A DNA stretch of 64,000 nt, from NCBI GenBank assembly GCA_047967505.1, contig CM106538.1, one strand, 5' to 3'. How positions within the stretch are numbered: position 1 is the first letter of the stretch; each line of letters starts with the position of its first letter. A model generated the notes under the pieces. The model was not told the DNA's origin and did no database searches. It saw nothing but the letters and a program-made list of their open reading frames with translations. Below, piece after piece: positions 1 to 64,000 of the stretch. Source of the DNA: Dipteris shenzhenensis (Eukaryota). Position numbers and translations under genes: made by a program.

Positions 1-112
1 TCAACACAGGCTTAGCACGTCTCTCTTATCCTAAAAAACAACCACGGTTCTGCCTCAACACACCACTCTACCATAGCAGCTCACCCATAAGCATTAAAGT
101 GCTCTAATACCA

Positions 113-314
113 TGTCAAAGAAGATAGCATAGTAGAAGCGGGAACACCCAATTATGAGGAAGAACACCAGGAGGGCAAGCAGCCTCCAACACACAATCTA
201 TTCCATACTAGAAGGAAAAAGACAGTACATCCACCAAGTGAACACACTAAAAAGAGCTAAAACCACAAGAAAAACATATCTATGGGATAGCATAGCCGAG
301 ATTGTCTTCCAACA
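113..314 (-). repeat. Ty1/copia LTR (~202 bp)
   Basis: On the minus strand it starts TGTTG directly after the purine tract AGGGGGAG (315-322), ends ...GACA, and is followed by TGGTATTAGAGC (101-112), a tRNA-iMet-type PBS. Confidence 0.75.
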
Positions 315-363
315 CTCCCCCTCAAGCTCAAGTAGGGAGTGAGACACTAAGAAGCTCTCGAAA

Positions 364-2633
364 TCATGTGAACTTATCTTTACCCAAGGACTTGGTAAAG
401 ATATCTGCAACCTGATCTTCAGTCCAAACATGAATGAGGTCAACTTGCCTCATCAACACCATCTCTTTGATGAAATGATAGTGTACCTCAATATGCTTTG
501 TTCTAGCATGATATACATGATTACTTGCCAACTGGACACTACTCATGTTATCACAGTAAAGTTTGACTGGCTTATCCACATGCAATCCCAAATCCTGTAA
601 CAACTTCTGAAGCCAAGCAATCTCACATACAGCCAATGCTACACCTCTATACTCAGCTTCTATACTAGACAATGCCGCTATGGTTACTTTTTGCTACTCC
701 AGCTAACCATAGCACTTCCAAGGCTGAATGCATAGCCACTATGGATCTCTTGTCATATGCACATCTTGCCCAATCTGCATCTGTGTATCCAGCCAGCTCT
801 ATTTCCTTGCCATATGCATAAAAGAGCCCATGTTCATATGTAGCCTTGACATACCGCATAATCCTCCTCACTGCATCCAAGTGAGGCTTTCGTGGCTTCT
901 GCATAAATTGACTAATGAGTCCCATAGCATATGCCAAATCAGGCCTAGTGATAGTCAAATATATCAAGCTACCAAGCATCTGGCTGTACATGGTAATGTC
1001 CTCAATCTCAACTCTAGAATCAGCCATAATCTTCAAGTTTTGCTCCAAAGGTGTATCCATAGGTTTGCAAATGCCAAACCTCTCCAACATATTCAAGGCA
1101 TACTGCCTTTGCATAAGCCAAATGCCATCAGGTGTTCTCAACACCTCTATGCCAAGAAAAAACTTCAAATCTCCCAAATCCTTCATGTCAAACTCCATTT
1201 TCAGCATGCTCTTAATTCCAGCAATCCCATCATCATCACTGCCAGTCAGAATCAAAACATCAACATATATAACAATCACAACATAACTGGCATCTGTCTT
1301 CTTCACAAACAATGAGTGATCAGCCCTGCCAACCATAAAACCAAGACTTTGCAAGTACTGACTGATCCTCTCATTCTAGGCTCGTGGAGCTTGCTTTAGC
1401 CCATACAAGGCTTTCTTCAATCTGCAAACATGTTGCAGAAAATCAGGATGGACATATCCTTCCAGCTGTGACATGTATACCTCTTCTTGCAAATCATCAT
1501 CGAGAAAGGCATTCTTAACATCCATTTGTTGTAATTTCCATCCTTTTGTAGTAGCTAAAGCAATTACCGTCCTCACAGTAGCCATCTTTGCAACTAGGCT
1601 AAAGGTTTCCTCATAATCCAAACCATACTTCTGTGCATAACCCTTTGCAACCAGCCTTGCCTTATACCTTTCTATTGATCCATCAGACTTGCATTTCACT
1701 TTGTGTACCCATTTACATCCAATGGGTGTCTTTCCTGCAGGAAGCTCAACCAAATCCCAAGTCTGATTCAAGGCAAGGGCATCCATTTCTTTGTCCATGG
1801 CTATTTGCCATTGCTCATCATGCACAACATCATTGAATCTAGATGGCTCTATATGTCCCACAACTTTTGCCATGTATGCACATTGTTTTGCCACAAACCC
1901 AGTGTATGTCAACATATCAACAGGGTATCTTACCCTTTGAGATCTTCTCACAGACTTTCCAGACATTGACTTTTCAGCTTCTCCTCTCTCATGAGGAGGC
2001 ACATACCTGCTGCTTTTCACACCTGGTGTGGAAATAGAAGGAATGCCCAATTCCCCTCAATCTCAGGCACTGAAACAATCTCATTGACCTTGTTCTTCCC
2101 TTTATCTCTCCCCCGCACTGAGAGAGAGGTGTCAGTGGTGGAAGAACGCAACCTGCCTTGACCAAGGACTCACAGTGAAATCACCACTGGCTGTAGGTCA
2201 TGACATAGAAGTAGTATGTGGCTAATTCTTATCATTCAACTGAGCATCGGAGGCTTAATGTGGAACTACTATATCAGGTTTGCCATACCAAGATCTCATC
2301 TCATCAAAGATAACATCACGGCTGATCAAAGTCTTCCTAGTAGAGGGATTACAACAGTTATAGCCTTTCCGGTCTTGAGCATAGCCTATAAACACACATT
2401 TCTCAGCCTTTGGATCTAATTTTCTCCTCTTCTCATCCAGTATATGCACATATGCCAAGCTGCCAAACACTTTTAAATGACTGACATCAAGCCTTTGTCG
2501 ATACAATTTGTCATATGGTGTGAGCATATGAATGCCGGCAGTAGGAGTGCGATTCAGCATATACACTGCAGTTGCAAGTGCTTCTGCCCAATAATAATCG
2601 CGTAAGTTCTTTTCATTCAACATGGCTCTACCA
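364..2633 (-). mobile_element. Ty1/copia pol fragment (integrase C-terminus, RT, RNase H), frameshifted and degenerate
   Basis: ORFs contain KLDPKAEKCVFIGY, RYKARLVAKGYAQ, QMDVKNAFL, YVDV (YVDD variant), TRPDLAYA, GYTDADWA, LYCDNMS and HARTKHIEVHYHF; broken by stops and frameshifts. Confidence 0.95.
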
Positions 2634-5567
2634 CACGAACCAATCACCCCAAAACAAAACAAATAAACTCTATGAAGCAAGGAAAAGCTACTCTATGGTG
2701 GGGTATCCTGGAATAAAACTCCGCTTTATAGTTGGATTTTCGATTCTTTTTCAAAATCATCTTCCTAAGCATTCAACAAACAATGCTCTATGATCCTCTT
2801 TTTCTTTGTTTATTGCTTGCATGTCATTTGGTTGCATTTTGATTCCTCTTCTCCAACGACCTTGGCAAGGTCATCGATGACATAGAAACATGCGCCTTGA
2901 GGAGAGCTTTGCATTGATATATGTTTTGTAAGAAACAAAGAAGCTTAAGATGGGTAACCTACCAACCAAGGGGTGGATTTAGACTATACATACATGCCTT
3001 ATGTCAAGAAAGAATAAGTTATCTCTACTACCACCACTTCAAGTAGTTTACACTCTTCATATCACCACCAACATGCCCAAATTTCTTTTGTCAGACCTTA
3101 AGCAAACAAATTTCTTCTGTGAGACCTTAAGGTAAATTTTTTAAAAGAGGTTTAAACATACTTTTCATGGATTAAGACAAGGCCAACAACATCCAGAAGA
3201 AGCACAATTGAAATCTTGTTGAGGAAAGGTATCTTAATCCTTGTTGCAGTGAAGCAGTGGATACAATAAACGTTAGTTTTGTTTCTAAATGTTTCCATAG
3301 ACACAAGTGATAATAAGAAAAAGCCTCAAAAAAGAACTTGCACCAAAACCTAAAGATTAGTGCTGAACTAAAAGGAATCCATGGTGTTCTTGACAATTAT
3401 CATGCTGTATGTTTAAATTAACAACAACAAAAAGATCTCTTGTCACACATGCACCCCATTAATGATGACATGTAGTAGGAGCATGCAAGTGCTTATTGGG
3501 TGTGTGCGCATACTTGATGCCACATTTCTAATAGTACTTCTCATTGGAGAGTGTGTGCATACTTGATGCCATATTTCTAATAGTAATTCGCATGAACCTT
3601 TTATCCATGAGAGCTTCTTATACACTCATTTCAACTTTCCACCTAGCTTTGATTTACTCATTCAACATATGCAAACTTGTAAACTCAATGGGTAACAAGT
3701 AAACATGGTGCAAATAAATCAACCCTTGATATATGACATCAAGTAATCTTGTCAATTTCAAGTTTTGCATTTATGCATAGAAAAATGTCTGGAGTATTTT
3801 CACATGTTGTTCTCAACATTGAATCATTGCAAGATTGTGTGTGTAGGAAAAGGTTCTTACCAATGTGCAAACATGGATAAAAGTAGCCATCTTTAATGTT
3901 CAAAATGTGGTTAAATTCAAAACCCTAAATAGTCATTTCATTGCAATATTAGGATTTGAAGTAGTAGCCATTCAAATTTTTTATGAATGACAAAGTTGTG
4001 CTTGTTTGGCCTTCATACTATTAGTACACTAATGAGCCTCTGATAGATACTGCATGTGATACCTATAGACGTTTAATCATGTACACAATAGATCATGTTC
4101 AGCTCAGGGTAATTGAGCATATAGGCTTGATAGACTACCACATCCTTGTCAAATTTTTGGGTCCTTTAGTAAAGCAAAGTAACATATGTGCACCTTCAGG
4201 CCCCTACTTTATACAACCCCTAGATCACATTGTCCACAATGACTATGTAGTCTCTACGACCCCACATCCTATGACAAAGATTACTCTAGCATACCTTAGC
4301 CAGTGCTGTCAATTCATTTGGGTTTGTGACACCCTTGTTTGTCATATTCTACCAGATTGCATCGTCACAACTGTAGTGATCAACTTTACATCTAGATGCA
4401 TATTCTATAGAGTAGCTTCACACTTCAAAGATACTTATTTCATGTTCAACCTTGTCTTAGCCAGCTATATAACATGCATCATACACACAACTATTCATGT
4501 AGTCTTTGATTGATTGCCTAGTGTATGATCAAGGTGGACTTCATTCTTTTTTGGCATACTTCCCTCTTCCCTTTGGCACATTTTCTAGGGTTTTTCCCTA
4601 AAGGCAAAGGATGATCTACAACTTAAGAGGGGGAAATGTATGTTTATGTGCAGTATCAAAGTTCTACTCATTGTACAAACTTCCACTATGTAGTCATTGT
4701 GCTCACACATGCATATATTACTCTCATATGTGTAATTTTCTTTTTCAATTTTGGTTGCTATTATGTGCATCAAAAAATCCAAAAAGATCCTGTACATTCA
4801 CCTTGTACTTATCTAGTAAAATTTAAGAGGGGTTGTTAAGGATGGTGTAAGTGTACCATAGATATGAGGCATGGGTTCAAACTTTAACACTAATCCTAAG
4901 GGATAATTATGTATATTCCATGTTCAATACAACATAGGGTACAACTAGCTCTCTTGTGCAGTCTAGTCTTTGCCCTCGATCCACCAACAAAATTTGTATT
5001 GATTGCTTTTTGAGTTAGTTAAGCTAAGCTTTAATTTTATGGAGGTCATAAATTGGTCCATTTTCTAAGGGTTCAAAGTGAAACGTTTCAATTTTTGATG
5101 CACTTTAGGAAGTAGACATTGATTGGTTATTTCCTCTCCATCGAGCTATGTATATCAAGCCATGCCTACATAGATTTTTAAATGCCAGCTCTTTCACTCT
5201 CAAGCCTTGAGCTCTAGTGTAATATACATGTAGCACAAGTCAATTAGCATATATTTATGGACAAAAGTTAGGACACCACTTTTTTCACAGTGAATATATA
5301 TTTTTATTTAAGATGTAGGTGTCCATTCTCTTTGGATTGGGGCCTATGATTACTTTCACTTGTGGATTGCAAATTTTTATTGGAATAATATGAATGGCAT
5401 GGGATGTAGTGTGTATCCTACTACAACCAATAATGTAATTTTTACTGTGCTTTGTTGTATCTTTGTTCACATAATGCAAATTTGAAAAAAGTATGACCTT
5501 TTGGATTTCTTTGAAACTTACAGTGTTTAGGCAAGTTTAGGCAAAGTACACATTGTTAAAGTTATGT

Positions 5568-6098
5568 TATCCCTATGAACATTGAATTCCTTTATTGGAT
5601 TGTTTGTTTAGGCAAAGTACATATTGTTAAAGTTCTGTTATCCCTATGAACATTGAATTCCTTTATTGGATTGTTTGGGTAGATTCAGGTTTTGCATGAC
5701 AATAGGTGTTTGTGAAAGGTTCAAGTGTATTTTTATCAACTTTGAATATGCAAGGTTCATTGCCATTAGGAAAAGAGGGAGCTCATTTTGGGGCCTTTTG
5801 GCCAAAATGAAAAATAGCTCTCAACCAATAGAAAGAGGGCAGAAATTACGTTGTTGAAATTAGAAAAAAGAGAAAAAATTCAGAAATGTCAGAACAAGAA
5901 ATAATATTTTATGCATAAACAACTATCAATTACCAACTATCATATTTTTAAAGTTTTGTTATCCCTATAAACATTGAATTCCTTTATTAGATTGTTTGGG
6001 TAGATTCAAAGCATTTTGGTTTTACATGACAATGGGTGTTTGTGAAAGGTTCAAGTAGTGCCTTATCGACTTTGAATATTCAAGGTTCGTTGCCGTTA
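5568..6098. repeat. Local direct duplications around the orphan TIR fragment
   Basis: TTATCCCTATGAACATTGAATTCCTTTATT occurs three times, and ~5630-5763 is repeated at ~5950-6095. Confidence 0.75.
5764..5880 (+). mobile_element. Orphan terminal fragment of the element-B family (reverse complement of its right end)
   Basis: CATTAGGAAAAGAGGGAGCTCATTTTGGGGCCTTTT...GAAAAATAGCTCTCAACCAAT matches the reverse complement of 54640-54759. Confidence 0.8.
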
Positions 6099-6299
6099 GA
6101 CATGGAATCACCCACAATACTAACCATCTAGCCTAGCAAAACACAGGTACTTAGGCATCCCCCACAATACTAACCATCTAGGCTGGCAAAATAGAGGTAC
6201 TTAGGCATCCCCAACTAAACCCTAAAAAGCTTCCACTAGGACCCCCGTCGCGTTCGGTGTGCTCCTATGGAATACTTTGCCATAGTCACACTTGACTAA

Positions 6300-9123
6300 A
6301 ATAAAATAATTTCCATAGCAAGAAATATTGGAAATACAATTCCGTAACATGGCAATCCCCAAAGTTGACCTCTCTGACCATCCTAGCCATGGTCACATTC
6401 AAGAATTCATTGATGGATTTATTCGAAGCTCTCATATCTCAACAATCCTTTGCTAATTAGCTAACAAAGGCTCTATGAATGAACGCTACCACAAAAAATC
6501 TAAAGAGGAGAGATGCACCCAGGATGTGCCTACCAACTTAACACGTTTATCTAAGTCACAATTCTTCCTACCACTCTTTGAATTTCTAGCGCAATTGAAG
6601 AGGGCATAGAAAATAGGTTGCATAGTTCAAACACAAGCACCCACAGTTAGATTCATGGTGAGGTGCCTAAAGGGTGTATCCACTTTCATTGAATATGCTA
6701 ACCTTGTCCTATAGGTACCAAATACCAAATTAAGGAGAGATGGTCCTATCCCTAATGACCGTCATTCCTAGGTTCGAAGATGGAGGGATGCGCTCACCCA
6801 GTCAAGAGCCACGAGATGTTCATGCAAAAGTGCCACCTAGTAGTAAGTCATTCAAGGACCAAATAAGTGCAAATTGATGACATAAGCTTGCATGCAGTCG
6901 AGGGCAAGAATCAATTCAAAAAGATCAATTGGAAGAGAAATGATAGGCCATCCACGGCCAAATTCAGTGATGCATTCGAACAACTACGTTCAATGGCCAA
7001 ACAAATTATAGCCTATATCTCCCACTCATCATCTTTAAAGGAAACGAGAATTGGTATTTGTAAATACATAACTCATTAGCCATTCCTAAAGGGCAGTTAA
7101 TTACTTGCAAATTCACTACACAAACTTGAAGGCCACATCTGTTAACTCACAAAGATTTAGTCTCCAATTCAAAATTTGGGTACTAGAACATCATGATCAC
7201 TCATCGACATAGTCCAATCGTTTAGACCAAAGAGTAGTAATTCACCATCAGCAAAATGACCCAAGTACTTAACTTCAACATTGAAAGTCTACAACAACCT
7301 TTTAATGGAAGCCCACAATGCTAGGCCAAATTCAAAGCCTACCCAAATCATTCAAGTGAAAGAAATTATTACTTTGTCATGGATTCATGCTAGGCACGTA
7401 TGCAAAAATCCCTTCAAATGGCTACAAAAGTAATATATTTTTCAAGCTAGTCAGTCTATTAGTGATTGGTTGCATGCTAGGTGTGTACACAAAGCTCCCT
7501 TCAAAGTGGCTAGAAAAGGAATCTATTTTCAAGCTTTGTTGATCTATTTGGTCGAGTGATTTTGAACTAGCACTCGAGGACAATCTAGACTTTGATCTTC
7601 ATCTTCGTCTTGACCTTCAACTATAATAGCTTTTGGGGGACCATTCAAGATTTTAAAAAGAAGTTTCATCGATAACTCTTTGAATTTATCATGAATCATC
7701 AACCTCACCTTTGTCCTAACATGATAATTCTCATAGAGGTTCCATCAAGGAAGGGAGCCATAGTAGCTTTGCCATCATACTTCACTATTGTGCGTAAGCT
7801 CCTCGCAAGGTCTGCATTCATTTCATTCATGACATGTGCAAACATACTAACAAACTATCAATGGCTATTGAAATTGGCCCTCTAAGGATCCATCAGTGCT
7901 CTCAATGTTGATTAAGTTCCAAGTCAACTCCTCTCGATCGAAAGAGCTACAAAAGAAAGTGTCACACACACAATGATTTTACCTTACCATAGGCTATTCA
8001 CTATCGTTCAACATCACGTTGACCCAAATCTAGTAGGATTTGACATCCATTCGATGTGGCTAATCAAATATTTGAGAGACTGTAACAATGCCGGATCTAT
8101 TAGCACTCCTTTATGGTAGTGTTCCATAACTTTGCTAAAATTACAATATTTCATATCCAACAATGGCGTTTCTACCTCTAGTATGATAGCACATTATCTA
8201 TCATCTTCTTACTTTCATGCATCCATCCTTTGAAGGAAGTCACATAGTAAGTACCCATCTATAACTCCTCCCAAAAGTTTAGTTCCTTGAATCGCTCCCA
8301 AAGTTGTTCTTGACATTAAGTTGCCTCTTCCTTGCACTCTTCTTCCAACAAGCCTTCTGGGGAAACATTATATATGAGAACTTTAAAATACCTTGCCTCT
8401 TTCCTTGGCTTGCTTTTTGCATGTATACACTTTCATATCATGCTAGATCTTTATCGCAACTGCCACTACATACATCACCTATATTGGGCGGTTTTCCTCA
8501 TTTATTTCTTGACCCATCTCAAATTGGTTTGTATTATCCTTCGCATCCTTGGATTGTCTGGTCAAATTTTTTATCTTTGATTACAAACCCTGGCTCTAAA
8601 TTAAGCCCCATTGAATCTTCTTATGTCTTTATACCCACACTATCACTTATTGTGTCTGGCAATTCCATTGCTTTTTGTAAACAACACAAATGTTGCCACT
8701 TTTTGGTCCGTCTAGCTAACTCATTTTGCATGTTACGCTTCCCTTGGCTTCAAGAAGAGTACATTGAGATCTTATTTGCTTGCACATTGGACAATTGTTG
8801 GTTTATGCATCTTGACCAATCCATCCTACATCAAGGTTGAATTCATATTGTTCACCGTTTCTACATTCACAACTATTGTGTAGCAACTTTGCATGCTCCT
8901 TCCATAGCATTCACTTTAATTTATGCCTCACATAAGAAACACTTTTGAAAATTCTTGGTCAAGACGCTAGATCTCATGAGAGATCACCTTTGTCTCATCT
9001 CCTCAGCCTCGATATTATTTGTGTGCTTTGGGTGGCTTGGATTGCTTCTTGTACCTCAATCTTCATAGGATAGTTTAGCAGTGGTGGAGCAACTGTGGCT
9101 TGAGAGATTCAAAAAGTGGTCAT

Positions 9124-9197
<74 letters not shown>

Positions 9198-11700
9198 ATG
9201 ATGTTGATCATGTTAAAATCCACAAGAGACCAAATAAGACCTATGGGAGTATACAAGCACGTACATCAATTAAGTATTGAGTATCCATCACATCCAAAAC
9301 AAAGCAAATGAAACCCACTTGGACACATTAGTTATAGATTGAGGGTTTAAGGGTTTGTATTTGAGTATCCCTCGAATAGGTAACAAAGAGAATGAAAACC
9401 CACTTAGACACGTCAGTTCTATTTTCTTTAGTTGTGAACATGAGAATATTGTGATTTTGTGGGGTCCATTAGTTTGCATCCATTACCTCCATGCTCCATG
9501 CTAACTTTGAAAATTTCCATTGTTGCAAGCAGATTGCAATGGCCAGCACCATGTAAAAGGAGCTTCTTCTCATTGCTTTTCCTCACCTACTCAAGGAGGT
9601 CAAAGGATTGTTGCACATATCAAACATTGATGTTTTATTGAAGTTCAATTATCCCCACATCCACATGGAATGTGTCATCAAACTTGCCTAGCTCTCCCTT
9701 GACAATACCAGGGAAATTCATTGGATAGGGTCCTTTTATCTTGTGAGTGGTATCTTCATTACATGTGTGCTTGTAATTACAAAAGAAGGGATCACCATGA
9801 GCACTTTTGATAAAGCATCTCATACAATTTCGGATCGTGTTAATGGAGTACTAAAAATTGAAGATTTAGGAGCATAGTGCAACAAGTTGGTGGCTAGAAG
9901 CTGAATAAGCTCACCATCACGAAAACCTTTTGGAGGGATTTGATCACCTTCATCAGAAGTCGAATTTTGGGATGACAGAGTACACCCTACGTGCACTTGA
10001 AATCCAATTAGGCTACATTCAGCAACATCAAACAATCGAGGTACACATATCAATTATAGCAAACCATTGCATGGAGTTGAATCCAATCCCACCCAAAAAG
10101 GATAAGAAAGTCATAATGAGTTCGATATTTGCAACCATTCACAAGTACATGTCGACCATCGATCTTGATAGAAATCATCAGATCTCATAGAGAATTTTCT
10201 TTTACCTTGATAGTCCAAAAGGTTCCTCTTAGTTAACTAGTATCGACTACCAACAGACTCCCGAGAATGTCATCAGGATGATGTTACTAGGCCAGGGAGT
10301 TGCACTATCAAATTTGATACTAATAACCTTCATGGCATACAAAATCTTGTTGCAGATTCACAACAAATAGGTAATCATCATGACTATCTCCAAATCTAAG
10401 ATAATGAATGATAAAGAGGTTTCATTTGATGGAAAGCTGGTTGAGATACTAAATAGACCCAAGGTTGCCATCGAAAAACTTATTGAAAAAGAGGAGTTCA
10501 CAACCAAATGAGAAAAGTTTTTGGATTGATAACTAGGAAAGAAAATCTAGAAGATCTAGTGATACACTAAAAATGAGAAAAAAGGTTATCCATTTGTCTA
10601 TGTGAGGAAACCCTTATTTGATTTTTGACCATATGATGTCACTTGTTTCAATGTCAATGCTTCAAGACAAGTTGCTATCCATAGACATTTGTTAGATAGT
10701 AAGGACACTATTCAGAGGAATGAAGCATATCATTGATACATCTTTGCCATTGAATGTAACACGAATTCATTTAATTATTGTAGAGAAGAATTTCCCCTAG
10801 ATTTGTATAGAAATCAAGGGTCAAACCATACCTGATGCAGTGATAGATGTTGGTTCAGCAATGAATGGCATGAATTTTGAGACTTAAAAGAAGCCAGGCC
10901 CTAAAATCTTAGGTCCAAAACCTTTCACCTTTGAATTGTGAACAATTTGAGCATCATTTTAGAAGGAATTTTGTACCAACTTCTCATGGAAGCATTTGGA
11001 GTAGTCAAGATGTGTGACTTTCATGTGCTTCAAATAATAGAAGGTCTTGTAATCCCCTTATAGTTCAGTGCTCCTGGAGAGGCCATGAATATCTAATTGT
11101 CAAAACAACATCCCTATTGGTAGCCTAATTCTAGAATGAGGTAAGAATCAAAATAAAAATTGATGCCTATCCCAAAGCTCCATTCATAGAATGGGAAAAT
11201 TTGTTTGAGATGGATTACATTTCAACTATATATGATGACTTCGAATCTACTACAATTGAATCTAGGTTGGGTGATGTATATCAAATCTTCTACAATGAGA
11301 TGGAGGAGGAAATTATCATTAATGCTCGTGATGACAAGGAACCCATAATAGGAGAGGTTGATGAAAGGACTATCAACTAGGAGGGGGTAAAAACATCCAA
11401 ATAGGATTGCATGTCAATTTCACCCTATAAGATTAGCTCGTAGAGCTATGTAAGGAATTCATAGATGTGTTTGCATGGGCCTATTGAGACTTCAAAGGAG
11501 TCCACCCATCGGAAGTGGTACATAGTGGTGCATAGTATTACCTTGAGACCTAAAACACTAGCTTGACAACCTTGTAAAAGACTAGCAGTTAAGCTTCAAC
11601 CAGTGTGTTATGTAGAAATAATGAAGCTACTAGAAGCTGGTCTAATATTTTTAGCACCAAGTGTTTGAATTATGTTCACCTGTTGTAGTTGCTCTAAGAC
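6300..11700. mobile_element. Heavily decayed Ty3/gypsy-like fragments on both strands
   Basis: Remnant motifs, e.g. minus-strand PYPMN (RT N-terminus) and plus-strand AVIDVGS (protease-like) and DVFAWAY..FKGV (RT N-terminus); many stops. Boundaries approximate. Confidence 0.5.
9126..9191 (+). repeat. (AG)n microsatellite
   Basis: Perfect GA dinucleotide run. Confidence 0.95.
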
Positions 11701-11740
11701 GAGATAAACAACGGTAAGATTTTGCATTCATTATGAGGCA

Positions 11741-11745
<5 letters not shown>

Positions 11746-11828
<83 letters not shown>

Positions 11829-11874
11829 GAGAGAGATATGGAGAGAAGTGAGAGGGAGGACTGAGAGGGAGAGA

Positions 11875-11951
<77 letters not shown>

Positions 11952-11972
11952 CAGGTAGACAGACAGACATGC

Positions 11973-12016
<44 letters not shown>

Positions 12017-12030
12017 GAACTAACAGAGAG

Positions 12031-12062
<32 letters not shown>
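11746..12062 (+). repeat. Compound (AG)n microsatellite
   Basis: Several long GA runs with short interruptions; these explain the SL- and RE-repeat ORFs. Confidence 0.95.
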
Positions 12063-12063
<1 letters not shown>

Positions 12064-12209
12064 GGATATGGAGAGAACTGAGAGGCTTTTCTTTTAAGTA
12101 TGGAGACTTTTGGCATTTTATTTGCTCAACTTTGACATCTTCAAACTATGTTACAAATTCGAATAAAGTAGTTTTGTAAATTCTGGAAGATTCCATTTCC
12201 ATCGACATT

Positions 12210-13457
12210 AATGGAGCTCAGGCTTTGGAACATTGTGTGTAGTTGGACTACCCATTGCATTTGTATGGTGGCTTGTTGGGATTGCTTTGAATCTGGCCTC
12301 GTGCTGTGCATGGGGTTTGTTGCTTGTAGAGCCCATAGTTGGAGGAGGTTCTATAGACTCTCCCGTTGTCTGGAGTCGACTAAGTCATCGATTGGTTGTG
12401 ACATTTGGCTAGTGAAGCTATGGCTAGCTTGTAGTAGTCTTGAGCTTTGCATGATGATAGCTACGGCTTATGTGCTATTGTTCGGTTGGCTAGAGTTTGG
12501 CGGGCCATCCATCATGGAGTTGGAGAGATTGGCACTGGGTCATTGATGCATTTGTGTTGCATGAGGGCTAGGGTTGGCACTTGTTGGAGGAGCTTAGGTA
12601 GCTGAGTCGAGGCCAAGGCTTGTAGAGGTCATAGCAGTGCACTAGGGAGTGATTTTGGAGGGTCGTTTGTGTTGTTTCGTGGATGGTTGCTTGTCTAGTC
12701 GGCCATTGTGTGAGGCACTTGGGTTGTGCTTGCTCGGCTGCCTGTCTTGGGATTTGTCAGAGTTGAGCTTTGGCATTGATGAAGGAGCTTATGCCCATCA
12801 GTTGATGTAGAGGCAACTTCAATCATCAATGGATTTGCCTTGGAGGAAGCTTGGTGTGCCTTGCTACTATTGCCACTGCTGTTGAGCTGTAAGGTTGTGG
12901 CTGCAATCATGGACGTGTTGAAGGCGACTGGACTTGAGGCTTGTTGAACATTGCTGTGGTTAGTGCTTTGTAGAGTCCCCATCTATTAGAGTTGAGTTGA
13001 TGGAGGCTGAGTTGCATAGGGTGCTCATGGGCTACAAAGTCTTTGTTGTAAAGTCGAGGTAGCTGAGCTCAAAGATAGAGTCGCACAAGTCTATGTTTCT
13101 TCCTATCTCTCCTTGAAAGTAGGATAGGAGAGTAGGCATCTCTCCTTAGGATAGGAGAGTAGGAATCTCTCCTTAGTCTCTTCAAATCTCTATCCCAGAG
13201 ATAAGAAACAACTCTCTCTCATGGCAGAGGATGCCTCACATAAGGAGGGCTTGATACTCCTGAAGGGAGTGGAAGCACAATTGGCTTTGATACCATGATG
13301 AAGTGGAGAGAGAGAGAGAGAGGAGTGCAAATGATATAGCTACCTATACACTGTGTTGTATGGAACATAAATAAGAATATATACATGAGAACCCCTTAGG
13401 GTTAGGGTTTTCTCCTAATGCCCTATCGAGATGGTGCAATTTACACCATCCTCAACA
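12210..13457 (-). mobile_element. LTR (13296-13457), PBS and 5' internal region of an LTR element
   Basis: Minus strand TGTTGAGGATGGTGTAAA...CA, followed by the PBS TGGTATCAAAGC (13284-13295). The LTR start resembles those at ~4833 and 25127. Confidence 0.6.
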
Positions 13458-13459
13458 AA

Positions 13460-15190
13460 TATGCGGAGGGAAGCGAATCCTAAGGCTAGCCAAAAGGGTT
13501 GTAAGGAGATCCTTGGTAGTTGAACAAGTCCATAAGAGATGTAGCATGGTTTCAATGAGACAAGAGCATGCTAAAAATGCACAGGTGCAATATGGCATCG
13601 GGCTAGTGTCATCCCCATAGGAAAAATCCCCAGCATCGGACATTGCCACGTGAAGATCTTCTGCTTGAGAGGAAGCCCATTCTTCCATATGATATCCAAC
13701 CATCTTTTCCATGAGGTTTATTCAACTGCCAAAGCTAATTGGCATGACTCTAAAAACACGGCATGGGGATCAAAAGCCGATAAGTGCTTGCAGCCAAGTC
13801 AGTTTTATCATTGGAATATTTTGACAACCTGTCTCAAGTATATCAAGATCCAGTCTATCTTGGACTGAAGATGAGGAAATCAAGAGGAAAGGTTGAATTA
13901 AACCCCACACCTAGCTTGGAGTGTATGCTCGAACCATAATGCCTATTTGATGAAAGAAAGGACATGAAAGTACCATCATCTTGAATGACACCCTACACAT
14001 ATTTGACACCTTTGTACGTAAGCAAATATGCTTTTTGGGGTTCTACCACAACAAGAGGTGTAGGAAAGAGTCTACTCCGATGTATGCTCTACAATGCCAT
14101 ATTGTTCACCATATTTGGTGGATGTCTAGACCAACGAAGGTATTGTAGGATTACTTGCCAATTAGCAATCAGTTGGCCAGAAAAAGGACTGCCAAAAAAT
14201 ATCCTTGAAAAGACCCCATAAAACAAATTATGAAAAAGTGGTCTCCCAATTACCAAAATCATGTGTGCAAACAGTAATACACATCCCAGCAAGCATCTAC
14301 GTTTATGGATCCTTTTGAGTTGCAAAAGGTAGGTAGCATAGTAGCTATCCGAGTAATCAAATGATAATGTATGTTCAAAATGTTTGGCCTGCCATGCATT
14401 TTTGGAGAACAAACTAGCTCAACTTTCAGGAGATGGAGAGATGCCGTCTTTTCTTATTTTCCAAAGGTATTCCATTGCTTGACCTGAAGGCATCCAAGGT
14501 CTTGGTATAAGCAACAAGTGGAACTGCATATAAGCCATGATATTTCTTGCACGATGCATAGACACACATGTAGTGGCCAAGTAGAAAGCTTTCCATAATC
14601 TAGCTTTCGTTGTATCTGTTGCATCACCCAAGAAGTTTCCTCTTTTAAAGATATACACCAGCCATAGAGTCAGGTATCCCAAGTGCTGTACTATTTGTCT
14701 TGGTTCCAAAATGTGACCTAGCCATAGTAGCTCATGCAAATCTATTATATTCACAGGCAAAAGTCTAGACTTTTGAAAATTAATATGTAACCCATGAAGC
14801 ATTCCATATAATTCCAAAATATCCATGATAGAGCATGTGTTTGATCATAGTGTTTCACAGAAAGAAAAAAGAGTCATCTGCATATGCTTGAGTGACAAAG
14901 TGTTTGCCATTTGAAAGTTGTAGCCCATGCAAACTGCCCTCAGTTTGTAAGTTTGTCCATGTATAACAATAAAGGATGGGTAGCTATGGATCCATCGGCA
15001 AGGAAGATCACCACCAATAATGTAGTGAGTAGTACTATTTTGATATAACTAAAAGATAGCATTGCACATTCTTGTACCAAAACCCAATTTGTCCATTACC
15101 TAAGAAATGTAATTCCATTCCACAGTATGAAATGCCTTAGCAATATCAACCTGCATAATTAGCACATCTTTCTTTGTATATTTGGCATAT
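13460..15190 (-). mobile_element. Degenerate LINE (L1-like) ORF2 fragment
   Basis: Minus-strand QVDIAKAFHTVEWNYI..VMDKLGFG (RT domain), GLHINFQKS, and a C-terminal zinc-finger remnant CLIETMLHLLWTC. Confidence 0.75.
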
Positions 15191-15454
15191 TAGAATTGAG
15201 GACTAAGTGACTAAGTGCCTTATTATCCTCCAACACCTAGCACTCTCGGTGGATAGGATTTTAGACATGTCTAGAAATCCATAGACTCGGACCCTTACAT
15301 AAGATAGTCTTTACAAAAATTGAGATCAATGCCTAAACTGTCTTTTTTGCTGTGATAAGCTCAAAGTGTTCCCGTTTGTCTTGCATGAACTAATCCGAAC
15401 CTTGATTTGCAGATTGTTCTTTTGCTCCGAGAACAGATACTTCTGGACCACATA

Positions 15455-18060
15455 TCACATTCTGTTCCATAATATTGAAGTTTTGGACTTGAGGTCCTTT
15501 CTCAGTTTGAGCTGTAATCTCCTTTGGTTTCTCAGTTTGAGCTGCAATCTCCTCTGTTTCTCGGTTTGAGCTAGAACTAAATCTGGTACAGGTTCCTTCT
15601 CAATCGTCTTCAGATCTTTAATCCCTACATTTTTGAACACCTGAACCTTGAATGCTGCACCTTTGAAAACAGCTCCCTATTCTTCAATTTGCATGTCTTT
15701 ACTTGCTCTTCCATATGTACCCTACAAATCCAACAAAGAATTGCTAAAATCAAAGTTAATAGTAAAAATTGTTGCATCTCCCGGTCTGTTGGATTGTGCC
15801 TCTTTTGTTGCTTTCAATTTTTTCTCTAGTTTAGCATTCTTAGCCACCATGAGGGCCTCCACAGTGTATTTTGCTGAAGCAAAGGCCTTGTAGGTCTCTC
15901 AGCCACACCACCATCATGCTGCCTTTTATACTGGTCCACAACGTTTGAGACGTCTCAATCAATTTAGCTTTGAGCTCATTTACTCCTGTACCTGTCATGA
16001 AAACCCCATCTACTTCTTTAGCCATAGCCTTGAGTTGCACTTCCACCCCTTCCAAAGTTTTCACTCTTTCTCTAGCAATTACCAGATCAACCTGTAACTG
16101 TGTATAATTTTTAGATAATTTCTGCAATTGCTTGAAAAATGTGTCCATCTCATTTAGCCACTGCTGTACTATAGGGAGGCAATCTTTCTGCATCTTCAGT
16201 TGCTTGTTTAATTGATAAACCTCCTCCCCCTTCTATTCCTTGTACTGTTTAAATTCCCTCTGCTATTTTACCAGTTGTTGCTGCAACTGTGTAATCTTCA
16301 TTGCTTCCTGCTGACTGATCTCCATTTTGGCTTGTAATTCTTGTTTTTCTTTTTGCAACACCATAATTTGCATATCTCTTGCTATCTTTGGAGTACCACT
16401 TGTTGTTCCTGAAAATTTTTAATACTCGTAGAGCCATCTCGACTTCCTTCAGAGAATTTTTTTTAAATTTCTGTGCTTCTGAGAAACTTCACAGCCTTTA
16501 GAATGCGGAATAGTCACAAGCCAACGTGCTTCACTCAGTAAAGTGAACTTCGAGGTGTTCTCCACATAAGTACCACCATGAATGCAGACTTCTAGTCGGT
16601 ATTCACAATACCCAATCATAATTTTGATTTTTTGGCTCCTGGATTAATGAAAATCATAATCAATTGGCACATGCACCATACTGCCACTCCTTTCACCCAT
16701 TTAGGCTTTCGCTTCCTACTTTTGTCTTCGTACAACACTAGACAAGTCCTTGCGTGAAAACAAGTCAGAAACGAGTCCGACATCTCCCCCAGTCAGATTG
16801 GAGTCGAACTGCTTGGCAGTCGGATATGAGTCATACTACAACCAAACCATCTGTGAGTCATATCGAAGTCAACGTTGGTTTAGGTCAAACCACCATCGAA
16901 TTGACTTGAAATCTGACCTAGGTTGGATTACAAACAACTCTCAGATCTGGCCCTGGTCAGAAAAGAGGTGGACTCTTGCCCAGTTAAACCTTACCATTGC
17001 AATCCACTATACACAAAATTCAGCTATGATTTGACTAACCCAACCACACTGCCTCAGCCTCCATAAGTATGAATATATCACTTTCAACATTTCTTTATAT
17101 TGCCAACCCTTCAGGTTGAATTGCAGTCGGACATGAACAACATGCCAATGCTGTACCCACTGTACCTGCTGCATCACTCTCAACTGAATCGCCTTCTTCA
17201 CCATGCTTATCTTCTCCACTTGGCAGATGCAAACCATCACTACTAGTATCTCCACATACTCTGGCTCCAAGCCGAGATTTAGTCAGATCATTACCAAAAT
17301 ATGGTTTAAGTAGCCTAAAACCATTCACTAGCTTAGGAAAGCTGTTCCCATGCAAATCACTGACCAAGAATGTCCCTTGTGTCAGTACTTCCACAATCCT
17401 ATAAGGTCCATCATATCTCAAATTGAGTTTTCCTGAATGAGGTCCCAACTTGGAATTGTACATGAGGACCAAATCACCCTTTTTAAACAATTTAAACTTG
17501 ATATTTCTTTTAATCCAAGCTTGTCTTCTTCTTTGAATGATCTCTGAAATGCTTGAACTTATAATTCTATTCTCATCTAACTTCAGCAACTGCTGAATTC
17601 TAAAATTCATGGATTCTTCAGGAGATAACTTGTGTTCTACAGCAATCCTTAAGCTCCCCATAGTAAACTCCATTGGAACAACTGCCTCTGTGCCATACAC
17701 CAATCTAAAAGGAGTCATTCTTGTGGTTACTTTGAAGGCTGTTCTAAACGCCCATAGAACTGAATCTAGCTTCTAATCCCAGTCCTTAGGATTATCCTCA
17801 ATTGTGCTTCTAAAAATTTTCATAATGATCTTATTTGAACTTTCAGCCTGTCCATTACCTTGTGGATAGTATGCTATATATTTCTTATGCAACATCATGT
17901 GAGTCTTAGTTAGCTTTGCAATGACCTTATTAATAAATTGAGTACCTCTATTAGACACTATCTCAATTGGTATTCCAAACCTTGTCATGATATTATGATA
18001 CAAAAAATTTGCAATACTTATTCCCTTATTATCTTTCAAAGCTACTGCCTCAACCCACTT
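15455..18060 (-). mobile_element. Ty3/gypsy integrase fragment with a downstream decayed coiled-coil ORF
   Basis: TRFGIPIEIVSNRG, YYPQGNGQAESSNK, TPFRLVYGTEAVVP and GPY motifs. ORF remnants at 15455-16437 are Lys/Glu-rich and unassigned. Confidence 0.8.
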
Positions 18061-19491
18061 AGTACACCTCTAATGTTTGTTGTTGGAAGAGAACACTTGT
18101 CAAGAAGTAAGCCAGCGATGATCTCCAAATTAATCAACTAAGTTTCTAGGGGAAGGAGACCCACATGGAAAGATTTGAAAAAATCTATGAGAAATTTGAT
18201 GACATTGGAGATTTATGTATGGTTAACAATTTTGGCTTGAGCCTTGATGGCAAGGCTAGACAATGGTTTAGAGCCTTGAACCCAAAAGAGAAGATTAATT
18301 AGACCACCTTATGTAAGTCATTCATAGTGGGGTTTGCCCCCAATGGACCAAAATGGAGCCCTATTAACTAGCTATATGAGGTAAAGTAGAAAGCGTTTGA
18401 GTCACTACACAATTACATCACTAGAATAAAGCACATGGACTCATGATGTGAGCCTCAGAAGAGGATGAATGATGAAAAATCATTGCCATACTTCCTCATA
18501 GTATTTTGGGATTCTAAACTCCATGATCATGTTGATTGATGAATCCTACTGCATTTGAATTACCCCAAGGGAGAAATCTCCAACAACTTCATCTGATCTG
18601 TCTCAATCCTTGAAGGTAGCTACCTCAAGGGACACTAAAGAAGCAAACATAGCTACCAAGGGGATGAATATGGAGGAACTCACTACTAGCTTATTAAATC
18701 GACTTAGCCAATATTGGAAAGGGGGAGCATCTTAAGTAGTTCCCAACAACCCCTACTTGTATCGAGACATGATAACATGTAGTGCAGAGTACACACCAAA
18801 AATCGCATACTGATGAGTGCCCTCATCTTAGGGCAAGACTGGAACTCTACTATGCCCATTGTGCACGTTGGGGAAATCATGACATTTTGCAATGTTGTTA
18901 TCCTAATGTGATCCCCCAACCCATGTATCAACCAAGACTGCAACAACTAACCTTGTCGACACCACCCACTGTAGCCAATCAGACCCAATTGGCAATACAA
19001 GGGGCTATGCCTACCAATCAAGGTCCATGTGGAACTCAAACCATTCCATTACCCCCACTAGTATTGGGACCTCAACCACCACCATCGTGAATCACTCTTT
19101 TGAATCAAGTGTTAGTAGAGGAATAACCTAGCTGGGAAGAGCTTGAATGTGATCTCATTAGAAACAACTACTTACCTTATCAGGATGCAGATCGATCTAG
19201 CTTTTTGAGCCACTATGTTATGTAGGATGACCAATATATTCCGATCTACTCATGTTTCTAAAAAAGAAGGGACATGGACTATAGCATTGTGCATAGTCCT
19301 CGAAAGCAACATGCCATTGCTGATTACTTGAGTAGGCTGCTATCAGGAAGCTCCAACAGGTATACCAGATGAACTTCCTGATGCAGGCATTTTCATGGTG
19401 GTGAGAATAGAAGAACCACCATATTGGTATGATAAAATGATGTTCTTTCTTACTGATGGTTTGATCCCTGAAACATTAACTAGGGATCATA

Positions 19492-21239
19492 CAGGTGCTT
19501 ATTTTTTGTGAGCATTGATTGCAAGATTTTTCATTTTTTTTGCAAGCTTTTCTTGGGCTGAGCTTGGGGGACTTGATTTTTTTGGTCATTTTTTAGAACA
19601 TCATATAACACAACTCTTGGGGGACCGCACATGATATAAGACTCACATATGCTGTGAGCAACACTTATAACACAACCCTTGATTTGTGATCACTTGAGAA
19701 AGAAGGTTAGTTTGCAAGGTTCTAGGACATGGATTTAGAGGAGTGTGAGAGCTCAAGAAAAGAAGGTAAGGGTTTCAAATGATAGATTATTGTGTGGTTG
19801 CATATTAAGAGTGTAGTAGTGATTGGAAGCATTTGACTGATTGGAAGCATGCCCATCTTCAAAGCAATGCAATGATTGGAAGGATGCATTTTTAATTTGA
19901 AGGTAATCATTTCAGAATTGCATTAAGAAAAAACCCCTCAAATCATTGATCTTCAAACCAATGCAATGACTAATTATAGTCATGCCTTCAAAGCATCTTT
20001 TTGGTCATGCATAAAAAGCATCACGTATTTGAAGGCAAGCATTCCAAACTTGCATTCCATGCAAGCTCTACAACCAAGGCACACACACCAATAATGTAAT
20101 AGATCCTAATCTTGAAGACCTTTCATGTCTCTTTAATCACCAGTGTTGATGACAATATATGTAATCCTCAAACCATGTCACAAGAAAATCATGAAGATAC
20201 TCTTTGGGTCTCTAAAGGTCGATGATTTTATGCCAACAAGGTGTCCTAGCCCCACCTAGCTCTTTGGGCTCTCTAAATCATTTCAAAAGACAATTATGAA
20301 GATACTCTTTGAGGTCTCTATGGACAAGAAGCTAGCCTTTATGCCAATAAGGCCTCCTACTTCTAGTTAAAAGCTGCTAATTATAAGTGTTCAAAAGAGA
20401 AATTAAACAAAAAAACTTTTTAATTATATTTCATTTTGACACTCTAACACAAGAAATGGCTTTATTCATATCACATCGATTGTTTTGACTACAAACATGA
20501 CCATGCTTGGAGTCATATTGACCAAGTTATGGCCAAAATAAGATTGGCTATCCAAAACCCCCAAGCACATGAGGGGCTGCGCATATCACATCGATCATTT
20601 TGACTACAAACATGACCATGTTTGGAGTCATATTGACCAAGTTATGGCCAAAATAAGACGGTTGTCTTATTTTGGCCATAACTTGGTCATAACCGTCTTA
20701 TTTTGGCCATAACTTAGTCAATATGACTCCAAACATGGTCATGTTTGTAGTCAAAATGATCAATGTGATATGAATAAAGCCACTTCTTGTGTTAGAGTGT
20801 CTAAATTCTACATCTTTGAAAAGTTTTTGTTGAAAAATTCTTTCTTTCATAAGAGCTTGAACTTATCATGCTACACATGCGCATAATGTTTTGCCAACCA
20901 TCATTATATATCAAAAGTTTGAACATGTATACTTAGTGGTTATTAATAATGAATAATTTCAACAAGAGCATAATCAATGATACTAAAAGGGCATCCTTAT
21001 TAGCTTCACGTGAAGGCACCACACAAGTTCATGGTGACATGAACGTGATCCATAATTGGTGATCCATGCACAAAATTCTTACCTTGAGGCTCAAATAAAG
21101 ATAGCAAGAAAACCCTTAAGCTCACAAAGGTGTATGTTATTAGTATTCCCTGTCATGTCTTTTTCATTCACAACTCAAAAAAAGCTCACAAAAAAATGAA
21201 AAAGCTCGCATGCAAAGGTCGCAAAAAATTTTCCCCCAG
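19492..21239. mobile_element. Non-autonomous DNA-transposon-like insertion with imperfect ~65-bp terminal inverted repeats
   Basis: The left end CAGGTGCTTATTTTTTGTGAGC...TTTTTCATTTTTTTTGCAAGCTTTT resembles the reverse complement of the right end, and the flanking gypsy coding sequence resumes after it. Confidence 0.5.
20438..20801. repeat. Long inverted repeat (~105-bp arms) with an internal partial duplication
   Basis: GACACTCTAACACAAG...GGCCAAAATAAGA versus TCTTATTTTGGCC...CTTGTGTTAGAGTGTC. Confidence 0.85.
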
Positions 21240-22325
21240 ATTAGACAAAGAAACTTGTTTTACAAAGCAGACCTTTCCTGGTAATTGCCGATGTTTTGTA
21301 TAGAAGAGGAATTGACCAGGTAATCAGAAGATGTATACAAGATCATGAGCCAAAGGCTGTCCTAGCTGAAGCCCATGGAGGACTAGCAGGAGGACACTTC
21401 TCTGGAGATATTACAGGTAAAAAGATTTTATAAGCTGGTTTATGGTGGCCTACAATTTAAAAGATGCATAATTGGGCCAAAGCATGTTTGCCATGTCAGA
21501 AAGATGATAGACTACTTGACAGTGATAGGATGCCCCATAAACCAATTCTCCCCTTGGGACCTTTTCAGAAATGGGGACTAGATTTTATTGGACCCATCAA
21601 ACCTCCAGCAAAGTTTTCATGTAATCAATATATTTTGGGTGCCACTGATTATTGTACAAAATGGGTTGAAGTTGTAGCACTCAACACATGCAAGGCTAGG
21701 ACTGTGGTACATTTCCTTTGTCACAACATTGTCACGAGGTTTGGTGTTCCTATTATGAGCTCCACCAACACACATCTAAGAGAGGAGGGTTGCTTGCACA
21801 CATGGCAAGGTGAACCACCAATCAAGAATGTACACGTGTCATCACTTCCTTTAATCCAAAAACAAGAGGCACAGGGTGTCGGGCACACTGCCCTCGAAAA
21901 AATAGGTTTTCCTGCTCACATCTCTCAAAAGAGGGAGATGGGGCAAGAAGGAAGAGGAGAGGGAGACAAGGGGCGAGGCAGGACTGAGTGGAGGGAGAGA
22001 GGGCGGGATTCAAGGGAGGAAATTCTAGTTTTCTAAGGTTAAAATCACTTCAAGACGTCCCCTTTAGACGGGTATCCAAAATGGCAAGTTTGTGGTTGCT
22101 ATAGCCTGCGGCTAGCGGGGGCAGTGCTAATAAATTATGTTACCTTTGGTATTAGGAGAACCATGACTACACACTTCCAAGTGAGGGGAGGAAAAGCATG
22201 AAAAGCATGAGGGTCTAGGTGCTTCATGAAGAAGAAGAGGAAAGCCGACAACAAGAAGATGGGCAAGGAACCCAAAACCCTTGTTTGCCCTAAACCCTTT
22301 GCACCTCGTCCTCCATGAGACAGTC

Positions 22326-23557
22326 ATGGGCTTTCTCATCCACTTCCTTCACCCCGCTTCCAACCTCACTCTCAGCTATGTCGCCTCCCCTGACGCTAAG
22401 GTCGACCTCGGCACCATCGCCACACACTTCTCCCTCGACCCTTCCTTTGTTCGCTTCAATGGCCACTACCTCAGTCGCAATCACCACTTTATCTGTAGCC
22501 TCTCCTGGCGCCAGGTTCTCACCTTCTTTCACAGCCGGGGATTCAGCTCTGGTCGAGCCCATCAGGACCCCGTCCTCGTGGAAGGGGTTTCTCTCCTGCA
22601 ACCCCGTATTGGAGGTCAGTAGCTGCTGATTGTACGTTTTCAGAAGTCCTGTATACGGTTTTGTCTAACTGCAAATCTTTTAGTATGACACAATGGTCTA
22701 AACGTATGAAGCACAGGGAATTTGCTGCAGATCCCAATGTTGCCGTATCTGAAGAGGATGGTTTGAATCACGACGACTCTCAGAATTTGAAAAGGACAGC
22801 AAGAGAAGCAGGTATTCCCGCCTGTACCACGGGAGAGAAACGCATAAGGCAAGAAAATAATTCAGGTACGTTTGCATGCAATCCAACACCTAGTAACTTG
22901 ATTCGAATGAGAGTACGTATGTTCTACGAGTAGCTATGCTCACAGGTTGAGTCGTTCTGCCGTAGGAAGTACGTCAAGTGTGTCTGAACCATTGACTTTA
23001 CCATCAAAACTGAAGAGAAGACGAGATCAAGATCCTGCTGTTTCTAGCAAGTGGAGCAAACGGATTAGACATGAGGTCAGTCCAGGTGAGAAGCTATTCT
23101 TATTTGTGTTGCAGTCGTCTTTGCAAAAAGCAATACACGCGAGACCTTGTAATGGGTTAGAAATCTGGAAAGGAATACTAATGGTTTTTAGAAAACCCAA
23201 GAGATTTTGGAATCTTTCAAAAGCCTATGGTTGTGTACCGATGAGAACATAAGCGTAGCTTTGCTTACTCAGTTATTTTTATCTTTAATTTTTTCATTTA
23301 CTCTTAATTTTGTTTGAAGTCGCTTACAAACTCTCTTCTTTCGCTTGTTTTATAAAAAGTTTATATTCTAGTCTTATGAAGGTATATATTGGTCTTTAGG
23401 TATCTGCGATGCAGATACCTGGCTAAGTTCAACAGATGACAACATTCTCCAGTCCCAAGAGACCAAGTATAGGCGTGCTTCAAAGAGACCTGTGGCAGGA
23501 GATGAAGTTTCAACCTACACAGCACTTTGGAAAAGAATAAAGGAGATAAGAGTTTGA
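22326..23557 (+). CDS. Conserved plant protein of unknown function, predicted 4 exons (22326-22614, 22731-22865, 22966-23085, 23400-23557), ~233 aa
   Basis: Exon 1 motif KVDLGTIATHFSLDPSFVRFNGHYLSR...SWRQVLTFF..RG resembles an uncharacterised plant family I recall as At3g07150-like. GT-AG phase-1 introns give an open frame. Confidence 0.7.
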
Positions 23558-25126
23558 AACTGAGACTTCACATATGTGATCTGCTGGAGTTCTCAAAATC
23601 GCTTCATGTTTGAAAGAAAAGGTGCAATGAGGAAACTGTATGAAATCTTTTTCTGTCAGAGTTTCTATAGTGCTGAATCTGTACATCTTAAGGTTATAGC
23701 AGTATGTGCTGTCTTTGCCACAAACATGCTCATTTAAAGAGGATCTGCATTATTTCAAGTGCAGCCTCGGATAAGCCTCGGGAGTAATATCCAGCTTTAA
23801 ATAATCAAATGTAGATGACAGTGTTTTACTTAACTATACTGGCTTTTGTTTTTGAAGTTTTTTGATGGGACATCAGCTTGAGCTCCTAGTAGAATCTTTC
23901 AACCTACTCTTGCAGACTAGGGTAAATGAATTAGGAAACCTAGGTGATATATCTTTCAAGGCAGGTAGCAGATGCGAAAGACGTGAAGTCAGCTTATGGT
24001 ACTGTCAAATGCATTGGGTGCTACTATCGTTCCTAACCTAACATCTCAAATCTAAGGCATGTGCAGTAAGGCAAGGCATGAGGACATAGAGGATATATAG
24101 CTAAAAGTTCACAAGAGAATACTGATGGACTCTGGGAGGAATGCTCTGACCTGAATCCTGCTTATGTACTAGCTCCAAATGCTGCTCATAGGACTGTGCT
24201 CTAGTATCCGGTACTATAGCATATCTTCTAGTGATCCTCACTCTTTGATCTAACCTGAATTCTTGAGAAACCCAGTCCGAGCCAGCTGCTGTAACTGAGC
24301 TAATTCACAAGTGTTGAAGAACTTATACCCCTCAATACATCCAATACAACAGCCCTCAATCCAGTACCACCAATTCCAACTCCAGCTTGATTTTCCAAAG
24401 ACAATTAGATTGCGACGCCTCCAAACTGCCAACAAAGTAGGCCGTCTTCCTGTTAGGCAATCTCCCCTCCCCTTGATAGGTGAGCCAAGATAATTCCAAA
24501 ACCTCTTAAACGGAGGACAAGACCAAAGAAGATTTAGTATGTCCATGTACCATCTGTAAAACAAAGAAAATGTAGTGTGTCCATGTCCACTGAGCAATAT
24601 TCAATCCTATATGTGCAGAGCCTTCAAAGAGAAGAATGCTATCTTTCTTGGGATATTTCCAATTTACTATTTCTACCATAATCAGAACACTGTATCCATG
24701 AAAACAGCGTTGTAAGCTGTAGACACCTTGATTTGGCTCAGAACAGTAACCTAACCAACCGATTCTTAGCCCTCCAGCTAGTAGGACAGGTAACATTAGT
24801 TGCCCAATAAACGCTTGCAAGTGCTGTCAGTCTGTCATCATGCCTCTAGCAATTTCTGTTTAGAATTAGAATTAAGTTTTAAAAGGGTCTTTTTTGTTGT
24901 GGTAGGCTGGTTGAACTTGTTAACTACACCTATACTTTTAAGATAGGGTTGATGGGACTAAACCAAAGTCTGAACTTATATATTGCTCATTTCCTTCAAT
25001 ATATTGTTGTGCACATTTAGTTATCATGCCTCTTGCAATTTATGTTTAGAATTAGAATTAAGTTTTAAAAGGATATTTTTTTGGTAGTGGTAGGATAGGC
25101 AAGATATTTGTTTGTGTAGTTGAACT

Positions 25127-25308
25127 TGTTGAGGATTGTGTAAAGTACACCTATCTTTATGGATAAGATAGGGTTGATGGGACAAAACTAAACACTGACC
25201 CTAACTTTAGGGGTCAACTCATTTCCTTCAATGTAATTTAGTGCACATTTAGTTATCTTGTGTGTGCACTCCTCTCTCTCTCTCTCTCTCTCAAAATGGT
25301 ATTAGAGC
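25127..25308 (+). mobile_element. Short LTR followed by a tRNA-iMet-type PBS
   Basis: TGTTGAGGATTGTGTAAAG...CTCTCA, then TGGTATTAGAGC at 25297-25308. Confidence 0.6.
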
Positions 25309-26689
25309 CTATGGTGCTCTAGAGAGAGAGAGAGACAGTTAAGTTCTCAAGAACACAAGGCCTCCCTTTCGCACCATATTTTTCAGATGTTCTAATCATC
25401 TAGTTCAGCTATTTTTCTCCATTTTGAGATAAGATTTCCAATCCGCTTTTTTTTGGGAGCTTCAATTATGATTTTTAGATGTTCTCGTTTGTGATTATTT
25501 GTGAAGCTTTTGGAGGGAGAGTGAGTGTGTGAGTCATAAGAGTATCTTTGACTCATCTGGGGGAGAGTTAGATTCAAGAAAGAATTTGGTTAGTGAGAAC
25601 TTAGGTTTCCCACTACATTAGCCACCACTATCTGTCTTTAGTACCACATAGGGACTTTTGCACACTAGTCTCTTATTGGCTCCAAACCTTATGTGGATTG
25701 GTTTGTATAGAGTGGCATCCCTGTAGAGAGACAAGGTAGCAGCTCATCGTCATAGATTTCCACTAGAGACAGGATAAGACAAAGGGGCTTATCCAAAATA
25801 TAGTCAAATAGGGCCACATGCTAACTTGTCATTAGTGACACATCACTAGAGACACATAGAAGCACATTGCTAGATTAGCTACAACCCAAATAACCTTATT
25901 GTGCCACATTAGCTAAAACCCAAATAACCTTATCGTGCCACATCAACCGCAATCCACATCGCAATACAATGCTACATTAACACCACATCACCAAGGTCCC
26001 ATCATTATTGCCACATGGGTAGTTCAACTTAGTTACACCTCAATCTGGCATGTGGCACTTTGCCACCTCAATACTAACCTTTTTTGTGTGAAATTCACCT
26101 CAATACTAACATTGTGCTCATCATTGTGCTCATGATTGTGCACACATTGTACCCATATATATACTTCATCGCCACATCAATTGTGCTAGCACACACTTGC
26201 AAGTGCACATAATTGCTACATCATTTTCATTGCACATTTTATCTTCTTTAATGGATGGTTAGGCCAACTTGAGCAATCTTGAGAACTAATCCACGAAAAA
26301 CAAATCTTATAGGTCAATTTGGACACGTATTGTTTGATACCATATGGTTTTTAAGACACATGAGATGCTTGAGTCGACATGTCATTGAAATCGAATACTT
26401 TGCCAATGGAAAAGTTACCCCATAGTTCCCAATGTAAGAAGTTTCGAAAGTATAAGCCACATGTGCGGAGGAAGCTCGATCAAGAGACTTCAGAAAAAGA
26501 AAGTCTCCAAGAGCCTCAAAAATTAGTTAATGGTACTATGCCACCCAGTACCCATAGCACATGTCAGGCTAGTTCAACAACATCAGAGGCTGATCTTCGC
26601 AAAGTCTCGGAGTACTTTAAGAACTACACAAGTGGTAATGTCCCCATAGCAATGCCAAGACTCTAAGAAACCGATAGCATTGAAGAGAC

Positions 26690-27528
26690 TCCAATCTATG
26701 AGAGACGGTCAAAAACTTGAACAATAAACCTCGCCCTTGAAGGGGAGGAAGAAAAATTGGTTTTCATTGGAAAACATCTTACACAAGAAGATGAAACCAA
26801 GCTCAAAGCACTCCTAATGGAATATCGAGACTGCCTAGCATGGTCATACAAGGAAATGAGAGGAATTTCACCAGAAGTGGCAGTACACACGATACCTATA
26901 AGGGAGGTGCCCACCCTATGGTATGTGCACCTTATTGAACAAATCCAAAATATGGCACTATGGTTTATGACGAACTGAAAAAACTCTTAGATGCCGGATT
27001 CATCCATGAGATTGAGCACACTGATTGGGTTTCACCTATCGCCATCATGCCATTCGGCCTTTAATACCCTAGCCACATTCCAGAGAGTCATGTTCACAGC
27101 TTTCAAGTCATTTTTGAATAAGTTTCTACAGGTGTTCTTGCATGATTTGTGCATCCACTCGAACAAAAAAGACCACTTCAAATCGTTGTTTTGGGACACA
27201 TCGTTTCTCAACATGGGATTGCAATTGACATGGACAAAATCAAAATCATCATGGAATTGCCTCCTCCTACAAATTTCAAAGGTGTACAGGTCTTTATGGG
27301 ACATGTCGACTATTATAGAAGATTTATCTTGTGGTATGCCATGATAGCCAGATCACTTTACAAATTATTAGTGCAATTCTTATGGACAGAAGAGTGCGAC
27401 CAAGCCTTTGAGCTTTTAAAGTGGCGCCTAATCACAACACCCATCCTTATATCTCCCAATTGGGATACTAATTTTCATGTTCATATTGATGGCTCCAAGT
27501 ATGTAATTGGGAGTGTGCTTTGTCAACC
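26690..27528 (+). mobile_element. Ty3/gypsy RT/RNase H fragment
   Basis: EYRDCLAWSYKEMRGI, ATFQRVM, VLGHIVS, FMGHVDYYRRFI and FHVHIDGS. Confidence 0.85.
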
Positions 27529-28495
27529 TGTGAACATAAGAAAGACTACCCATTCTAAACGCATCGGCCATTCCAATGTTGAAGCACACTTTGCGAAGGT
27601 TCACTTGTTGAGAATGGAAGGAGAGACAAAGATACTTAGAGATACCTTGCATAACCTCCAAGAACAACTAACCCAAGAACAAAAAAAACTCACTGACTCA
27701 AAAATTGCAAAAGAGAGGTCACAAGAGACAATCACAAGATTAATAGATGAGAAGAACAAACTATTGAAAAAGGCTTGGTGTATCCAACAAGAGCTTGCTA
27801 CGTTGACTAGGAGATTAGAAAGGATAAAAAGAACCCCTCTAGGTTACAAGCATAGGATCAAGCCCGTGCAACCAATGGAGAGCTTGGCATATGGTAGTGG
27901 AGCAAGGAAGCGCAGGGTGAAAGCTACAAGGTATGCATATTTGGACTATTTTGTAATTATGAAGCATTACTTACAAATGAGTCATTTATTTTTCTAATGT
28001 TATCATCATTTTTGCAGAAATTTTATGGAGGAGGTTATTGGAAGAAATTCCTCGGACAAACTTTGTGTTGTAAAGAGTGTAGTTAAGAAGAAAGAATTTG
28101 TTTCTATTCTTAAGGACCCTCGTCGACATGCATTGCGACATGCAATATTACAAGAGGTTGCAACTGATTTAGAGAATCTTGTAGATCCATCGGAAGTTGT
28201 CCATGCATGTGATGCTGCTAGCATTAGTCAGCAAGGGTACTTAGCTATCTATAATGTCTTTGTAAATGCACTTTGAGGTCAAGGCATTAAGAATCCTCTA
28301 TTGCCGAGACTAGTATACATTAGAAATGCAAGGAAAGAAACAAATTCTGTTGTTCAAGATTTGTTGGGTGGATTTATACACGTCTTAGAAAGCATGACGT
28401 TGGAAGGCACAAACAAGACAAATGTGCAACATAGCAAAAAGAAAGGAGGACCAACTACCAAAGGGGCAAAGCAAGGACAAAGAACCTTTGAGTAC

Positions 28496-29486
28496 TGTTA
28501 TGGATAAAATTGTCTAAGGAAAAAAGGCATTAATATGTGTGTGTGTTTGTATATGTGGCAATAGTATAATAAAATATGGTGTGCATAGGGCCCAGGGTTG
28601 AGGTGGCAGGGCATGACCATGTGCCACCCTTCCATGTAAGAGGACCCATAAGGTGTGTTGTACATAATCCATGATAGTAATATTATAAAATGCAAGGTGG
28701 CATGGCTCCTCCATGTGCCACCCCTCCACCTAGGCTGCATTTAGTGAGATATGGCTCAAAGTCCATGGGAGAAGCAATATAAAATAGGTGGAGATGGATA
28801 TTATATTGAGTTATACCCTCCATATGAGATAAGCCCATGTGGGGGAGGTATAGAAGGACCAAGAGAGCTAGTTAAATAATGGGGAAAGTAGGATGAGGTG
28901 GCAAGATTCCTTGTGCCAACCCTCCACTTGTCCTCCTAGAGGTTTGAACATATTATAAAATTGGAAAGAGACCAAGGGAGTATCATAGACTTGAGATATG
29001 GGGCTTGATTTATGTGGAAAATTGAGGCAAAGGGTTGTCGCACACAATTGAGAGTGCGTACCCACCTAGCCCACATGGGAGACTTTTCCACACACACCAT
29101 GCATGTGGGAGGATACATTAATGTGGAGAGACCCCCTCTTTTGGCTATAAAAGGAAGGGGCTATTCCTTGATGAGACACGCTCATTCTTGTAAAGCCACC
29201 TAGCTAGTATTTTGATATTTCCCTCTCATCCCTTCTTTCAAATAAAGTATGATTCTCTTCCCTTGATGTCTACATCTCAACATTCCTCCTCCTATCATGT
29301 ACATGCTTCTCTTCCCTCTCTCCCTTTCCCCTTGTGTCATAGTCTCCCTTTTCCTTCCCTCCACTTCTAATTCCTTTTTCACCCCTATGACATCCCTTCG
29401 CCCTCTCGATCTCCTTTTCTCTATGGCCTTTGAGCGTCGCCATACTTAGCCTCTAGCCTCTGGTCTCGATAACTTTTCTGGCTAAA
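28496..29486 (+). repeat. 5' LTR
   Basis: TGTTATGG...GGCTAAA; by eye it differs from the 3' LTR by about 4 substitutions and one 1-bp indel. Confidence 0.95.
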
Positions 29487-29492
29487 AGTTTT

Positions 29493-29510
29493 TGGTGTGG
29501 CTGCTGGGAT
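29493..29510 (+). promoter_or_regulatory. Primer-binding site complementary to tRNA-His
   Basis: TGGTGTGGCTGCTGGGAT is the reverse complement of ...ATCCCAGCAGCCACA-CCA, the plant tRNA-His(GUG) 3' end as I recall it. Confidence 0.8.
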
Positions 29511-29624
29511 CCGAATCTCCACGGCTGGTGGCGAATCTTCTATTTGTACGGGTTACATCAACAAAACTATACCATCTGTGCTCTTTCTAAGCTACTGCGC
29601 GGCGTGCATTCGATTCGTGCGCTC

Positions 29625-29810
29625 CAGTTCTCTGGACTGCTGCGACTTCTGGTTACAGACAGTTTTCTGCGCTCACCTGCGTGACAGTTCTCTGGACTGC
29701 TGCGACTTCTGGTTGCGGACAGTTTTCTGCGCTCACCTGCGCGATAGTTCTCTGGACTGCTGCGACTTCTGGTTGCGGACAGTTTTCTGCGCGACAGTTC
29801 TCTGGACTGC
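29625..29810 (+). repeat. 60-bp tandem repeat (~3 copies) in the retrotransposon leader
   Basis: AGTTCTCTGGACTGCTGCGACTTCTGGTT units start at ~29625, 29685 and 29745, with a partial fourth. Confidence 0.9.
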
Positions 29811-30222
29811 TCTGGTCGCCGGACTGTTTTCTGAGCCCCCTGCAAAAGAGTAACAGCAGATCCCGCGCCCCCCCCGATCTCTTCCTCTTCTTCTTCTTCT
29901 CTTTCTCTTTCTCTTCTCCTTCTCCTCTCCTCTCCTCTCTTTTTATTAAAGAGTAGGATTGGAACCCAAGACCTCCCCCTTCACAAAAGAAAGTCTTATC
30001 ATTGGGCCAACAAGTTGAAAGTGGTAAAAATGTACTGATTTTTGTTCATATATTGAAATCGCGGGAGCTGTAACTCTCTAACTGTAAGGAGTTTGCTCTT
30101 GCTGCAAAAAGCAAAAATATTTCATTTTATGTGCTCTATCCACATCTCTTGCTAGATCGCCAATTCAGAACTTCTCCAAGCTCACTTCACGGACACACGC
30201 CTCACGAGAAGGGTGGACATTT

Positions 30223-30633
30223 ATGTCACTTCTCGACGCGTTTAAGGAATTGGTGCCTGTTCTTTCGCACCTTACAGCTACCAATACACGAGATGTCTTC
30301 CTTGATCTTCATGTCGACCTTCAACGACTGATTGTCCAGTGCATTATTGATGGTGATGACGGGTGGAATGACACACCGTGGATGATTCATGGTGAAGAAG
30401 TACCGATACGCTGGGAGGATTTTGACTTTACTTCTGCTCATTGTGCGGTGATCGAACTACTTGCTGCTTCAGAGGTAATTAAAACGGTATCTTTCATCGA
30501 AGGGTGGGATGCTCCCCAAGCTTGGGGGGAGATTTGGCGCATCTGCTTGTTGATTCCTATGGAAAAGCTCGTCCTGAATGGTTTATTCACAATCTCATTA
30601 CAAAGGTTTCTAGGCCTTGGCTATGGTTGGTAA
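30223..30633 (+). CDS. Retrotransposon leader ORF1, 136 aa, unknown function
   Basis: ATG-started ORF whose TAA overlaps the next ATG (TAATG). Confidence 0.5.
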   Translation: MSLLDAFKELVPVLSHLTATNTRDVFLDLHVDLQRLIVQCIIDGDDGWNDTPWMIHGEEVPIRWEDFDFTSAHCAVIELLAASEVIKTVSFIEGWDAPQAWGEIWRICLLIPMEKLVLNGLFTISLQRFLGLGYGW

Positions 30634-30857
30634 TGTTTCGACCAAGGAATCCATTTGTACCTAATCAGCCTTTTGTGCCTCATTTCGAGCTTCAAATTGT
30701 AATTCTTTTTGGGCTTAAGATAAACTATCAACAAAGAATTGCAAGTTTATTTGGTGTTGAACGTTTAGCTCAAGTGTTGAATTCTCCCCACCCTCTCCTC
30801 CTACCTATCTTGGACTACCGAGAAACTTGGGATGTCCGCATTCTAGTCTTGGTGTGA
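30633..30857 (+). CDS. Retrotransposon leader ORF2, 74 aa, unknown function
   Basis: MFRPRNPF...RILVLV; bounded by TAATG and TGATG stop-start overlaps. Confidence 0.5.
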   Translation: MFRPRNPFVPNQPFVPHFELQIVILFGLKINYQQRIASLFGVERLAQVLNSPHPLLLPILDYRETWDVRILVLV

Positions 30858-31321
30858 TGACATCTTGGATTCTTCAATTTGATGGAGCTTACAAACCTTC
30901 GACCAAGGCGGCTGGCGTGGGTGTGAAGCTCACTTCACCGGGTGGTGAGGAGTATTGTTACAGCAAGTCTTCACCCGCAAGTACTTGCAATCAAGCTGAG
31001 TACTCGGTGCTCATTTTTGGGCTACAAAAGGCACAAGAACATCATGCCAAGCAATTGGAGGTGCAAGGAGATTCTCAACTAGTGTGTGAACAAGTTAGTG
31101 GAAGGTGGAAGGTGCGGAGCAAAGGCTTGGTTCCACGACATCAACAAGCCTTGGAACTTTGCAACCAATTTGAAGAGGTAAAAATTCAGCATATCCCTCG
31201 AGCTCGAAATCTTGTTGCTGATTTCTTGGCACGTGAAGCTTGTATTTCAATCACGCATGATGCGAGTGGAAGCGCCACCCCAACAAAGCCGCAAGCCACG
31301 AAGGAGGGTGATCGTTTGTAA
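30857..31321 (+). CDS. Additional (archaeal-type) RNase HI as a stand-alone ORF upstream of gag
   Basis: WILQFDGA, CNQAEY, VQGDSQLV and HIPRARNLVADFLA supply the four acidic RNase HI residues. Confidence 0.9.
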   Translation: MTSWILQFDGAYKPSTKAAGVGVKLTSPGGEEYCYSKSSPASTCNQAEYSVLIFGLQKAQEHHAKQLEVQGDSQLVCEQVSGRWKVRSKGLVPRHQQALELCNQFEEVKIQHIPRARNLVADFLAREACISITHDASGSATPTKPQATKEGDRL

Positions 31322-31457
31322 GGAATGCAAAGGTTGTGGTCATCATGAAACTAAGTGTTGGGCGTACTTAATACGAGTTCACCGACTTCGGAAGATCATC
31401 AGGAGGGTTCTCAAGGACATTGCTCAAAAGAAGGATGCCAGACCACACACCCCTTGA
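31257..31457 (+). CDS. Small basic CCHC zinc-knuckle ORF (66 aa)
   Basis: CKECKGCGHHETKC fits C-x2-C-x4-H-x4-C, flanked by Arg/Lys-rich segments. Confidence 0.6.
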   Translation: MMRVEAPPQQSRKPRRRVIVCKECKGCGHHETKCWAYLIRVHRLRKIIRRVLKDIAQKKDARPHTP

Positions 31458-31814
31458 AGAAATAGCATGGCGACTACAAGAACTGGAAGAAGCTGAAGGT
31501 GATGTGCAAGCTCTCCAACTGTTGACATTTGTCATGGCATTCTTGTTTGCCTTGATGAACAACCTCATGCAACGCCGCGCCTCTAACCCTCGCGTGTAAT
31601 GATCAATGTGATATCATGAGAGTTGGTCCTTTTAAGATTGTCTATGTGCTATTCTATGCTGAAGATTCTTCTCGTGTAATATTTCACACTACACCAGTCA
31701 CACCCTACCCTGCCTATGTGTGCTTTTTGGATGTATCTTCACCCGATTTTCAGTTCAAGCTTCCTCTTACTATTGTTCATCCATAGATAAGCCCCTCTTT
31801 TCCATCTTCCAAGC

Positions 31815-32765
31815 ATGGCTGACATTCCCGTGTTTTGTGGACGGGTAGAAGAAAATCCAAATGAGTATCTTGTGGCTTTCAAGCGCCGTTGTGTTTCTCT
31901 CAACTTTCTTACTGAAGACAGATGGCTATTGGTTCTTCCCACATTTCTAGAAGGTTTGGCTCAAGTGTGGTATGAGAAGCAAGCCGAAGATGTTCGCCAA
32001 AGCTGGCCAAGGTTGACAGCAGCAATGATTGAGTATTTCGGCAAAGAAGAGGAGACGGAGAATGTGTACCTGCAGGTGGCAAATTTGAAGCAGTCAGAAG
32101 GTGAGATGGCGCGTCGATATGTGGATCGAGCGGCCGTGCTCCTAGACCGTTTGATTGCCACACAGGAGGACAATGCCGGGTTTCGAGCTGGAATGACTCA
32201 GCATGTGCTGGGCTACCTTGTAGCAGGAGCGAGTGATGAATTCCGCCTCAAGCTTAAATGGGAGAATCCAGAAACTATGGTGCTAGCACATGAGATTGCT
32301 CAAAAGTTTGATAAAGTTCAGTCTGACCCCACTTCAAAGAAGATGATTGTCCCTCCGCATCCCCCTCAATTCCTGCAACAACAACCTGGGGGGTCTAACT
32401 CAGGGGCATACCCCCACCCCTCATCAGGGATGTATCCACCGCCTCCACCTCAAATGTATGGTCCTCCCTTAGATGCTTACCCTCAACAAGGTGGATATCC
32501 TCATCCTCTGCCTCAAAGATTTCCCCAGCCTCGCCCATGAGCTCCCCTCCTCTCTACTCCCGTGGCCCCTCCAACTAAAGAGGCCCCCCCTGCAACAGAA
32601 CCTGGAGTCAATGACTTAGCCAAGGTCCTGAATGATCTTTGGCTTGAGATGGTGGGCATCAGAAATCAAGCCAACCGCCCTCCAAGAGATCGTGCTAATG
32701 TTGTATGCTACGAGTACCACCAGAAGGGTCATTATCGCACAGAATGCCCAATATTCCGAGGGTGA
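31815..32765 (+). CDS. gag, with an in-frame TGA at 32538-32540
   Basis: Retrotransposon gag-like PVFCG..ENPNEYL and FLEGLAQVWY, a Pro-rich linker, and a degenerate knuckle CYEYHQKGHYRTEC in the same frame after the stop. Confidence 0.85.
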
Positions 32766-35700
32766 ATCTTCTAAGTGAGTCGGGCACTGAGGATTCTGAT
32801 GTGGAGATCCTTGATCTCAAGAAAAGAACTCGTGCTACCTCGGACCCCTCTCCAAACCGTGGACCGAGCTACCCCAGGAAGAAGGTGTCCTTCTCAAAGC
32901 CCTCAGATGCTGAGATGGCAGACCCACCAACAGAGAAGACTAAAAGATCTCGCAGGAGTAAGTGGTCACCCTCGGATTTTCCCATCGGCTCAGGGCAAGA
33001 GGACTATTCGGTCGTTCAAGACCTTGCTCATCGGTCTTTGAGCATCACACTCCCTCAACTAATAGCATTAACCCCTAAGGTTAGACGTGAGCTGCAGCAA
33101 GGTCTCTCAACAAGGAAGAGCAACAAAAAGGGAAAGGTACGAGAGGTATCTTCTATCTCTGAAGAAATTGATCGGCACCCACACACAATAGATGTCATCA
33201 TAGATAATTGCCGTGTCAAAAATGTGTGTGTTAATGGGGGAGCTGCATGTAATATCATGGTGCCCCGAATCATGAAGAAATTGAATTTGAAATGTACAAG
33301 GCGTTCCTCCACTCGAATCAAGGTAGCAGATGGTCGACGACTCGCCACCATGGGAGTCATTGAGGATTTGCCCATCACTGTCAATGGGTTGACCACCACT
33401 GTCAATTTCTATGTAGTGGACATTGAAGATACAGGCAGAAGTTACCCAGCCATACTCGGGAGACCATGGTTGAGAAAAAGTGATGCAGTCAGCTATTGGA
33501 AGACAGGACACATGTCTTTTGGTGCTTCCAAGGAGAAGATCCCGGTGCAACCTGGTGCCATGGAACCGGAAGAAGAAGAGGAGCATGACAGTGATACTAT
33601 CTCATCTTCTGTGTCTGAGTCCATGGAAGAATCAGACGGGAGGGACGAATTCTCAAAGGAGGAAGTTTACATGATGGGGGTGTCTCCGACCCTGCCACCT
33701 GTAGAAAAGATAACAGCTAGTCCTCAACAGCTCGAATCAATGCTTTCTCCAGACCTCACTCCAAGTGAGAAAGATGAGTTTCTTGAAATGTTCAAAGATT
33801 TCCCTGACCTCTTTGCAACTAGCTACCACCACCTTCGCCATGTGACTGCCATAGAGCACAAGATAGAGCTAAAGCCTGATGCAAAGCCTGTGGCTCAGAA
33901 GTATCAGAGATTAGGGCCCCTGCAGACCGACGCTTTGCGCTCAGAGTTGCAGAAGCTTGTAGAGGCTGGGTTTATTGTTCCGGTTCACAATACTGAATGG
34001 GTTTCACCAGTGGTAGTCATCCCAAAGGAAAACAACAAGTGGCGGGTCTGCATCGACTATAAGAAGCTCAATGCTGCCACCAAGAGGGATCATCATCCTC
34101 TACCCTTTCAAGACCTCATTCTTGAGAAGGTAAGTGGTCATGAGATGTATACTTTCTGTGATTGTTACTCTGGGTTTTATCAAATCAGAATTGCCGAGGA
34201 AGATGTGCTTAAAACCACATTTGCCACACCCTGGGGGACATTGGCATTCAAAGTAATGCCATTTGGCCTCACCAATGCTCCTGCCACCTTTCAAAGATTT
34301 ATGCAGATGGTGTTTGCTCCTTATTTGGGGGATTTCTTGGAGGTGTTTTTAGATGATTTCTGTATATTCTCATCACGTAAGGAGCACATCATGAAGGTTA
34401 GATTGACCTTCCAAAGGGTCAATGATGCAAATGGCAGTCTCAACCCTGAGAAATGCACCATTGGAGCCACTCAAGGGAGGTTATTGGGACATGTTGTCTC
34501 ATCCGAGGGCATCAAGCCTAACCCCGAGAAGGTAGAAGCCATCCTCAAACTCTCCCCACCTACAACCAAACGTCAGGTACGCTCATTTGTCAATCTAGCA
34601 GGATACTATCGCCGCTTCATTGATCAGTATGCTGCTTTGACATGGCCCATGACTATGCTATTGAAAGATGGGGTTGATTTTTCTTGGGATGAGGATTGTG
34701 ATCATGGTTTTGCACAAATCAAGAATGCTTTGGCTTCAGAACCCATTCTACGTAATCCAGACTGGTCAAAGACCTTCTATATCAATCCTGGGTTTGGTGA
34801 GCACACTCTGGCAAGTATTCTTCTCCAGCAAGGGGAGGATCGGTTCATGTATCCCGTTCGATTTGCTTCTCGACAATTGCTCGACACTGAGCGACGCTAT
34901 TCAGAGGCCGACAAGCATGCCTTGTCTTTGGTGTTTTGCATTGAGAAATTTAAGCATTATGTGGCTAGAAAGTCCTTCTTTATACTCACTAGCACTGGTC
35001 TTGCAAAGCAGGTTCTTCAATCACCAAATCCCATGGGCCGGTTGGCCAAATGGTTGGCAGTTCTACAAGAATATGATTTTTCTTTCAAAATTGTAAGAGG
35101 GGGTTGTTCCAACTTGAAGAATGCTTTGATTGATTTAGAGGAGTGCCTTGATGTAACCTTTGTAGCAGCCATAGAAGTTGGGGATCCTTGGTATGGTGGT
35201 ATCTACAAGTTTTTGACCGCTTTCTCCTTTCCTTCAGAAAGTACTAGCTATGAGAGAAAGAAGATCCGCAGAGATAGTAGGCGCTACACCCTCCTTGATG
35301 GGGTGTTGTACCGTCAAGGCATGGATGGGGTACTCAGATGGGCCATTGATGCAGATGAAGTGCCTAAGGTATTGAAGCATTATCATGATGGATTTTGTGG
35401 AGGCCACTATGCCAGTGACTATACAGCTAAGAAGATTTTACATGCTGGATACTATTGGCCGACCTTGTTCAAGGATGTCACTTTGTATTGCAAAACCTGT
35501 GAACCATGTCAATTCTTCGGTAGGAAGGATTTGCGTCCCGGGCAACATCACCCAGTGATGTCCATCCATCCGTTTCAGAAATGGGGAATAGATTTTGTCG
35601 GGCCCTTGCCCATGACTGCCCGCAAAAAGAAGTATCTTTTGGTAGCGACTCAGTATGTCACTAAGTGGGCTGAAGCTATCACCCTCTCTGCTGCAAATGG

Positions 35701-36505
35701 CAAGGCAGTTTCAAATTTCATATTTGAACGTATTTGCACAAGGTTTGGGACACCCATGGAGATAGTCTCTGAGCATGGGAGTCCATTCTTAAATGAAGCA
35801 GTGGAGTTACTCATGGATCGTATGGGCATTGATCATCACACTTCTAGCATCTATTATCCAGCATCCATGGGTCAAACAGAGCAGACCAATGGCCTCCTTT
35901 GTAAAACCATGGGAAAGATGGCCGCAGGGAACAGGAGCCAATGGGATCAGAAGGTCACTGAAGCCATGTGGGCTTACAACATCACTCATAAAACATCTAC
36001 AGGTCACACCCCTTTTGAGTTGGTGTATGGTACTGAGGCAGTTTTACCACTAGAGATAGAGATTCCGGCCTTGAGATTGGCACAGGAACAGAGGATGACA
36101 GAAGATGAACATGTAGAGGCCAGATTGGTACAACTTGAGAAGTTAGATGAAACCCGACGCCTTGCACTACACCAAACAGAGATCCAAAAGAATCGACAAA
36201 AGGCTCGATTGGATGCTAAGATTCGCAAGGGATGGGAAAGACACTTTGCTGAGGGGGATGTTGTGCTATGCTTTGATAACAGATTGGACCACCAAATGGA
36301 TAAGAAGTTTCTGCCACTGTGGGCTGGTCCATACAAAGTCATCAAAGAACGTAGCAATGGGTCTGTACAAGTTCAGGAGCTGCATGAACCATATGGCAAG
36401 AAGGTGATCAACAAGCGTTACCTCAAGCCTTTCTTTGTGCGTGATGGTCCCAGGCATGGAAATGCTATGCATTCCCTGCCTGGGGGGGGGAACTGTTATG
36501 GATAA
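32705..36505 (+). CDS. pol polyprotein (protease, RT, RNase H, integrase), 1266 aa
   Basis: VNGGA (protease site, D>N), ILGRPWL, WRVCIDYKKLN, MPFGLTNAPATFQR, VFLDDF, HHCC zinc finger, KWGIDFVGP and GPY; gypsy domain order. The ORF ends inside the 3' LTR. Confidence 0.97.
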   Translation: MLRVPPEGSLSHRMPNIPRVNLLSESGTEDSDVEILDLKKRTRATSDPSPNRGPSYPRKKVSFSKPSDAEMADPPTEKTKRSRRSKWSPSDFPIGSGQEDYSVVQDLAHRSLSITLPQLIALTPKVRRELQQGLSTRKSNKKGKVREVSSISEEIDRHPHTIDVIIDNCRVKNVCVNGGAACNIMVPRIMKKLNLKCTRRSSTRIKVADGRRLATMGVIEDLPITVNGLTTTVNFYVVDIEDTGRSYPAILGRPWLRKSDAVSYWKTGHMSFGASKEKIPVQPGAMEPEEEEEHDSDTISSSVSESMEESDGRDEFSKEEVYMMGVSPTLPPVEKITASPQQLESMLSPDLTPSEKDEFLEMFKDFPDLFATSYHHLRHVTAIEHKIELKPDAKPVAQKYQRLGPLQTDALRSELQKLVEAGFIVPVHNTEWVSPVVVIPKENNKWRVCIDYKKLNAATKRDHHPLPFQDLILEKVSGHEMYTFCDCYSGFYQIRIAEEDVLKTTFATPWGTLAFKVMPFGLTNAPATFQRFMQMVFAPYLGDFLEVFLDDFCIFSSRKEHIMKVRLTFQRVNDANGSLNPEKCTIGATQGRLLGHVVSSEGIKPNPEKVEAILKLSPPTTKRQVRSFVNLAGYYRRFIDQYAALTWPMTMLLKDGVDFSWDEDCDHGFAQIKNALASEPILRNPDWSKTFYINPGFGEHTLASILLQQGEDRFMYPVRFASRQLLDTERRYSEADKHALSLVFCIEKFKHYVARKSFFILTSTGLAKQVLQSPNPMGRLAKWLAVLQEYDFSFKIVRGGCSNLKNALIDLEECLDVTFVAAIEVGDPWYGGIYKFLTAFSFPSESTSYERKKIRRDSRRYTLLDGVLYRQGMDGVLRWAIDADEVPKVLKHYHDGFCGGHYASDYTAKKILHAGYYWPTLFKDVTLYCKTCEPCQFFGRKDLRPGQHHPVMSIHPFQKWGIDFVGPLPMTARKKKYLLVATQYVTKWAEAITLSAANGKAVSNFIFERICTRFGTPMEIVSEHGSPFLNEAVELLMDRMGIDHHTSSIYYPASMGQTEQTNGLLCKTMGKMAAGNRSQWDQKVTEAMWAYNITHKTSTGHTPFELVYGTEAVLPLEIEIPALRLAQEQRMTEDEHVEARLVQLEKLDETRRLALHQTEIQKNRQKARLDAKIRKGWERHFAEGDVVLCFDNRLDHQMDKKFLPLWAGPYKVIKERSNGSVQVQELHEPYGKKVINKRYLKPFFVRDGPRHGNAMHSLPGGGNCYG

Positions 36506-37483
36506 AATTGTCTAAGGAAAAAAGGCATTAATATGTGTGTGTGTTTGTATATGTGGCAATAGTATAATAAAATATGGTGTGCATAGGGCCCAGGGTTGAG
36601 GTGGCAGGGCATGACCATGTGCCACCCTTCCATGTAAGAGGACCCATAAGGTGTGTTGTACATAATCCATGATAGTAATATTATAAAATGCAAGGTGGCA
36701 TGGCTCCTCCATGTGCCACCCCTCCACCTAGGCTGCATTTAGTGAGATATGGCTCAAAGTCCATGGGAGAAGCAATATAAAATAGGTGGAGATGGATATT
36801 ATATTGAGTTATACCCTCCATATGAGATAGGCCCACGTGGGGGAGGTATAGAAGGACCAAGAGAGCTAGTTAAATAATGGGGAAAGTAGGATGAGGTGGC
36901 AAGATTCCTTGTGCCAACCCTCCACTTGTCCTCCTAGAGGTTTGAACATATTATAAAATTGGAAAGAGACCAAGGGATATCATAGACTTGAGATATGGGG
37001 CTTGATTTATGTGGAAAATTGAGGCAAAGGGTTGTCGCACACAATTGAGAGTGCGTACCCACCTAGCCCACATGGGAGACTTTTCCACACACACCATGCA
37101 TGTGGGAGGATACATTAATGTGGAGAGACCCCCTCTTTTGGCTATAAAAGGAAGGGGCTATTCCTTGATGAGACACGCTCATTCTTGTAAAGCCACCTAG
37201 CTAGTATTTTGATATTTCCCTCTCATCCCTTCTTTCAAATAAAGTATGGTTCTCTTCCCTTGATGTCTACATCTCAACATTCCTCCTCCTATCATGTACA
37301 TGCTTCTCTTCCCTCTCTCCCTTTCCCCTTGTGTCATAGTCTCCCTTTTCCTTCCCTCCACTTCTAATTCCTTTTTCACCCCTATGACATCCCTTCGCCC
37401 TCTCGATCTCCTTTTCTCTATGGCCTTTGAGCATCGCCATACTTAGCCTCTAGCCTCTGGTCTCGATAACTTTTCTGGCTAAA
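36494..37483 (+). repeat. 3' LTR, preceded by a G-rich PPT (36482-36492)
   Basis: Direct repeat of 28496-29486. Confidence 0.95.
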
Positions 37484-39779
37484 AGTACACAGAGCATAAT
37501 AATGTTTTTTTGGATGTATGTAGGGTCCAAGCTACAATGGTGGAGTTTTACAACATGAAAGCATGGGGTAGGTTAAAATTATATTGTTTAGAGAGCTGGA
37601 ATTTTTATTGAAATCTTTTCTAATCATGTAAATCTTTTAATCTTTCAGATTGTGAAGGAAAGTTAGTATTTGTTATCAAATTGGATGAGTGTGAGGTTGT
37701 AAAAGGCCACAAGTTGGAGAGGGTTAGTATTACTTTGATGAATAAAGCCCTCGAACATGCCAAAGATAAAGATTTTAGTGTGCAATCGAAAAAGCACATT
37801 TGGTGGCTTGTCGGGTTTGAACTTCCTAAAGAGACACACTCATTCTTGAAATGGGTATTTGATAGATCTCCAATTCTAAGTGTCATAAATGCGCAAACGG
37901 AAGGAGAGTTGCTTCAAGTTGAAGGGTTCATATCATTTAAAGTTGAATGGCACATGGCAGGAGATCTTAAGACATTGAAGTGTATATTTGGAACGGAGTT
38001 GAGTGCAAATGCGACATATTCATGTCTTTATTGTATGCACTCACACCAACCTTGAGGCAGTAACATAGGAATACATAGAGGGAAAGAGCAAATAAAAAGA
38101 GGAAAAGACTTTGGGAATGCTAAAGATGTAATGAATGACATCATAGATTATGAGGCTAACAAACGGATGTATTGGAGCAATGGAGTAATGGGTTATAATC
38201 AGGATGCTGCACCCAACAGAGATCAGAACAATAAAAATTGGGATCCAATTTTAAACATTCCATTACAAAGAGTGCATTTTTGTGTGTTACATGCGGAGAT
38301 GCGGCTCATTGATAAATTGCTTTACTTGCACATTGTATATGCATGGAACATGAAACCGAAGGAGAGAGCGGCATCATGTATAGCAAGGGCCAAAGCTTTA
38401 CTCTCGAGCATGGGTCTACATGGGGGGAATGTAAAGCTAATCAAAGACGCACAATTGTCAGGAAAATCGGGAAATCTTCCAAATAAAGTGTCCATGGGAG
38501 GCTCTAAGGCACGAAGGTTTTTGTCCAATCATGGAAAACATCGATTAAATCTGCATTGGAATTATTGGAAAAAGTTATGTGATTGCACCACTAATTTGGA
38601 AGCTGATCCTCATGTTAGAACCTTGAGAATATGTGTTTGGAAAGAATTGGATAATCTGGTAAAGATCTTGAGGAAGCCTTCCATAGACGATGATGATGTG
38701 CAACTATATAAAGTCATCGTGAAAGAGTTCATTGAAGCCATGGTAGATGGATGGGGTGAATCACACATTACTCACTACATGGTGTGTTTGGTCTTTGCTA
38801 TTTTCAAAATTATAATTGCAATCAATTTATTATTGTTTACCTCATGTGTTTTTTCTATGTATGCAACACATTCTTTATGCTCATGGTCCATGGTTTCTTC
38901 GCCAATATGGTTCCTTGAATGCTTGGACTGCCCAAGGGATGGAAAAGTCTCATTATAGAGCTCGAGGTGCTTATTTCAAGAGTATGCGACATGGAGGGGG
39001 GATTAATGGAAGTAATGCTCTTCATGAGATGTTCGAGTGATTCTATCGTGGTATAGTCAGCTCCTCCTATGCAAGGAATAAAGCTTTGCAAACGGAGTTA
39101 GCCCAAGCAGTTCGTCGAACTCAAACGAGTAAAAGAAGGCATTCATGGATATCTTTGCAAGCTTCCCAAAAACATAGAAGTTGGATAGCAACCAAAAGTC
39201 GTGTTGGAAAGCGTTAGATCGCTAAACCAAGTGTACTTTGATGTTAATTAAAATCACACTTCAATATTTCTTGTGGACATTTGATTAATTGGCTCTTTGA
39301 AAAAAACAAGCGTTAAATTTTGTACTTGTGGACCCAACAAGGGTGGGCGATCAGAAAAGGTTGGGGAAGCGACCTCACGGGAGTTCAAGGGGAATTTCAA
39401 AAACCCCTTAAATAAGTTTTTTTCCCAAAAACAAACACCCCTCCTCTTCACGTAATTTTTTTCTAAAGTTGAATTTAAAAACCAAATGTTATAATGAACT
39501 AAGTAATTTTTTTGATAAATATCCCTTCTTTACAATGCACGTGGTACACTAAAATTTTGTGAGGTTAACCCCCGAGGGGACGATGACAAATAGGGGGGGG
39601 GGAGGGGTTGAGGGGGGTAAAGGGGGAAGGGAGGGGGGGGCTAACTAATAATGATGCACAAAATAAATATACCCCTATATATATGCAAATACCTTCATTT
39701 TCTCAGTACCACCAGTACTCTCTCATACTAGTACATTCCTTCCTACCATTACATTTCCCATAGCCCCACCATCATCGAC

Positions 39780-40870
39780 ATGGCAAGAATAAAGCAGACT
39801 GGAAGACCGGTAACTCCTAATCCCTCCCGATGTATACAATGCAATGATCGAAGAGAGAAGAAAGAGGAGGCAAGAGGAGGAGGAGAGGACAGAAACCAAT
39901 GAGTAAACAGATGATGATGAAGAAGATCATGGGGAGCAATCCAATTCTCAGAGTCAGCTCAAGAGCCAGAAAGCAAACCAGAAGAACAGGAGCGCAAAAG
40001 ACGCAGATTGGAAGAATGGGCCAGAGGACAAGAAGATGCCAGGAAAATGCGGATTCAATTGGCTCAACAGTAAAGGGCACAAATGGAGAGCCAACAACAA
40101 CGACCCGCATGGCACAATGCTACTTAGGACTTTCCACATTCTAGACAGGGTGGAAAATCTTTGCCAGAATTGCATCGCACAGCAAAAGGAAAAGGCAAAG
40201 CTCGTAGTAGGCGAGGTGGAGGTGGAGGTGGAGGTGGAGGTGGAGGTGGGGAGCAATCCAATTCTCAGAGTCAGCTTAAGAGCCAGAAAGTAGACCAAAA
40301 GAACAGGAGCGCAAAAGACGCAGATTGGAAGAATGGGCCAAAGGATAAGAAGATGCCAGGCAAATGCGGATTCAATTGGCTCAACAACAAAGGGCACAAA
40401 TGGAGAGCTAACAACGACGACCCGCATGGCACAATGCTACTCAAGACTTTCCACATTCTAGACAGTGTGGAAAATCTTTGCTAGAATTGCATCGCACAGC
40501 AAAAGGAAAAGGCAAAGCTTGTAGTAGGCGAGGTGGACGTGGAGGTGGAGGTGGAGTCCCTAGAAGACACCGCAGAAAGCCTCAAAGGAAGGCGCTTCAA
40601 GAGATAAGAAAGTATCAAAGTAGTGTGAACCTTCTAATCCCAAGAGCTCCGTTCGCTCGATTGGTGAAAGAGATTATGCAGTCCTACAGGGACAACTATC
40701 GTATTCAATCAATCGCACTGGTTGCCATACAAGAAGCAGCAGAAGGGGTGATCATAACCCTTCTTGAGGACACAAACTTGTGTGCAATCCATGCCAAGAG
40801 GGTTACGATCGTGGCAAAAGACATGCAGCTAGCAAGGCAGATCAGAGAAGACCCACAACTTAGGCCATAG
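39780..40870 (+). pseudogene. Histone H3-like gene of element A with an extended, internally duplicated N-terminal region
   Basis: Starts MARIKQTGR. Histone fold [28 protein letters not shown]...[17 protein letters not shown] stop and frameshifts lie in between; TATA-like TATATATA at ~39676. Confidence 0.85.
39931..40556 (+). repeat. ~317-bp tandem duplication inside the H3-like gene
   Basis: GGGGAGCAATCCAATTCTCAGAGTCAGC begins at 39931 and 40248; both copies end in (GGAGGT)n. Confidence 0.9.
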
Positions 40871-41149
40871 ATCAGATTTTTTGTTGTATTCACTATGAAC
40901 ACCAATTTTGTGCAAAGATGGTTGTAAATATTTTTTGTAATAGAATACTTTGAAAACTATTTTTCTTGTAGATTTTGGACTTTGAGCTTTCATTTTCAAG
41001 TGGATTCTTGCAGTGTATTATTTACTTCCATATCTGATGTATGTACATAATGTAATTGATTGTTGATGGTGGCAAATAATCATGGTAGAATGTAATTAGT
41101 CACTGGTAATTAGTCAATAATCATGGTAGAATGTGATTAGACACTAGTA

Positions 41150-41745
41150 TGTGATTGGGGATGCATCCCCCCAAAAAACAAAAACAAAAAAAAGCCCCTG
41201 AGGGGCCCTGGCCAGACGCCTGCACGACTTTGGGCCAGACGCCTGCGCGCACCAGGGCCCCTCAGGGGCTTTTTTTTTGTTTTTTTTAATGTATTTGTTT
41301 TTTGTGTGTGTGATGGGTGTGTGTGTAAGTGATGGGGGAAGCATCCAAAAAAAAAAAAAAAAAAAAAAGCCAAGAGGCCCTGGTGCGCGCAGTCACAACT
41401 TTGGGCCAGACGAGCCCAAAGTCACGCATGCACGCACCAGGGCCTCTCAGGGGCTTTTTTTGTTTTTTTTTTGTATTTGTTTTTTTTTTGGTGTGATGGG
41501 TGTGTGATGGGGGTAAGATATGCCCCAAAAGAAAGACATAGCCAAAACAAAAAAACAAAAAAAAGCCCCCGAGAGGCCCTGGTGTGCGCAGGCGCGACTT
41601 TGGGCCAGACGGCCCAAAGTCGCGCCTGTGCGCACCTCTTGGGGGCTTTTTTTTGTCTTTTTTAATTGGGGAATGCATCCCCCATCACTTACACACACAC
41701 ACCCATCACACACATAAGAAACAAATACAAAAAACAAAAAAAAGT
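41150..41745. repeat. Array of three GC-rich fold-back units bounded by A/T tracts
   Basis: A-tract, GAGGCCCTGG..., TTTGGGCCAGACG core, ...CCAGGGCC.CTCAGGGGC, T-tract; repeated three times with variation. Confidence 0.75.
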
Positions 41746-43014
41746 GCCTATGTCATGGCCACCTTTCGATCAAAGACGCAAAATTTTTGCCTAAATCAAT
41801 TTGCTTCTCCATGCCTGAAATGTGTCCCAATTTATACACCCATATCTTGATCATTAGCATTGAAATTTGGGACCCACGTTGAATCATGGTTTCATATGTC
41901 ATGTTGTCACATCATTTTAATCCATTGTTGCTCATAGCTATCAGTGCATTTGTTAACCTTACCATTTTGTATCAAACTTCATTGTAGTCATCACCAATGC
42001 CTTTAGAATATCAAGGCACGCTTCTAAAGAGATTTTGGCCATTTCTAGCATACTTTATAACATTTTACACCATAAGGACCTACATCTTCAATTGTGTGTA
42101 GCACCCCTTAGCCACAATTTCCATAAAAGTCAAAACCCAATCTCCTATGCTAGGATTGAGTCAGTCATATGCTTGTTCCCTATCCAAATTTGATAATACA
42201 CAAACACCAACCAAGTATACGTGTTGGATTATTGCCATCTCCATGTGTAACCATTGGAATAAGTGAGAGCTTGCCATCTCAATCATGGAGCATATATCCT
42301 CTTATTTTACATTAATCCTTCCAACTAACCATGCACATAACTAAATTAGCCACCATATTATTGTTCTATTTTCCTCCTAGGTTTGGGATGCAAAACATTC
42401 CTAGTCCCAAGATGAATCTAAATATGGAAGGGTTTGAGATTGTGCATCCAATTTAACCTTTTGTTGCTATCTTGATTAGAGTTCATCGGCAATCTTGATC
42501 TTGTCTATTCATACACCAAGTAACTTGAAGCATTCTTAAAACCTTTGATAAGGGAATGCACTTTTCTTCTAAATCAACCGTATATTTAAATTAAGGATAC
42601 ACTAAAATCCAAGAAATGAAACTCAATAATAATGCAAAACACCACCCATCTAGAAAACAAGAGAAATATATATTAAATTTTGATGTCTATACAATATTTT
42701 AGATGCACTTTTTACAAAATATTTGCTTCCTTAGCTTTAGCTACTATTGCTGCTCTCCTCTGAGTTGACAAAATAGTGGATTCACTGAAAGATTCTACAA
42801 GCTGCCCAGCATCATAAACACCTACCGAAGCACCCATAGCAGCAACCTCTTCCTGCTAGTGTCTCTCCAAAAGTAGATAGTGCCAAGTCCCGCCTCACCA
42901 AAATACACTTGCGCGCAGAAGGGGGTAAAGGCACAAGGGAGACTAGCTTTGAAAGTGCCTTGCACTTTATCATCTCCTCCTTCCCATAAGGGGAGAACAA
43001 AATATGGAAGCACA

Positions 43015-43046
43015 CATTAGGGAAAAAGGGAACTCATTTTGGGGCC
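43015..43046 (+). repeat. Left TIR of element B
   Basis: CATTAGGGAAAAAGGGAACTCATTTTGGGGCC. Confidence 0.9.
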
Positions 43047-43415
43047 CTGTAAGAAATTCACTATTTTTTGATTTATTTCTCTCCTAAAAGACCTCAAAAA
43101 TAGTAAAATACGGAAACGTGGCTCAGATTTGTCAGTAAGGACTACAGAACTGTCAATTCAAAAAGGAATAAGATAATCTTTTGTCTGACTAACACGATTT
43201 TGTATTAAATATCCTCTTAGATTTTTTTTTGTTTACCAAAGATTCCGCATCTCTTTGGCCGACGTGTGCAGGTCTTTCATTAAGAGTCCATCATTGAACT
43301 TAGTGATTGCAAGTTTTCAAAATATTCACATGGATACCGCCACACTTCCATGATTCATGTTACAAAACGACGATGAGATTGAAAAACAAACTTCGCAACC
43401 TGAGGAGCACAAAAA

Positions 43416-46151
43416 ATGGCCGATACTAGTGAGTCACTATCTGAGAAGAAGCGATTACACCATCTTCACATCGACTTGGAAGAACAATATGCTCCAGCAC
43501 AAAAAAGACGAAAGGATACGGTGCTGAATGCTCAACAGCGGGAAAATATGAGAAGAGAAGGGCTTCAACATATTGACTTATGGTGCGACGGAAGCATATA
43601 TCCAAAATGTCAAGTAAAAAACTCTACACCTCCATTTGTCAATCCCACCACATTACTGAGGTTTGCCGGCGATGGACAAAATGGACTTCTTGGTTATATT
43701 TCAGCGCAATCTGCATTTGTGGAAACGTATAAAATGATGTACCTACAAGAAAAGGGGGCCAAGATGGAGGAGATAGCCATTCGTGGAAAATTGGAGCAGC
43801 AGTTGCAGAATGAAATCGAGGAGCATTCAAAGAGTAAAAAAGAATTGACAAGAGCAAGAAAGAAGAGAACCGTGCTTGGAGACAGACAACGTAGCAGGAA
43901 GATTAAAAACATTGCAAATTTGAAGGCTGGGACTGGTGGATGCAAGCGACGAATTCAGGAAGCAAGGTTAGATTGAAATTTATCATTTTGTATACTCAAA
44001 AAGGCTCTCTTCCAGACTATATCTATTTCGTTGATTGTCGCAAAATAAGAATGGAGGTGCTGAATAATATAGTCATATAATGTTGTTATTACAGGAAATT
44101 ATTGGAGCCTGCAAAAGAAAATATGGACCCGAACCTTCTTCCTGTTAAACAAATGAAAGGATTGCTTTCTTGCGGTGTAGCAAAAGGTTTGATTGAGGAA
44201 AAAAAATACAAAACAGTCAAACGCAATGTTGTAGAGGACTTTGTATCCAATAATCAAGTTGATGGCACTATAATCCAAGAGGCTCTTGATGTTAGTGGAG
44301 TTAGCAGGAAGGGATATAGTTCGATTTTCCATGCGATATCCTCAACTTTGAAAGATCAAAGGATTAAACGAGTTTTACTGCCAAATCCAGCAACCGTGTG
44401 GAGGATAAGAGGTCATTTGAATGAAAGTATAGATGAATTTATTGGGCAGTATATCCATATTGAAGAAATATTTCATGGTGTTAAAGGAACCACTGTGTAT
44501 GATCCTTGGAACAATATATTTTTAGATCTGCAACAACTTCAAAAAAGAATGGTCGAGTTTTATGGAATAACATTTGAGGAGTGCAAAGGCATTTTGAAAT
44601 TTGTTATCAAACTGGATGAGTGTGAGGTTGTAAAGGAAAAGAAAATGGAAAGAGTTACTATTACATTGATGAATGGAGCGATTGATACATCATTGACTGA
44701 AGCGAGTTCAAAGTATTTTAGTGTGCAGTCAGAGAAACACATATGGTGGTTAGGCTCGTTCCAGGTATGATCATGGGCTGTTTTATACTTGATTTTGGTC
44801 ATTGTTTTCAAATCTGATATAGTAATACTTTTGTTTTCTATAATCTCGCAGGTGAAGACCGAAGACCATGAAACACTAGATTGGGTGTTTCATCACACGA
44901 AAATACCAACAATAATCAAAAGACAAGTGCAAGGCGAGAATCTCCATGTTGCAGGAAAAGGTGATTTTCAAGTAGAGTGGCACATGGCCGGGGATCTTAA
45001 AACACTTAAGTGCATGTATAACATTAGTAAAGGAGGCAACTCAAAGTCTCCTTGTCTTTACTGCAAAGAATCAGCTCAAGTAATGGATTCAAAATGGTGG
45101 AAGAGAGCACCTAATAGAGATAAAGTTGACCCTGACTTCAAGGCCATTCTGGACATTCCACTATGTAATGTTCACATCTGCACATTGCATGGTCTATGTC
45201 GAATTATTGAGAAATTGGTATTTTTATATATTGGATTTGCTTGGAAACTCCGTCCCGAAAAAAATAGAAAGGATGCTCTTCAAGCATTGGAAAAAGTGTT
45301 ATCCGATATAGGTCTGCATGGAGGAGATGTTCAAATCACAAAGGATTTTAAAAAGTCTACCAATGGCAAGGAGGTACCAATCAAGCCCTCTATTGGTGGT
45401 GTTAAGGCAAGAAGATTCTTGTCTCGACCCAAACACAGTAAGCAAGTAAGGCAAGGTAGAGCAGTTTCAAAGATTAATTATGGATTGTGGAAGCAAGTCC
45501 ATAATGCTGTGAAAGATCATGAGGCAGATGGGGAAGCACGAAATAGGAAGGCAGAGGTGTGGAGGTCTCTTGATCAACTCTTCATGTTCTGTGACAAAGT
45601 AACATGGACAAAGAGTGATTACAAGAACTTTGAGGAGGCAATTAAACATTTTGGGAAGTCAATGAAAGACGCGTGGACAGCCTGCAATATAACTCACTAC
45701 ATGGTAAGGTTCTGTCTTTTTCTTTTACTTAAGTGTGATCCTCTTTTTTTTATTACTTACTATGCATTCTTATGTCTTACAGCATATCATATACAACCAC
45801 CTTCCCTATTTTGTCAAAAAGTATGGATGCCCAGCTATTTGGTCTACCCAAGGCATGGAGAAGTCTCACTACATGGCACGTAATGCATTTTTTAGACACA
45901 CACAACACTATGGAGGGAGTCAGAAGGCGAATAGTCTGAAGGAAGTCTTCCAATGGTTTTACCGAGGCATACTACAAAGGCTGCATGCTAAAAGAAAAGT
46001 TGCTAGCTCCAAAATCAAGCTTGCTTTTCTTCTAGCCCAAAAGCAAAGACGAAGACAAGCTCTAGACAATTCAATTGCAGCAAAGAGACATAGACAGTGG
46101 AGGGAATCGAAGATATTTAGAAACCATAAATGGACAAGTAAACATGAATAG
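43416..46151 (+). CDS. RAG1/Transib-like DDE transposase; exons 43416-43966, 44095-44764, 44852-45703, 45783-46151; ~813 aa
   Basis: GT-AG introns join the ORFs in frame. VIKLDEC (D1), EDHETL, AGDLK (D2), CLYC, CTLH, HIIYNH and QGMEKSH (E) occur in RAG1-core order. Confidence 0.85.
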
Positions 46152-46474
46152 GACTCATTTGTAACTTATTGGAGTTATGTCCACATGTTTTCAAACTCAT
46201 TCAATAGAAATTTTTTTAGTGGAACAAGTGACTCTTGGTGTTATGCATGAAAAAAATTTCAATGTGAAACATATGATCTGAACTTAATACAATTTGTTTA
46301 CAATTTCAATATATTGTTCATTTAATATTTAACGACACCACTCTATGTAAATGTACAAATCATTTCATCATCAACTTATTAATCATTTATACAAGATCAT
46401 ACCAGATATCAAAGACTTTATACAAATCAGTTCAAATTTAATATAATGTTTGTGCTATATTCGATGACTAAATC

Positions 46475-48163
46475 CTATTTCTCCCAGGGCCTGTTCATCG
46501 GAACTCTCTTTTTGATCTTGATTGGAGTCTTTTTCTTCTTTATTGGCTTGATGTCGACTGTCTCTTTATCCTTTTCTTCAGCTCTCTCCACCTGTTCCTC
46601 TTCTTGGACTGTGTGGCCTGATGCAATCATGGGTGGCTCTCGAAACCTTACAAGCTGGTGTTTTCCATAGCCCTCCAGATATTTGGGGTCCTTAACACCA
46701 CATGCTAATGCATAAGAAGTGTAAGACAAAAAGTAAGCGGCCCTAGAGGCCTGCTTATTCACATAATCTCCAAATATATCTATGGCAGACAACCTCTCTA
46801 TCAAAATGATCTTTTCCTTTTGCCATGAAAGAGCATGTCCACCTAAAGCCCTGGACAAACATTTTAGGAAGTAAACAATGGCTTCTCCATTGTTGCTCAA
46901 CTGCCTAAGGTAAATCAAGATCTTGGCACTGCCTAGATCATGAATATAATGAGCTAGGCCTGACATTTTGCGAAACCCAACCTGCCTGCTTCCACTTGAT
47001 CTCTGGAGGAATGTGTCATCCTCAATTTGTAGCTGCAACATATCAAAGGATTGGAGTGAGACAATACACAACCTACAAAACTAAAGTTAAGCAGAAGTCA
47101 AAGTATATGATTTGAAGTACCTTCTCATTTTCATCAGCAACAAGCAGTTCATCTTTCCAAAGATTTATCCCTCTCCCTTCTTGTACAGCCTCTTCTCTAG
47201 TCTTTTCTGTGTATAGAGCTGAGAGATTCATAGCTCCCTGTGTGAGCTGGAAGGCAGCTTCATCTGGCTCTTGGAACTTTTCAGCGTCTTTGAAACAAAA
47301 TGAAAGGGCCTCTACAGGATCAAACATTGTTTCCAAAGCCAGAAGTGATTGGTCATCCTCTATGTCAACCTCCTTGTCAAGCCTTGAAGCCTGGGCAATA
47401 AGGGAAATGGCATAGTCCTCCCTCAAATCAAACATACACTCTATATCATGGAGGAAAACATAATCCTTTCCACCAATCAACACACCTGGAAGCATGGGCA
47501 CTGCATAGTTGCTGCTCTGAACATCAAAATCTTCAACTGGCTCTGCTCCCCTCAGAGTTTTATTCCTCAGTTGAACAAGGTCAAGAGCAGCCACTTGCAG
47601 CCCCTCATCCTGAAGGTTGATATCTTCTTCTTGCTCTGCCATTTCAGAGCCCAAAGAAACATCCTCCTTTTCAGAAGCTTCAGATGTGTCTTCTTCTTCT
47701 GTTTCCTGCCCTTGTTCATCCAAAGACTCCTGACTGAAGACAATGTACATGAGAAATGCCATGCTCTCCTCCAGCACTCTGCACTTTCTGGTGTGCAAAG
47801 TAAAGTTGAATTTATAGTGATCAGGCAGGCTGTCAAATCTTCTGCTCACATGGTACCTCAACCTGTCATTGGAGACAATATGATTAATGTGCACAAAAAC
47901 CTTTTCACCTCCCACAATTCTTCCTGCCTCTGTCAGTTCTTTGAAGGCATCCCAATAGTCTGAAAGAAAATCTTTGTGTTGCTCCAGTACAGAGCTCATT
48001 GAGAACTCCATGTTGAATATACTGTGGTATAAATGGAAGTTACTCTGAGCCTTGCATTTGTGAAGAAACTCAAATAGGAGAAAATCTGGAGAACTGTCCT
48101 CTTCTGGTTCCATTTGTTTTTTGATGGAAGAATCAGCACTCTGCTCCAGCCTCTTCTTTTTGC
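46475..48163 (-). CDS. Gene X of element B, acidic protein of unknown function (exons 48163-47121 and 47032-46475; 5' exons unresolved)
   Basis: Two long ORFs joined by a GT-AG intron, with a conserved paralogue in element A. Confidence 0.75.
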
Positions 48164-48437
48164 CTGTTCAAAAACTTATATACTATGAATTCTATATGCT
48201 GACATATGCAATCAGTGAATGCATTGTATATCACCAGATAATTCCTTCATGACATCTCATCACTCACCTGGTGATTGCTGAGGTTTTATTATAGCAGCAG
48301 AAAAGTCCAGCTTCCTCTTGAAAGGTGGGGCCTGGGAGCCAGCTGTTCCAAAACAAAAACATTTCTCATCATCAAGGAAGATCTCCACAGGGCTAAAGGT
48401 AGCAAATTAATGAGGTAGAAGTGAGAAACAAATAATA

Positions 48438-48930
48438 CACAGGAATTTGCAGCAAAATGCGATATGGGCTGTTTAGAGAATTGTAAACCACTCTCCTCGC
48501 ATTTTGTTGCAAATTCTCAAATTCTGGTCATGTGCATGTCAAATCAAGAACTTGGTTCATCTCAGTGATTCCTGGACACTATGATCTCATATGCAAGAGA
48601 AATAATGGAATGAGTGATACTATTCATGAGGAATGTGTCAACAACAGGAATTTGCAGCAAAATGCGATATGGGCTGTTTAGAGAACTATAAACCACTCTC
48701 CTCGCATTTTGTTGCAAATTCTCAAGTTCTGTTCATGTGCATGTCAAATCAAGCACTTGCTTCATTTCAATGATTCCTGGACACTATGCTCTCATATGCA
48801 AGAGAAAAAATGGAATGAATGAAAATTTTCATGAGCAAGGAGTCCACAACAGGAATTTGCAGCAAAATGCGATATGGGCTGTTTAGAGAATTCCAAACCA
48901 CTCTCCTCGCATTTTGTTGCAAATTTCTTG
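48438..48930. repeat. 205-bp tandem repeat with a hairpin core (3 cores)
   Basis: GAATTTGCAGCAAAATGCGA...TCGCATTTTGTTGCAAATT at 48443, 48648 and 48853. Confidence 0.9.
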
Positions 48931-49648
48931 TTTCTGTTCATATCAACCTACAATCTAATTTCTGGGTGATTTACCACATTGTGGAAGAAGGATGGAGCTG
49001 AGTGAAGACATTGGGACATAAAAAATCCAATGGATGGAAGAAATAAATGTTGAAAAACATTGAAACCAAACTAGAACTCTGACCTTTTTTTTCCTTTTCC
49101 ATGCTGATTGAGTTGCACTGGTAAATCTCCTGCTCTTTCTCTAGCTTGAACCTTGCACTCTAGGTAACCTGGAGATCTGGCAGTACTGTCTTCAGGCAGG
49201 CTGCAGTCTGGATGGAGTGTGCTGGGTAGGAAAGAATCAGAGAGAAAGGATCAGGAGAGAGTCGTGGCAGGGATGAGAGATTGGAATCCAGGGGAGGGAA
49301 AAGTGGTTGTGGTATTCATGATGAAATAATGAATGGCACAAGTTCCAAGGAATAAAGTGTACTTTCACACGTGCCAGATTTCAAACTCCAAGAGATCTGG
49401 GTCCCATCCACACGTGTGAAAAACGACTAGATTCCACACGTGTGGGATTTAGTGATTCTTTAATTCATTTTGCACTTCTTTGTGGTATCCTGTTTTAGAA
49501 CTCTTGCCCTTTAGTCTCTGCTCTCTTGCCTCCCTACCTCCATACTCTGCAGCATCAGCATCTTGTCCAGCAGCACAGAATCATCCTCAGCACAGATTAC
49601 TCCTCAGCAGCACAGCACATCCACAGATAGACTCCAGGTCAGGAAGAA

Positions 49649-50580
49649 TGGGTTCTCCCCTTAGTCTCTGCAATCTTTTTGCCTAAAATAGAAAAAATAC
49701 ATACTGTATGGAAATGCATAGACTCAAACCAAGACAAAGAAATCACTGTAGGAAAGCAGATCTTCAAGTGTGATATTTGCATGTGATCTTCTTGCATAAC
49801 CTCCATTCATACTGTATTTGGTTGGAGAAACATAGAAATCACTGTAGGAGTGCACCAGCATGTCATTTAGAAAATTTGCAGCAAAATGCGATGTGGACCT
49901 GTTTGAAATTCCAAACTGCTCATATCGCATTTTATTGCAAATTTCTCTATTTGGCTTCTTCCACCCCTGTGATTGCCTTTTCTTTGTGAGAACATGTTCT
50001 GGTTTTTTGACTTCCATAGCTGTAGTCTTCTTGCATAAACTCCATTCATACTGTATTTGGCTGGAGAGACAAAGAAATCACTGTAGAAGTTCACCAGCAT
50101 GTCATTTCAGAAATTTGCAGCAAAATGCGATGTGGACCTGTTTGAAATTCCAAACTGCTCATATCGCATTTTATTGCAAATTTGTCTATTTGGCTTCTTC
50201 CACCTCTGTGATTGCCTTTTCTTAATGAGAACATGTCTGGTTTTGTGACTCCCCTTAGTCTCTGCAATCTTCTTGCCTAAAATAGAAAAATTACATCCTG
50301 TATGGAAATGCATAGGCTCAAACCAAGACAGAGAAATCACTGAAGGAATGCAGATCTTCAAGTGTGATATTTGCATGTGATCTTCTTGCATGACCTCCAT
50401 TCATACTGTATTTGGTTGGAGAAACATAGAAATCACTGTAGGAGTGCACCAGCATTTCATTTAAAAAATTTGCAGCAAAATGCGATGTGGACCTGTTTGA
50501 AATTCCAAACTGCTCATATCGCATTTTATTGCAAATTTCTCTATTTGGCTTCTACCACCCCTGTGATTTCCTTTTCTTTG
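49649..50580. repeat. Second repeat array with the same hairpin core (3 cores)
   Basis: AAATTTGCAGCAAAATGCGA...TCGCATTTTATTGCAAATTT at 49872, 50111 and 50466; ~49650-49990 is repeated at ~50250-50580. Confidence 0.9.
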
Positions 50581-50643
50581 TTAGAACATGTTCTTCATGT
50601 CTTTGATCTCTTTCCAATCCTTTGTATGCAGTTTTTCAGAGTG

Positions 50644-52744
50644 ATGGCAAGAACCAAATCAACTGCAAGGCAAGTTGGCAAAGGACCAAGTCTTGCAGCA
50701 ACAGCAGCTGGGACAGGTTCCAAGAAGTTTAGTGTGCCTCCAAAGGGAAGAGCTTCACATGGCAGGAAGGGTAAGCCAATGAGCTTGCTCAAGCAAAAGG
50801 CCAAAAGATTGAATAAGGGTGCAGGTGTGCTTAGGGAAATAAGGAGGCAACAGAAAGCCATAGGTTTTGCAATACCCAAAGCACCCTTTCAAAGACTGGT
50901 GAGAGAAATTTGTGACAGTTGGAACCTTGGGTTCAGGTGGAATAGAACTGCCATTCTTTCCTTGCAGGAAATGGCAGAGGATTACCTGGAGAAATATTTT
51001 GAGGATGCAATGCTTGTAGCAGCCCATGCTCACAGGGTGACTTTGATGGCCAAAGATTTCAACACTTTGTCCAGAGTGAGATGGAGATATGACAAGCTGG
51101 TTCATCCTGTGGAATGGCAGGACATCAAAATGAGAGATATATTGCTAATTCCACCTACAAGGAAGGTCAAGGTTGATGAGGTAAAGGTTGTTGAGGTAAC
51201 ACACTCAAAGAACACCAGAGGGAAGGCTGCTTATGAGGACTCACTGAAGCAGCAAGTAAAAGAAACAAAATCTGTGATAGATGTGGAAACTGGAAAGAAG
51301 GAGCTACACATACATAGAAGGTTGAAGGAGCTGGGCCCTGATGTAGTTGTACATATTGAGGATGAAGTTTCAGTCAATGATTTTGATTTGACAAAACAAT
51401 GCTTAGCAGCATTGGCTAACAAGAATGAGTATTGCTCAGATACTATCATTCTTGCAATGCTCTAGTAAGTGTCTTTAAATTTTACATTTTTTGCAAATCA
51501 ATCCTCCTTGTAACTCTTTTATAACCTACCCTAATTATGTTCTGATCCTATGCAGCATGATGAGAAGCTGGCTTCATCCCTCTGTACAACATACAGTCCA
51601 TATTGTTGATCCAGCCATTTCTTCTAGATTAAGAGATGCAAAAGAGACTCCCATGAGTATTTCCAGCTGGTTCAAACACTGCAATTTTGAAGTAATTGAC
51701 ATTTTGCTACTTCCATATCATAGCAAGTATGTGGGTGACTACTTCTTTTAAGATTCTTCTTTAATATTGGGAACTCTTGTAGCCTTTCATTTGCTTATGC
51801 TTTTTTCCTTATGCAGTGACCACTGGAGTTTTGTGTCTATTGACATCCAGCAGAAGCAGTGCTTTCTATTCAACTCTCTAAAAAACACACACAGAGAGCT
51901 GAAATTGTAAGTACTGTGTGTGCTTTCTGAACTCAAAACTTCATTATTTTGATACCATACTAACTAAATTATACATATTGCAGTTGTATTAGAAGGCTAT
52001 TAGATGCATTGGATCATTGTCCTCCAAATGTCTCTCTGTTGGATTCAATAGAGCCATTAAGTCTAGAGGTAAAAAGTCTATTAAATGCTATGTCTTTGAA
52101 CTTATTGAATAATTTTGTTTTGTGCTGATGCTCACAGTTTCTAACATTTTTTTATAACTGTACAGACACCACAACAAAATGATTCAAGTAGTTGTGGATG
52201 GAGGGTGCTGATCAATGCAAAATATATACTTTCAAGCTACTTTGAAAAGGAACAGCCAGATCTGGTAAGGAAAAATACTTTTCATTTAGCTTGAATATAA
52301 TTCATAATGATACAAAGTGTTCTAAATTATCCTCTGCCATTGCAGATGAAAGAGGATAGCTTCAGCCCCAACTATGTACATAATTTTAGAGCTCATACAA
52401 TTTTGAGGTTTTTGAGCTATGCCTCCCCCAAACCTATTGTAGCAGCTACTGTGGAGCTGGGTGAAAGCTCTAAAGTACAAGAAGGTGTCATACACCTTGA
52501 TCCCACATATGAAGCACCTGATGTTGAGGACCAGAAGCCACAGGAGCAATCACAGAGTGCTGAGGAGGAGCAGACACAGGAGCAAAGACCTGCTGCTGAT
52601 GTTGAGGAGAAGGTGGAGAAGCAGCAAAGAGAGGCTTCTGGGGCAGTGGAGGAGACAGGATGGAGCACGGACAGGATGGAGCAGCAGAGAGAAGATCCTC
52701 CAGAAAATGTAGAGCAGCCTCTGGATGAAACTGTACATAAATAG
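50644..52744 (+). CDS. Histone H3-like / Ulp1-SENP (peptidase C48)-like fusion protein; exons 50644-51464, 51556-51726, 51817-51906, 51984-52068, 52166-52264, 52346-52744; ~554 aa
   Basis: MARTKSTAR tail and H3 fold (LREIRRQQK, PFQRLVREI, HAHRVTL), then LLLPYHSNDHWSFVSID...FNSL and TPQQNDSSSCG. All introns are GT-AG and the frame is open. Confidence 0.88.
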
Positions 52745-52828
52745 AAAATGGATGTTAGAAATATGTTCTACAGATTCAGCTAAACAATTCTGTACAAAAT
52801 CTTACTTGATTGAATACAAAACCTTTCT

Positions 52829-54268
52829 TTATGGAGTATGTGTGATCTCAATTTTAAAATTTTCTATGTCTTTGCATTTAACTGAGCTCTCTCTTCTTCT
52901 GAGTAACTGCAAAAAAGCAATATGAATTAGAGTGGTAAATTAAACTAATAGCAATGCTTATAGAGACTAGGATAAATCAGATGGTGTACCTTTCTGTTCT
53001 TGTAGATAAATAAAAAGTCGTTTGAGATAGAACCTTCAGTCTCAAACAGAATGTCACTGCGTAATTGAGCTAGGGAGCAACATTCTCTTAACGAGATACT
53101 GGCTACCACATCACCATTCTCAAGAACATCAATATCAATAAGTTTATTTTGTGCACCAAACAACTCTTCATCTTGGTCCATTGGGACAAGCTTTGAACCT
53201 AGCATTCGACTGCGCTTGTAATAAAAAGAGAGAATAAAATTTTGTGATGCAACCATGTACTTCAGTTGCATAGAAGGTTGGACCACCTCACAAAACACTG
53301 AACTACATGTCTTCTTATCCCAACCTTTATCCAAAAATTGTGGCATGCATGCCGAATTTGTTGCTTTAACTGTGAGCATTGTTTTTGAAACCTTTACTGG
53401 AAAGGTATTAAACAAGTCTACAAAAACTGTGAGAGGCATGCACAAAGAAATTTTTACTATCCTAGTGGCAATATTGGGCCTCAGAGCTTTCTGTACTTCT
53501 GTAAAAAGCTTCGCCCTATATGCCTCTGTAACACTAGAATGTGGGTGAGGCCAATCCACCGAATTCCACGCCGGAAGGTCTTGTTTTATTAATACACCAT
53601 GTGTGTTAGCTTTGTCCAGCAACTGATAAAAATGATCAGTAAAAAATATACCCGATTGAGCTAGCTTTGTTGCACATCGACCTTGGTATTGTTGTTCTCC
53701 TATCGATCCATGCAGAACATCTATAAATCCCAGAATACAATCGATGTTTTGCCATGTCTCATACGATGAAGGATATAAATCTGAAATAAAACAACACAAG
53801 AATGTCAATAAGTTAAGAGAGAAAGCTTCATCTTAAAAATCCATACACCTCATGAAGGAAAAAACCACAATAGAAAAATATACAATTAGGCCTGTGTTGC
53901 GGAAGATTTTTTGGATAGTCTCGCAAGACAAGTTCTTTATGCATGTACACGTGCTGAATCAAAACTTCTTTCACGGATATCTTCCCTTTGGTGATTTTAA
54001 AATCTCGTACTCTTCCCTTCCACGATGCCAAGAAAATGTTTTTTGTCTGGGGTCTTTTTCTTTTGCTAGGTTGCATGAGCACCCATGCTCCTTTCGAAAC
54101 ACTAAACCTTTCCCAAGTTCCTTCTGTTTTGACTGTACTTGAATTCTCTACCGACGAAATAGAAGAAGCAGGTCGACGGGGTAAGGATGTTTGGTATAAT
54201 TCTGCCTTCGTAGCATTATCATCCACAGAGCGTCTTGCACAAGAACGGCCGTGGTTTTGGTTCACCAT
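52829..54268 (-). CDS. BAH-like plus C-terminal ubiquitin-like protein; exons 54268-53884, 53780-52990, 52906-52829; ~417 aa
   Basis: The spliced frame is open. KGAWVLMQP..WKGRVRDF..IQHVYMHKEL..PNYLYPS..IDCILGFIDV resembles the BAH pattern, and the C-terminus SLAQLRSDI..FLFIYKNRKL resembles a beta-grasp fold. Domain calls are tentative. Confidence 0.7.
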
Positions 54269-54727
54269 GGAGATTTTCTGAATCTGTAAGAATAGCAAAG
54301 TAATGTAACTAAGATAACAATTTGAAGTTTCAAGAAAGAGAAAGTGGGCAAACAGACAGTTGACGAGAAACATCTTACTCTACGCCAAACAGGATCAAGG
54401 GAGCAGTTTTGGAAAAGGAAGGCAGTTGCACAATGAGGCAATGGTGTAGAATGGTAGACCTTTCGCACGAAAGGCGGCACAATATTTAAAAATTCAAAGG
54501 AAGGTGGAAGCGGGAAGGATCTTGTCAGATAAAATGTCAGTTTAGATTCTATCTTCTTGTCCAAAGATCTTCTACGAATAAAAAACCAATCTCCTCATTA
54601 ATGTAGCACGCTTGTACTTACATAAAGTATTGTTTCTTTTTTCTATTTTCTCTTATTTTCGTGAATTTTCAACGTTACGTTGGCCTTCTATTGATTGGTT
54701 GAGAGCTTATTTTTCCAAACCGTAAAA

Positions 54728-54759
54728 GGCCCCAAAATGAGCTCCCTTTTTTCCTAATG
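54728..54759 (-). repeat. Right TIR of element B
   Basis: GGCCCCAAAATGAGCTCCCTTTTTTCCTAATG, the reverse complement of the left TIR with 2 mismatches. Confidence 0.9.
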
Positions 54760-56374
54760 CTAGGCTATGGTGCTCGAACATTCCCATATAGTGTCCTAGT
54801 GCTAAATCCACACCGATGATGTCACCTCGACCCCCTTTACGTGTCGCAAACTGATCAACTTCGATGACGTCTTGAAAATTGAGATAACATCAATAATCTT
54901 CTCAATGCCAAACTAAGAACATAAATTCATTCATATTGACAAAATATCATGAGCTTACAATGTGGGCAGCATCTTGTTCATCCATTCCCGACCGAGTTAT
55001 ATCGATGGAGCTTTTGCTCTCATCAATTGCTGGAGGTGGTGCCGATGATGAGGCCTCTGCAGTATTCTCAAGTCTTTGGCGTTTCTCGTTTCTGTGCCCT
55101 CTCTGGCTCCAATCTTTCTTGGACCTCACAGAACTCCGTCTCTGTAACTGGTGCATTAGTAGAGTCATGCATTTCCTCCCACACAGTTAAGATCGGATGC
55201 TCCAAAGTGTTTGCAGGTGCCAAATTTGTGCACCTATCCAACCCCTCTTCTAGGTAACCTAAGTTACTACTACTCTCCCAAGTGGAGAGTGCCCCGAGTA
55301 CTTCATCTTCTCTCAAATTTTTAATATATTGAATGTCAATCAATAATAAATATTCTCTGTTTTCAATCAAAATATACGGAAGGGTTTGCATCAAAACCTC
55401 ATCCGTCATACCTTCTTCCTCCTATTTTTGCTCTCCTTCCTCCTCTTCCTCTTCTAGCTGTCGTGTGGGGGATGATGTCCCACCTCCTTCGGGAACCACA
55501 ACCAACTTTGTCGTCTGCTCTATTTCTGCTATGTGCTTTCCCTTGTCCAAAGTTGCACTAGACCAATCTAGAGCAATGGCGGCTTCCGCAACCACATCAG
55601 GATTCTCCTCAACGTCCACATCTTGCCCTGCTGCTAGAAGAAGAGGTGGCTTTACATTGATGAATGGAGGTGCATCTGTGTCCTCCATTTCCAAAAGAAT
55701 TACACAATAGGCTATTTCCAAGGATACAAAACGAGTTCCTATAGGACCCGCTTGCAGATCCAACTCTTCATCCTTGGAAATCCTTCTAAAACTTTTTGGA
55801 CTAAGGGATTTGCAAATTCTTTGCAATCTAAACTTGAAAGTGCTATCAACCCGGCAACAGTTAATGAAGAGATTCACAGGAACCCACTGTACTCTATCTA
55901 TGTCTAGCCGGATTAGGTAAGGCTTGATTTTCTCTCTCACGTAATCTACCACATCTCTAAAGAGATCTAGATGCTTGTGGACTGTGCCGATGACATCTAT
56001 TTGACGATGAAAAATGTCATACAACTCTGCCTCTCTACTTGAATGACGAGTAGAAGTGACGAAGTCATGGTATGCCTCGTGGGGTGTGGCCATTGGAGGT
56101 TTGTGGAAGATGGCAATAGCAGGCTGTCTAGGAGATGAGGACAATAAAGGCTATGTCAATCCTAACGGCCCTTTATATAGTTGACTTCAGTCTCTTTAAA
56201 TACCTTAAAGGTCCAACTACAATTTAGATAATAAAATATTGGACAATGTAATATATTGGCCTAAATAATTTGCCATCATATTCCACTCCTACCTCCCCCC
56301 GCCACCCAAAATAATGGTTTTTTTTTTGGAATTTAGGAGGCCCTATGTTAGTACAAATGACATCACACTTAACA

Positions 56375-56592
56375 AAAACTATTACATTTAGTCAAAAACT
56401 ATTACATTTAGTCAAAAACTATTACAACACAATTTCAAAAGTTTTACATTTATTCAAGTGCTATTACAACACACTTCAAAAACTATATCATATTTTCAAA
56501 ACTATTACAACACACATCAAAAACTACTAATTTTATTAAGTATACTCATTGCCAGTACAAATGACATCACACTTCAAAAACTATTACATTTA
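56375..56592 (+). repeat. Short dispersed-tandem motif AAAACTATTACA
   Basis: The motif recurs about 8 times at ~20-30-bp spacing between two genes of element A. Confidence 0.7.
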
Positions 56593-57521
56593 TTCAATAC
56601 CCGTATGAATGGACAAGTTATAAGGAGGCTTCCATTTCTCAAGCATTAATGTTCCTTCGAGTTGCCTTCTCACTATCTTCCCATTTAGTGTAAAGAAAAA
56701 ATCACTATCATCAAAGGTGATAGCGATATATTCTCGAACATGCTTCAAGCTCCAACTACCTATGACCTCAAGATATTGGATATCCCCATTGGGCATATGT
56801 ACCTCTACCTCTGTGGTGTCCACTACATCACAATCCATAGGTATCCATGTGCCATGATTATTTTTCCAACGTCTGTAAGTGTATCTCATGTAGTAAATAC
56901 TTCGCACTACTTGATATCTTATTACTATACTTTCTTGAGTAAGTATACATCGAAAATGGTCTCCCTTCTGCAAACCTTCCCTAACATCCCACATTGGGTA
57001 TAGAAGATTATCAAGAAATTCATTTTCTAGGCCTTTGCATACCCACATGGTCTTTGTCTTGTGAATGAAGACTGATTTGAAAAAATAAATAAATGTAATG
57101 GAGGGCATGAACCAACTAACACCCACATATTTTGAACCGAAAGTAAACTTCATTGATGATTGAATATTTGATCTCATGTTCATTCTAAATGCATCTATAG
57201 AGAATGGATCAGGAAGAGGCCATTCTAGACTATCAAAGTTAGGGAGAGGAATAGGACATAGGCTTCCATATGCACCTTCTCTTCGAGGAACTTGGTAACA
57301 TAAATTATAGAAAAAAATACTAGACTTTGTCAAGGAGGCAGCACTCCGTCCTGAGAACATTAATTCCCCAATATTTGAATGGAAAGCTTGAAATATTCCC
57401 GTGAGACTATCCAGAGGCTAGGTTTCAACTTTGGTGCAGGGAAAGATATCTACATAGAAAGCAAAGAAAGATGTTAATGGGCCAATCAATCTCTCTCACT
57501 CTCTACCTATCTCTCTCTCTC

Positions 57522-57556
<35 letters not shown>

Positions 57557-58370
57557 ACTCACAAATCTCTCCCCTCTACTATCTCCCCCTAACACCCCTC
57601 ACCCACCCCATCTCTCTCTCTCTCCCTCCCCCCCTCCCCCTCTAGTATCACCACAAGACACCCTCTCTCAAAACGCATGCTCACATACAATCATTAGAAT
57701 ACACAATTGAACTGAAAATGAAAAAAAGTTAATGTAAAAGAGAGATACAATTTGAAGGAAAGCAAGTTTGACTGGCAGGATCCAAGTTCATGTCTCGAGC
57801 CATGTACACATGCTGAACCTTCACCCAACAATGCGACCCTCTCAATGCTTCTCTTTTTCTTTGCTCTATCCTTTCTAGAAAGCTTGAATGGACCTATTGC
57901 AGATGGTTGCATTGTGACCCATGACATTAACCTAAACTCTTGAGGGATCCAAATATCACTGTTGTCCTTCAAAATGCGACCCACACAAGATTGAATCGAT
58001 AGCTTTGGCCTAGGGAAAGGGGAGTGCTTCACGGTGGAAAGCCACTAGCGCCCCTTCCTAGGTTGAAATTCCAATGTTAAAGCTCTAGAAGTTTTGTTGA
58101 CATTGATGTCTTCAATCTACCCACTGTCAGAATTTAAAAGCATCATGAGAGCTGATCTTTTAAGGAAGAACTCATCGGCTGACCTTGGCAACTTCAACAA
58201 TGTGTGTCAAACTTTGCATGTCAGTACTTCTTATCCTATACCCATGTCCTTGAACGTGATTGGTCTGTTGCACTGCACCATTATGACACTCTTAGCAAAG
58301 CCTTTGAAGCTTCGTGGAAGCATGCTGAGTGGGAGCATAGCCATGGTGTTAGCATACACCTTCTAGCAAG
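56590..58370 (-). pseudogene. BAH-Ubl paralogue of element A
   Basis: WVTMQPS, VQHVYM, NYIFP (same intron position as in B), SSIFF, LPNFDSLEWP and SWSLKHVREYI..FFFTLNGK align with the B gene. Contains stops and a frameshift. Confidence 0.75.
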
Positions 58371-61300
58371 CAGATTAAGACATGGTTAAGGTCGCACGAA
58401 TAGGGCATGGGTCGGCCAGACATGGCTAGGAAGTGGGAAGGGGGGGGGGGGGGGGGGCACATTCTCTTAGAGCAAGGTCCCATGGACCGGCTATCTCCAC
58501 CCTGAGTGACGTAGACCAGAAGGAGTAGTCCCTATGGTCATCCTGGAGTTGCTACTGCAGAGGAGTTAGAGAGCTTGCCAAAGAGGTCGTAGCGTGTGGC
58601 AGAGGTAGCTGAAATAGGCTACAAATTCCAAAAATGGAAGCAAGAGCAGTTAGGAATCGGCCCAGAACTTCCGAAACTCCAAGAGTGGGAGTTTCCAGAT
58701 GCCAGGGGGTGCCCTAGGGCACCTTCTAAATTCACTCAGTTCATCCGACTACCGGAGATTGGCACTTACGTCAATTGATGCGGTTGGTGGAGATACCCGA
58801 TCCATGGGGCCTTGCTCTTAATGGAGTTCACCCTTCACCATGTCAAGCATGGCTAAATTTCCTTGGTCCTCTTGTAGTGGATTCTCCTTCTTCTTCTTGC
58901 TTTTCTTCTTCTCACCATGTGAGTGCAGTGTCATCCATCAATCTTTCACTGTGGATGTCACAAATGTCCCTCGAGTTGAAAAATAAAGGGTATTGACTTG
59001 TTTGATGCCACCACAAAAGCAAACGGCCTGCCTAACCCATGCAAACGGGCTGCGTAGTCAGAGTATAGTAGGATCTCCGATTTGCTGCCACGCGTTATTC
59101 TTCTTGCAAAATGAAGTGAATTCTTCTGTACTTACAGGGAATTCCCACGCTTCTTGTTTCGTTGCCCTATTTCTACGAATTGGCAAAGAATAGTAACCCT
59201 CCCGAAGAATCGCCTTCTTGATCGGTTAGCATCGGAGAAGAGGGCAACGTCAAGTGTGAAGATAGCAGGAAGACTTTTTCAAGGAGAATCGAGCCAATGT
59301 GCTCCTTTGAATTAGCTTGCAATCAGCCTAAAACATAGGAAACCAGCTCACGCTCGCACGTTCCCACGATCGTCTCTCTTAACGCTCACCCTCTTTCTCC
59401 GTCGTGGCGTGAGAATGTCCTCGTAACCGGAGGGAATCGTGTGCACGTAACTCTGATAACGACTCAAACATGTGCTAGGCAGAGGGATAATCTCCCCACA
59501 CACGTGTGCCCCATCTATCTCGGTTCTCCTCAAGGCCGTAATCGAGAGATCCGGACTCGTGCGGTCTCTTCACCGGAAATACTCGACCCCATGCAACCCG
59601 CCAACATCCGGGAGATGTCCAGCCATCCTGGGCCCCCGGAAACTACCACTCCGAGAGTTCCTGACTATTCTTGGCTATGCATTCATGAATTCCCACCGGT
59701 TCTTCTCTGCCATCACCAGTCAGATTGCGCCACAGACATCCTCACGCCCTGCAGCGGATTGAGCTGGCTCTTTCATGGGGCCTCAACCAAAAACAAAGGA
59801 GCTCAAAAATGAAATTTCCGTCCTCGGTTATTTCCACTCAGGATCCCCTGCTTCTCCGTTGCATGGGTATTCCCTAGGATCCTCCGTGGTCACAGCACTG
59901 GTCTCCGGTATCATTCCAGGCCCACACTCTCTCTTTTCTTACGTGTACTTGATTCTGCTTGTGCACGAGTTGCATTCTATTGCACTTCAGATCTTTCTGA
60001 GACCATCTCCATCTCTCCTAGAGTAGACTTTGTTGAACAACGTATCCCCGACTCGTGGTTTAAAAAATACGAAATAGTACAAAAACTAAAAATCCTCAAG
60101 ATGTCAAAAATTCAAACAGATAAATTCGCAAGGTTGATATTCAAGATTTTAGTAACACAGAAAGTGAGACTCCTTTAAACTGAAAACCAACCCCGTCAAT
60201 CACTGCACAGAAATCTTCTAGCGATGGAAGTTCGACACGAGGTAGCGATGGTAAGTCCCATACTTGCTTTTAGTTTCAGATAAAAATGTCAAGTTTAGGC
60301 TAAGAAACTGTCCCTTGGATCAAACCAACAGATCCCATTTCCATGGAGAACAGCTAATTGAAACAACAGGACACTTATGTACAATAGGGTACGATGAGTA
60401 CACTAGGTTGAGGCAAAGCCACGCATCCAAGGCCAAATTGAAGATATGCGCAATCTCTCTATAGAACAATTTTCAGAATGTCCTACAGTTGTGGGCAAAT
60501 CTACTATACGTATAGGATCGCATCCAATCTAGCAAAACCTAGTTTGGCATCCATCCAACACCATTTACAACCTAAAACTAGCAGAAACTCTCTGATGAAA
60601 GCCAGTGTTAACGTGGCCAATATGATGCATGCGGCACAACTAGCTAGACAACAGCCAAGGTTTTTCCCCATAGCCCATCACATTTTCGCAAATTGACGTA
60701 AAAACAAAGCAAAGATAGGCCATATCACCAATAAGGTAGAAAGATGCAAAAGTCATTGCCTGCCCATTCTTGAAAGGCACTTTGCCAGGCCAAAATATGG
60801 CAGAGCACCGTCAACCTCAGAAGACAGTAAACAACAAAACACTGATACTTACCTAGGTTGCTTCAGAAAGATGATTATTGGATTGCCGTGGGCACATTAC
60901 AGACCAGCCTTTCCCTCACATCAACATAACATAGTATACCTTTGTAAGACTAGAATATATCCAATCATACAAATAAGGAGTTTTCGTCGTTCTTAAAAAG
61001 GTTTTAGACTCTTTGTGGAAGCGTAGAAAATGGTTAGAACATGGCTCAATTTGAATAGGTTTGCCTTTGATAGTCGTGAAGATTTGGTGTGAATGTCCTA
61101 ATTTGGATACACTGTTAGGTGTCCATGTAGGAAATGATGTTTTCTCGAGACTTGTGCTTCACGTTAACTCTCCTGCTGACTCCCACAAACTTTGCACTTA
61201 AACAAAAGAAAACAGAAAATGCCAGTTCTGGCCGTTGTGTAGGAAATATTAGATCAAGAGTATTTTGCTCTTGCAGATGTACACTGCAGTATCTTTAGAT

Positions 61301-61651
61301 GATAGCATGCATTATTCATCACTGCAGTGTCTCAACGAATGGAATAAATGCAAAATGGATTATTGCTTTGGTGGTAAAAGAATTTACATTATTGGAACAA
61401 AAGACCACCACTTTACAAGTGTGCTGTCCTCCGAGGACAGACAGATAGATCAACTCCACGTGCTGCAACAATTCATTGTACCAGCATGACAGAGCGAGGA
61501 GATGTTTTGATCGAGATCTGTACAACGACATTGTGCACATTCTCGTTGCTATATTCCTTGATCCTGTGTGAATGGCATTAGCCTTGTATTTGCCCTCCAT
61601 TGTGAGGGTTCCATTGTAGTATACATAGTGAGCTTCCTTTCAAAACTGTTG

Positions 61652-63941
61652 CTAAAACCTGCTGTGATGACGTCTTCGTTTCCATTTTACTAGATGCTGC
61701 AGAAATTCAAGGACCTGACATGGGGCAGAAATTTTGTTAGTCTATAGAACATAAGATACAAGGGTGTAACTGCCCTGGGAGTGCCCACTTAGAAAAACAC
61801 AGATGCTTAGGTATTTCTACCGATTTTTGGAAACAAATACCTCGCCTGGATCACGAAGCAAACACACTGCGTTTGTTTCCTTGACAACATTCGATACAAG
61901 TATACCAAGTCCATGCTTTCTTCTGATCAACACCTGCCGAATCAAATGACATGCTCAGAACAAGTGCCTTCAAAGATAAATGTTCAAATATTTCCTCAAT
62001 AGCATGCCTGCAAGCTAACCAGGGTATACAAATCATAACAATTTATGTCAGGCCTGGAGAAAAGAAACAGTCCAAACAGATTAAAAAGGGCTTCATTGGG
62101 GGCGGGGACAAGGGGGTGTTTGTTATGCACGTCTTCGAGTAAATTTACCAATTTCCACAATAAAAACAACTCTCTTACTTTGAAAGCATCTTCGTCAGTG
62201 CGATCATCTCCTACATAGATAGGGAACACATCATTCCGATTCCCGAGACCTGTCAATATTCACAAATGTGAATTGTCATTAGTGATCTCTAACAGTCAAT
62301 TATGCAGAGCTTTAGTATAGAGATCAATCATCTCTTTTAGGTTTGCAGTTACAGTCTTACCAAGCGTCTTTAGCAAGTAGTCCAGTGCCTTTCCTTTGTT
62401 CCATGCTATGGGAGGGCGGACTTCCAAGATCTGAGAGACATGAACATATCCTTTTAGTTCTTGAACACCGTTTCATCATTTCTCCTGCAAACAACTGCAC
62501 AACATAAGTGGAATTTTACCTTTCGGCCTTGAGTCAGGCAAAGAGTTGGATAAGACTTCAGGACCTCTTGCACCTGTTCTGCTAATGCAAGCCAATTCTG
62601 GGAAAAACAATTCAAACATGATTACAATGTAAAGATGTAAAGAAACGGTACTCCAGCAATTCCACAAAGTTTGTTTCTCTCACACTGCATGTACTTGCAG
62701 GATCTGAAACAGTCCTTTTCCAAGGAAAGAGCATACTTATGCCATAACTGTTGTACAAAAAGACCCCTAGATACATACCTCCTCTTTCACACATCGAAAA
62801 TGCACACTGATGCAAAACTTGTTGTGTTCAACCTTTGCTCCAAGCACTTTCTTCGCCTTATCCTCCAAAAGCTTGAAGACCTGCATACGCTACTTCTATC
62901 AGATGATGCACCAAGCATGCACCAATATATACACACTTGGATGGCTGATGACAACGCACATTGATAGGAACATATTTTGAGAGCCTTAAGCAAATTTTCC
63001 ATTTCATCACAAATATACATACATACATCAAATAACAAACATCACAGAAATAAATGCGGGAAAGGAGTACAGAATAAGATTCACACATGCTGGAGGAGAG
63101 AGAACATTAGAACAAGGGAGGCAGATGTTGCCATGATAAGCTGACTTTACCTCATTCATGACATGAGTGTACTCACTGGCTGGCTGAAAGAGTACCACTT
63201 CATTACCCTGCAAATTAAATCCACAACCCGGTTTTTAGAGTAACATTCAAACCCAGATTTAAAGACCCAATAAAAAGGACAACATTTCTACATAGTAACT
63301 TTTGAAAAAAGTAGTGCAAAAAAACCCCTTTAAAAATCAGTGAAGTTTTTTGAATGGGTTTTTGCTCAGTAAGGTGAACAAAAAGAGAGAGATCCAGAGC
63401 CGTGCTCTCAGTTCTAAGCAAGGAACTGGGAAAGTGTACGGGATCCACGTCAGACACTCGAAATACACACTCCAAGTACAAGCCCTCTTATATTACCCTT
63501 GGAGCACGCATTCACTGGATTTGGGGTAGATGGGAATGTGCGCATGGGTTAATAACTTAATAGAAGCCGTTTTCTAGATTCTCATGGAACCCTGAAAGGA
63601 ATTGTTTTACCCTTTTCTTTCAAAAAGGGCAGAAGGTAGGAGCACTGGCAGGAGGGGGAGGGGCAGGGGATGGTTGTTTTCTCTGTGTTAGGGAAGGTGA
63701 GCAGCTGGAGCTCTATGATGTGTTCTCCTGAGAGCTTTATTGGACCGTGTTTGAGCCATGGAAAAAACACTGGCCTCTTCACAGAACTGCGGATATCACT
63801 AAAAAGTTTGGAAGTTACCTTATCATCCATTGTTTTGGTCCCTGCATCCCTGCACCCATTACAACCTTCTGCAGGTCCCATTATGTCCATTCCATGACTG
63901 CCTGCATAATATAGCTCAGGTAGTTGCACAAATTCATAAAC
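61652..63941 (-). CDS. TPP: Trehalose-6-phosphate phosphatase, 3' exons (63941-63819, 63207-63151, 62880-62779, 62597-62520, 62430-62361, 62249-62179, 61933-61841, 61714-61652); 5' part lies outside the window
   Basis: ELYYAGSHGMDI, LFQPASE, VEHNKFCISVHFRCV, GRK|ILEVRP, WNKGKAL, IYVGDDRTDEDAFK and LRDPGE|VLEFL, with GT-AG introns. Confidence 0.95.
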
Positions 63942-64000
63942 CTGCCAGAGAGAAAGGTGCTTCTTTATGGGGCTTCACACAGTTACAAGCTCGCTATAAT

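Follow-up and report, generated by a model that had tools for sequence, protein, structure and literature searches.

The window, the 64,000-nucleotide stretch of DNA analysed here, contains two sets of genes of the same kinds, one compact (element B) and one in pieces on either side of it (A). The question is whether those pieces once formed a single element, and how that element is related to B. We consider it probable that A is a dead, 5'-truncated copy from a second and deeply diverged lineage of B's own family, DNA transposons of the cut-and-paste type, about 10-12 kb in size and with four genes in each.

Two elements and the family around them

Diverged homologues of four gene classes, transposase (T), H3, X and Y, are found in both elements. 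With arrowheads for strand, A, which occupies about 27.53-28.49, 37.49-43.01 and 54.76-58.04 kb, reads T> H3> <X <Y, and B, which occupies 43015-54759, reads T> <X H3-Ulp1> <Y (Table 1). We compared the two by tblastn, with B's ORFs as queries and the window, in which B and the LTR element had been masked, as target. The transposases match at 32% over 389 aa (E 2.7e-59) and 44% over 117 aa (4e-22), with further segments at 37% over 124 aa (1e-26) and 23% over 95 aa (5e-8); H3 matches at 42% over 84 aa (E 5e-17) and Y at 26% over 277 aa (E 2.3e-27). For X the direct comparison yields no more than 46% over 26 aa (E 0.03). When 2031 ORFs of the window were searched with an HMM of seven B-type X proteins, the A ORF at 55071-55421 on the minus strand was hit (E 1.4e-10); the N-terminal domain of A's X goes undetected by the B-type profile (E 5.7) and is tied in through locus L022 only. 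Introns are also shared (slashes mark splice positions): the R/ and HYM/ introns have the donors AAG/GT (at 27931 in A) and ATG/GT in both elements, and the N/Y intron has equal phase and a conserved acceptor, its donor having decayed in A.

Table 1. Features of element A and of the elements and repeats lying within it
Feature	Coordinates	Strand	Evidence
A transposase, 5'-truncated upstream piece	27529..28495	+	Translation, comparison with B
Gypsy-type LTR retrotransposon, young, foreign to A	28496..37481	+	Pfam gag, RVT_1, RNase H, integrase
A transposase, remainder	37487..39196	+	Translation, comparison with B
A histone H3-like gene	39780..40870	+	Pfam Histone E 1.8e-35
Cluster of direct and inverted low-complexity repeats between A's H3 and X	41140..41900	.	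Repeat listing
A X gene last exon, 3' half, left flank of B	42815..43014	-	X C-terminal HMM positions 56-109, E 3e-4
Element B, 11,745 bp, inside A's X gene, foreign to A	43015..54759	+	Inverted termini, contig divergence
A X gene, 5' and middle parts	54760..56150	-	tblastn, HMM
40-bp repeat, four copies, between A's Y and X	56421..56600	.	Repeat listing
A Y gene (earlier 'BAH-Ubl')	56593..58044	-	tblastn, translation

The transposase has 641 matches in a representative-protein search. A metagenome locus search with a 10-row alignment found 34 related loci, on contigs all of 6.1 kb or less, in which the transposase is followed by <X (nine loci), H3> (five), X> (two) or <Y (one). Both A's T>H3> and B's T><X adjacency thus recur; since no contig is longer than 6.1 kb, none of the 34 loci has all four genes together. 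A maximum-likelihood tree built from 32 transposase cores puts A and B into separate deep clades, one of 10 rows (support 97/96) and one of 12 rows (100/99). Runs in which B-like sequence occurs bear the labels algae, plant and air metagenome; these suit a spore-dispersed green organism. The first-pass annotation had listed the four gene classes with their strands and order in A and B, and had called the proteins homologous yet strongly diverged, with several introns in common; all of this is borne out, homology by tblastn for T, H3 and Y and by profile for X. Its further suggestion of an old, diversified family whose components are shuffled agrees with the deep split between A and B and with the varying neighbour orders among the 34 loci.

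The order in A might be a private rearrangement of one decayed copy, by inversion or deletion after insertion, rather than the layout of a whole lineage. This copy has suffered much damage and nesting, no other locus among the 34 repeats the X-Y side (<X <Y) of its order, and nearby members of its clade differ, L022 and L025 having T>X> and L017 having T><X. Against this, T>H3> is found in 5 of the 34 loci (L012, L013, L018, L023 and L030), A's own clade included, and the H3 of L023 is 63% identical to A's; moreover, Y is the final gene, pointing inward, in A as in B. We therefore think a private rearrangement unlikely, and regard T> H3> <X <Y as the probable arrangement of A's lineage.

The transposase and its nearest relatives

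The transposase has no family match in Pfam, and no relatives of it were found in prokaryote genome contigs or viral contigs. As structure query we used an AlphaFold2 model (pLDDT 76) of a full-length relative, P0009. Foldseek matched it to the RAG1 core (4wwx_E, E 1.2e-11), BbRAGL (6b40_A, 4.8e-8) and HzTransib (6pqx_A, 1e-6), with TM-scores normalised to the target of 0.44-0.61 for RAG1/ProtoRAG/Transib; the next fold was the P element transposase, at 0.04. A 64-member profile searched against all solved-structure sequences found no RAG1 or Transib match at E values up to 10, so that the link to RAG1/Transib is one of fold and motifs only. In the 813-aa product of B the motifs are KLDE at 356, AGDLK at 453, CLYC at 475, HIIYNH at 692 and GME at 715; A has KLDE, AGDLK and GME, and also CLYC and QHILYAH. 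C68, C71, H108 and H113 are invariant among 10 sequences. With the catalytic DDE residues assigned by motif pattern, without residue-level superposition, the predicted protein fits a RAG1-fold DDE transposase with the DDE, C(2)C and H(4)H signature of the CMCT (CACTA/Mirage/Chapaev/Transib) clade. We know of no solved structure in CMCT lineages other than Transib/RAG1, and the RAG1 fold therefore does not separate Transib from CACTA-like lineages.

In the available text of Kojima 2025 (PMC12730594), the CMCT clade comprises EnSpm/CACTA, Mirage, Chapaev, Transib, Plavaka and ESTA, whose target duplications are 2-5 bp. The motifs of both A and B fit the signature given there, and B (B only) has the termini CA...TG; like ESTA as presented in the same text, this family is tied to RAG1 by structure-based comparison only. 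It differs from the CMCT lineages in having no Pfam transposase match, in its three accessory genes, one of them a histone, and in an insertion (that of B) without target duplication where 2-5 bp would be expected (PMC12730594). If B's integration truly leaves no target duplication, the family would be set apart from the known CMCT lineages.

What RAG1, ProtoRAG and Transib share with the family is the predicted fold of the catalytic core, with Foldseek E values from 1e-11 to 1e-6. A transposase with a convergent second gene, as in B and nine of the loci, also recalls the RAG1L-RAG2L pair, so far as that is described in the accessible part of PMC7204232. The family nevertheless has no sequence-level match to RAG1 or Transib, and X has no RAG2-like sign in Pfam, solved structures or the Atlas. 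Transib elements have heptamer-like termini and a 5-bp duplication; B's termini are not heptamer-like, and B has no 5-bp duplication.

It is possible that the family belongs to the Lanisha group of mosses (2021, PMC8245031; Repbase Reports 2020, cited in PMC12730594), which the accessible descriptions present as EnSpm-like, with C(2)C and H(3-4)H shared with RAG1 and Transib. We liken the two by their descriptions (the Lanisha reference sequence is GenBank MT647524), and the green-organism run labels agree. What we describe adds a RAG1-fold transposase lineage without a Pfam model, apparently of green organisms, and bears on the diversification of CACTA, Transib and RAG1. If the Lanisha report already has these genes, its value falls to that of a well-documented second lineage and an example of nesting.

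The accessory genes

The H3-like gene of A starts MARIKQTGRP at 39780, has a 317-bp tandem duplication (39930-40546) in its N-terminal extension, and encodes the histone fold in an open frame at 40556-40867. Against PF00125 (cut-off 26.4 bits) A scores 122.3 bits (E 1.8e-35) and B 91.9 bits (4.6e-26); the best solved-structure matches of A's H3 are H3.1/H3.2 (E 2.3e-33) and also H3.3 (about 2e-33). B's H3 starts MARTKSTARQ at 50644, and the tails in L018 and L023 are MARTKQTA(R/K)K. An ARTK-like N-terminal tail is thus kept in A and B, and by comparison with the canonical H3 tail, A has P and B has Q at position 9. For Ulp1/peptidase C48, one exon of B reaches 20.0 bits (E 7e-4) against a cut-off of 20.7. 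Read by eye across exons against the canonical C48 motifs, B has HW, Q and C, with N at the Asp position, and the putative domain opens in the frame that also encodes the H3 fold. In A neither Pfam nor tblastn with B's ORFs detected an Ulp1 part. Judged by its sequence, the protein is a predicted H3 variant with an ARTK-like tail, free-standing in A and fused to a putative Ulp1-type protease in B.

X is predicted to be a three-domain protein. The parts to the right of B in A encode an N-terminal domain (A/L022 type), an acidic linker, an LPxxLIxxxxYLLLxDI...LRED domain and the first half of the C-terminal domain; X had no match in Pfam, in solved-structure sequences (single or profile search) or in the ESM Atlas. 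The Y gene of A consists of exon 1 (about 57766-58044), a microsatellite-rich intron and exon 2 (56593 to about 57450), and has an in-frame stop (VET*PLD) as well as its decayed donor. Pfam gave nothing for either Y exon, in A or B, and Y had no match in solved-structure sequences (single or profile), the ESM Atlas or longer proteins. Its putative BAH region spans the N/Y intron, and the exon 2 portion of that region was modelled at pLDDT below 50. The model of Y has pLDDT 53 overall and is too poor to assign a fold except over its final 55 residues, with residues 213-265 (pLDDT 75-84) forming strand-strand-helix-strand; its best ubiquitin-like matches (HHR23a UBL, Hub1, UBLCP1, TBK1 ULD) have Z 3.4-3.8, below the meaningful level, and the C-terminal domain runs on into further small exons. 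A ubiquitin-like C-terminus of Y is weakly compatible with this model.

A possible objection is that H3, X and Y are fragments of host genes carried along by transduplication and of no use to the element. Such capture is on record for H3 in hAT transposons (PMC6710886, in its accessible part): in Dothideomycetes, hAT elements have transduplicated captured H3 copies that are mostly RIP-inactivated passengers. Those elements resemble ours in having an H3-like coding sequence within a DNA transposon, and the H3 fold of A is near canonical H3. In our family, by contrast, H3 has been retained in lineages that diverged deeply, has a tail of its own and is sometimes fused to a putative protease, as in B. 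On many contigs, and in two deep clades, the same three gene classes stand beside transposases whose identity to B's core is 31-57%, and the A and B transposases share only 32% over 389 aa, yet have the same gene classes with introns at common positions; in addition, X ORFs remain open over 386-627 aa in seven loci. We argue that, since the four genes persist, reshuffled, across transposases about 30-45% identical, the element uses H3, X and Y as working parts, and consider it very unlikely that they are passengers.

As to what such working parts might do, the transposase would excise and integrate the element at its CA...TG termini, X may be an accessory factor in transposition, and the H3 variant, the Ulp1 part and Y may act on the element's chromatin, most likely against silencing. 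There is a partial parallel in the KI-MULE/VANDAL elements of plants, Mutator-like elements with a captured Ulp1 domain and, in VANC, an anti-silencing protein (PMC13317346, as far as its available text goes). Both are DNA transposons with an Ulp1-type protease, putative in B, beside putative anti-silencing genes; here the transposase superfamily is another one, and the putative Ulp1 domain is fused to an H3 fold, in B only. The available portion of that plant gene-capture review makes no mention of histone H3, and our literature searches found no transposon-borne H3 other than the fungal hAT case. A transposon-borne H3 variant, fused to Ulp1 in one lineage, would be a new route for an element to act on its own chromatin. 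We advance with considerable doubt a wider reading, in which this is a widespread, old RAG1-fold transposon family with its own chromatin toolkit, consisting of an H3 variant (K4 kept, K9 lost in some lineages, fused to a SUMO-type protease in one), a possible chromatin-reader/ubiquitin-like protein and the convergent partner X; the element would deposit nucleosome components, or imitate them, and in this way evade silencing or steer integration, and B would integrate without target duplication.

Insertion of B and decay of A

B is intact and is expressed: RNA-type contigs from two runs contain joints that match three GT..AG introns in its transposase, and the spliced 813-aa product is open. 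A joint 44164>57072, one side of which has 21 letters, was ignored; it comes from one metagenome run. B's termini, CATTAGGRAAAAAGGGARCTCATTTTGGGGCC...CCTAATG, match in inverted orientation at 30 of 32 positions; the element ends 5'-CA...TG-3' (CATTAGG...CCTAATG), and contigs from other runs part from the window at 43010 and 54759/54760.

B sits in the final exon of A's X gene. The HMM of the X C-terminal domain matches at both flanks, on the minus strand, with positions 12-55 at 54710-54889 and 56-109 at 42815-43033, which adjoin in the profile. Joining 43014 to 54760 gives a single ORF that scores 41.6 bits (E 7.6e-13), where the separate pieces score 11.2 and 17.8 bits; exact removal of 43015-54759 is the best of 112 junction variants and puts 42815-43014 in frame with 54760-54889. 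The rejoining of this exon in frame makes the two halves of A one element. The first-pass annotation had named, as the finding that would speak against a single A, two halves that were unrelated neighbours; what removal of B yields is one X exon. That the parts to the left (transposase, H3) and right (X, Y) of B are unrelated fragments lying side by side, as the lack of terminal repeats bracketing A, of a target duplication flanking B and of a second copy of the <X <Y half might suggest, is scarcely credible and largely refuted by B's flanks being in-frame, adjoining halves of one X exon, and by the two halves combined holding each of the four genes exactly once.

No target duplication was found at this one B insertion: the flanks read ...GCACA / CTAGG..., and the exon is best restored with no bases removed. 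TATGG (43003-43007 and 54766-54770) was rejected as a duplication because it would put non-matching bases within the termini and because the exon test favours no duplication. The missing duplication possibly reflects decay or an atypical event.

A is a dead copy, with in-frame stops, lost splice signals, a 5' truncation and an LTR insertion. It is truncated at about 27.53 kb, where it adjoins an RT/RNase H fragment whose RT_RNaseH_2 match in Pfam stops at about 27535. The upstream transposase piece includes a coiled-coil region, the R/ intron and an N-terminal domain that a single in-frame stop (NAL*GQG) interrupts. Beyond it, within the transposase exon, sits the LTR retrotransposon, with LTRs that are identical but for 4 of 986 aligned positions, and with a 5-bp target duplication, AGTAC, at 28491-28495 and 37482-37486; with it taken out the transposase reads ...FEYTEHNNVFLD. 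The remainder has an A-specific intron at about 37558-37633, a core with KLDE, AGDLK, CLYC and HYM/, and a final exon containing GMEKSH, before which the acceptor reads CAA; in-frame stops interrupt the remainder at 38053 and about 39030. Read coverage of parts of A (39.2-40.5 and 56.4-57.8 kb, several runs) was set aside as evidence of expression, because the contigs are of uncertain type and may stem from other copies.

The span of 27529..58400 first proposed for A keeps its left edge at about 27.53 kb; it loses 28496-37481 to the foreign retrotransposon, and no terminal repeat marks 58400. Comparison of A's two end regions with each other by blastn gave no terminal repeats, a scan of the window with B's termini gave no B-like termini at A's ends, and B's ends had no match in 58-61 kb. 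Since A has no recognisable terminal repeats, we infer both how far it truly extends and that it was mobile as a unit.

Both insertions, that of the gypsy-type retrotransposon into A's transposase exon and that of the intact, transcribed B-family element into the last exon of A's X, would have come after or during A's decay. B inside A is the single case behind a possible targeting of related elements by B. From the nesting the sequence of events is clear and open to dating, and the insertion site is exactly placed and has no target duplication.

Contiguity of element A and the insertion of element B

The window is eukaryotic in character: its introns are short and of the GT..AG type, and it contains microsatellites and LTR retroelements. 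We mapped it with stop-to-stop ORFs, an all-against-all comparison of the window ORFs, and Pfam scans. The map agrees with the strands and gene orders that the first-pass annotation gave for two related four-gene DNA transposons, the older copy A and the copy B lying in its X gene. The four genes encode a transposase, a histone H3-like protein (H3), a three-domain protein (X), and the protein Y that had been labeled BAH-Ubl.

Features mapped in the window (positions in nt unless marked kb)
Feature	Position	Strand	Basis
Copia-type RT/integrase fragment, left part of window	668-2692	-	
A transposase-like gene, front part	~27.53-28.49 kb	+	ORF/Pfam map
Gypsy-type LTR retrotransposon with gag, RT, RNase H and integrase	28496-37481		Pfam
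A transposase, remainder	37.49-39.2 kb	+	
A histone H3-like gene	39.78-40.87 kb	+	
Element B	43015-54759		
B transposase	43416-46151	+	
B gene X	46478-48167	-	
B tandem repeats, 205 bp x3	48439-49053		
B tandem repeats, ~300-bp units	49655-50548		
B H3-Ulp1 gene	from 50644	+	
B gene Y	~52525-54280	-	
A gene X	54.76-56.15 kb	-	
A gene Y	56.59-58.04 kb	-	
Trehalose-phosphatase-like exon, right part of window, probably of a host gene	61999-62259	-	

A possible objection to treating A as one element is that its transposase/H3 half and its X/Y half are unrelated adjacent fragments, the outcome that the first-pass annotation had named as refuting its reading. We ran this test and the objection failed. 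An HMM for the C-terminal domain of X, built from six sequences, matches, besides B's own exon, two short minus-strand ORFs abutting B, at 54710-54889(-) (profile positions 12-55, E 0.03) and 42815-43033(-) (profile positions 56-109, E 3e-4); these profile positions adjoin exactly at the insertion. Combining last left bases 43004-43015 with first right bases 54758-54771, we scored 112 junction variants, each with an ORF of at least 90 aa across the junction. With exactly CATTAGG...CCTAATG taken out (junction 43014|54760), a single open frame matches profile positions 12-109 (41.6 bits, E 7.6e-13). This junction ties for the top with 43015|54761; variants with three more bases removed score ~6.5 bits lower. 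Because the X exon is rejoined in frame once B is removed, the two halves of A were contiguous before B arrived.

The inverted termini of B match at 30 of 32 positions, and its ends are also supported by contigs from other runs, which diverge at 43010 and at 54759/54760. No target duplication is visible at this single insertion in the rejoined-exon test, the flanks reading ...GCACA and CTAGG.... A third copy of the B terminus, nearest B's right end over ~150 bp, is found at 5765-5926 (+), wedged between two copies (5535-5769 and 5927-6099) of a ~165-bp local repeat. No element body lies behind this terminus, which may represent a solo end or the remnant of a miniature derivative. Separately, the segment between H3 and X of A (41140-41900) is dense in direct and inverted repeats, composed of runs rich in A or T and of a GC-rich core that resembles GCCCCTGAGGGGCC.

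The proposed homology of all four gene classes was borne out, using TBLASTN of B ORFs against the window, in which B and the LTR element had been masked, for three of them and profiles plus a related locus for X. The transposases share four co-linear matches, of which the one at 23% over 95 aa (E 5e-8) lies upstream of the LTR element; the other three are 44%/117 aa (4e-22), 32%/389 aa (2.7e-59) and 37%/124 aa (1e-26). H3 matches at 42% over 84 aa (E 5e-17) and Y at 26% over 277 aa (E 2.3e-27). Profiles were required for X because its direct match is weak, extending over only 26 aa at 46% (E 0.03). An HMM built from B's X and the X of six loci, seven B-type proteins in all, hits the A ORF 55071-55421(-) with E 1.4e-10 among 2031 window ORFs, and did not pick up the N-terminal domain of A's X (E 5.7). 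That domain is linked through the X of metagenome locus L022 (30% over 109 aa, E 1e-17), which also has the middle domain in common with B (42% over 52 aa, E 1e-7). Of the four classes X is thus the most diverged, and its N-terminal domain is lineage-specific.

A is older and dead, and B is intact. The A transposase lacks roughly its first hundred codons, A beginning at the point where an RT/RNase H fragment that belongs to another retroelement stops (Pfam match to ~27535). It has in-frame stops at NAL*GQG, HQP*GSN (38053) and E*FYRG, while the Y gene has one at VET*PLD. The acceptor before the last transposase exon is CAA in A versus CAG in B, the Y donor after ...CQSN reads TTG, and the N-terminal extension of A's H3 gene holds a tandem duplication of 317 bp, a length not divisible by three. 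A young LTR retrotransposon interrupts the A transposase exon. Its two LTRs show 4 differences in 986 aligned positions, AGTAC is duplicated on either side of it, and its excision restores ...FEYTEHNNVFLD, co-linear with B. This retrotransposon also has an extra RNase H-like ORF (Pfam RVT_3, 30761-31321) in an unusual position upstream of gag, and, just inside the 5' LTR, a 60-bp unit repeated three times in tandem (29618-29797). The B transposase introns (43965-44092, 44762-44848, 45703-45781) are all GT..AG, and spliced contigs occur in two runs, whose RNA type is a guess. Splicing them out gives an uninterrupted product of 813 aa, which aligns with the 898-aa database relative P0009 from one end to the other.

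Placement of the transposase

Even at E 1, Pfam gave no family for the transposases of A and B or for five full-length relatives, and a family profile found no RAG1 or Transib by sequence. Relatives numbered 13 in a word-indexed search of longer proteins and 641 in an exhaustive search; they are unnamed, and most are apparently exon-sized fragments. P0009 was modeled by AlphaFold2 with 64 aligned relatives (pLDDT 76, >90 through the core). Foldseek against solved structures placed RAG1 chains at the top (4wwx_E, E 1.2e-11; TM-score normalized to target up to 0.61), followed by ProtoRAG BbRAGL 6b40_A (4.8e-8) and HzTransib 6pqx_A (1e-6); the first different fold was the P element transposase (E 0.04). 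The motif order is D (KLDE), D (AGDLK), a CxxC ~20 residues on, an invariant H.C..H, HxxxxH, and E (GME) ~20 residues after HxxxxH.

On its RAG1-like fold the family falls in the CMCT (CACTA/Mirage/Chapaev/Transib) clade and not specifically in Transib. CMCT lineages are described in excerpts of one source as having mostly CA...TG termini and 2-5 bp duplications, and ESTA as tied to RAG1 by HHpred only (Kojima 2025, PMC12730594). B is alike in its CA...TG termini and differs in having no target duplication. An obvious candidate name for the family is Lanisha, a superfamily proposed, as excerpted, from the moss Ceratodon purpureus (PMC8245031).

Accessory genes and their proposed working

The H3 proteins of both elements score well above the Pfam histone cut-off, and the fold of A and canonical H3.1 can be aligned across 107 residues (E 2.3e-33). 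Their tails begin MARIKQTGRP in A (39780) and MARTKSTARQ in B (50644), and at the related loci MARTKQTA(R/K)K or MGRVKQCAKR; compared with the canonical tail, K4 is retained and position 9 is occupied by P (A) or Q (B). The A gene stops directly after the fold, as at loci L012 and L013, and no trace of Ulp1 was found in A. The B frame continues from the fold into the start of an Ulp1-type domain, which extends over further exons. One of these exons scores 20.0 bits against the Ulp1 profile, below the 20.7 cut-off, and the HW, Q and C motifs are visible in this part (51300-52300, +) with an apparent N at the position of the catalytic Asp (...FNSL...); the protease may be altered or inactive.

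Y has six database relatives. Its main exon modeled poorly (pLDDT 53) apart from the last 55 residues (pLDDT 75-84), which form a strand-strand-helix-strand pattern whose best structural matches include ubiquitin-like domains at Z of only 3.4-3.8; the Ubl label is compatible with this model but unproven. The putative BAH region extends across the N|Y intron. X, with three conserved regions separated by an acidic linker and a CxxHxxxC motif in the first region of B-type copies, has no match in Pfam, solved structures or the Atlas. Repeat arrays adjoin X in both elements, four 40-bp repeats in A (56.42-56.60 kb) and tandem repeats filling the gap (48439-50548) between the divergent X and H3-Ulp1 genes in B; the latter could be binding-site arrays or promoters.

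The family comprises mobile elements present in multiple copies, which have inverted CA...TG termini and encode a DDE transposase whose structural type is that of RAG1/CACTA. Genes for H3, X and Y have stayed with this transposase despite deep divergence and rearrangement; we hold this structural account with considerable confidence. The transposase would cut and paste the element. X, convergent with the transposase in many lineages and adjacent to repeat arrays, would be an accessory factor. CACTA elements have a DNA-binding second protein, and by analogy X may be such a partner. The H3 variant, the fused SUMO-type protease and Y would act on the element's chromatin, probably against silencing, a role for H3, the Ulp1 part and Y that we offer tentatively, as somewhat doubtful. 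Its parallel is in the Ulp1-bearing VANDAL/KI-MULE elements, and excerpts of published accounts already describe TE-borne Ulp1 domains (PMC13317346) and H3 genes captured in TEs (PMC6710886). Our literature search found no report of a DNA transposon family keeping its own H3 across lineages, or of an H3-Ulp1 fusion; the Lanisha description may hold either.

Gene order and introns among relatives

Scanning metagenome contigs with a 10-row alignment yielded 34 loci (1.3-6.1 kb), whose transposase neighbors were sought by TBLASTN with A and B proteins and by ORF inspection. The transposase converges with X at nine loci (L001, L002, L003, L004, L006, L008, L009, L015, L017). It is followed on the same strand by H3 at five (L012, L013, L023 and L030 by TBLASTN; L018 by an ORF starting MARTKQTARK) and by X at two (L022, and L025 through a common N-terminal peptide), and it faces Y at L019; the remaining 17 show no neighbor. 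No transposase relatives were found in prokaryote genomes or viral contigs.

We inferred a maximum-likelihood tree from the transposase cores of A, B, 23 loci and 7 database proteins (32 in all), omitting 11 loci whose best match was <250 aa. B belongs to a clade of 12 rows (support 100/99); wherever a neighbor is visible at the loci of this clade, the transposase/X arrangement is the convergent one. A falls in a separate 10-row clade (97/96) with database proteins P0011-P0013 and loci L017, L018, L020, L022, L023 and L025, its nearest sampled relatives having only 42-44% core identity. A's H3 is nearest that of L023 (63% over 63 aa), then L013 (49%), L012 (47%) and B (42%). Because each half of the midpoint-rooted tree has both adjacency types (B's half through L012 and L013, A's through L017), gene order has changed more than once, without an assignable direction.

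The shared intron positions reported at first pass, named by flanking residues, hold up and number three: R| has an AAG|GT donor and identical phase in A and B, HYM| has the donor ATG|GT in both, and N|Y agrees in phase and conserves its acceptor. The HYM| intron is also read into by many database relatives, whose sequences end in ...ITHYMV. An intron at KAWG|DCEG is present in A and absent from B, and A-clade loci also appear to have it, judging by split TBLASTN matches and ORF read-throughs; one at SFQ|VKTED is present in B and absent from A. In the intronless lineage of L012 and L013, a further ORF follows H3 on the same strand (L012:3059-3238 and L013:2587-2856, +), starting MVR(R/V)K(I/K)TP.R.N.Y..LLG, and may encode a further small basic protein belonging to the element.

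What the first reader, a model, noticed from the sequence alone, without database searches (positions are those of the whole stretch)
30223..31786. Chain of stop-start-coupled short ORFs upstream of gag
The ORFs tile the leader without gaps: 30223-30633, TAATG, 30633-30857, TGATG, 30857-31321 (RNase H), overlapping 31257-31457 (CCHC), overlapping 31435-31599, TAATG, 31599-31619, ATGA, 31616-31786, then gag at 31815. Four exact stop/start overlaps seem unlikely to be chance and resemble termination-reinitiation in polycistronic viral RNAs. Inference: a retrotransposon with a virus-like accessory cassette.
Basis: partly seen in the sequence, partly recalled or inferred. Interest (0 to 1): 0.75.

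Follow-up and report, generated by a model that had tools for sequence, protein, structure and literature searches.

The report
Accessory gene cassette before retrotransposon gag
A plant-type jumping gene carries a conserved string of small genes in front of its capsid gene, one of them an RNase H that stands in for its own dead one, and their abutting stops and starts hint that several proteins are translated from one RNA.

Summary
The host element is a young Ty3/gypsy LTR retrotransposon with 996-bp LTRs that are 99.5% alike.

The region is not a leader. It holds at least four, probably five, real genes:
- ORF1, 136 aa.
- ORF2, 74 aa.
- An archaeal-type RNase H (aRH), 154 aa.
- A basic ORF with CCHC spacing (ORF4).
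- A 54-aa membrane-like ORF (ORF5).

Relatives in public protein sets keep the same lengths, starts and ends. ORF1 stays 136 aa at only 55% identity. Variants among relatives are mostly synonymous in the ORF2, aRH and ORF4 frames (15 of 21, p about 1e-4).

The ORF1/ORF2 and ORF2/aRH overlaps are beyond chance: no such chain arose in 300 simulations. The ORF2/aRH junction is clearly kept in relatives. The two overlaps around the 6-codon ORF, and ORF 31616-31786, are ordinary and not conserved.

Pol's own RNase H has lost three catalytic residues. An aRH ORF upstream of gag is already published (Tat structure #4, "pre-capsid"); the genes around it and the coupled junctions are not described there.

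Termination-reinitiation is plausible for ORF2 and aRH but untested. Gag probably needs another route.

The parts
28494..29489 (+). 5' LTR (996 bp). The likely true ends are about 28496 (TG) to about 29486, with a 5-bp target duplication AGTAC by eye.
   Evidence: The self-BLAST gives 28494-29489 against 36492-37486 at 99.5% identity over 996 bp. The ends were read.
29490..30222 (+). ATG-poor 5' untranslated region in front of ORF1. It holds a candidate primer-binding site from 29493 (TGG...), a 60-bp tandem repeat (29618-29792) and a CT-rich tract (29878-29941).
   Evidence: The 733 nt hold 2 ATGs against 9.7 expected from composition; both open tiny ORFs of 2 and 8 codons. The primer-binding site was read by eye only. 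No tRNA gene was found.
30223..30633 (+). ORF1, 136 aa, acidic (pI 4.4), no known family. It is a real, fast-diverging protein gene and the first long ORF met by a scanning ribosome.
   Evidence: Of 25 listed relatives, 16 are exactly 136 aa with the same start (MSLL) and end. They are 53-57% identical to the window without any indel. More distant members are 135 and 147 aa. No Pfam hit. The AF2 model has pLDDT 72.7 and no significant fold match.
30633..30857 (+). ORF2, 74 aa, basic (pI 9.7), no known family. Its ATG shares the A of the ORF1 stop (TAATG). Its stop TGA shares its A with the aRH ATG.
   Evidence: Of 21 listed relatives, 17 end at the same residue and one more at the same alignment column; 13 of 21 start MF[HR].... 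Five of 6 shown variants are synonymous in this frame, against 2 and 1 in the other frames. Against: AF2 pLDDT is 58.8 and language-model recognition is low.
30857..31321 (+). aRH: a stand-alone archaeal-type RNase H ORF of 154 aa with its catalytic residues kept.
   Evidence: Pfam RVT_3 at E 6.5e-25. The profile hits Halobacterium, Rv2228c and Sulfolobus tokodaii RNase HI structures. D9, E48, D72 and D122 are invariant in 26 aligned sequences. Of 29 relatives, 27 start M[TS]SWILQF and 14 are 154 aa.
31257..31457 (+). ORF4, 66 aa, very basic (pI 11.0), with a C-X2-C-X4-H-X4-C knuckle. It overlaps the aRH tail by 65 nt in the +1 frame.
   Evidence: Five of 7 shown variants are synonymous in this frame, against 1 and 1 in the other frames. 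Its C-terminal residues recur with K/R and D/N swaps in P0047. pI. No relatives were returned as separate proteins and there is no Pfam hit.
31435..31599 (+). ORF5, 54 aa: an acidic helix followed by a hydrophobic membrane-like segment and a short basic tail. It starts 23 nt before the ORF4 stop.
   Evidence: Of 26 listed relatives, 20 are exactly 54 aa. The core is nearly invariant in 15 aligned sequences. The highest 19-residue Kyte-Doolittle mean is 1.78. None of the 40 shown variants falls in 31458-31599.
31600..31814 (+). Variable spacer before gag. It holds the 6-codon ORF (31599-31619) and ORF 31616-31786, and is probably non-coding.
   Evidence: Relatives P0035, P0112 and P0044 read through the ORF5 stop into frames other than that of 31616-31786 and differ in length here. 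Six of the 12 shown indel rows lie at 31689-31794; none lies in 30223-31599. There are seven ATGs between 31599 and 31814.
31815..32540 (+). gag (capsid part). It ends at an in-frame TGA. The same frame continues to 32765 with an imperfect knuckle.
   Evidence: Pfam Retrotrans_gag at E 3.7e-5. Frames are and the letters.
32705..36505 (+). pol (RT, native RNase H, integrase) in the -1 frame relative to gag. The native RNase H lacks three catalytic residues.
   Evidence: Pfam RVT_1, RT_RNaseH_2, Integrase_H2C2 and rve. In the alignment to Ty3 (4ol8, 7q5b), the Ty3 catalytic D, E and D face G, H and T in the window (columns counted by me).
36492..37486 (+). 3' LTR, preceded by a G-rich polypurine tract at 36482-36492.

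Best explanation
The window holds a Tat-type ('structure #4', 'pre-capsid') Ty3/gypsy LTR retrotransposon. The 1.4 kb between its 5' UTR and gag is a compact set of accessory genes: ORF1, ORF2, aRH, ORF4 (basic, CCHC spacing) and ORF5 (small, membrane-like).

Shown:
- The genes recur in relatives with the same boundaries.
- aRH keeps its catalytic residues, while Pol's native RNase H has lost three. aRH is therefore the element's working RNase H.
- The ORF2/aRH stop-start overlap is beyond chance and kept in the family. The ORF1/ORF2 overlap is beyond chance and probably kept.

Inferred mechanism:
- The full-length RNA, whose 733-nt 5' UTR is almost free of AUGs, is scanned to ORF1.
- After ORF1 terminates, some 40S subunits restart at the overlapping ORF2 AUG, and after ORF2 at the overlapping aRH AUG (termination-reinitiation). 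This yields falling amounts of each product.
- ORF5 may be reached in the same way from ORF4, since its start lies 23 nt upstream of the ORF4 stop. How ORF4 itself is reached is open.
- Gag-pol is most likely made from a different RNA or by internal entry, because 34 AUGs precede its start.
- Speculation: the basic knuckle protein helps bring aRH to the RNA or the particle.

My odds: a real multi-gene cassette in a Tat #4 element, about 0.9. Reinitiation at the ORF1/ORF2 and ORF2/aRH junctions, about 0.4.
For: Element identity.
- LTRs are 99.5% alike, and gag and pol domains are present.
- RVT_3 matches at E 6.5e-25, the PDB matches are archaeal-type RNase HI, and DEDD is invariant in 26 sequences.
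- Three native RNase H catalytic residues are replaced.
- The published description matches. [quoted passage not shown]

Genes kept in relatives.
- ORF1: 16 of 25 relatives are 136 aa, at 0.55 identity to the window and with no indel. A profile search of 1.84 billion representatives found 8 proteins, including members of 135 and 147 aa.
- ORF2: 17 of 21 end at the same residue.
- aRH: 27 of 29 have the same start and 14 of 29 are 154 aa.
- ORF5: 20 of 26 are 54 aa.
- Shared contig lengths suggest the genes sit together, for example 8128 nt for an ORF1, an ORF2 and an aRH relative. Six more pairs share a length.
- A 1027-nt contig spans 30717-31743 with 45 substitutions and no gap.

Selection.
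- Of the variants shown, 15 of 21 in ORF2, aRH and ORF4 are synonymous against 0.30 expected (p 9e-5). There is no excess in the other two frames.

Coupling.
- Where ORF2 ends at the same residue and aRH starts at the same Met, and no indel lies between, the last base of the stop is the A of the ATG. The overlap is then kept.
- P0025 (a cluster of 34) has one more codon before its stop, which still abuts the start.
- The 5' UTR holds 2 ATGs against 9.7 expected.
- Stop and start within about 20-30 nt is the geometry of known reinitiation after long ORFs. A retrotransposon precedent exists in SART1 with UAAUG (PMC10275272, passages).
Against: - No RNA, ribosome or peptide data were available, so expression and mechanism are inferred.
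- Only 40 of 534 variable places and 12 of 46 indel rows were visible. The synonymous test rests on that best-supported subset.
- ORF1 itself shows 1 synonymous of 6. Its case rests on conserved length at low identity.
- ORF2: AF2 pLDDT is 58.8 and language-model recognition is 1558, below the 2300 mark. The N-termini of ORF2 relatives vary: 8 of 21 start elsewhere or in another frame. The ORF1/ORF2 junction is therefore less uniform than ORF2/aRH.
- At 0.83-0.86 identity, intact short ORFs (ORF2, ORF5) could partly reflect recent copying.
- No ORF4 relatives were returned as separate proteins, and there is no Pfam knuckle hit.
- Reinitiation after ORFs of 136 and 74 codons is inefficient (3-20% per step in caliciviruses). 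The aRH-to-ORF4 restart would be 65 nt backwards, beyond the roughly 30 nt at which efficiency falls.
- RNA folds around the junctions are no more stable than shuffles (z from -1.1 to +1.4).
- A sublineage with aRH cut at codon 94 is multi-copy: 5 of 29 relatives and variant 31136. Copies therefore spread without their own intact aRH.
- Placement in the Tat clade by RT phylogeny was not tested.
Confidence: 0.45

Rival explanations
1. The cassette genes are real, but each is expressed from its own spliced or subgenomic RNA, or from an internal promoter, as in complex retroviruses. On this reading the tight junctions reflect only packing of genes into little space.
For: There are 34 ATGs between the ORF1 ATG and the gag ATG, and 7 between the ORF5 stop and gag. 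At least gag therefore needs another route. The aRH/ORF4 overlap of 65 nt fits reinitiation poorly. There is no special RNA structure at the junctions. From my own knowledge, not checked here: splicing is used by other plant LTR retrotransposons such as Ogre and Athila.
Against: Two successive exact stop/start overlaps are rarer than chance, and at least one is kept in relatives. Packing alone does not require that. The contigs laid on the region show no joint that removes the cassette, but the laid runs are taken as DNA or are of unknown kind, so this is weak.
Confidence: 0.3
2. ORF2, aRH, ORF4 and ORF5 are joined into fusion proteins by programmed frameshifts (-1, +1, +1). On this reading the stop/start overlaps are incidental.
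For: The stop-to-stop frames overlap by 96, 139 and 85 nt. The heptamer GCG AGT G (31262-31268, in the aRH frame) resembles the Ty3 +1 site as I recall it, and would join aRH to the knuckle. Fused forms exist: P0009 (ORF2 with aRH) and P0047 (ORF4 tail with ORF5).
Against: I saw no X XXY YYZ slippery heptamer in the ORF2 frame between 30761 and 30857 (read by eye). Relatives have Thr, not Ala, at the GCG place (HETSG in P0001, P0002 and P0008). Each downstream ORF has its own ATG, kept at the same place in most relatives. Fused forms are 1 of 21 and 1 of 26, and P0009 also carries a broken RNase H part.
Confidence: 0.07
3. The cassette genes are real and are reached by leaky scanning, shunting or internal ribosome entry on the full-length RNA, without dependence on upstream termination.
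For: The ORF1 ATG has a weak context, with T at -3. Only one ATG lies between the ORF2 ATG and the aRH ATG, and two lie between the aRH ATG and the ORF4 ATG.
Against: ORF1 holds 11 internal ATGs before the ORF2 start, which blocks leaky scanning from the 5' end. This reading gives no account of the exact overlaps.
Confidence: 0.1
4. The short ORFs other than the RNase H are chance frames or decayed remains of one longer gene in a non-coding leader.
For: No Pfam hits for ORF1, ORF2, ORF4 or ORF5. ORF2 folds poorly. This copy carries possible lesions elsewhere: an in-frame TGA in gag and an imperfect knuckle.
Against: ORF1 keeps 136 codons without an indel at 55% identity. There is a frame-specific synonymous excess. 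Boundaries recur in dozens of relatives. No chain arose in 300 simulations.
Confidence: 0.05

Closest known systems
Tat LTR retrotransposons of 'structure #4' or 'pre-capsid' type (Tat B of mosses, Tat C of Selaginella tamariscina). Sources: Biryukov and Ustyantsev 2023, PMC10508981; also PMC13468544.
   Same: [quoted passage not shown]
   Different: The published scheme shows gag, pol and a solo aRH (figure legend in PMC13468544). The 2023 text does not contain 'eORF' or 'zinc', and its one use of 'extra' was not shown among the passages. Here aRH is the third of five conserved ORFs, with conserved stop/start overlaps. The authors ask how aRH can work from a separate ORF. I did not read the supplements of either paper; they may list further ORFs.
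Extra ORFs (eORFs) of Tat and Ogre elements of seed plants (Ustyantsev et al. 2015, PMC4408406).
   Same: These are accessory ORFs of unknown function beside gag-pol in the same retrotransposon lineage.
   Different: Those eORFs carry PMD, coiled-coil or Tr28 domains and are single ORFs, sense or antisense. None of those Pfam families matched here.
Termination-reinitiation after long ORFs: calicivirus VP1/VP2 and influenza B M1/BM2 (TURBS), and the non-LTR retrotransposon SART1 with UAAUG (review PMC10275272).
   Same: The stop and restart codons share bases (UAAUG, UGAUG), and the downstream ORF is out of frame.
   Different: Here there would be two or more successive events. No TURBS-like element is shown: there is only a UGGGA 23 nt upstream of the ORF2 stop by eye, the host 18S rRNA is not at hand, and folding is not significant. 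Nothing has been tested experimentally.
Polycistronic pregenomic RNA of Caulimoviridae, translated by TAV-dependent reinitiation (passage in PMC10275272; the rest is my recollection).
   Same: Both are reverse-transcribing elements of plants related to Ty3/gypsy, with several closely packed ORFs in front of the capsid gene.
   Different: No transactivator-like protein was detected: none of the ORFs has a Pfam hit. This element has LTRs and an integrase.
sORF1 and sORF2 upstream of gag in Drosophila MDG1-group Ty3/gypsy elements (preprint 10.1101/2025.03.14.642691, passages).
   Same: Both have small accessory ORFs between the 5' UTR and gag, one of them a short single-pass membrane-like protein with a basic stretch after the hydrophobic segment.
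   Different: ORF5 is 54 aa, below the 60-aa screen used there. It lacks the MGxxxS/T myristoylation motif and shows no sequence likeness. The host has cell walls, so a cell-fusion role is doubtful.

Membership tests
Tat LTR retrotransposon, structure #4 (pre-capsid aRH) | Ty3/gypsy order RT - native RNase H - integrase in pol, flanked by LTRs | tested here: met
   Pfam finds RVT_1, RT_RNaseH_2, Integrase_H2C2 and rve in this order. The LTRs are shown. Pfam did not detect a protease.
Tat LTR retrotransposon, structure #4 (pre-capsid aRH) | Additional RNase H of the archaeal type | tested here: met
   RVT_3 at E 6.5e-25. The best solved relatives are 4e19 (Halobacterium RNase H1), 3hst (Rv2228c) and 2ehg/3aly (S. 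tokodaii). DEDD is invariant.
Tat LTR retrotransposon, structure #4 (pre-capsid aRH) | [quoted passage not shown] | tested here: met
   The ORF at 30857-31321 has its own ATG and stop and lies 494 nt before the gag ATG. The same start is kept in 27 of 29 relatives. The same stop is seen where the C-terminal end was read: 14 of 29 relatives have the full 154-aa length.
Tat LTR retrotransposon, structure #4 (pre-capsid aRH) | Catalytic core of the native RNase H degraded | tested here: met
   In the alignment to Ty3, the catalytic D, E and D of Ty3 face G, H and T. The fourth residue lies beyond the shown alignment.
Tat LTR retrotransposon, structure #4 (pre-capsid aRH) | RT clusters inside the Tat clade (Tat B or C) | not tested
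Termination-reinitiation after a long ORF (TURBS type) | Stop and restart codons within about 20-30 nt | tested here: met
   Met at ORF1/ORF2 (shared base), ORF2/aRH (shared base) and ORF4/ORF5 (start 23 nt upstream). Not met at aRH/ORF4 (start 65 nt upstream). The criterion is from PMC10275272.
Termination-reinitiation after a long ORF (TURBS type) | Upstream RNA element that pairs with 18S rRNA | tested here: inconclusive
   UGGGA at 30828-30832 was seen by eye. Its Trp-Asp codons are kept in 19 of the 21 listed ORF2 relatives (all but P0028 and P0009). The fold z-score is -1.1. The host rRNA was not available.
Termination-reinitiation after a long ORF (TURBS type) | Downstream translation depends on upstream termination | not testable with these tools
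   This needs reporter assays or ribosome profiling.
Caulimovirus-type polycistronic translation | Element-encoded transactivator (TAV-like protein) | tested here: not met
   No Pfam family matched ORF1, ORF2, ORF4, ORF5 or ORF 31616-31786. A very divergent factor is not excluded.
sORF2/FAST-like small membrane proteins of LTR retrotransposons | 60-210 aa, a single transmembrane segment, an N-terminal MGxxxS/T motif, and a polybasic stretch after the segment | tested here: not met
   ORF5 is 54 aa and starts MPDH. It has one hydrophobic segment (KD19 of 1.78) and 3 Arg in the 9 residues after it.

The most novel reading that the evidence does not exclude
A plant LTR retrotransposon runs an operon-like relay of five accessory genes on its full-length RNA. 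Ribosomes would hop from ORF1 to ORF2 to the RNase H, and perhaps on to a knuckle protein and a small membrane protein, by repeated termination-reinitiation. That resembles its pararetrovirus cousins but would work without a known transactivator. On this reading ORF1, which is 55% identical between sublineages whose neighbouring genes are 83-86% identical, would be a fast-evolving host-interaction factor such as a silencing antagonist. The knuckle protein would be the missing link that brings the trans-encoded RNase H into the particle.
Probability: 0.2. Interest if true: 0.85.

Novelty: new variant of a known kind. Interest (0 to 1): 0.6.

Why it matters
The literature on Tat elements treats the 'pre-capsid' RNase H as a lone ORF and asks how it can function outside Pol (PMC10508981). 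This locus shows that it is embedded in a conserved multi-gene cassette. One neighbour is a basic protein with CCHC spacing and another is a small membrane-like protein, and the stop/start junctions are kept. That yields concrete, testable ideas:
- how the enzyme is made (translational coupling);
- how it might be recruited (an RNA-binding partner).

It would also be a natural eukaryotic case of serial reinitiation after long ORFs, which so far is known mainly from viruses. If the ORFs turn out to be expressed from spliced RNAs instead, the element is still a 'complex' LTR retrotransposon with more accessory genes than described for its lineage.

Tried and rejected
- Whole genome: none is held, so sister copies could not be aligned as DNA.
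- DNA of relatives: viral contigs with the aRH protein found nothing. Metagenome contigs with the aRH alignment and with the ORF5 alignment found nothing. dN/dS on full alignments was therefore impossible.
- Sequencing runs: no RNA holder is listed. All four laid runs are contigs, and one is only guessed to be RNA. Nothing can be said on expression, transcript ends or splicing.
- Complex prediction of aRH with ORF2 gave no answer, with scores of 0.00 and 0.00. This is no evidence either way.
- ORF1 function:
  - Pfam found nothing, even at E of 10.
  - Foldseek against the PDB gave no match at E of 0.001 or below.
  - The VIA wide search gave a best Z of 5.9 (STAS-like), below the level of chance matches.
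  - The ESM Atlas gave a best score of 0.91 to unnamed clusters and 0.87 to F-box clusters, which is a lead only. An LELPxDLQ stretch in distant members looks F-box-like by eye but is unsupported.
- ORF2 function: the AF2 model is poor and the Atlas best score is 0.76.
- Other checks:
  - tRNA and Rfam searches of the 5' region found no tRNA, and Rfam gave only two sub-threshold hits.
  - RNA folding at five junction windows gave no z-score below -1.1.
  - The ORF2 N-terminal region does not resemble the N-terminal extensions of stand-alone aRH homologues, by eye.
Its rejection rests on frames seen in P0035, P0044 and P0112.
  - Earlier findings of this scan hold nothing for this genome or sequence.
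Full report
**The element.** The finding lies inside an LTR retrotransposon.
- Two 996-bp direct repeats (28494-29489 and 36492-37486) are 99.5% identical.
- By eye they are flanked by a 5-bp duplication. A TGG... candidate primer-binding site follows the 5' LTR, and a G-rich polypurine tract precedes the 3' LTR.
- Pfam finds Retrotrans_gag in 31815-32540. It finds RVT_1, RT_RNaseH_2, Integrase_H2C2 and rve in 32705-36505. This is the Ty3/gypsy order.
- The stretch from the 5' LTR to the gag ATG is 2325 nt.

**The observation.**
- The frames run f1, f0, f2, f0, f1, f2, f0.
- A stop overlapping the first ATG of another ORF of 50 aa or more occurs at about 1% of ORFs elsewhere in the window. The counts are 3 of 100 on the + strand, two being ours, and 1 of 103 on the - strand.
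- The rate in Markov simulations is 0.67%. None of 300 simulated 64-kb strands held a chain of three such ORFs.
- The ORF1/ORF2 and ORF2/RNase H overlaps together are therefore not chance.
- The other two overlaps involve a 6-codon ORF. That kind of overlap is seen at 11-13% of ORFs and carries no weight.
- A chance chain among ORFs of 30 aa or more also exists at 41161-41289-41507.

**Are the ORFs genes?** No genome is held, and three collection scans found no related DNA. I therefore used public protein sets and contigs of public runs.

*aRH (30857-31321).*
- It matches RVT_3 at E 6.5e-25.
- Its profile hits solved archaeal-type RNases HI: 4e19, 3hst and 2ehg/3aly.
- D9, E48, D72 and D122 are invariant in 26 aligned sequences.
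- Of 29 relatives, 27 begin with the same Met and 14 have the full 154 aa.

*ORF1.*
- Of 25 listed relatives, 16 are exactly 136 aa with the same first and last residues. They are only 0.53-0.57 identical to the window and show no indel.
- A profile search of 1.84 billion representatives found 8 proteins, including members of 135 and 147 aa.
- An open frame of unchanged length at this divergence is hard to explain without selection for a protein.

*ORF2.*
- Of 21 relatives, 17 end at the same residue and 13 start MF[HR]....

*ORF5.*
- Of 26 relatives, 20 are exactly 54 aa, with a nearly invariant core.

*Co-occurrence in relatives.*
- Equal contig lengths suggest the genes sit together. A length of 8128 nt is shared by an ORF1, an ORF2 and an aRH relative, and six further pairs share a length. 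Contig names were not given.
- A 1027-nt contig covers 30717-31743 with 45 substitutions and no gap.

*Synonymous test.*
- I classified the variants that one search showed, which are 40 of 534 places, the best supported.
- ORF2 has 5 synonymous of 6, aRH 5 of 8, and ORF4 5 of 7.
- Together that is 15 of 21 against 0.30 expected (p 9e-5). The other two frames show no excess.
- gag shows 5 of 8. ORF1 shows 1 of 6.

*ORF4.*
- It has the spacing C-X2-C-X4-H-X4-C and a pI of 11.0.
- It has no Pfam hit, and no relatives were returned as separate proteins. That may be an effect of gene calling, since it overlaps aRH by 65 nt.

*ORF5 properties.*
- It has one hydrophobic segment (KD19 of 1.78) between an acidic head and a short basic tail.

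**What is not a gene.**
- Between the ORF5 stop and gag, relatives differ in length and frame. P0035, P0112 and P0044 read through into frames other than that of 31616-31786.
- Six of the 12 shown indel rows fall at 31689-31794, and none falls in 30223-31599.
- The 6-codon ORF and ORF 31616-31786 are best read as spacer.

**Junctions in relatives.**
- ORF2 relatives stop at the same residue and aRH relatives start at the same Met. Where no indel lies between, the last base of the ORF2 stop is therefore the A of the aRH ATG in most family members.
- P0025, which represents 34 sequences, has one extra codon before its stop, and that stop still abuts the start.
- The ORF1/ORF2 junction is probably kept where ORF1 ends ...GW and ORF2 starts MF... 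However, 8 of 21 ORF2 relatives begin differently.
- Fused forms are rare and sit in visibly damaged copies: P0009, and P0047.

**Why the RNase H is there.**
- Aligned to Ty3 RT/RNase H (4ol8, 7q5b), the three catalytic residues visible in the alignment (D, E, D) face G, H and T in the window's Pol.
- The native domain is dead and the upstream aRH is intact.
- This is the published 'structure #4'. [quoted passage not shown]
- A 2026 paper calls it 'pre-capsid' and draws gag, pol and a solo aRH (PMC13468544, passages).
- The 2023 text does not contain 'eORF' or 'zinc', and its one use of 'extra' was not shown among the passages. I did not read the supplements.
- I did not test RT phylogeny or the host.

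**How it may work.**
- The 733 nt before ORF1 hold 2 ATGs against 9.7 expected. By my arithmetic the Poisson probability is about 0.004, but the tract contains repeats. This fits a true 5' UTR leading to ORF1.
- After the ORF1 ATG there are 34 ATGs before gag, so gag cannot be reached by scanning.
- The shared-base junctions match the geometry of reinitiation after long ORFs: stop and start within about 20 nt, the downstream ORF out of frame, and 3-20% efficiency per step. SART1 is a retrotransposon precedent (PMC10275272, passages).
- I therefore favour reinitiation for ORF2 and aRH, at about 0.4.
- Against this reading:
  - No stabilised RNA structure was found.
  - No rRNA-complementary element is shown, only a UGGGA by eye.
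  - The ORF4 start lies 65 nt upstream of the aRH stop.
  - No expression data exist.
- Separate spliced or subgenomic RNAs are the main rival, at about 0.3.
- Frameshift fusions are unlikely. I saw no slippery heptamer, and the Ty3-like GCG AGT G at 31262-31268 is not kept in relatives.

**Oddities.**
- The window's ORF1 is 0.55 identical to relatives whose ORF2, aRH and ORF5 are 0.86, 0.83 and 0.85 identical. Among those relatives all four genes are 0.86-0.94 alike. ORF1 has either been swapped or has diverged in a burst.
- A sublineage with aRH cut at codon 94 is multi-copy.

**Verdict.**
- The 'accessory cassette' reading is supported.
- The RNase H part is already known.
- The surrounding genes and the conserved coupled junctions appear to be a new variant of that known kind.
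- The translation mechanism remains to be shown.

Noticed in passing
window 32538-32765 and 33200-33260: gag ends at an in-frame TGA (32538-32540). The same frame runs on for 74 codons to a knuckle-like motif in which the second Cys position holds Tyr, and pol follows in the -1 frame. Pfam finds no protease in pol; by eye an N-G-G-A motif stands where retropepsins have D-[ST]-G-A. This copy may carry a few lesions despite its young LTRs, or these may be family traits. Neither was checked in relatives.
   Followed up: partly
window 31136 (aRH codon 94): In some relatives this codon is a stop: variant C>T in contigs of runs X1, X2 and X3. Five of 29 listed aRH relatives are 92-94 aa. This is a multi-copy sublineage without an intact aRH, presumably served in trans.
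   Followed up: partly
window 30223-30633: ORF1 of this copy is only 0.55 identical to the ORF1 of relatives whose neighbouring ORF2, aRH and ORF5 are 0.83-0.86 identical. Among those relatives ORF1 is as conserved as the rest, at 0.93. This points to a module swap or a burst of change.
   Followed up: partly
window 29618-29792 and 29878-29941: The 5' UTR holds a 60-bp tandem repeat of 2.9 copies at 93% match, and a CT-rich tract.
   Followed up: no
window 30624-30644: A 7-bp hairpin places the UAAUG of the ORF1/ORF2 junction in its loop, in both the MFE and the centroid fold. The 141-nt window as a whole is no more stable than shuffles, with z of +1.38.
   Followed up: no
window 27146-27994: An open frame with an RT_RNaseH_2 match (E 2.4e-11) ends about 500 nt upstream of the 5' LTR. 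The element seems to have inserted into or beside an older gypsy-type element. Further copia- and gypsy-like fragments lie at 665-2692, 17095-17772 and 21461-22036 (by eye).
   Followed up: no
window 37624-38958, 44081-46151, 40412-40867, 50368-51462: Two paralogous sets of long ORFs without a Pfam match (75-82% DNA likeness in parts) each lie near a divergent histone-fold ORF (Pfam Histone, E 1.8e-35 and 4.6e-26). This may be a repeated unit carrying an H3-like gene.
   Followed up: partly
window 41161-41507: A chain of two exact stop/start overlaps among ORFs of 30 aa or more lies in a low-complexity stretch. It served as a chance control.
   Followed up: no

Follow-up and report, generated by a model that had tools for sequence, protein, structure and literature searches.

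The H3-like gene at positions 39780-40870 (+ strand) of the window, the whole stretch of 64,000 nucleotides analyzed in this study, is probably a decayed accessory gene carried by a cut-and-paste DNA transposon of the CMCT group, encoding a histone H3 derivative organized as tail, insert and fold. The gene belongs to element 1 (E1) and starts 0.56 kb 3' of a transposase-like gene. We compared it with a second element in the same window (E2) and with relatives from metagenome contigs and related genomes. An intact version of the accessory protein would begin with an N-terminus that follows H3 residues 1-8 but has no K9-S10 motif, continue with a long insert specific to the lineage, made up of an acidic stretch and then a Cys/His/Trp segment, and end in a nearly canonical H3 fold in which the residues of the H3-H3' four-helix bundle are retained. 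In the E1 copy, the open reading frame appears to have been destroyed by the loss of 14 letters, two point stops, a private 317-bp duplication and a one-base offset before the fold, and the neighboring transposase gene has been split by an LTR retrotransposon. The copy itself is dead, and its value lies in pointing to a family.

Tail and histone fold

In the ORF reading, the ATG at 39780 opens the peptide MARIKQTGRP (39780-39809, + strand), a start codon with an H3-tail-like N-terminus. As the original prediction had it, this tail starts with ARIKQTGRP, keeping K4 and replacing K9 by P; R2 is kept as well. Since position 9 is P and S10 is absent, the tail is not of the ARTKQTARKS type. A six-frame scan of the window for the start motif M[AGV]RxK[QSE]xx[RKN] gives exactly two matches, 39780 and 50644, both with an H3 fold downstream on their own strand. 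The motif had a mean count of 0.02 over 200 block shuffles of the window, none of which contained two or more matches. The tail motif of E1 is therefore not a chance occurrence.

The E1 gene encodes a genuine H3-type fold, located at 40550-40870 (+ strand) and terminated by a stop codon at 40868-40870. The Pfam Histone family (PF00125) matches it with an E-value of 1.8e-35 and 122.3 bits against a cut-off of 26.4. The top 60 chains among its relatives of solved structure are all H3 or H3 variants, the best being H3.1/H3.3 chains of both plants and animals, which agrees with the near-canonical H3 fold predicted for the end of the gene. Residues C110, H113, R116, T118, D123, L126 and I130, which we take to be those of the H3-H3' four-helix bundle or of DNA contacts, are all retained, and the fold carries the changes R63 to P and R49 to Q. 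The canonical H3 stretch IRKLPF reads IP[KR]APF in E1 and E2 and in the H3s of two metagenome loci (L007 and L008) that are discussed below.

The closest database protein to the E1 fold is P0196, with 67% identity over 99 aa. Together with P0212 and P0249 it forms the set of nearest fold relatives (65-67% identity), which are 138-139 aa long and have tails of ordinary length. In the 90%-cluster database, which does not hold the window's own ORF, the best relative of the E1 H3 likewise reaches 67%. The best 150 relatives in the representative library are canonical H3s or fused gene models, none of them above 64% identity. In CENH3/CENP-A proteins, loop 1 is lengthened and the tail divergent. 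The loop-1 insertion is absent from E1; in the L007/L008 family, this site is longer by about 15 residues.

Insert, duplication and reading frames

The region between tail and fold contains an acidic purine-rich stretch (EERRKRRQEEEERTETNE*TDDDEED; 39810-39929, + strand), whose frame is offset from that of the ATG by one base to the right, followed by two tandem units. Unit 1 (39930-40246, + strand) comprises a Ser/Gln/Lys-rich linker, a Trp/Cys/His segment (KCGFNW...HKW...H...H...CQNC) and a (GGAGGT)n run. Both the acidic stretch and the KCGFNW...H...CQNC segment of the original prediction are thus present in the sequence. Unit 2 (40247-40563, + strand) is a copy-specific duplicate with its frame shifted by 2, containing a TAG at 40482 and a TAA at 40409. 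The two units form a 317-bp direct tandem repeat (39930-40246 and 40247-40563) with 94.5% identity over 310 bp, and because 317 is not divisible by 3, unit 2 is read in a different frame. With the frame defined as the window coordinate of the first base of a codon modulo 3, frame 0 holds the ATG and the insert of unit 2, frame 1 the insert of unit 1, and frame 2 the fold. Three breaks lie in the acidic stretch: the site 39811/39813, where a relative has 13+1 more letters, a TGA at 39900 that interrupts the ATG frame, and a TAA at 39904 that does so for the insert frame of unit 1. Further downstream, the TAG at 40482 interrupts the insert frame of unit 2 and the TAA at 40409 lies in the fold frame. 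With stops at 39900, 39904 and 40482 and its pieces spread over three reading frames, this copy has no intact ORF, which bears out the stop and frameshifts described originally.

We compared the E1 stretch with contigs from four DNA sequencing runs (X1-X4) of related genomes. The runs listed as matching the stretch are five, all of them DNA and with small shares (0.05-0.08), and the coverage in run X4 extends little beyond the conserved H3 core and the low-complexity parts. Among the listed contigs of runs X1-X4, none spans the whole of 39780-40870 and no intact copy of the E1 H3 gene was recovered. One X1 contig carries the 13+1 additional letters at 39811/39813, a second X1 contig has a length difference of 9 letters within 39819-39940, and all X1-X3 contigs covering position 39904 carry T39904C, which changes TAA to CAA. 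Taken together, these differences yield one open frame running from the ATG to at least 40032. The X1 contigs thus support a shared ORF of the ATG segment, the acidic stretch and the insert, as the original prediction required.

One X2 contig joins 40138 to 40468 and thereby contains a single repeat unit, which makes the 317-bp duplication private to the E1 copy. Of the tandem-duplicated segment predicted earlier, the repeat itself stands, but only as a property of this copy and not of the gene. Within 40468-40950 the same contig has a net gain of 19 letters, which equals +1 modulo 3 and is the frame shift needed to join the insert to the fold; the exact place of these letters is not fixed within that interval, and such a fit arises by chance in one case out of three. 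This net gain in one X2 contig is the sole hint that insert and fold may be joined in one ORF, and the contig also has 13 extra letters in 39835-40138, at odds with a simple intact ORF. From the contigs and the codon log-odds given below we infer that tail, insert and fold would be parts of one protein in intact copies. A hand count of the copy differences by codon position, among the differences listed, gave 8/6/4 for the insert frame and 5/6/3 for the fold frame. These listed differences show no third-position excess and hence no selection signal, indicating that the copies seen drift neutrally.

Searches with the insert (39907-40293 or part thereof) returned no relatives of use. No Pfam family matched at E-values up to 10, the Atlas gave no usable match and a low recognition score, 594 patterns matched in the metagenome scan with 0 relatives among them, and tblastx against the window and 26 metagenome loci gave low-complexity matches only. 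A single-sequence AF2 model of a 110-aa read of the insert has a pLDDT of 70-85 at residues 48-95 and a mean of 65; the best structural matches to this model (Foldseek E 0.42, VIA-align Z 5.3) are within noise. The Cys/His/Trp segment is thus a candidate domain only, within what is presumably a lineage-specific insert. BLASTP gave no support for a likeness of the acidic stretch to protein P0318, its alignment (E 3.0) lying in another part of the protein, and the tail profile of the L008 family, run against all ORF pieces of the window, did not match the E1 tail at E-values up to 10. By eye, ERTETNEQ of E1 resembles ERTESDQQ and DRTISDEH in the tails of L007 and L008, a similarity unsupported by BLASTP or by the tail profile.

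The base composition of the E1 insert stretch (14% T) leaves it open in several frames on both strands, so that ORF length is uninformative. The insert might be non-coding, with a 10-codon exon MARIKQTGRP spliced from a GT at 39810 to an AG at 40148 onto ...GGV and the fold. The Cys/Trp 'domain' would in this case be only a frame left open within a T-poor intron, or else the tail read out of frame. When only one repeat unit is considered, the ATG frame equals the fold frame, with GT and AG in phase 0 on both sides. The spliced product would have about the length of H3, matching the ordinary tails of P0196, P0212 and P0249, and the fold frame is open far upstream if the copy-specific stops are disregarded. 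The insert having no relatives in Pfam, the Atlas and the metagenome scan also fits an intron, as does the codon score over the Cys/Trp segment only (39950-40200), which is tied between the insert frame (-0.1) and the fold frame (0.0). We nevertheless consider splicing improbable. Plant introns are U-rich, whereas the candidate intron contains 14% T, and the 14 extra letters of X1, located at the proposed donor, lead from the ATG frame into that of the insert. In addition, all other copies seen have CAA instead of TAA at 39904, the acidic stretch differs in length by a multiple of 3, and the codon log-odds over 39814-40236 favor the insert frame (+13.2 versus -35.0 and -12.5). Nor is the likeness of the fold-frame read GGKSLPEL... 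to an H3 tail significant, since BLASTP alignments to H3 relatives begin at GGV.

Transposase and linkage to the H3-like gene

The preferred reading as a transposon accessory gene builds on the neighboring transposase. The 5' part of the E1 transposase-like gene (27821-28390, + strand) matches E2 43857-44467 by tblastx and is collinear with the later pieces, and its 3' part (37486-39217, + strand; in-frame stop at 38053) matches E2 44498-46112. Both parts are separated by a nested Ty3/gypsy-type LTR retrotransposon (28502-37486, + strand), recognized by its LTR pair and pol domains. Its two LTRs (28502-29489, 36500-37486) share 99.5% identity over 988 bp, and the pol ORF (32699-36505) contains RVT_1, RNase H and integrase domains. 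This nested insertion in the transposase gene does not belong to the H3 gene but marks E1 as old and inactive. Inverted repeats were not found around element 1.

The E1 transposase contains the motifs KLDE, WHMAGDLK, CLYC, VHFCVLH and QGMEKSH, whose columns are invariant or nearly so in an alignment of 11 sequences (A1). The resulting layout, D-D-C(2)C-H(4)H-E, fits the definition of the CMCT clade in the available part of PMC12730594. According to the same part of that source, this clade unites the EnSpm/CACTA, Mirage, Chapaev, Transib, Plavaka, ESTA as well as Lanisha transposons with RAG1, and is defined by 5'-CA...TG-3' terminal inverted repeats and a target-site duplication of 2-5 bp (PMC12730594). 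The window elements resemble the clade in the E1 transposase motifs and in the 5'-CA...TG-3' termini of E2, but differ from its members in lacking a Pfam transposase family and a recognized target-site duplication. Pfam, run on all transposase pieces and on L007, matched no family (including no hAT), and no named superfamily was assigned. The Atlas neighbors of the transposase, to be read as leads only, are DUF1280, RAG1 RNase H, Plavaka and Transposase_21 clusters. On the strength of its motifs, the placement of the transposase in the EnSpm/Mirage/Chapaev/Transib/RAG1-like (CMCT) group is supported.

E2 (43015-54759, + strand) is bounded by 32-bp terminal inverted repeats (43015-43046 and 54759-54728) that begin with CATTAGG..., match at 30 of 32 bases and have 5'-CA...TG-3' ends; its flanks (...GCACA and CTAGG...) contain no target-site duplication. 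It encodes a transposase-like gene (43404-46151), an H3-like gene that starts at 50644 and, around 51752-52294, Ulp1-like exon fragments. By tblastx, the transposase and H3 of E1 are collinear with those of E2, which bears out the earlier view of an H3 derivative in a transposon-like unit related to a second element. The two H3 folds are 42% alike over 84 aa.

The order of a transposase followed by an H3 on the same strand is found in E1 and E2 and in two (L007 and L008) of the 26 metagenome contigs coding for transposase relatives. In the transposase tree, the H3-bearing rows fall on both sides of the deepest split (support 100). An H3 gene is thus linked to a transposase in four diverged elements. 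All four H3s have their own start with R2 and K4, and they have R63P in common. The L008-type H3 comprises 12 protein clusters with intact ORFs (62-94% identity). Ten full-length proteins of this family have the IP[KR]APF stretch intact and two (P0314 and P0321) are one residue off each. Among the 429 proteins compared, four other H3s have a partial IP[KT]MPF and none has APF. Position 9 is K in six of the 12 database relatives, while S10 occurs in none of the 12. The predicted loss of K9 therefore holds for E1 but is not a rule of the family.

In an H3 tree built without CENH3 and named host H3.1 and H3.3, E1 joins the other IP-type H3s at 85/74 support, and E2, with an end branch length of 4.25, is not placeable. 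AU tests reject neither a clade of E1 and E2 (p 0.488) nor one of all IP-type H3s (p 0.472). Between single and independent capture, the H3 tree and the AU tests favor neither.

The H3 genes could alternatively be host genes or pseudogenes captured separately and passively by E1 and E2 (transduplication, known from fungal hAT elements and Pack-type captures), with no role in the transposon and with odd tails produced by drift. The E1 fold is near canonical H3, with a run of 15 residues identical, while that of E2 is very diverged, as its end branch indicates, the two are just 42% alike, and the H3 tree does not resolve a common origin. The tails of dead copies do drift, and capture and amplification of H3 by hAT transposons has already been published, as the available part of PMC6710886 reports. 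Such passive capture is nonetheless unlikely, given that the transposase-then-H3 order recurs in four elements spanning the deepest split of the transposase tree, each with an H3 that has a start of its own containing R2 and K4. R63P and IP[KR]APF are common to all four, the latter being partial in four other H3s of the 429 proteins, the 12 clusters of L008-type H3 retain intact ORFs, and the AU tests leave both the E1-E2 and the all-IP-type clades unrejected. That the gene is instead a host H3 variant or a domesticated former transposon gene beside transposon debris, comparable to the IP-type P0196, P0212 and P0249, is very improbable: its closest fold relatives (65-67%) are indeed 138-139-aa H3 variants on contigs of up to 126 kb, and element 1 has no inverted repeats that we could find, but the gene is broken in several ways, its position after a transposase is the same as in L007 and L008, and copies at multiple depths in the runs of two other organisms point to a repeat family.

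Possible role and comparison with known systems

With the H3-like gene read as a transposon accessory gene, RAG1/EnSpm-type elements appear to have long been carriers of their own K9-motif-less H3. We tentatively propose, at lower confidence, that the protein enters nucleosomes or acts as a decoy for H3-tail binders, and in this way might blunt the silencing of the element by K9 methylation. A broader reading, equally speculative, is that of an old and widespread RAG1/Transib/EnSpm-like lineage with H3 as a core accessory gene, in which the loss of ARKS could give silencing-resistant nucleosomes or a sink for tail binders. Members of such a lineage would be the window elements and those of metagenome eukaryotes. 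They would have kept R2, K4 and a nucleosome-competent fold and lost the ARKS needed by H3K9 methylation and its readers, and the E1 lineage would further have added the acidic stretch and the Cys/His/Trp module to the tail.

In the open literature, which we take as distinct from Repbase Reports and non-open journals, the only transposon-borne histones we found are the fungal hAT cases. According to the available part of the source, hAT DNA transposons captured and amplified H3-like genes in the Dothideomycetes Pyrenophora tritici-repentis and Pseudocercospora fijiensis (PMC6710886). As in E1, a DNA transposon carries an H3-derived gene that multiplies along with it and decays in dead copies. 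The carrier is of a different class, since the transposase next to the E1 gene has no hAT Pfam match and contains the CMCT motifs in the D-D-C(2)C-H(4)H-E layout. Moreover, the fungal cases are described in that part of the source as captures of housekeeping genes, whereas here H3 accompanies transposases across their deepest split and with shared substitutions. Unlike the fungal hAT H3, the E1 copy has a long tail insert, and its host is probably a plant.

Other accessory genes named in the available part of PMC12730594 are VANC of the Vandal MuDR elements, SET methyltransferases of HarbingerS/MuDR elements in Phytophthora and TET/JBP genes of fungal transposons; a histone is not mentioned among the accessory genes in that part. 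By analogy, the E1 H3 resembles them in being DNA-transposon cargo with a plausible action on epigenetic silencing by the host. VANC, SET and TET/JBP are regulators or enzymes, whereas the cargo of E1 is a nucleosome core histone with a putative role only. If true, a long-term core-histone cargo of RAG1-related transposases would be a strategy distinct from the known silencing-directed cargo, because a histone alters the substrate of silencing and not its enzymes. The family would also supply natural H3 tails devoid of the K9 motif for studies of histone mimicry.

Plant transposons are reported to carry Ulp1-like (Peptidase_C48) domains, as Hoen et al. are said to have described in 2006. The E1 gene differs from these in stopping right after the fold, and the predicted absence of a protease is upheld by tblastx of 25000-43400 against E2, which shows no protease-exon match downstream of 40870. 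In E2, Ulp1-like fragments follow the H3, where the Peptidase_C48 signal is weak and below the Pfam cut-off (E 6.8e-4, 20.0 bits, cut-off 20.7).

Structure and decay of the element 1 H3-like gene

The H3-like gene of element 1, a broken transposon, lies at 39780-40870. Its ATG at 39780 (plus strand) opens the translated tail MARIKQTGRP, in which residues 1-8 of H3 are copied, R2 and K4 are present and a proline takes the place of K9. The start motif M[AGV]RxK[QSE]xx[RKN], searched in six frames over the 64-kb window, has two matches (39780 and 50644), each 5' of an H3 fold on the same strand, while 200 block shuffles gave a mean count of 0.02 and none reached two.

The ATG frame meets a TGA at 39900. 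The frame of the insert, the segment between tail and fold, lies one base to the right and is open over 39814-40293 except for a TAA at 39904. It reads, in order, an acidic stretch (EERRKRRQEEEERTETNE*TDDDEED), a Ser/Gln/Lys linker, a Cys/Trp segment and a (GGAGGT)n run. Self-comparison revealed a direct tandem duplication of 317 bp (39930-40246 and 40247-40563, 94.5% identity). As 317 is not divisible by three, the duplication puts the second unit in a different frame, and its insert frame is interrupted by a TAG at 40482. The H3 fold follows on the plus strand in the third frame, from about 40550 to the stop at 40868-40870, and matches Pfam Histone with an E-value of 1.8e-35 (122 bits, cut-off 26.4). 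Among solved structures, H3.1 and H3.3 chains come closest, with a plant-type H3 at the top. When aligned with canonical H3, the fold retains C110, H113, R116, T118, D123, L126 and I130, residues that canonical H3 uses in the H3-H3' four-helix bundle, and carries the substitutions R63 to P and R49 to Q.

The original prediction had described an ARIKQTGRP start with K4 kept and K9 replaced, an acidic stretch, a tandemly duplicated Cys/Trp segment, a near-canonical fold, no accompanying protease, and disruption by a stop and frameshifts; as an observation it is confirmed in every detail. The damage to the gene amounts to three stops, a private duplication and a frame offset before the fold, and 14 letters present in a copy from run X1 (a public sequencing run of organism A) are missing at 39811-39813. 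The transposase gene of the element is split by an LTR element and has a stop at 38053. Differences between copies are mostly transitions and show no third-position excess in a hand count, so the copies seen are dead and drifting. Taken singly, the element 1 H3 locus is a pseudogene.

A G-rich run (39593-39640) and a TATATATATGCAAATA stretch, both within 39593-39690 and about 90-100 bp 5' of the ATG, suggest a putative promoter of the gene's own. Just 3' of the gene, three tandem units of about 180 bp (41147-41743) each form an internal palindrome, with A/T runs around GCCCCTGAGGGGCCCTGG...CCAGGGCCCCTCAGGGGC.

Coding status of the insert

Contigs of public runs were placed on 39650-40950, and none of them is an intact copy. 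Those of run X1 are mostly 90-99% alike to the window copy. One has 13 extra letters after 39811 and one after 39813, a different one has a 9-letter length difference across 39819-39940, and position 39904 is C in all four covering contigs, so that CAA stands in place of the TAA. Reading by hand shows the 14 letters to be stop-free and to shift the ATG frame into the insert frame, and the 9-letter difference to be frame-neutral. In organism A, the ATG, the acidic stretch and the start of the insert therefore share one open frame to at least 40032, and the ATG segment very probably belongs to the element 1 H3 derivative, in line with its earlier assignment to the same ORF.

Contigs of runs X2 and X3 (organism B) are about 92% alike and also carry the T-to-C change at 39904. 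In an X2 contig 1091 letters long, 40138 is followed directly by 40468, which leaves a single repeat unit; the 317-bp duplication is thus private to the window copy and represents damage, not design. The same contig has a net gain of 19 letters somewhere within 40468-40950 (+1 modulo 3), which fits a joining of the insert frame to the fold frame, a fit expected by chance in one of three cases. A further 13 extra letters in 39835-40138 are at odds with a simple intact ORF.

Codon-frame log-odds, trained on the elements' own genes and the pol of the LTR element, favor the insert frame over 39814-40236 (+13.2 versus -35.0 and -12.5), with a tie for the Cys/Trp part alone (-0.1 versus 0.0 in the fold frame). 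The insert stretch contains 14% T and has long open frames on both strands, so ORF length says little. No match to the insert was found in Pfam (E-values up to 10) or in the protein-language-model Atlas, where its recognition score was low, and a metagenome scan returned no relatives. A single-sequence AlphaFold model gives a beta-hairpin and two helices (residues 48-95 at pLDDT 70-85, mean of the model 65), and its structural matches all lie within noise.

Tail, insert and fold probably form one ORF in intact copies. It is rather unlikely that the insert is an intron or otherwise non-coding, with an H3-length protein made by splicing MARIKQTGRP onto GGKSLPEL...: the ATG and the fold do share a frame in a one-unit copy, and a GT at 39810 with an AG at 40148 would yield such a product, but the candidate intron is poor in T, the X1 changes sit at the would-be donor, and the upstream read of the fold frame has no significant likeness to an H3 tail.

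The transposase and its linkage to H3

The window has a eukaryotic repeat landscape with copia- and gypsy-type reverse transcriptases. The transposase-like gene of element 1 lies 5' of the H3 gene in two parts (27821-28390 and 37486-39217), which in tblastx are collinear with the better-preserved gene of element 2 (43857-46112). They are separated by a nested Ty3/gypsy-type LTR retrotransposon (28502-37486), which is young, with LTRs (28502-29489 and 36500-37486) that are 99.5% identical and long gag-pol ORFs (31791-32540 and 32699-36505). At the ends of element 2 (43015-54759) lie inverted repeats of 32 bp (43015-43046 and 54759-54728, 30 of 32 bases matching) that start CATTAGG and thus give CA...TG termini. 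The H3-like gene of element 2 begins at 50644 with MARTKSTARQ... (Pfam Histone, 4.6e-26), and exon-like pieces 3' of it give a weak Ulp1 signal (Peptidase_C48, E-value 6.8e-4, 20.0 bits, below the cut-off of 20.7). We found no inverted repeats flanking element 1 and no target-site duplication at the flanks of element 2.

A third copy of the element 2 terminus lies at 5764-5876 (78% identity to 54759-54646 over 117 bp). It has one mismatch in the inverted-repeat core and faces rightwards, so another element of this family ends there. Long minus-strand ORFs within or just outside element 2 (46475-48167, 52945-54379 and 55422-57417) match no Pfam family. Two stretches, 52945-53832 and 56590-57417, are similar by eye, which suggests a possible further accessory gene of the transposon family in two copies. 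An exon-like ORF at 63585-63974 (minus strand) with ELYYAGSHGMDI and a weak, below-cut-off Trehalose_PPase match (E-value 0.0022) is among the few signs of a host gene in the window, and of a probable plant origin.

The transposase pieces matched no Pfam family. Their relatives in the protein database (P0001-P0005) are unnamed proteins with 42-52% identity, and an alignment of 11 sequences shows a conserved D (KLDE), D (WH.A.DLK), C..C, H....H (VHxCxLH) and a later E (GMEKSH). The same layout is defined for EnSpm, Mirage, Chapaev, Transib, Plavaka and RAG1 as the 'CMCT clade' (PMC12730594). Neighbors of P0001 in a protein-language-model atlas, a lead only, are DUF1280, RAG1 RNase H, Plavaka and Transposase_21 clusters. 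By motif, the element is filed as CMCT-like and placed in no named superfamily.

Scanning metagenome contigs with the transposase alignment yielded 26 loci. By tblastn with the two window H3s as queries, and by a profile search over all ORF pieces, an H3-like ORF was detected in two of them (L007 and L008), where it sits 110-140 bp 3' of the transposase and has the same orientation. The remaining 24 contigs are mostly too short for judging its presence; as the transposase-to-H3 distance is 4.5 kb in element 2, a missing H3 on a short contig is no argument against linkage. A quick tree search on 33 rows and 594 columns divided the transposase family, with support 100, into two groups, one with element 1, L007 and L008 and the other with element 2. 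All four H3s read IP[KR]APF in place of canonical IRKLPF. Of the 429 proteins collected, just four further H3s share the proline (P0196, P0212, P0249 and P0266, reading IP[KT]MPF), and none outside the transposon set has APF. L008-type H3s form 12 database clusters (62-94% identity) with intact ORFs. The pattern fits an accessory gene long travelling with the transposase better than chance adjacency. The element 1 locus deserves follow-up for the family to which it points, RAG1-type transposons that carry a histone of their own.

A further same-strand ORF 3' of the H3 runs to the contig end in L007 (3059-3238) and L008 (2587-2856). It starts MVRRKITPRR or MVRVKKTPTR, respectively, continues Ser/Pro-rich, and may be a second H3-tail-like gene.

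Origin of the folds, lysine 9 and possible function

P0196, P0212 and P0249, H3 variants 138-139 aa long, come from contigs that reach 126 kb and are the closest relatives of the element 1 fold (65-67%). Their sequences begin ARTKQT[HQ]T[RH][QK]R and include RWRPGTVAL and LLIPKMPF. The fold tree (67 rows, 101 columns) combines 17 transposon or IP-type H3s, the latter having the proline, with 50 of 116 single-domain H3s; rows at least 90% alike were removed, and multi-domain gene models and named host H3.1, H3.3 and CENH3 were left out. The element 1 fold joins these three variants and the L007/L008 family (support 85/74), and the element 2 fold, a very long branch (4.25), cannot be placed. AU tests reject neither a clade of elements 1 and 2 (p 0.488) nor one of all 16 IP-type rows (p 0.472), which is no proof of either, as long branches attract. 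Plant CENH3 also has proline at the place of the IRKLPF arginine, a possible lead.

The original interpretation is partly supported. Collinear transposases and H3 genes bear out related, transposon-borne H3 derivatives. The tandem duplication is no part of their design. The proposal that both window H3s keep K4 and lose K9 holds for the two copies, with P in element 1 and Q in element 2, but needs restating for the family. Position 9 is R in L007, L008 and P0196, H in P0212 and P0249, and K in P0266; among the 12 L008 relatives it is K in six and R in six, with K4 in all and S10 in none. The common trait is thus that R2 and K4 are retained and the ARKS context is lost, whether or not the lysine itself remains.

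An intact protein of the element 1 type could pair with H4 and enter nucleosomes, which could then not be methylated at H3K9 in the usual context; a free tail could instead compete for H3-tail binders. Transposon accessory genes aimed at silencing include VANC, SET and TET/JBP (PMC12730594). Searches of the open literature, Repbase Reports aside, turned up no description of an H3 gene carried by EnSpm/Transib-like elements. Histone cargo is published for fungal hAT elements, where it is treated as passive capture (PMC6710886).

Follow-up and report, generated by a model that had tools for sequence, protein, structure and literature searches.

A fern gene that joins a histone H3-type fold in frame to a divergent Ulp1/SENP-type protease domain

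The window analyzed here, a stretch of 64,000 nucleotides from contig CM106538.1 of the fern Dipteris shenzhenensis (GenBank assembly GCA_047967505.1), contains a gene in which a histone H3-type fold and a divergent Ulp1/SENP-type (C48, clan CE) protease domain are read in a single frame. The same architecture and the active-site residues are kept in other ferns, and the protease domain of one relative, P0137, is modeled with the Ulp1-type fold. The best explanation, which we consider probable, is that the product is an H3-type protein that enters nucleosomes and carries a tethered Ulp1/SENP-type isopeptidase, by which neighboring chromatin proteins would be deconjugated.

Gene structure

Six exons with GT-AG borders, when joined, give one unbroken frame of 554 aa on the plus strand at positions 50644-52744 (1665 nt, that is, 554 codons and one terminal stop), in agreement with the initial annotation, which had described six exons and approximately 554 residues. 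The start codon is the ATG at 50644-50646. The exons and the first intron are as follows:

50644-51464, plus strand, exon 1 (273 codons and 2 nt): H3-like tail, histone fold, family-specific extension, helical linker and first part of the C48 domain
51465-51555, plus strand, intron 1 (91 nt, phase 2, GTAAGT...CAG)
51556-51726, plus strand, exon 2: central part of the C48 domain
51817-51906, plus strand, exon 3 (90 nt): catalytic His333, Trp334, and Asn350 at the Asp position
51984-52068, plus strand, exon 4: variable helical part of the C48 domain
52166-52264, plus strand, exon 5 (99 nt): oxyanion Gln393 and catalytic Cys399
52346-52744, plus strand, exon 6: end of the C48 domain and acidic Glu/Gln-rich tail, with the stop codon at 52742-52744

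The five donors read, in exon order, GTAAGT, GTATGT, GTAAGT, GTAAAA and GTAAGG, and all five acceptors end in CAG. The introns are 77-97 nt long and have a GC content of 0.27-0.34, against 0.43 for the coding sequence. Without splicing, the frame stops at a TAG (51463-51465) that overlaps the intron 1 donor, while an ATG ATG follows directly after the intron 1 acceptor, exon 2 thus opening with two Met codons. The acidic tail that had been noticed earlier is evident in the composition of the C-terminal 85 residues (25 Asp and Glu versus 8 Lys and Arg). Judged from its sequence and predicted splicing, the window copy is an intact six-exon gene of a fern-restricted, multicopy family.

The histone part

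The histone part, encoded entirely by exon 1, and the segment that follows it were divided as follows:

50647-50814, plus strand: N-terminal tail, residues 2-57, with an ARTK start, K4 kept, Gln at position 9 and no ARKS
50815-51081, plus strand: histone fold, residues 58-146, from the end of alphaN to alpha3, delimited by Pfam PF00125, PDB H3 chains and alignment to H3/CENH3
51082-51354, plus strand: family-specific extension (RWRYDKL...KMRDILLIPP) and linker, residues 147-237, kept in the family consensus and in the listed members

The H3-like fold that had been proposed was confirmed by the match of exon 1 to the Pfam Histone family (PF00125; E 1.8e-26, 93.2 bits with a cut-off of 26.4, residues 41-141), and in a PDB search with the histone part the best 60 matches were all H3 or H3/CENP-A chimera chains (77-85 bits), the H3 chains scoring 79-85 bits. 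The first 60 residues contain 16 Lys and Arg and no Asp or Glu. The tail had been read correctly as ARTKSTARQ, with K4 present, Gln at position 9 and the ARKS motif absent. ARTK with K4 occurs in all 26 family members, and ARKS in none of the 26. Position 9 is K in 16 of these members, R in 7, Q in 2 and D in 1; Gln9 is therefore a trait of the window copy and one other, and the description of the protein as a K9-unmethylatable histone fails as a property of the family.

A typical H3 ends shortly past alpha3, at about 136 aa; here, approximately 408 residues follow alpha3. In the AlphaFold2 model of P0137, the extension and linker form a short helix, a low-confidence stretch and then a 47-residue helix, and the histone part, modeled as a monomer, is of low confidence (pLDDT 50-60). 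The idea of a self-cleaving polyprotein was dropped, since inspection of the linker sequence of the window protein revealed no Gly-Gly site.

A structure prediction with H4, proposed in the initial annotation as a check, was carried out with exon-1 residues 38-175 and the mammalian H4 sequence of the chimeric record P0007. The predicted complex scored 0.84, against 0.01 for the best of three controls, and passed a mark attained by 51 of 78 solved complexes and by 2 of 108 mismatched pairs. The runs agreed in at least 82% of contacts, and the pLDDT of the partner was at least 72. Because H3-H4 is a solved textbook pair, such a pass shows likeness; as a model, it supports the ability of the H3-type fold to pair with H4.

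The protease domain

The C48 domain begins before the first intron:

51355-51462, plus strand: beginning of the C48 domain, still encoded by exon 1 (residues 238-273), with an S-D motif aligned with the L-N-D motif of SENP2; located by the family HMM and structural alignments

By homology, the rest of the protein is a divergent Ulp1/SENP-type (C48, clan CE) domain. The whole spliced protein was scored with a family HMM from which the window had been left out, and the Pfam and structure tests covered pieces of the window protein and its relatives. The C48 assignment of the initial annotation stood in the former, with 150 bits over residues 238-441 (200 shuffles gave at most 4 bits). In Pfam, exon 3 alone (29 residues) matched Peptidase_C48 (PF02902) with E 0.0011 and 19.3 bits, under the cut-off of 20.7. 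Exons 2, 4 and 5, each taken alone, gave no Pfam C48 match. Among the relatives, P0138 (34.4 bits), P0137 (25.6) and P0131 (22.8) exceeded the same cut-off, P0134 (20.1), P0130 (17.0), P0133 (16.6) and P0003 (15.8) were below it, and P0009 and P0135 had no Pfam C48 match. A second family profile, made from the same relatives and again without the window, found SENP2 (E 1.5e-7) and SENP1 (4e-6); of the 18 chains at E <0.01, 17 are SENP/Ulp proteases by name and the remaining one is labeled a "conserved membrane protein". When P0009 was used as a single query (phmmer) against 1.84 billion representatives, only 10 proteins were found, and no canonical Ulp among them.

The AlphaFold2 model of P0137 has a pLDDT of 85-95 in the C48 domain. 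Its top Foldseek matches were Ulp1/SENP/NEDP1 (E 6e-8), and in the VIA structure comparison it aligned with SENP/Ulp1/NEDP1 at Z 16-18, with an rmsd of 2.3-3.5 A over 156-192 residues. P0137 thus shows the Ulp1-type alpha/beta fold, and it is to an HMM that includes P0137 that the window domain fits with the score given above.

The active site

The His, Asn, oxyanion Gln and Cys pointed out earlier were all found in place: His333 at 51821-51823 (DHW), Asn350 at 51872-51874 (FNS), Gln393 at 52175-52177 and Cys399 at 52193-52195 (PQQ...CGW), with the oxyanion Gln six residues before the Cys. The site departs from a His-Asp-Cys triad in that the D of the D-S motif in SENP2 is matched by Asn350 in the alignment. 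Among the family sequences covering each position, His is kept in 7/7, Gln in 6/6 and Cys in 6/6, and the catalytic Asp position is occupied by Asn in 6/7 and by Ser in the seventh. In SENP/Ulp1, two Trp residues clamp the Gly-Gly tail of the modifier. The Trp after the His is kept in the window protein (Trp334); the one that in SENP2 lies two residues before N-D is not, its place being taken by Tyr in the window and by Glu, Asp, Leu or Lys in the relatives. With Asn for the catalytic Asp and without this Trp, the domain may have a different activity or substrate, or it may serve in binding instead. In papain-type cysteine proteases, the third catalytic residue is Asn, and in clan CE either Glu or Asp is accepted at this place. 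The retention of His, Gln and Cys across lineages that are only 25-30% identical points to selection on catalysis.

One protein across the first intron

The initial annotation had named transcripts ending at the unspliced TAG as the case in which the two domains would be separate. This objection is weakened by the position of the C48 fold, which starts within exon 1, approximately 36 residues before the end of that exon; in P0137, the structural alignments to Ulp1/SENP begin 44-66 residues ahead of the equivalent of the exon boundary. Six of the 13 relatives listed end 7-8 residues past the same S/T-D motif. These ends are expected if the shared phase-2 GTAAGT intron is read unspliced, since the donor creates a stop in that reading, and ORFs called on genomic contigs must therefore end there. 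The junction is spanned in the annotated fern protein models P0003 and P0137. The annotations of Adiantum include fused relatives; P0138, the model from Ceratopteris, consists of the protease only and begins with the exon-1 segment of the C48 domain. The proposed in-frame join of H3 and Ulp1/SENP is borne out by the single frame and, at the level of protein models, by the same architecture in other ferns; sequences and structural model together indicate that the fusion does not depend on intron 1 alone.

The family in ferns

Adiantum nelumboides has at least 10 gene models of the family, of which three belong to one 90% cluster and lie on three contigs; one model is interrupted by a gag/aspartic protease insertion. 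Among the relatives are several that are shortened, that miss individual exons or that have been disrupted by a retroelement, a pattern expected of a family that is decaying or mobile. The database models P0003, P0009 and P0131 suggest isoforms without the 90-nt His exon or the 99-nt Cys exon. A metagenome scan with exon 1 gave 261 pattern matches, none of which was confirmed.

In the tree, the family forms a separate clade with a long stem (0.94; support 99-100) and stands together with CENH3 on one side of a branch with an unstarred support of 79, in a set without fern CENH3. Loop 1 of the family fold has the canonical length, a longer loop 1 being the mark of CENH3, and Arg63 of H3 is replaced by Pro, as in plant CENH3. 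An origin from CENH3 was considered in view of the shared residues and of the H3/CENP-A chimeras among the best PDB matches; the derived positions are split, five being common to the family and CENH3 only versus six common to the family and canonical H3 only.

Genomic surroundings

Four features of the window lie upstream of the fusion gene:

37486-39196, plus strand: paralog of the ORF run at 43404-46151 (32-44% identity; tblastn E 2e-59 for the main piece; blastp 33% identity at E 2e-48)
40412-40870, plus strand: second, divergent H3-like ORF with no protease domain (tblastn E 2e-16; Pfam Histone E 1.8e-35)
43404-46151, plus strand: four long ORFs in succession (190, 229, 370 and 147 aa), none assigned to a Pfam family; candidate transposase by language-model features only
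48439-50594, no strand assigned: tandem arrays of 205-nt and about 355-nt units, each around a ~75-nt palindromic unit, ending 50 nt before the ATG

The coding features make up two units on the same strand, one (A) of 37486-39196 followed by 40412-40870 and the other (B) of 43404-46151 followed by the fusion gene, and the histone folds of the two are 42% identical. The second H3-like ORF follows the paralogous ORF run at a distance of 1.2 kb and lies 10 kb upstream of the fusion gene, and no protease remnant was found behind it. The ORF of unit A is seemingly split by a Ty3 element, with a fragment at 28106-28390. By language-model features, the 370-aa ORF (44771-45880) resembles RAG1/Transib (0.95, 183 of 256 shared features); its ten best family-bearing atlas matches all belong to one family, with a recognition value of 2006, below the mark of 2300. 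The flanking ORFs matched no Pfam family at E up to 10 and no PDB sequence except one at chance level, and AlphaFold2 applied to ORF 44771-45880 with its one paralog gave a pLDDT of 36. A 295-aa minus-strand ORF had no match in the protein atlas, and a scan of 20 long ORFs revealed no MULE or VANC family. With its two H3-like genes and paralogous ORFs, this context hints at a gene that a transposon may carry, as opposed to a silencing factor of the host.

A 37-nt inverted pair at 43015 and 54759 was also tried as the ends of an element. It was rejected because it lacks a target-site duplication and because a partial copy, the third, lies at 5773 and outside the core is similar to just one of the arms.

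Comparison with known systems

To our knowledge, core histones almost never carry enzymes, and a literature search found no publication describing a histone-C48 fusion. The animal histone macroH2A is an H2A with a C-terminal macro domain on a linker. As in that protein, a core-histone fold is combined in the fern protein with a large folded C-terminal domain on a linker, an arrangement by which the nucleosome displays an extra module; the fern protein, however, is an H3 and not an H2A, and its module is a protease and not a macro domain. With H3 and CENH3, the fern family shares the ARTK tail, K4, the histone fold and most DNA- and H4-contacting positions, and the same residue is found in 37 of the 62 columns that have a majority residue in the family, in CENH3 and in canonical H3. 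It differs from both in the extension after alpha3, approximately 400 extra C-terminal residues, the variable position 9 and the lack of ARKS. Likewise, it has in common with Ulp1/SENP/NEDP1 (MEROPS C48, clan CE) the fold, as seen in P0137, the profile match to SENP2, SENP1, SENP8 and Ulp1, and the order and spacing of the H-W, Q and C-G motifs, but it has Asn for Asp, has lost a Trp, carries a histone fold in front and is so diverged that a single-sequence search finds no canonical Ulp.

Two associations with transposons are also comparable. KIU/Kaonashi are VANC proteins with a transduplicated Ulp1 domain, encoded by Arabidopsis VANDAL (non-TIR MULE) transposons, and elements bearing KIU induce hypomethylation of related elements; the review describes the role of the Ulp1 domain itself as undetermined (PMC13317346). 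They resemble the fern gene in that a plant Ulp1-type domain is joined to a chromatin-directed partner in a multicopy, possibly mobile setting. In the ferns, by contrast, the partner is a histone fold instead of VANC, and no MULE transposase was found near the gene. In Dothideomycete fungi, H3 sequences are reported to have been captured and amplified by hAT transposons, a likeness in both the H3-type coding sequence and the association with a DNA transposon (PMC6710886). According to that report, the copies in fungi go back to a transcript of canonical H3 and are intronless and mostly truncated or mutated (PMC6710886), whereas the fern family is old, intron-bearing, apparently constrained and fused to an enzyme domain.

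Proposed function and alternative explanations

The polypeptide has five parts: an H3 tail with the invariant K4, an H3 fold, the extension with a long helical linker, the C48 domain and the acidic tail. The histone fold would bring the fusion protein into nucleosomes, and the linker would keep the protease domain off the nucleosome face. The C48 part, a putative divergent clan CE cysteine isopeptidase with a His-Asn-Cys center and an oxyanion Gln, would then strip a ubiquitin-like modifier, most likely SUMO, or else NEDD8 or ubiquitin, from neighboring chromatin proteins. The outcome would be a local, heritable zone of deconjugation.

The C48 domain might instead be a pseudo-enzyme that binds SUMO or another ubiquitin-like protein, which would make the histone a chromatin-embedded reader or trap. 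Such a role would suit the Asn or Ser at the Asp position, the unconserved first tunnel Trp and the strong divergence seen with phmmer; we nevertheless find it doubtful in the face of the complete retention of His, Gln and Cys between distant lineages and the precedent for Asn in papain-type proteases. Another alternative concerns the transcript: if most transcripts kept intron 1, the TAG at 51463-51465 would yield a 273-aa H3 variant, and the downstream exons would be a separate gene or remnant. The overlap of the TAG with the donor, the ATG ATG after the acceptor, the many family ORFs in databases that terminate at the intron 1 position and the protease-only P0138 all agree with two products, which we still regard as very unlikely, as an unspliced reading always stops at a phase-2 GTAAGT donor, the 36-residue C48 start would serve no purpose at the end of a 273-aa protein and yet is conserved across the family, P0138 itself opens with the exon-1 segment, and P0003 and P0137 cross the junction. 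A decaying chimeric pseudogene without function, born of exon shuffling or transduplication, is highly improbable. Although the neighborhood is transposon-rich and some relatives are truncated or interrupted, the window copy retains its unbroken 554-codon frame with six exons and five canonical introns, active-site residues are kept between copies approximately 30% identical, and the exon-1 end is almost unchanged in a close relative at 78-82% identity.

Close to an even chance, though somewhat under it, is that the gene is the cargo of a DNA transposon and serves the element, which would counter its own SUMO-dependent silencing with an H3 variant bearing a tethered Ulp1, a parallel to the KIU proteins of Arabidopsis VANDAL elements. 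Such cargo would account for the two same-strand units of long unannotated ORFs followed by an H3-like gene, for the apparent split of the unit A ORF by a Ty3 element, as expected of dispensable DNA, and for the RAG1/Transib-like features of the 370-aa ORF. The many Adiantum nelumboides gene models, one of them broken by an insertion, are in line with it, as are the reports of Ulp1 domains as recurrent cargo of plant transposons (PMC13317346) and of H3 capture by hAT elements in fungi (PMC6710886). Against it, the ends of an element are not defined, the inverted pair lacking a target-site duplication, the flanking ORFs have no Pfam or PDB sequence match, and the 370-aa ORF has an atlas value under the mark and a model of low pLDDT; moreover, a host locus duplicated in tandem long ago could have given rise to the two units, and homeology could account for the Adiantum copies. 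The cargo explanation shares its mechanism with the preferred one, that of a nucleosome-entering H3 with a tethered isopeptidase, and differs in whose interest the gene serves.

Significance

If the preferred explanation is true, the fern protein would represent a new way to place catalysis in chromatin: stoichiometric, set by histone deposition and inherited with the nucleosome. It would also offer protein engineers a natural design for histone-tethered enzymes. A bolder version, which we think unlikely, is that fern DNA transposons, maybe RAG1/Transib-like, encode their own K4-tailed H3 variant with an active Ulp1-type deconjugase. If so, the nucleosomes of the element and its vicinity would themselves contain an activity that removes SUMO-dependent silencing marks, and a self-propagating anti-silencing chromatin state would be written by a mobile element and not by the host.

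In plants and animals alike, heterochromatin and the silencing of transposons are linked to SUMO, and the fern H3-Ulp1 family is therefore a candidate anti-silencing or chromatin-boundary factor. Its setting is that of very large, repeat-rich fern genomes, in which the family is multicopy and perhaps transposon-borne. Ceratopteris is transformable, and the candidate role could be tested there.

The histone part

Exon 1 of the fusion gene (273 aa) matched the Pfam Histone profile (E 1.8e-26, residues 41–141), and its PDB matches were H3 chains at 77–85 bits, the top two being H3.1/CENP-A chimeras. A tree of the histone fold was built from 91 columns and 67 rows, comprising 27 members of the family, the window product, 19 CENH3 of angiosperms, 10 canonical H3 (stored records), and 10 further matches, with no fern CENH3 among the rows. 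The fern family formed a single clade in this tree, with a support of 99 and a stem 0.94 changes per column long. In this tree lacking fern CENH3, the family and CENH3 together form one side of an unstarred branch with a support of 79; five positions are common only to the family and CENH3, and six only to the family and canonical H3.

In the tail, K4 is kept in all 26 family members compared, and none of the 26 has an ARKS motif. Position 9 is K in 16 of them, R in seven, Q in two (the window copy and P0002, an Adiantum nelumboides model), and D in one. The description "K9-unmethylatable", put forward in the initial annotation, therefore fits this copy and not the family.

Pairing with H4 was modeled with exon-1 residues 38–175 and residues 1–103 of the mammalian H4 contained in P0007, a stored chimeric record. 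The predicted complex scored 0.84, while the best of three controls scored 0.01; among solved complexes, 51 of 78 attain the mark used for this score, and among mismatched pairs, two of 108. Contacts agreed between runs at 82% or more, and the pLDDT of the partners was at least 72. Because H3–H4 is a solved textbook pair, the model shows that the predicted pairing surface is still H3-like, and the score does not speak to binding itself.

The protease part and its active site

Evidence for a C48 domain was drawn from single exons, from relatives, and from the joined product scored against a family HMM. Exon 3 alone (29 aa) scored 19.3 bits against Peptidase_C48, under the cut-off of 20.7, and exons 2, 4, and 5, each taken alone, had no C48 match in Pfam. 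The relatives, retrieved with exon 1 and the fern protein P0009 as queries, include named NCBI proteins; P0009 and P0135 had no C48 match in Pfam.

Fern relatives and their Pfam matches
P0137, Adiantum nelumboides, 403 aa: Histone E 2.6e-23 and Peptidase_C48 25.6 bits, in an uninterrupted single model
P0138, Ceratopteris richardii: only the protease part, Peptidase_C48 34.4 bits
P0131, A. capillus-veneris: Peptidase_C48 22.8 bits
P0003, A. capillus-veneris: Peptidase_C48 15.8 bits, under the cut-off
P0130, P0133, and P0134: Peptidase_C48 17.0, 16.6, and 20.1 bits, respectively, all under the cut-off

The family HMM, made from seven relatives with the window excluded, gave the joined product 150 bits across residues 238–441, with shuffled controls at no more than 4 bits (n = 200). 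A profile of these seven relatives, taken whole, matched SENP2 (E 1.5e-7) and SENP1 (E ∼4e-6); the 18 chains with E < 0.01 comprise 17 named SENP/Ulp proteases and a single "conserved membrane protein". For P0137, the AlphaFold2 model (29-row alignment) had a pLDDT of 85–95 across the protease domain, and Foldseek ranked Ulp1, SENP1/2/5/7, and NEDP1 at the top (E 6e-8 to 1e-6), with VIA-align giving Z 16–18 and an rmsd of 2.3–3.5 Å over 156–192 residues. These HMM, profile, and structure matches establish C48 homology and the Ulp1 fold for the family, to which the domain in the window belongs.

The active site was compared in eight aligned sequences, each position being counted where covered. 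The catalytic His is kept in 7/7, Gln in 6/6, and Cys in 6/6, while the Asp position, identified by the alignment of SENP2, in which the catalytic Asp and the Asn of the family share a column, holds Asn in 6/7 and Ser in P0130. Where SENP2 has a Trp before the N-D motif, presumably half of the tunnel clamping the Gly-Gly tail, the window has Tyr, and other members have Glu, Asp, Leu, or Lys. As the copies are only 25–30% identical, the conservation of His, Gln, and Cys argues for a His-Asn-Cys type center that is predicted to work; the two departures, Asn for Asp and the loss of Trp, would be compatible with a changed substrate or with a domain that only binds.

Gene structure and continuity of the fusion

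The reading frame opens with the ATG at 50644 and, unspliced, meets a TAG at 51463–51465 that overlaps a consensus donor (GTAAGT). Six exons, as described in the initial annotation, join in one frame; the junctions are canonical, giving 1665 nt, that is, 554 codons and a single terminal stop.

Exons of the joined frame
50644–51464, +, exon 1
51556–51726, +, exon 2
51817–51906, +, exon 3
51984–52068, +, exon 4
52166–52264, +, exon 5
52346–52744, +, exon 6

The five introns (77–97 nt; GC 0.27–0.34 versus 0.43 in the coding part) have the donors GTAAGT, GTATGT, GTAAGT, GTAAAA, and GTAAGG, and all end in CAG. The residues singled out earlier were all found, namely K4, Gln at position 9, His333 (D-H-W), Asn350 (F-N-S), and Gln393 and Cys399 (both in P-Q-Q...C-G-W); the tail has no ARKS motif, and the C terminus is acidic (25 D+E versus 8 K+R in the final 85 residues). 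The initial observation is confirmed.

A short histone ending at the TAG, with the protease as a separate product, is made unlikely by the start of the C48 fold. The alignment to the family HMM begins at residue 238, inside exon 1, and the structural alignments of P0137 to Ulp1/SENP begin 44–66 residues before the equivalent of the exon 1/2 boundary (residue ∼268), so that a single exon encodes both the histone fold and the beginning of the protease fold. The end segment of exon 1, which carries an S/T-D motif, is conserved throughout the family. Of the 13 relatives listed, six stop 7–8 residues past this motif and two more continue into unrelated hydrophobic sequence; such ends are expected of a shared phase-2 GTAAGT intron read unspliced in genomic DNA by a gene caller, and the short ORFs thus do not speak for a short protein. 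The annotated models P0003 and P0137 span the junction. Among A. capillus-veneris models, P0003 lacks the equivalent of exon 3 (90 nt, His) and P0009 and P0131 that of exon 5 (99 nt, Cys); as exactly one exon is missing from each, the exon borders are common to the family. Both exons are multiples of three and keep the frame if skipped, so the absences could be missed exons or real isoforms, including isoforms without a catalytic residue. Judged from sequence, the fusion, with its predicted splicing, is very probably genuine and shared among ferns by conservation, the named family members all being Pteridaceae.

Genomic setting

Further features of the window
665–2056, −, copia reverse-transcriptase pieces
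30088–36505, +, Ty3/gypsy-type element with gag, an RNase H-like ORF, and an unbroken 1268-aa RT-RNase H-integrase ORF
32699–36505, +, the Ty3-type pol ORF, 1268 aa
39848–40484, tandem duplication (∼290 bp) upstream of the second H3-like ORF, encoding a basic A-R-K-Q-T-like stretch
40412–40870, +, second H3-like ORF (tblastn E 2e-16; Pfam Histone E 1.8e-35)
41137–41850, between the two units, low-complexity, open in several frames on both strands, with Lys-rich and P-R-G-P-G-like repeats
46475–48167, −, and 55068–56150, −, long ORFs without an assigned family
48439–49053 and 49655–50594, tandem arrays with units of 205 nt (three copies) and ∼355 nt (three copies), each unit holding a ∼75-nt palindrome that matches itself in both orientations
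52945–54379, −, and 56590–57417, −, paralogous ORFs (26% identity, E 1e-29) downstream of the fusion gene, with no match in Pfam, PDB, or the atlas

The second H3-like ORF is divergent and lacks a Met ahead of the fold, and no protease remnant was found behind it; the A-R-K-Q-T-like stretch may be a degenerate H3 tail exon. Held with the fern family in the H3 tree, it gave a p-AU of 0.55. It begins 1.2 kb downstream of ORFs at 37486–39196, which are paralogous to the run 44081–46148 upstream of the fusion gene (33% identity; BLASTP E 2e-48, tblastn 2e-59), collinearly across three pieces. Another piece of this first unit lies at 28106–28390 (+), beyond the Ty3 element, which seems to have split the large ORF of the unit and, with its own 1268-aa ORF unbroken, is probably young. 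Thus, the window holds two diverged versions of one pair, in which a large ORF precedes an H3-like gene on the same strand. The two paralogous runs, 43404–46151 (+) and 37486–39196 (+) with its piece at 28106–28390 (+), match no Pfam family and have in common conserved C-x-x-C and H-x4-H motifs, which follow an acidic G-D motif.

The large ORF had no match among Pfam and PDB sequences, and its structure model, with one paralog as alignment, had a pLDDT of 36. Language-model features placed the 370-aa ORF of the run 43404–46151 beside RAG1/Transib clusters (0.95, 183 of 256 features), and its best ten family-bearing matches are all of one family. Since the recognition value, at 2006, does not reach the mark of 2300, the RAG1 likeness, seen in these features, is only a lead.

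In Adiantum nelumboides, at least 10 gene models belong to the family (P0001, P0002, P0019, P0028, P0030, P0130, P0135, P0137, P0139, and P0140), three models forming one 90% cluster on three contigs. The 817-aa model P0139 holds a near-identical copy of P0137 that passes, past the His exon, into the gag/aspartic protease sequence of a retroelement; here a broken copy has been annotated as a single gene. Taken together, the doubled pair of large ORF and H3-like gene, the retroelement-rich setting, and the Adiantum copies make carriage of the fusion gene by a transposon a serious possibility, if not quite a probable one. The same observations would be accounted for by a host locus duplicated in tandem long ago, together with polyploid homeologs in Adiantum.

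A 37-nt inverted pair (43015–43051 and 54723–54759) brackets the fusion-gene unit. The motif occurs three times in the window (none expected in shuffles), the third copy, at 5773–5795, resembling just one of the arms once past the core; the copies at 5773 and 54728 are alike over ∼150 nt more. With this third, partly alike copy and no target-site duplication at the pair, it was rejected as element ends. The tandem arrays end 50 nt upstream of the fusion-gene ATG and for this reason could represent a promoter or some structure of MITE type.

Comparison with known systems and possible function

Both constituent parts, the H3 variant and the C48 protease, belong to kinds already known. Among the closest analogies is macroH2A, a histone carrying a globular C-terminal domain. 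Others, from the portions of the sources available, are KIU of VANDAL elements, which also bears Ulp1 (on VANC) and whose carrier elements induce hypomethylation of related elements (PMC13317346), and fungal hAT elements with captured H3 sequences (PMC6710886). A survey of transposon-captured chromatin proteins, in its available portion, concerns reader domains (bioRxiv 10.1101/2021.11.30.470311). A full-text literature search found no description of a histone–C48 fusion; the supplementary tables of that survey, outside its coverage, might list one. UniProt labels the parts separately, with a histone domain on P0003 and a ubiquitin-like protease profile on P0138, and the proteins are thus in databases yet uncharacterized.

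One frame encodes two homologous domains, in a conserved architecture and with a conserved active-site pattern. The mechanism proposed in the initial annotation, a nucleosomal histone tethering a deSUMOylase or deubiquitinase, is plausible in outline. The histone fold would pair with H4 and enter nucleosomes. H3 variants with C-terminal tags routinely enter chromatin, and the CENP-A C-terminal tail is exposed on the nucleosome face, which makes a C-terminal appendage sterically plausible. After alpha3, the P0137 model has a short helix, a low-confidence stretch, and a 47-residue helix (176–222) before the protease domain; this arrangement would hold the enzyme at some distance from the nucleosome face. 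There it would strip SUMO, or else NEDD8 or ubiquitin, off chromatin proteins or histones in its vicinity. Until deposition, the basic histone part may be shielded by the acidic tail. If true, the RAG1/Transib reading would place a Transib-like transposase in a fern, and if the fusion gene serves a transposon, anti-silencing would be, by analogy with KIU, the natural reading of its function.
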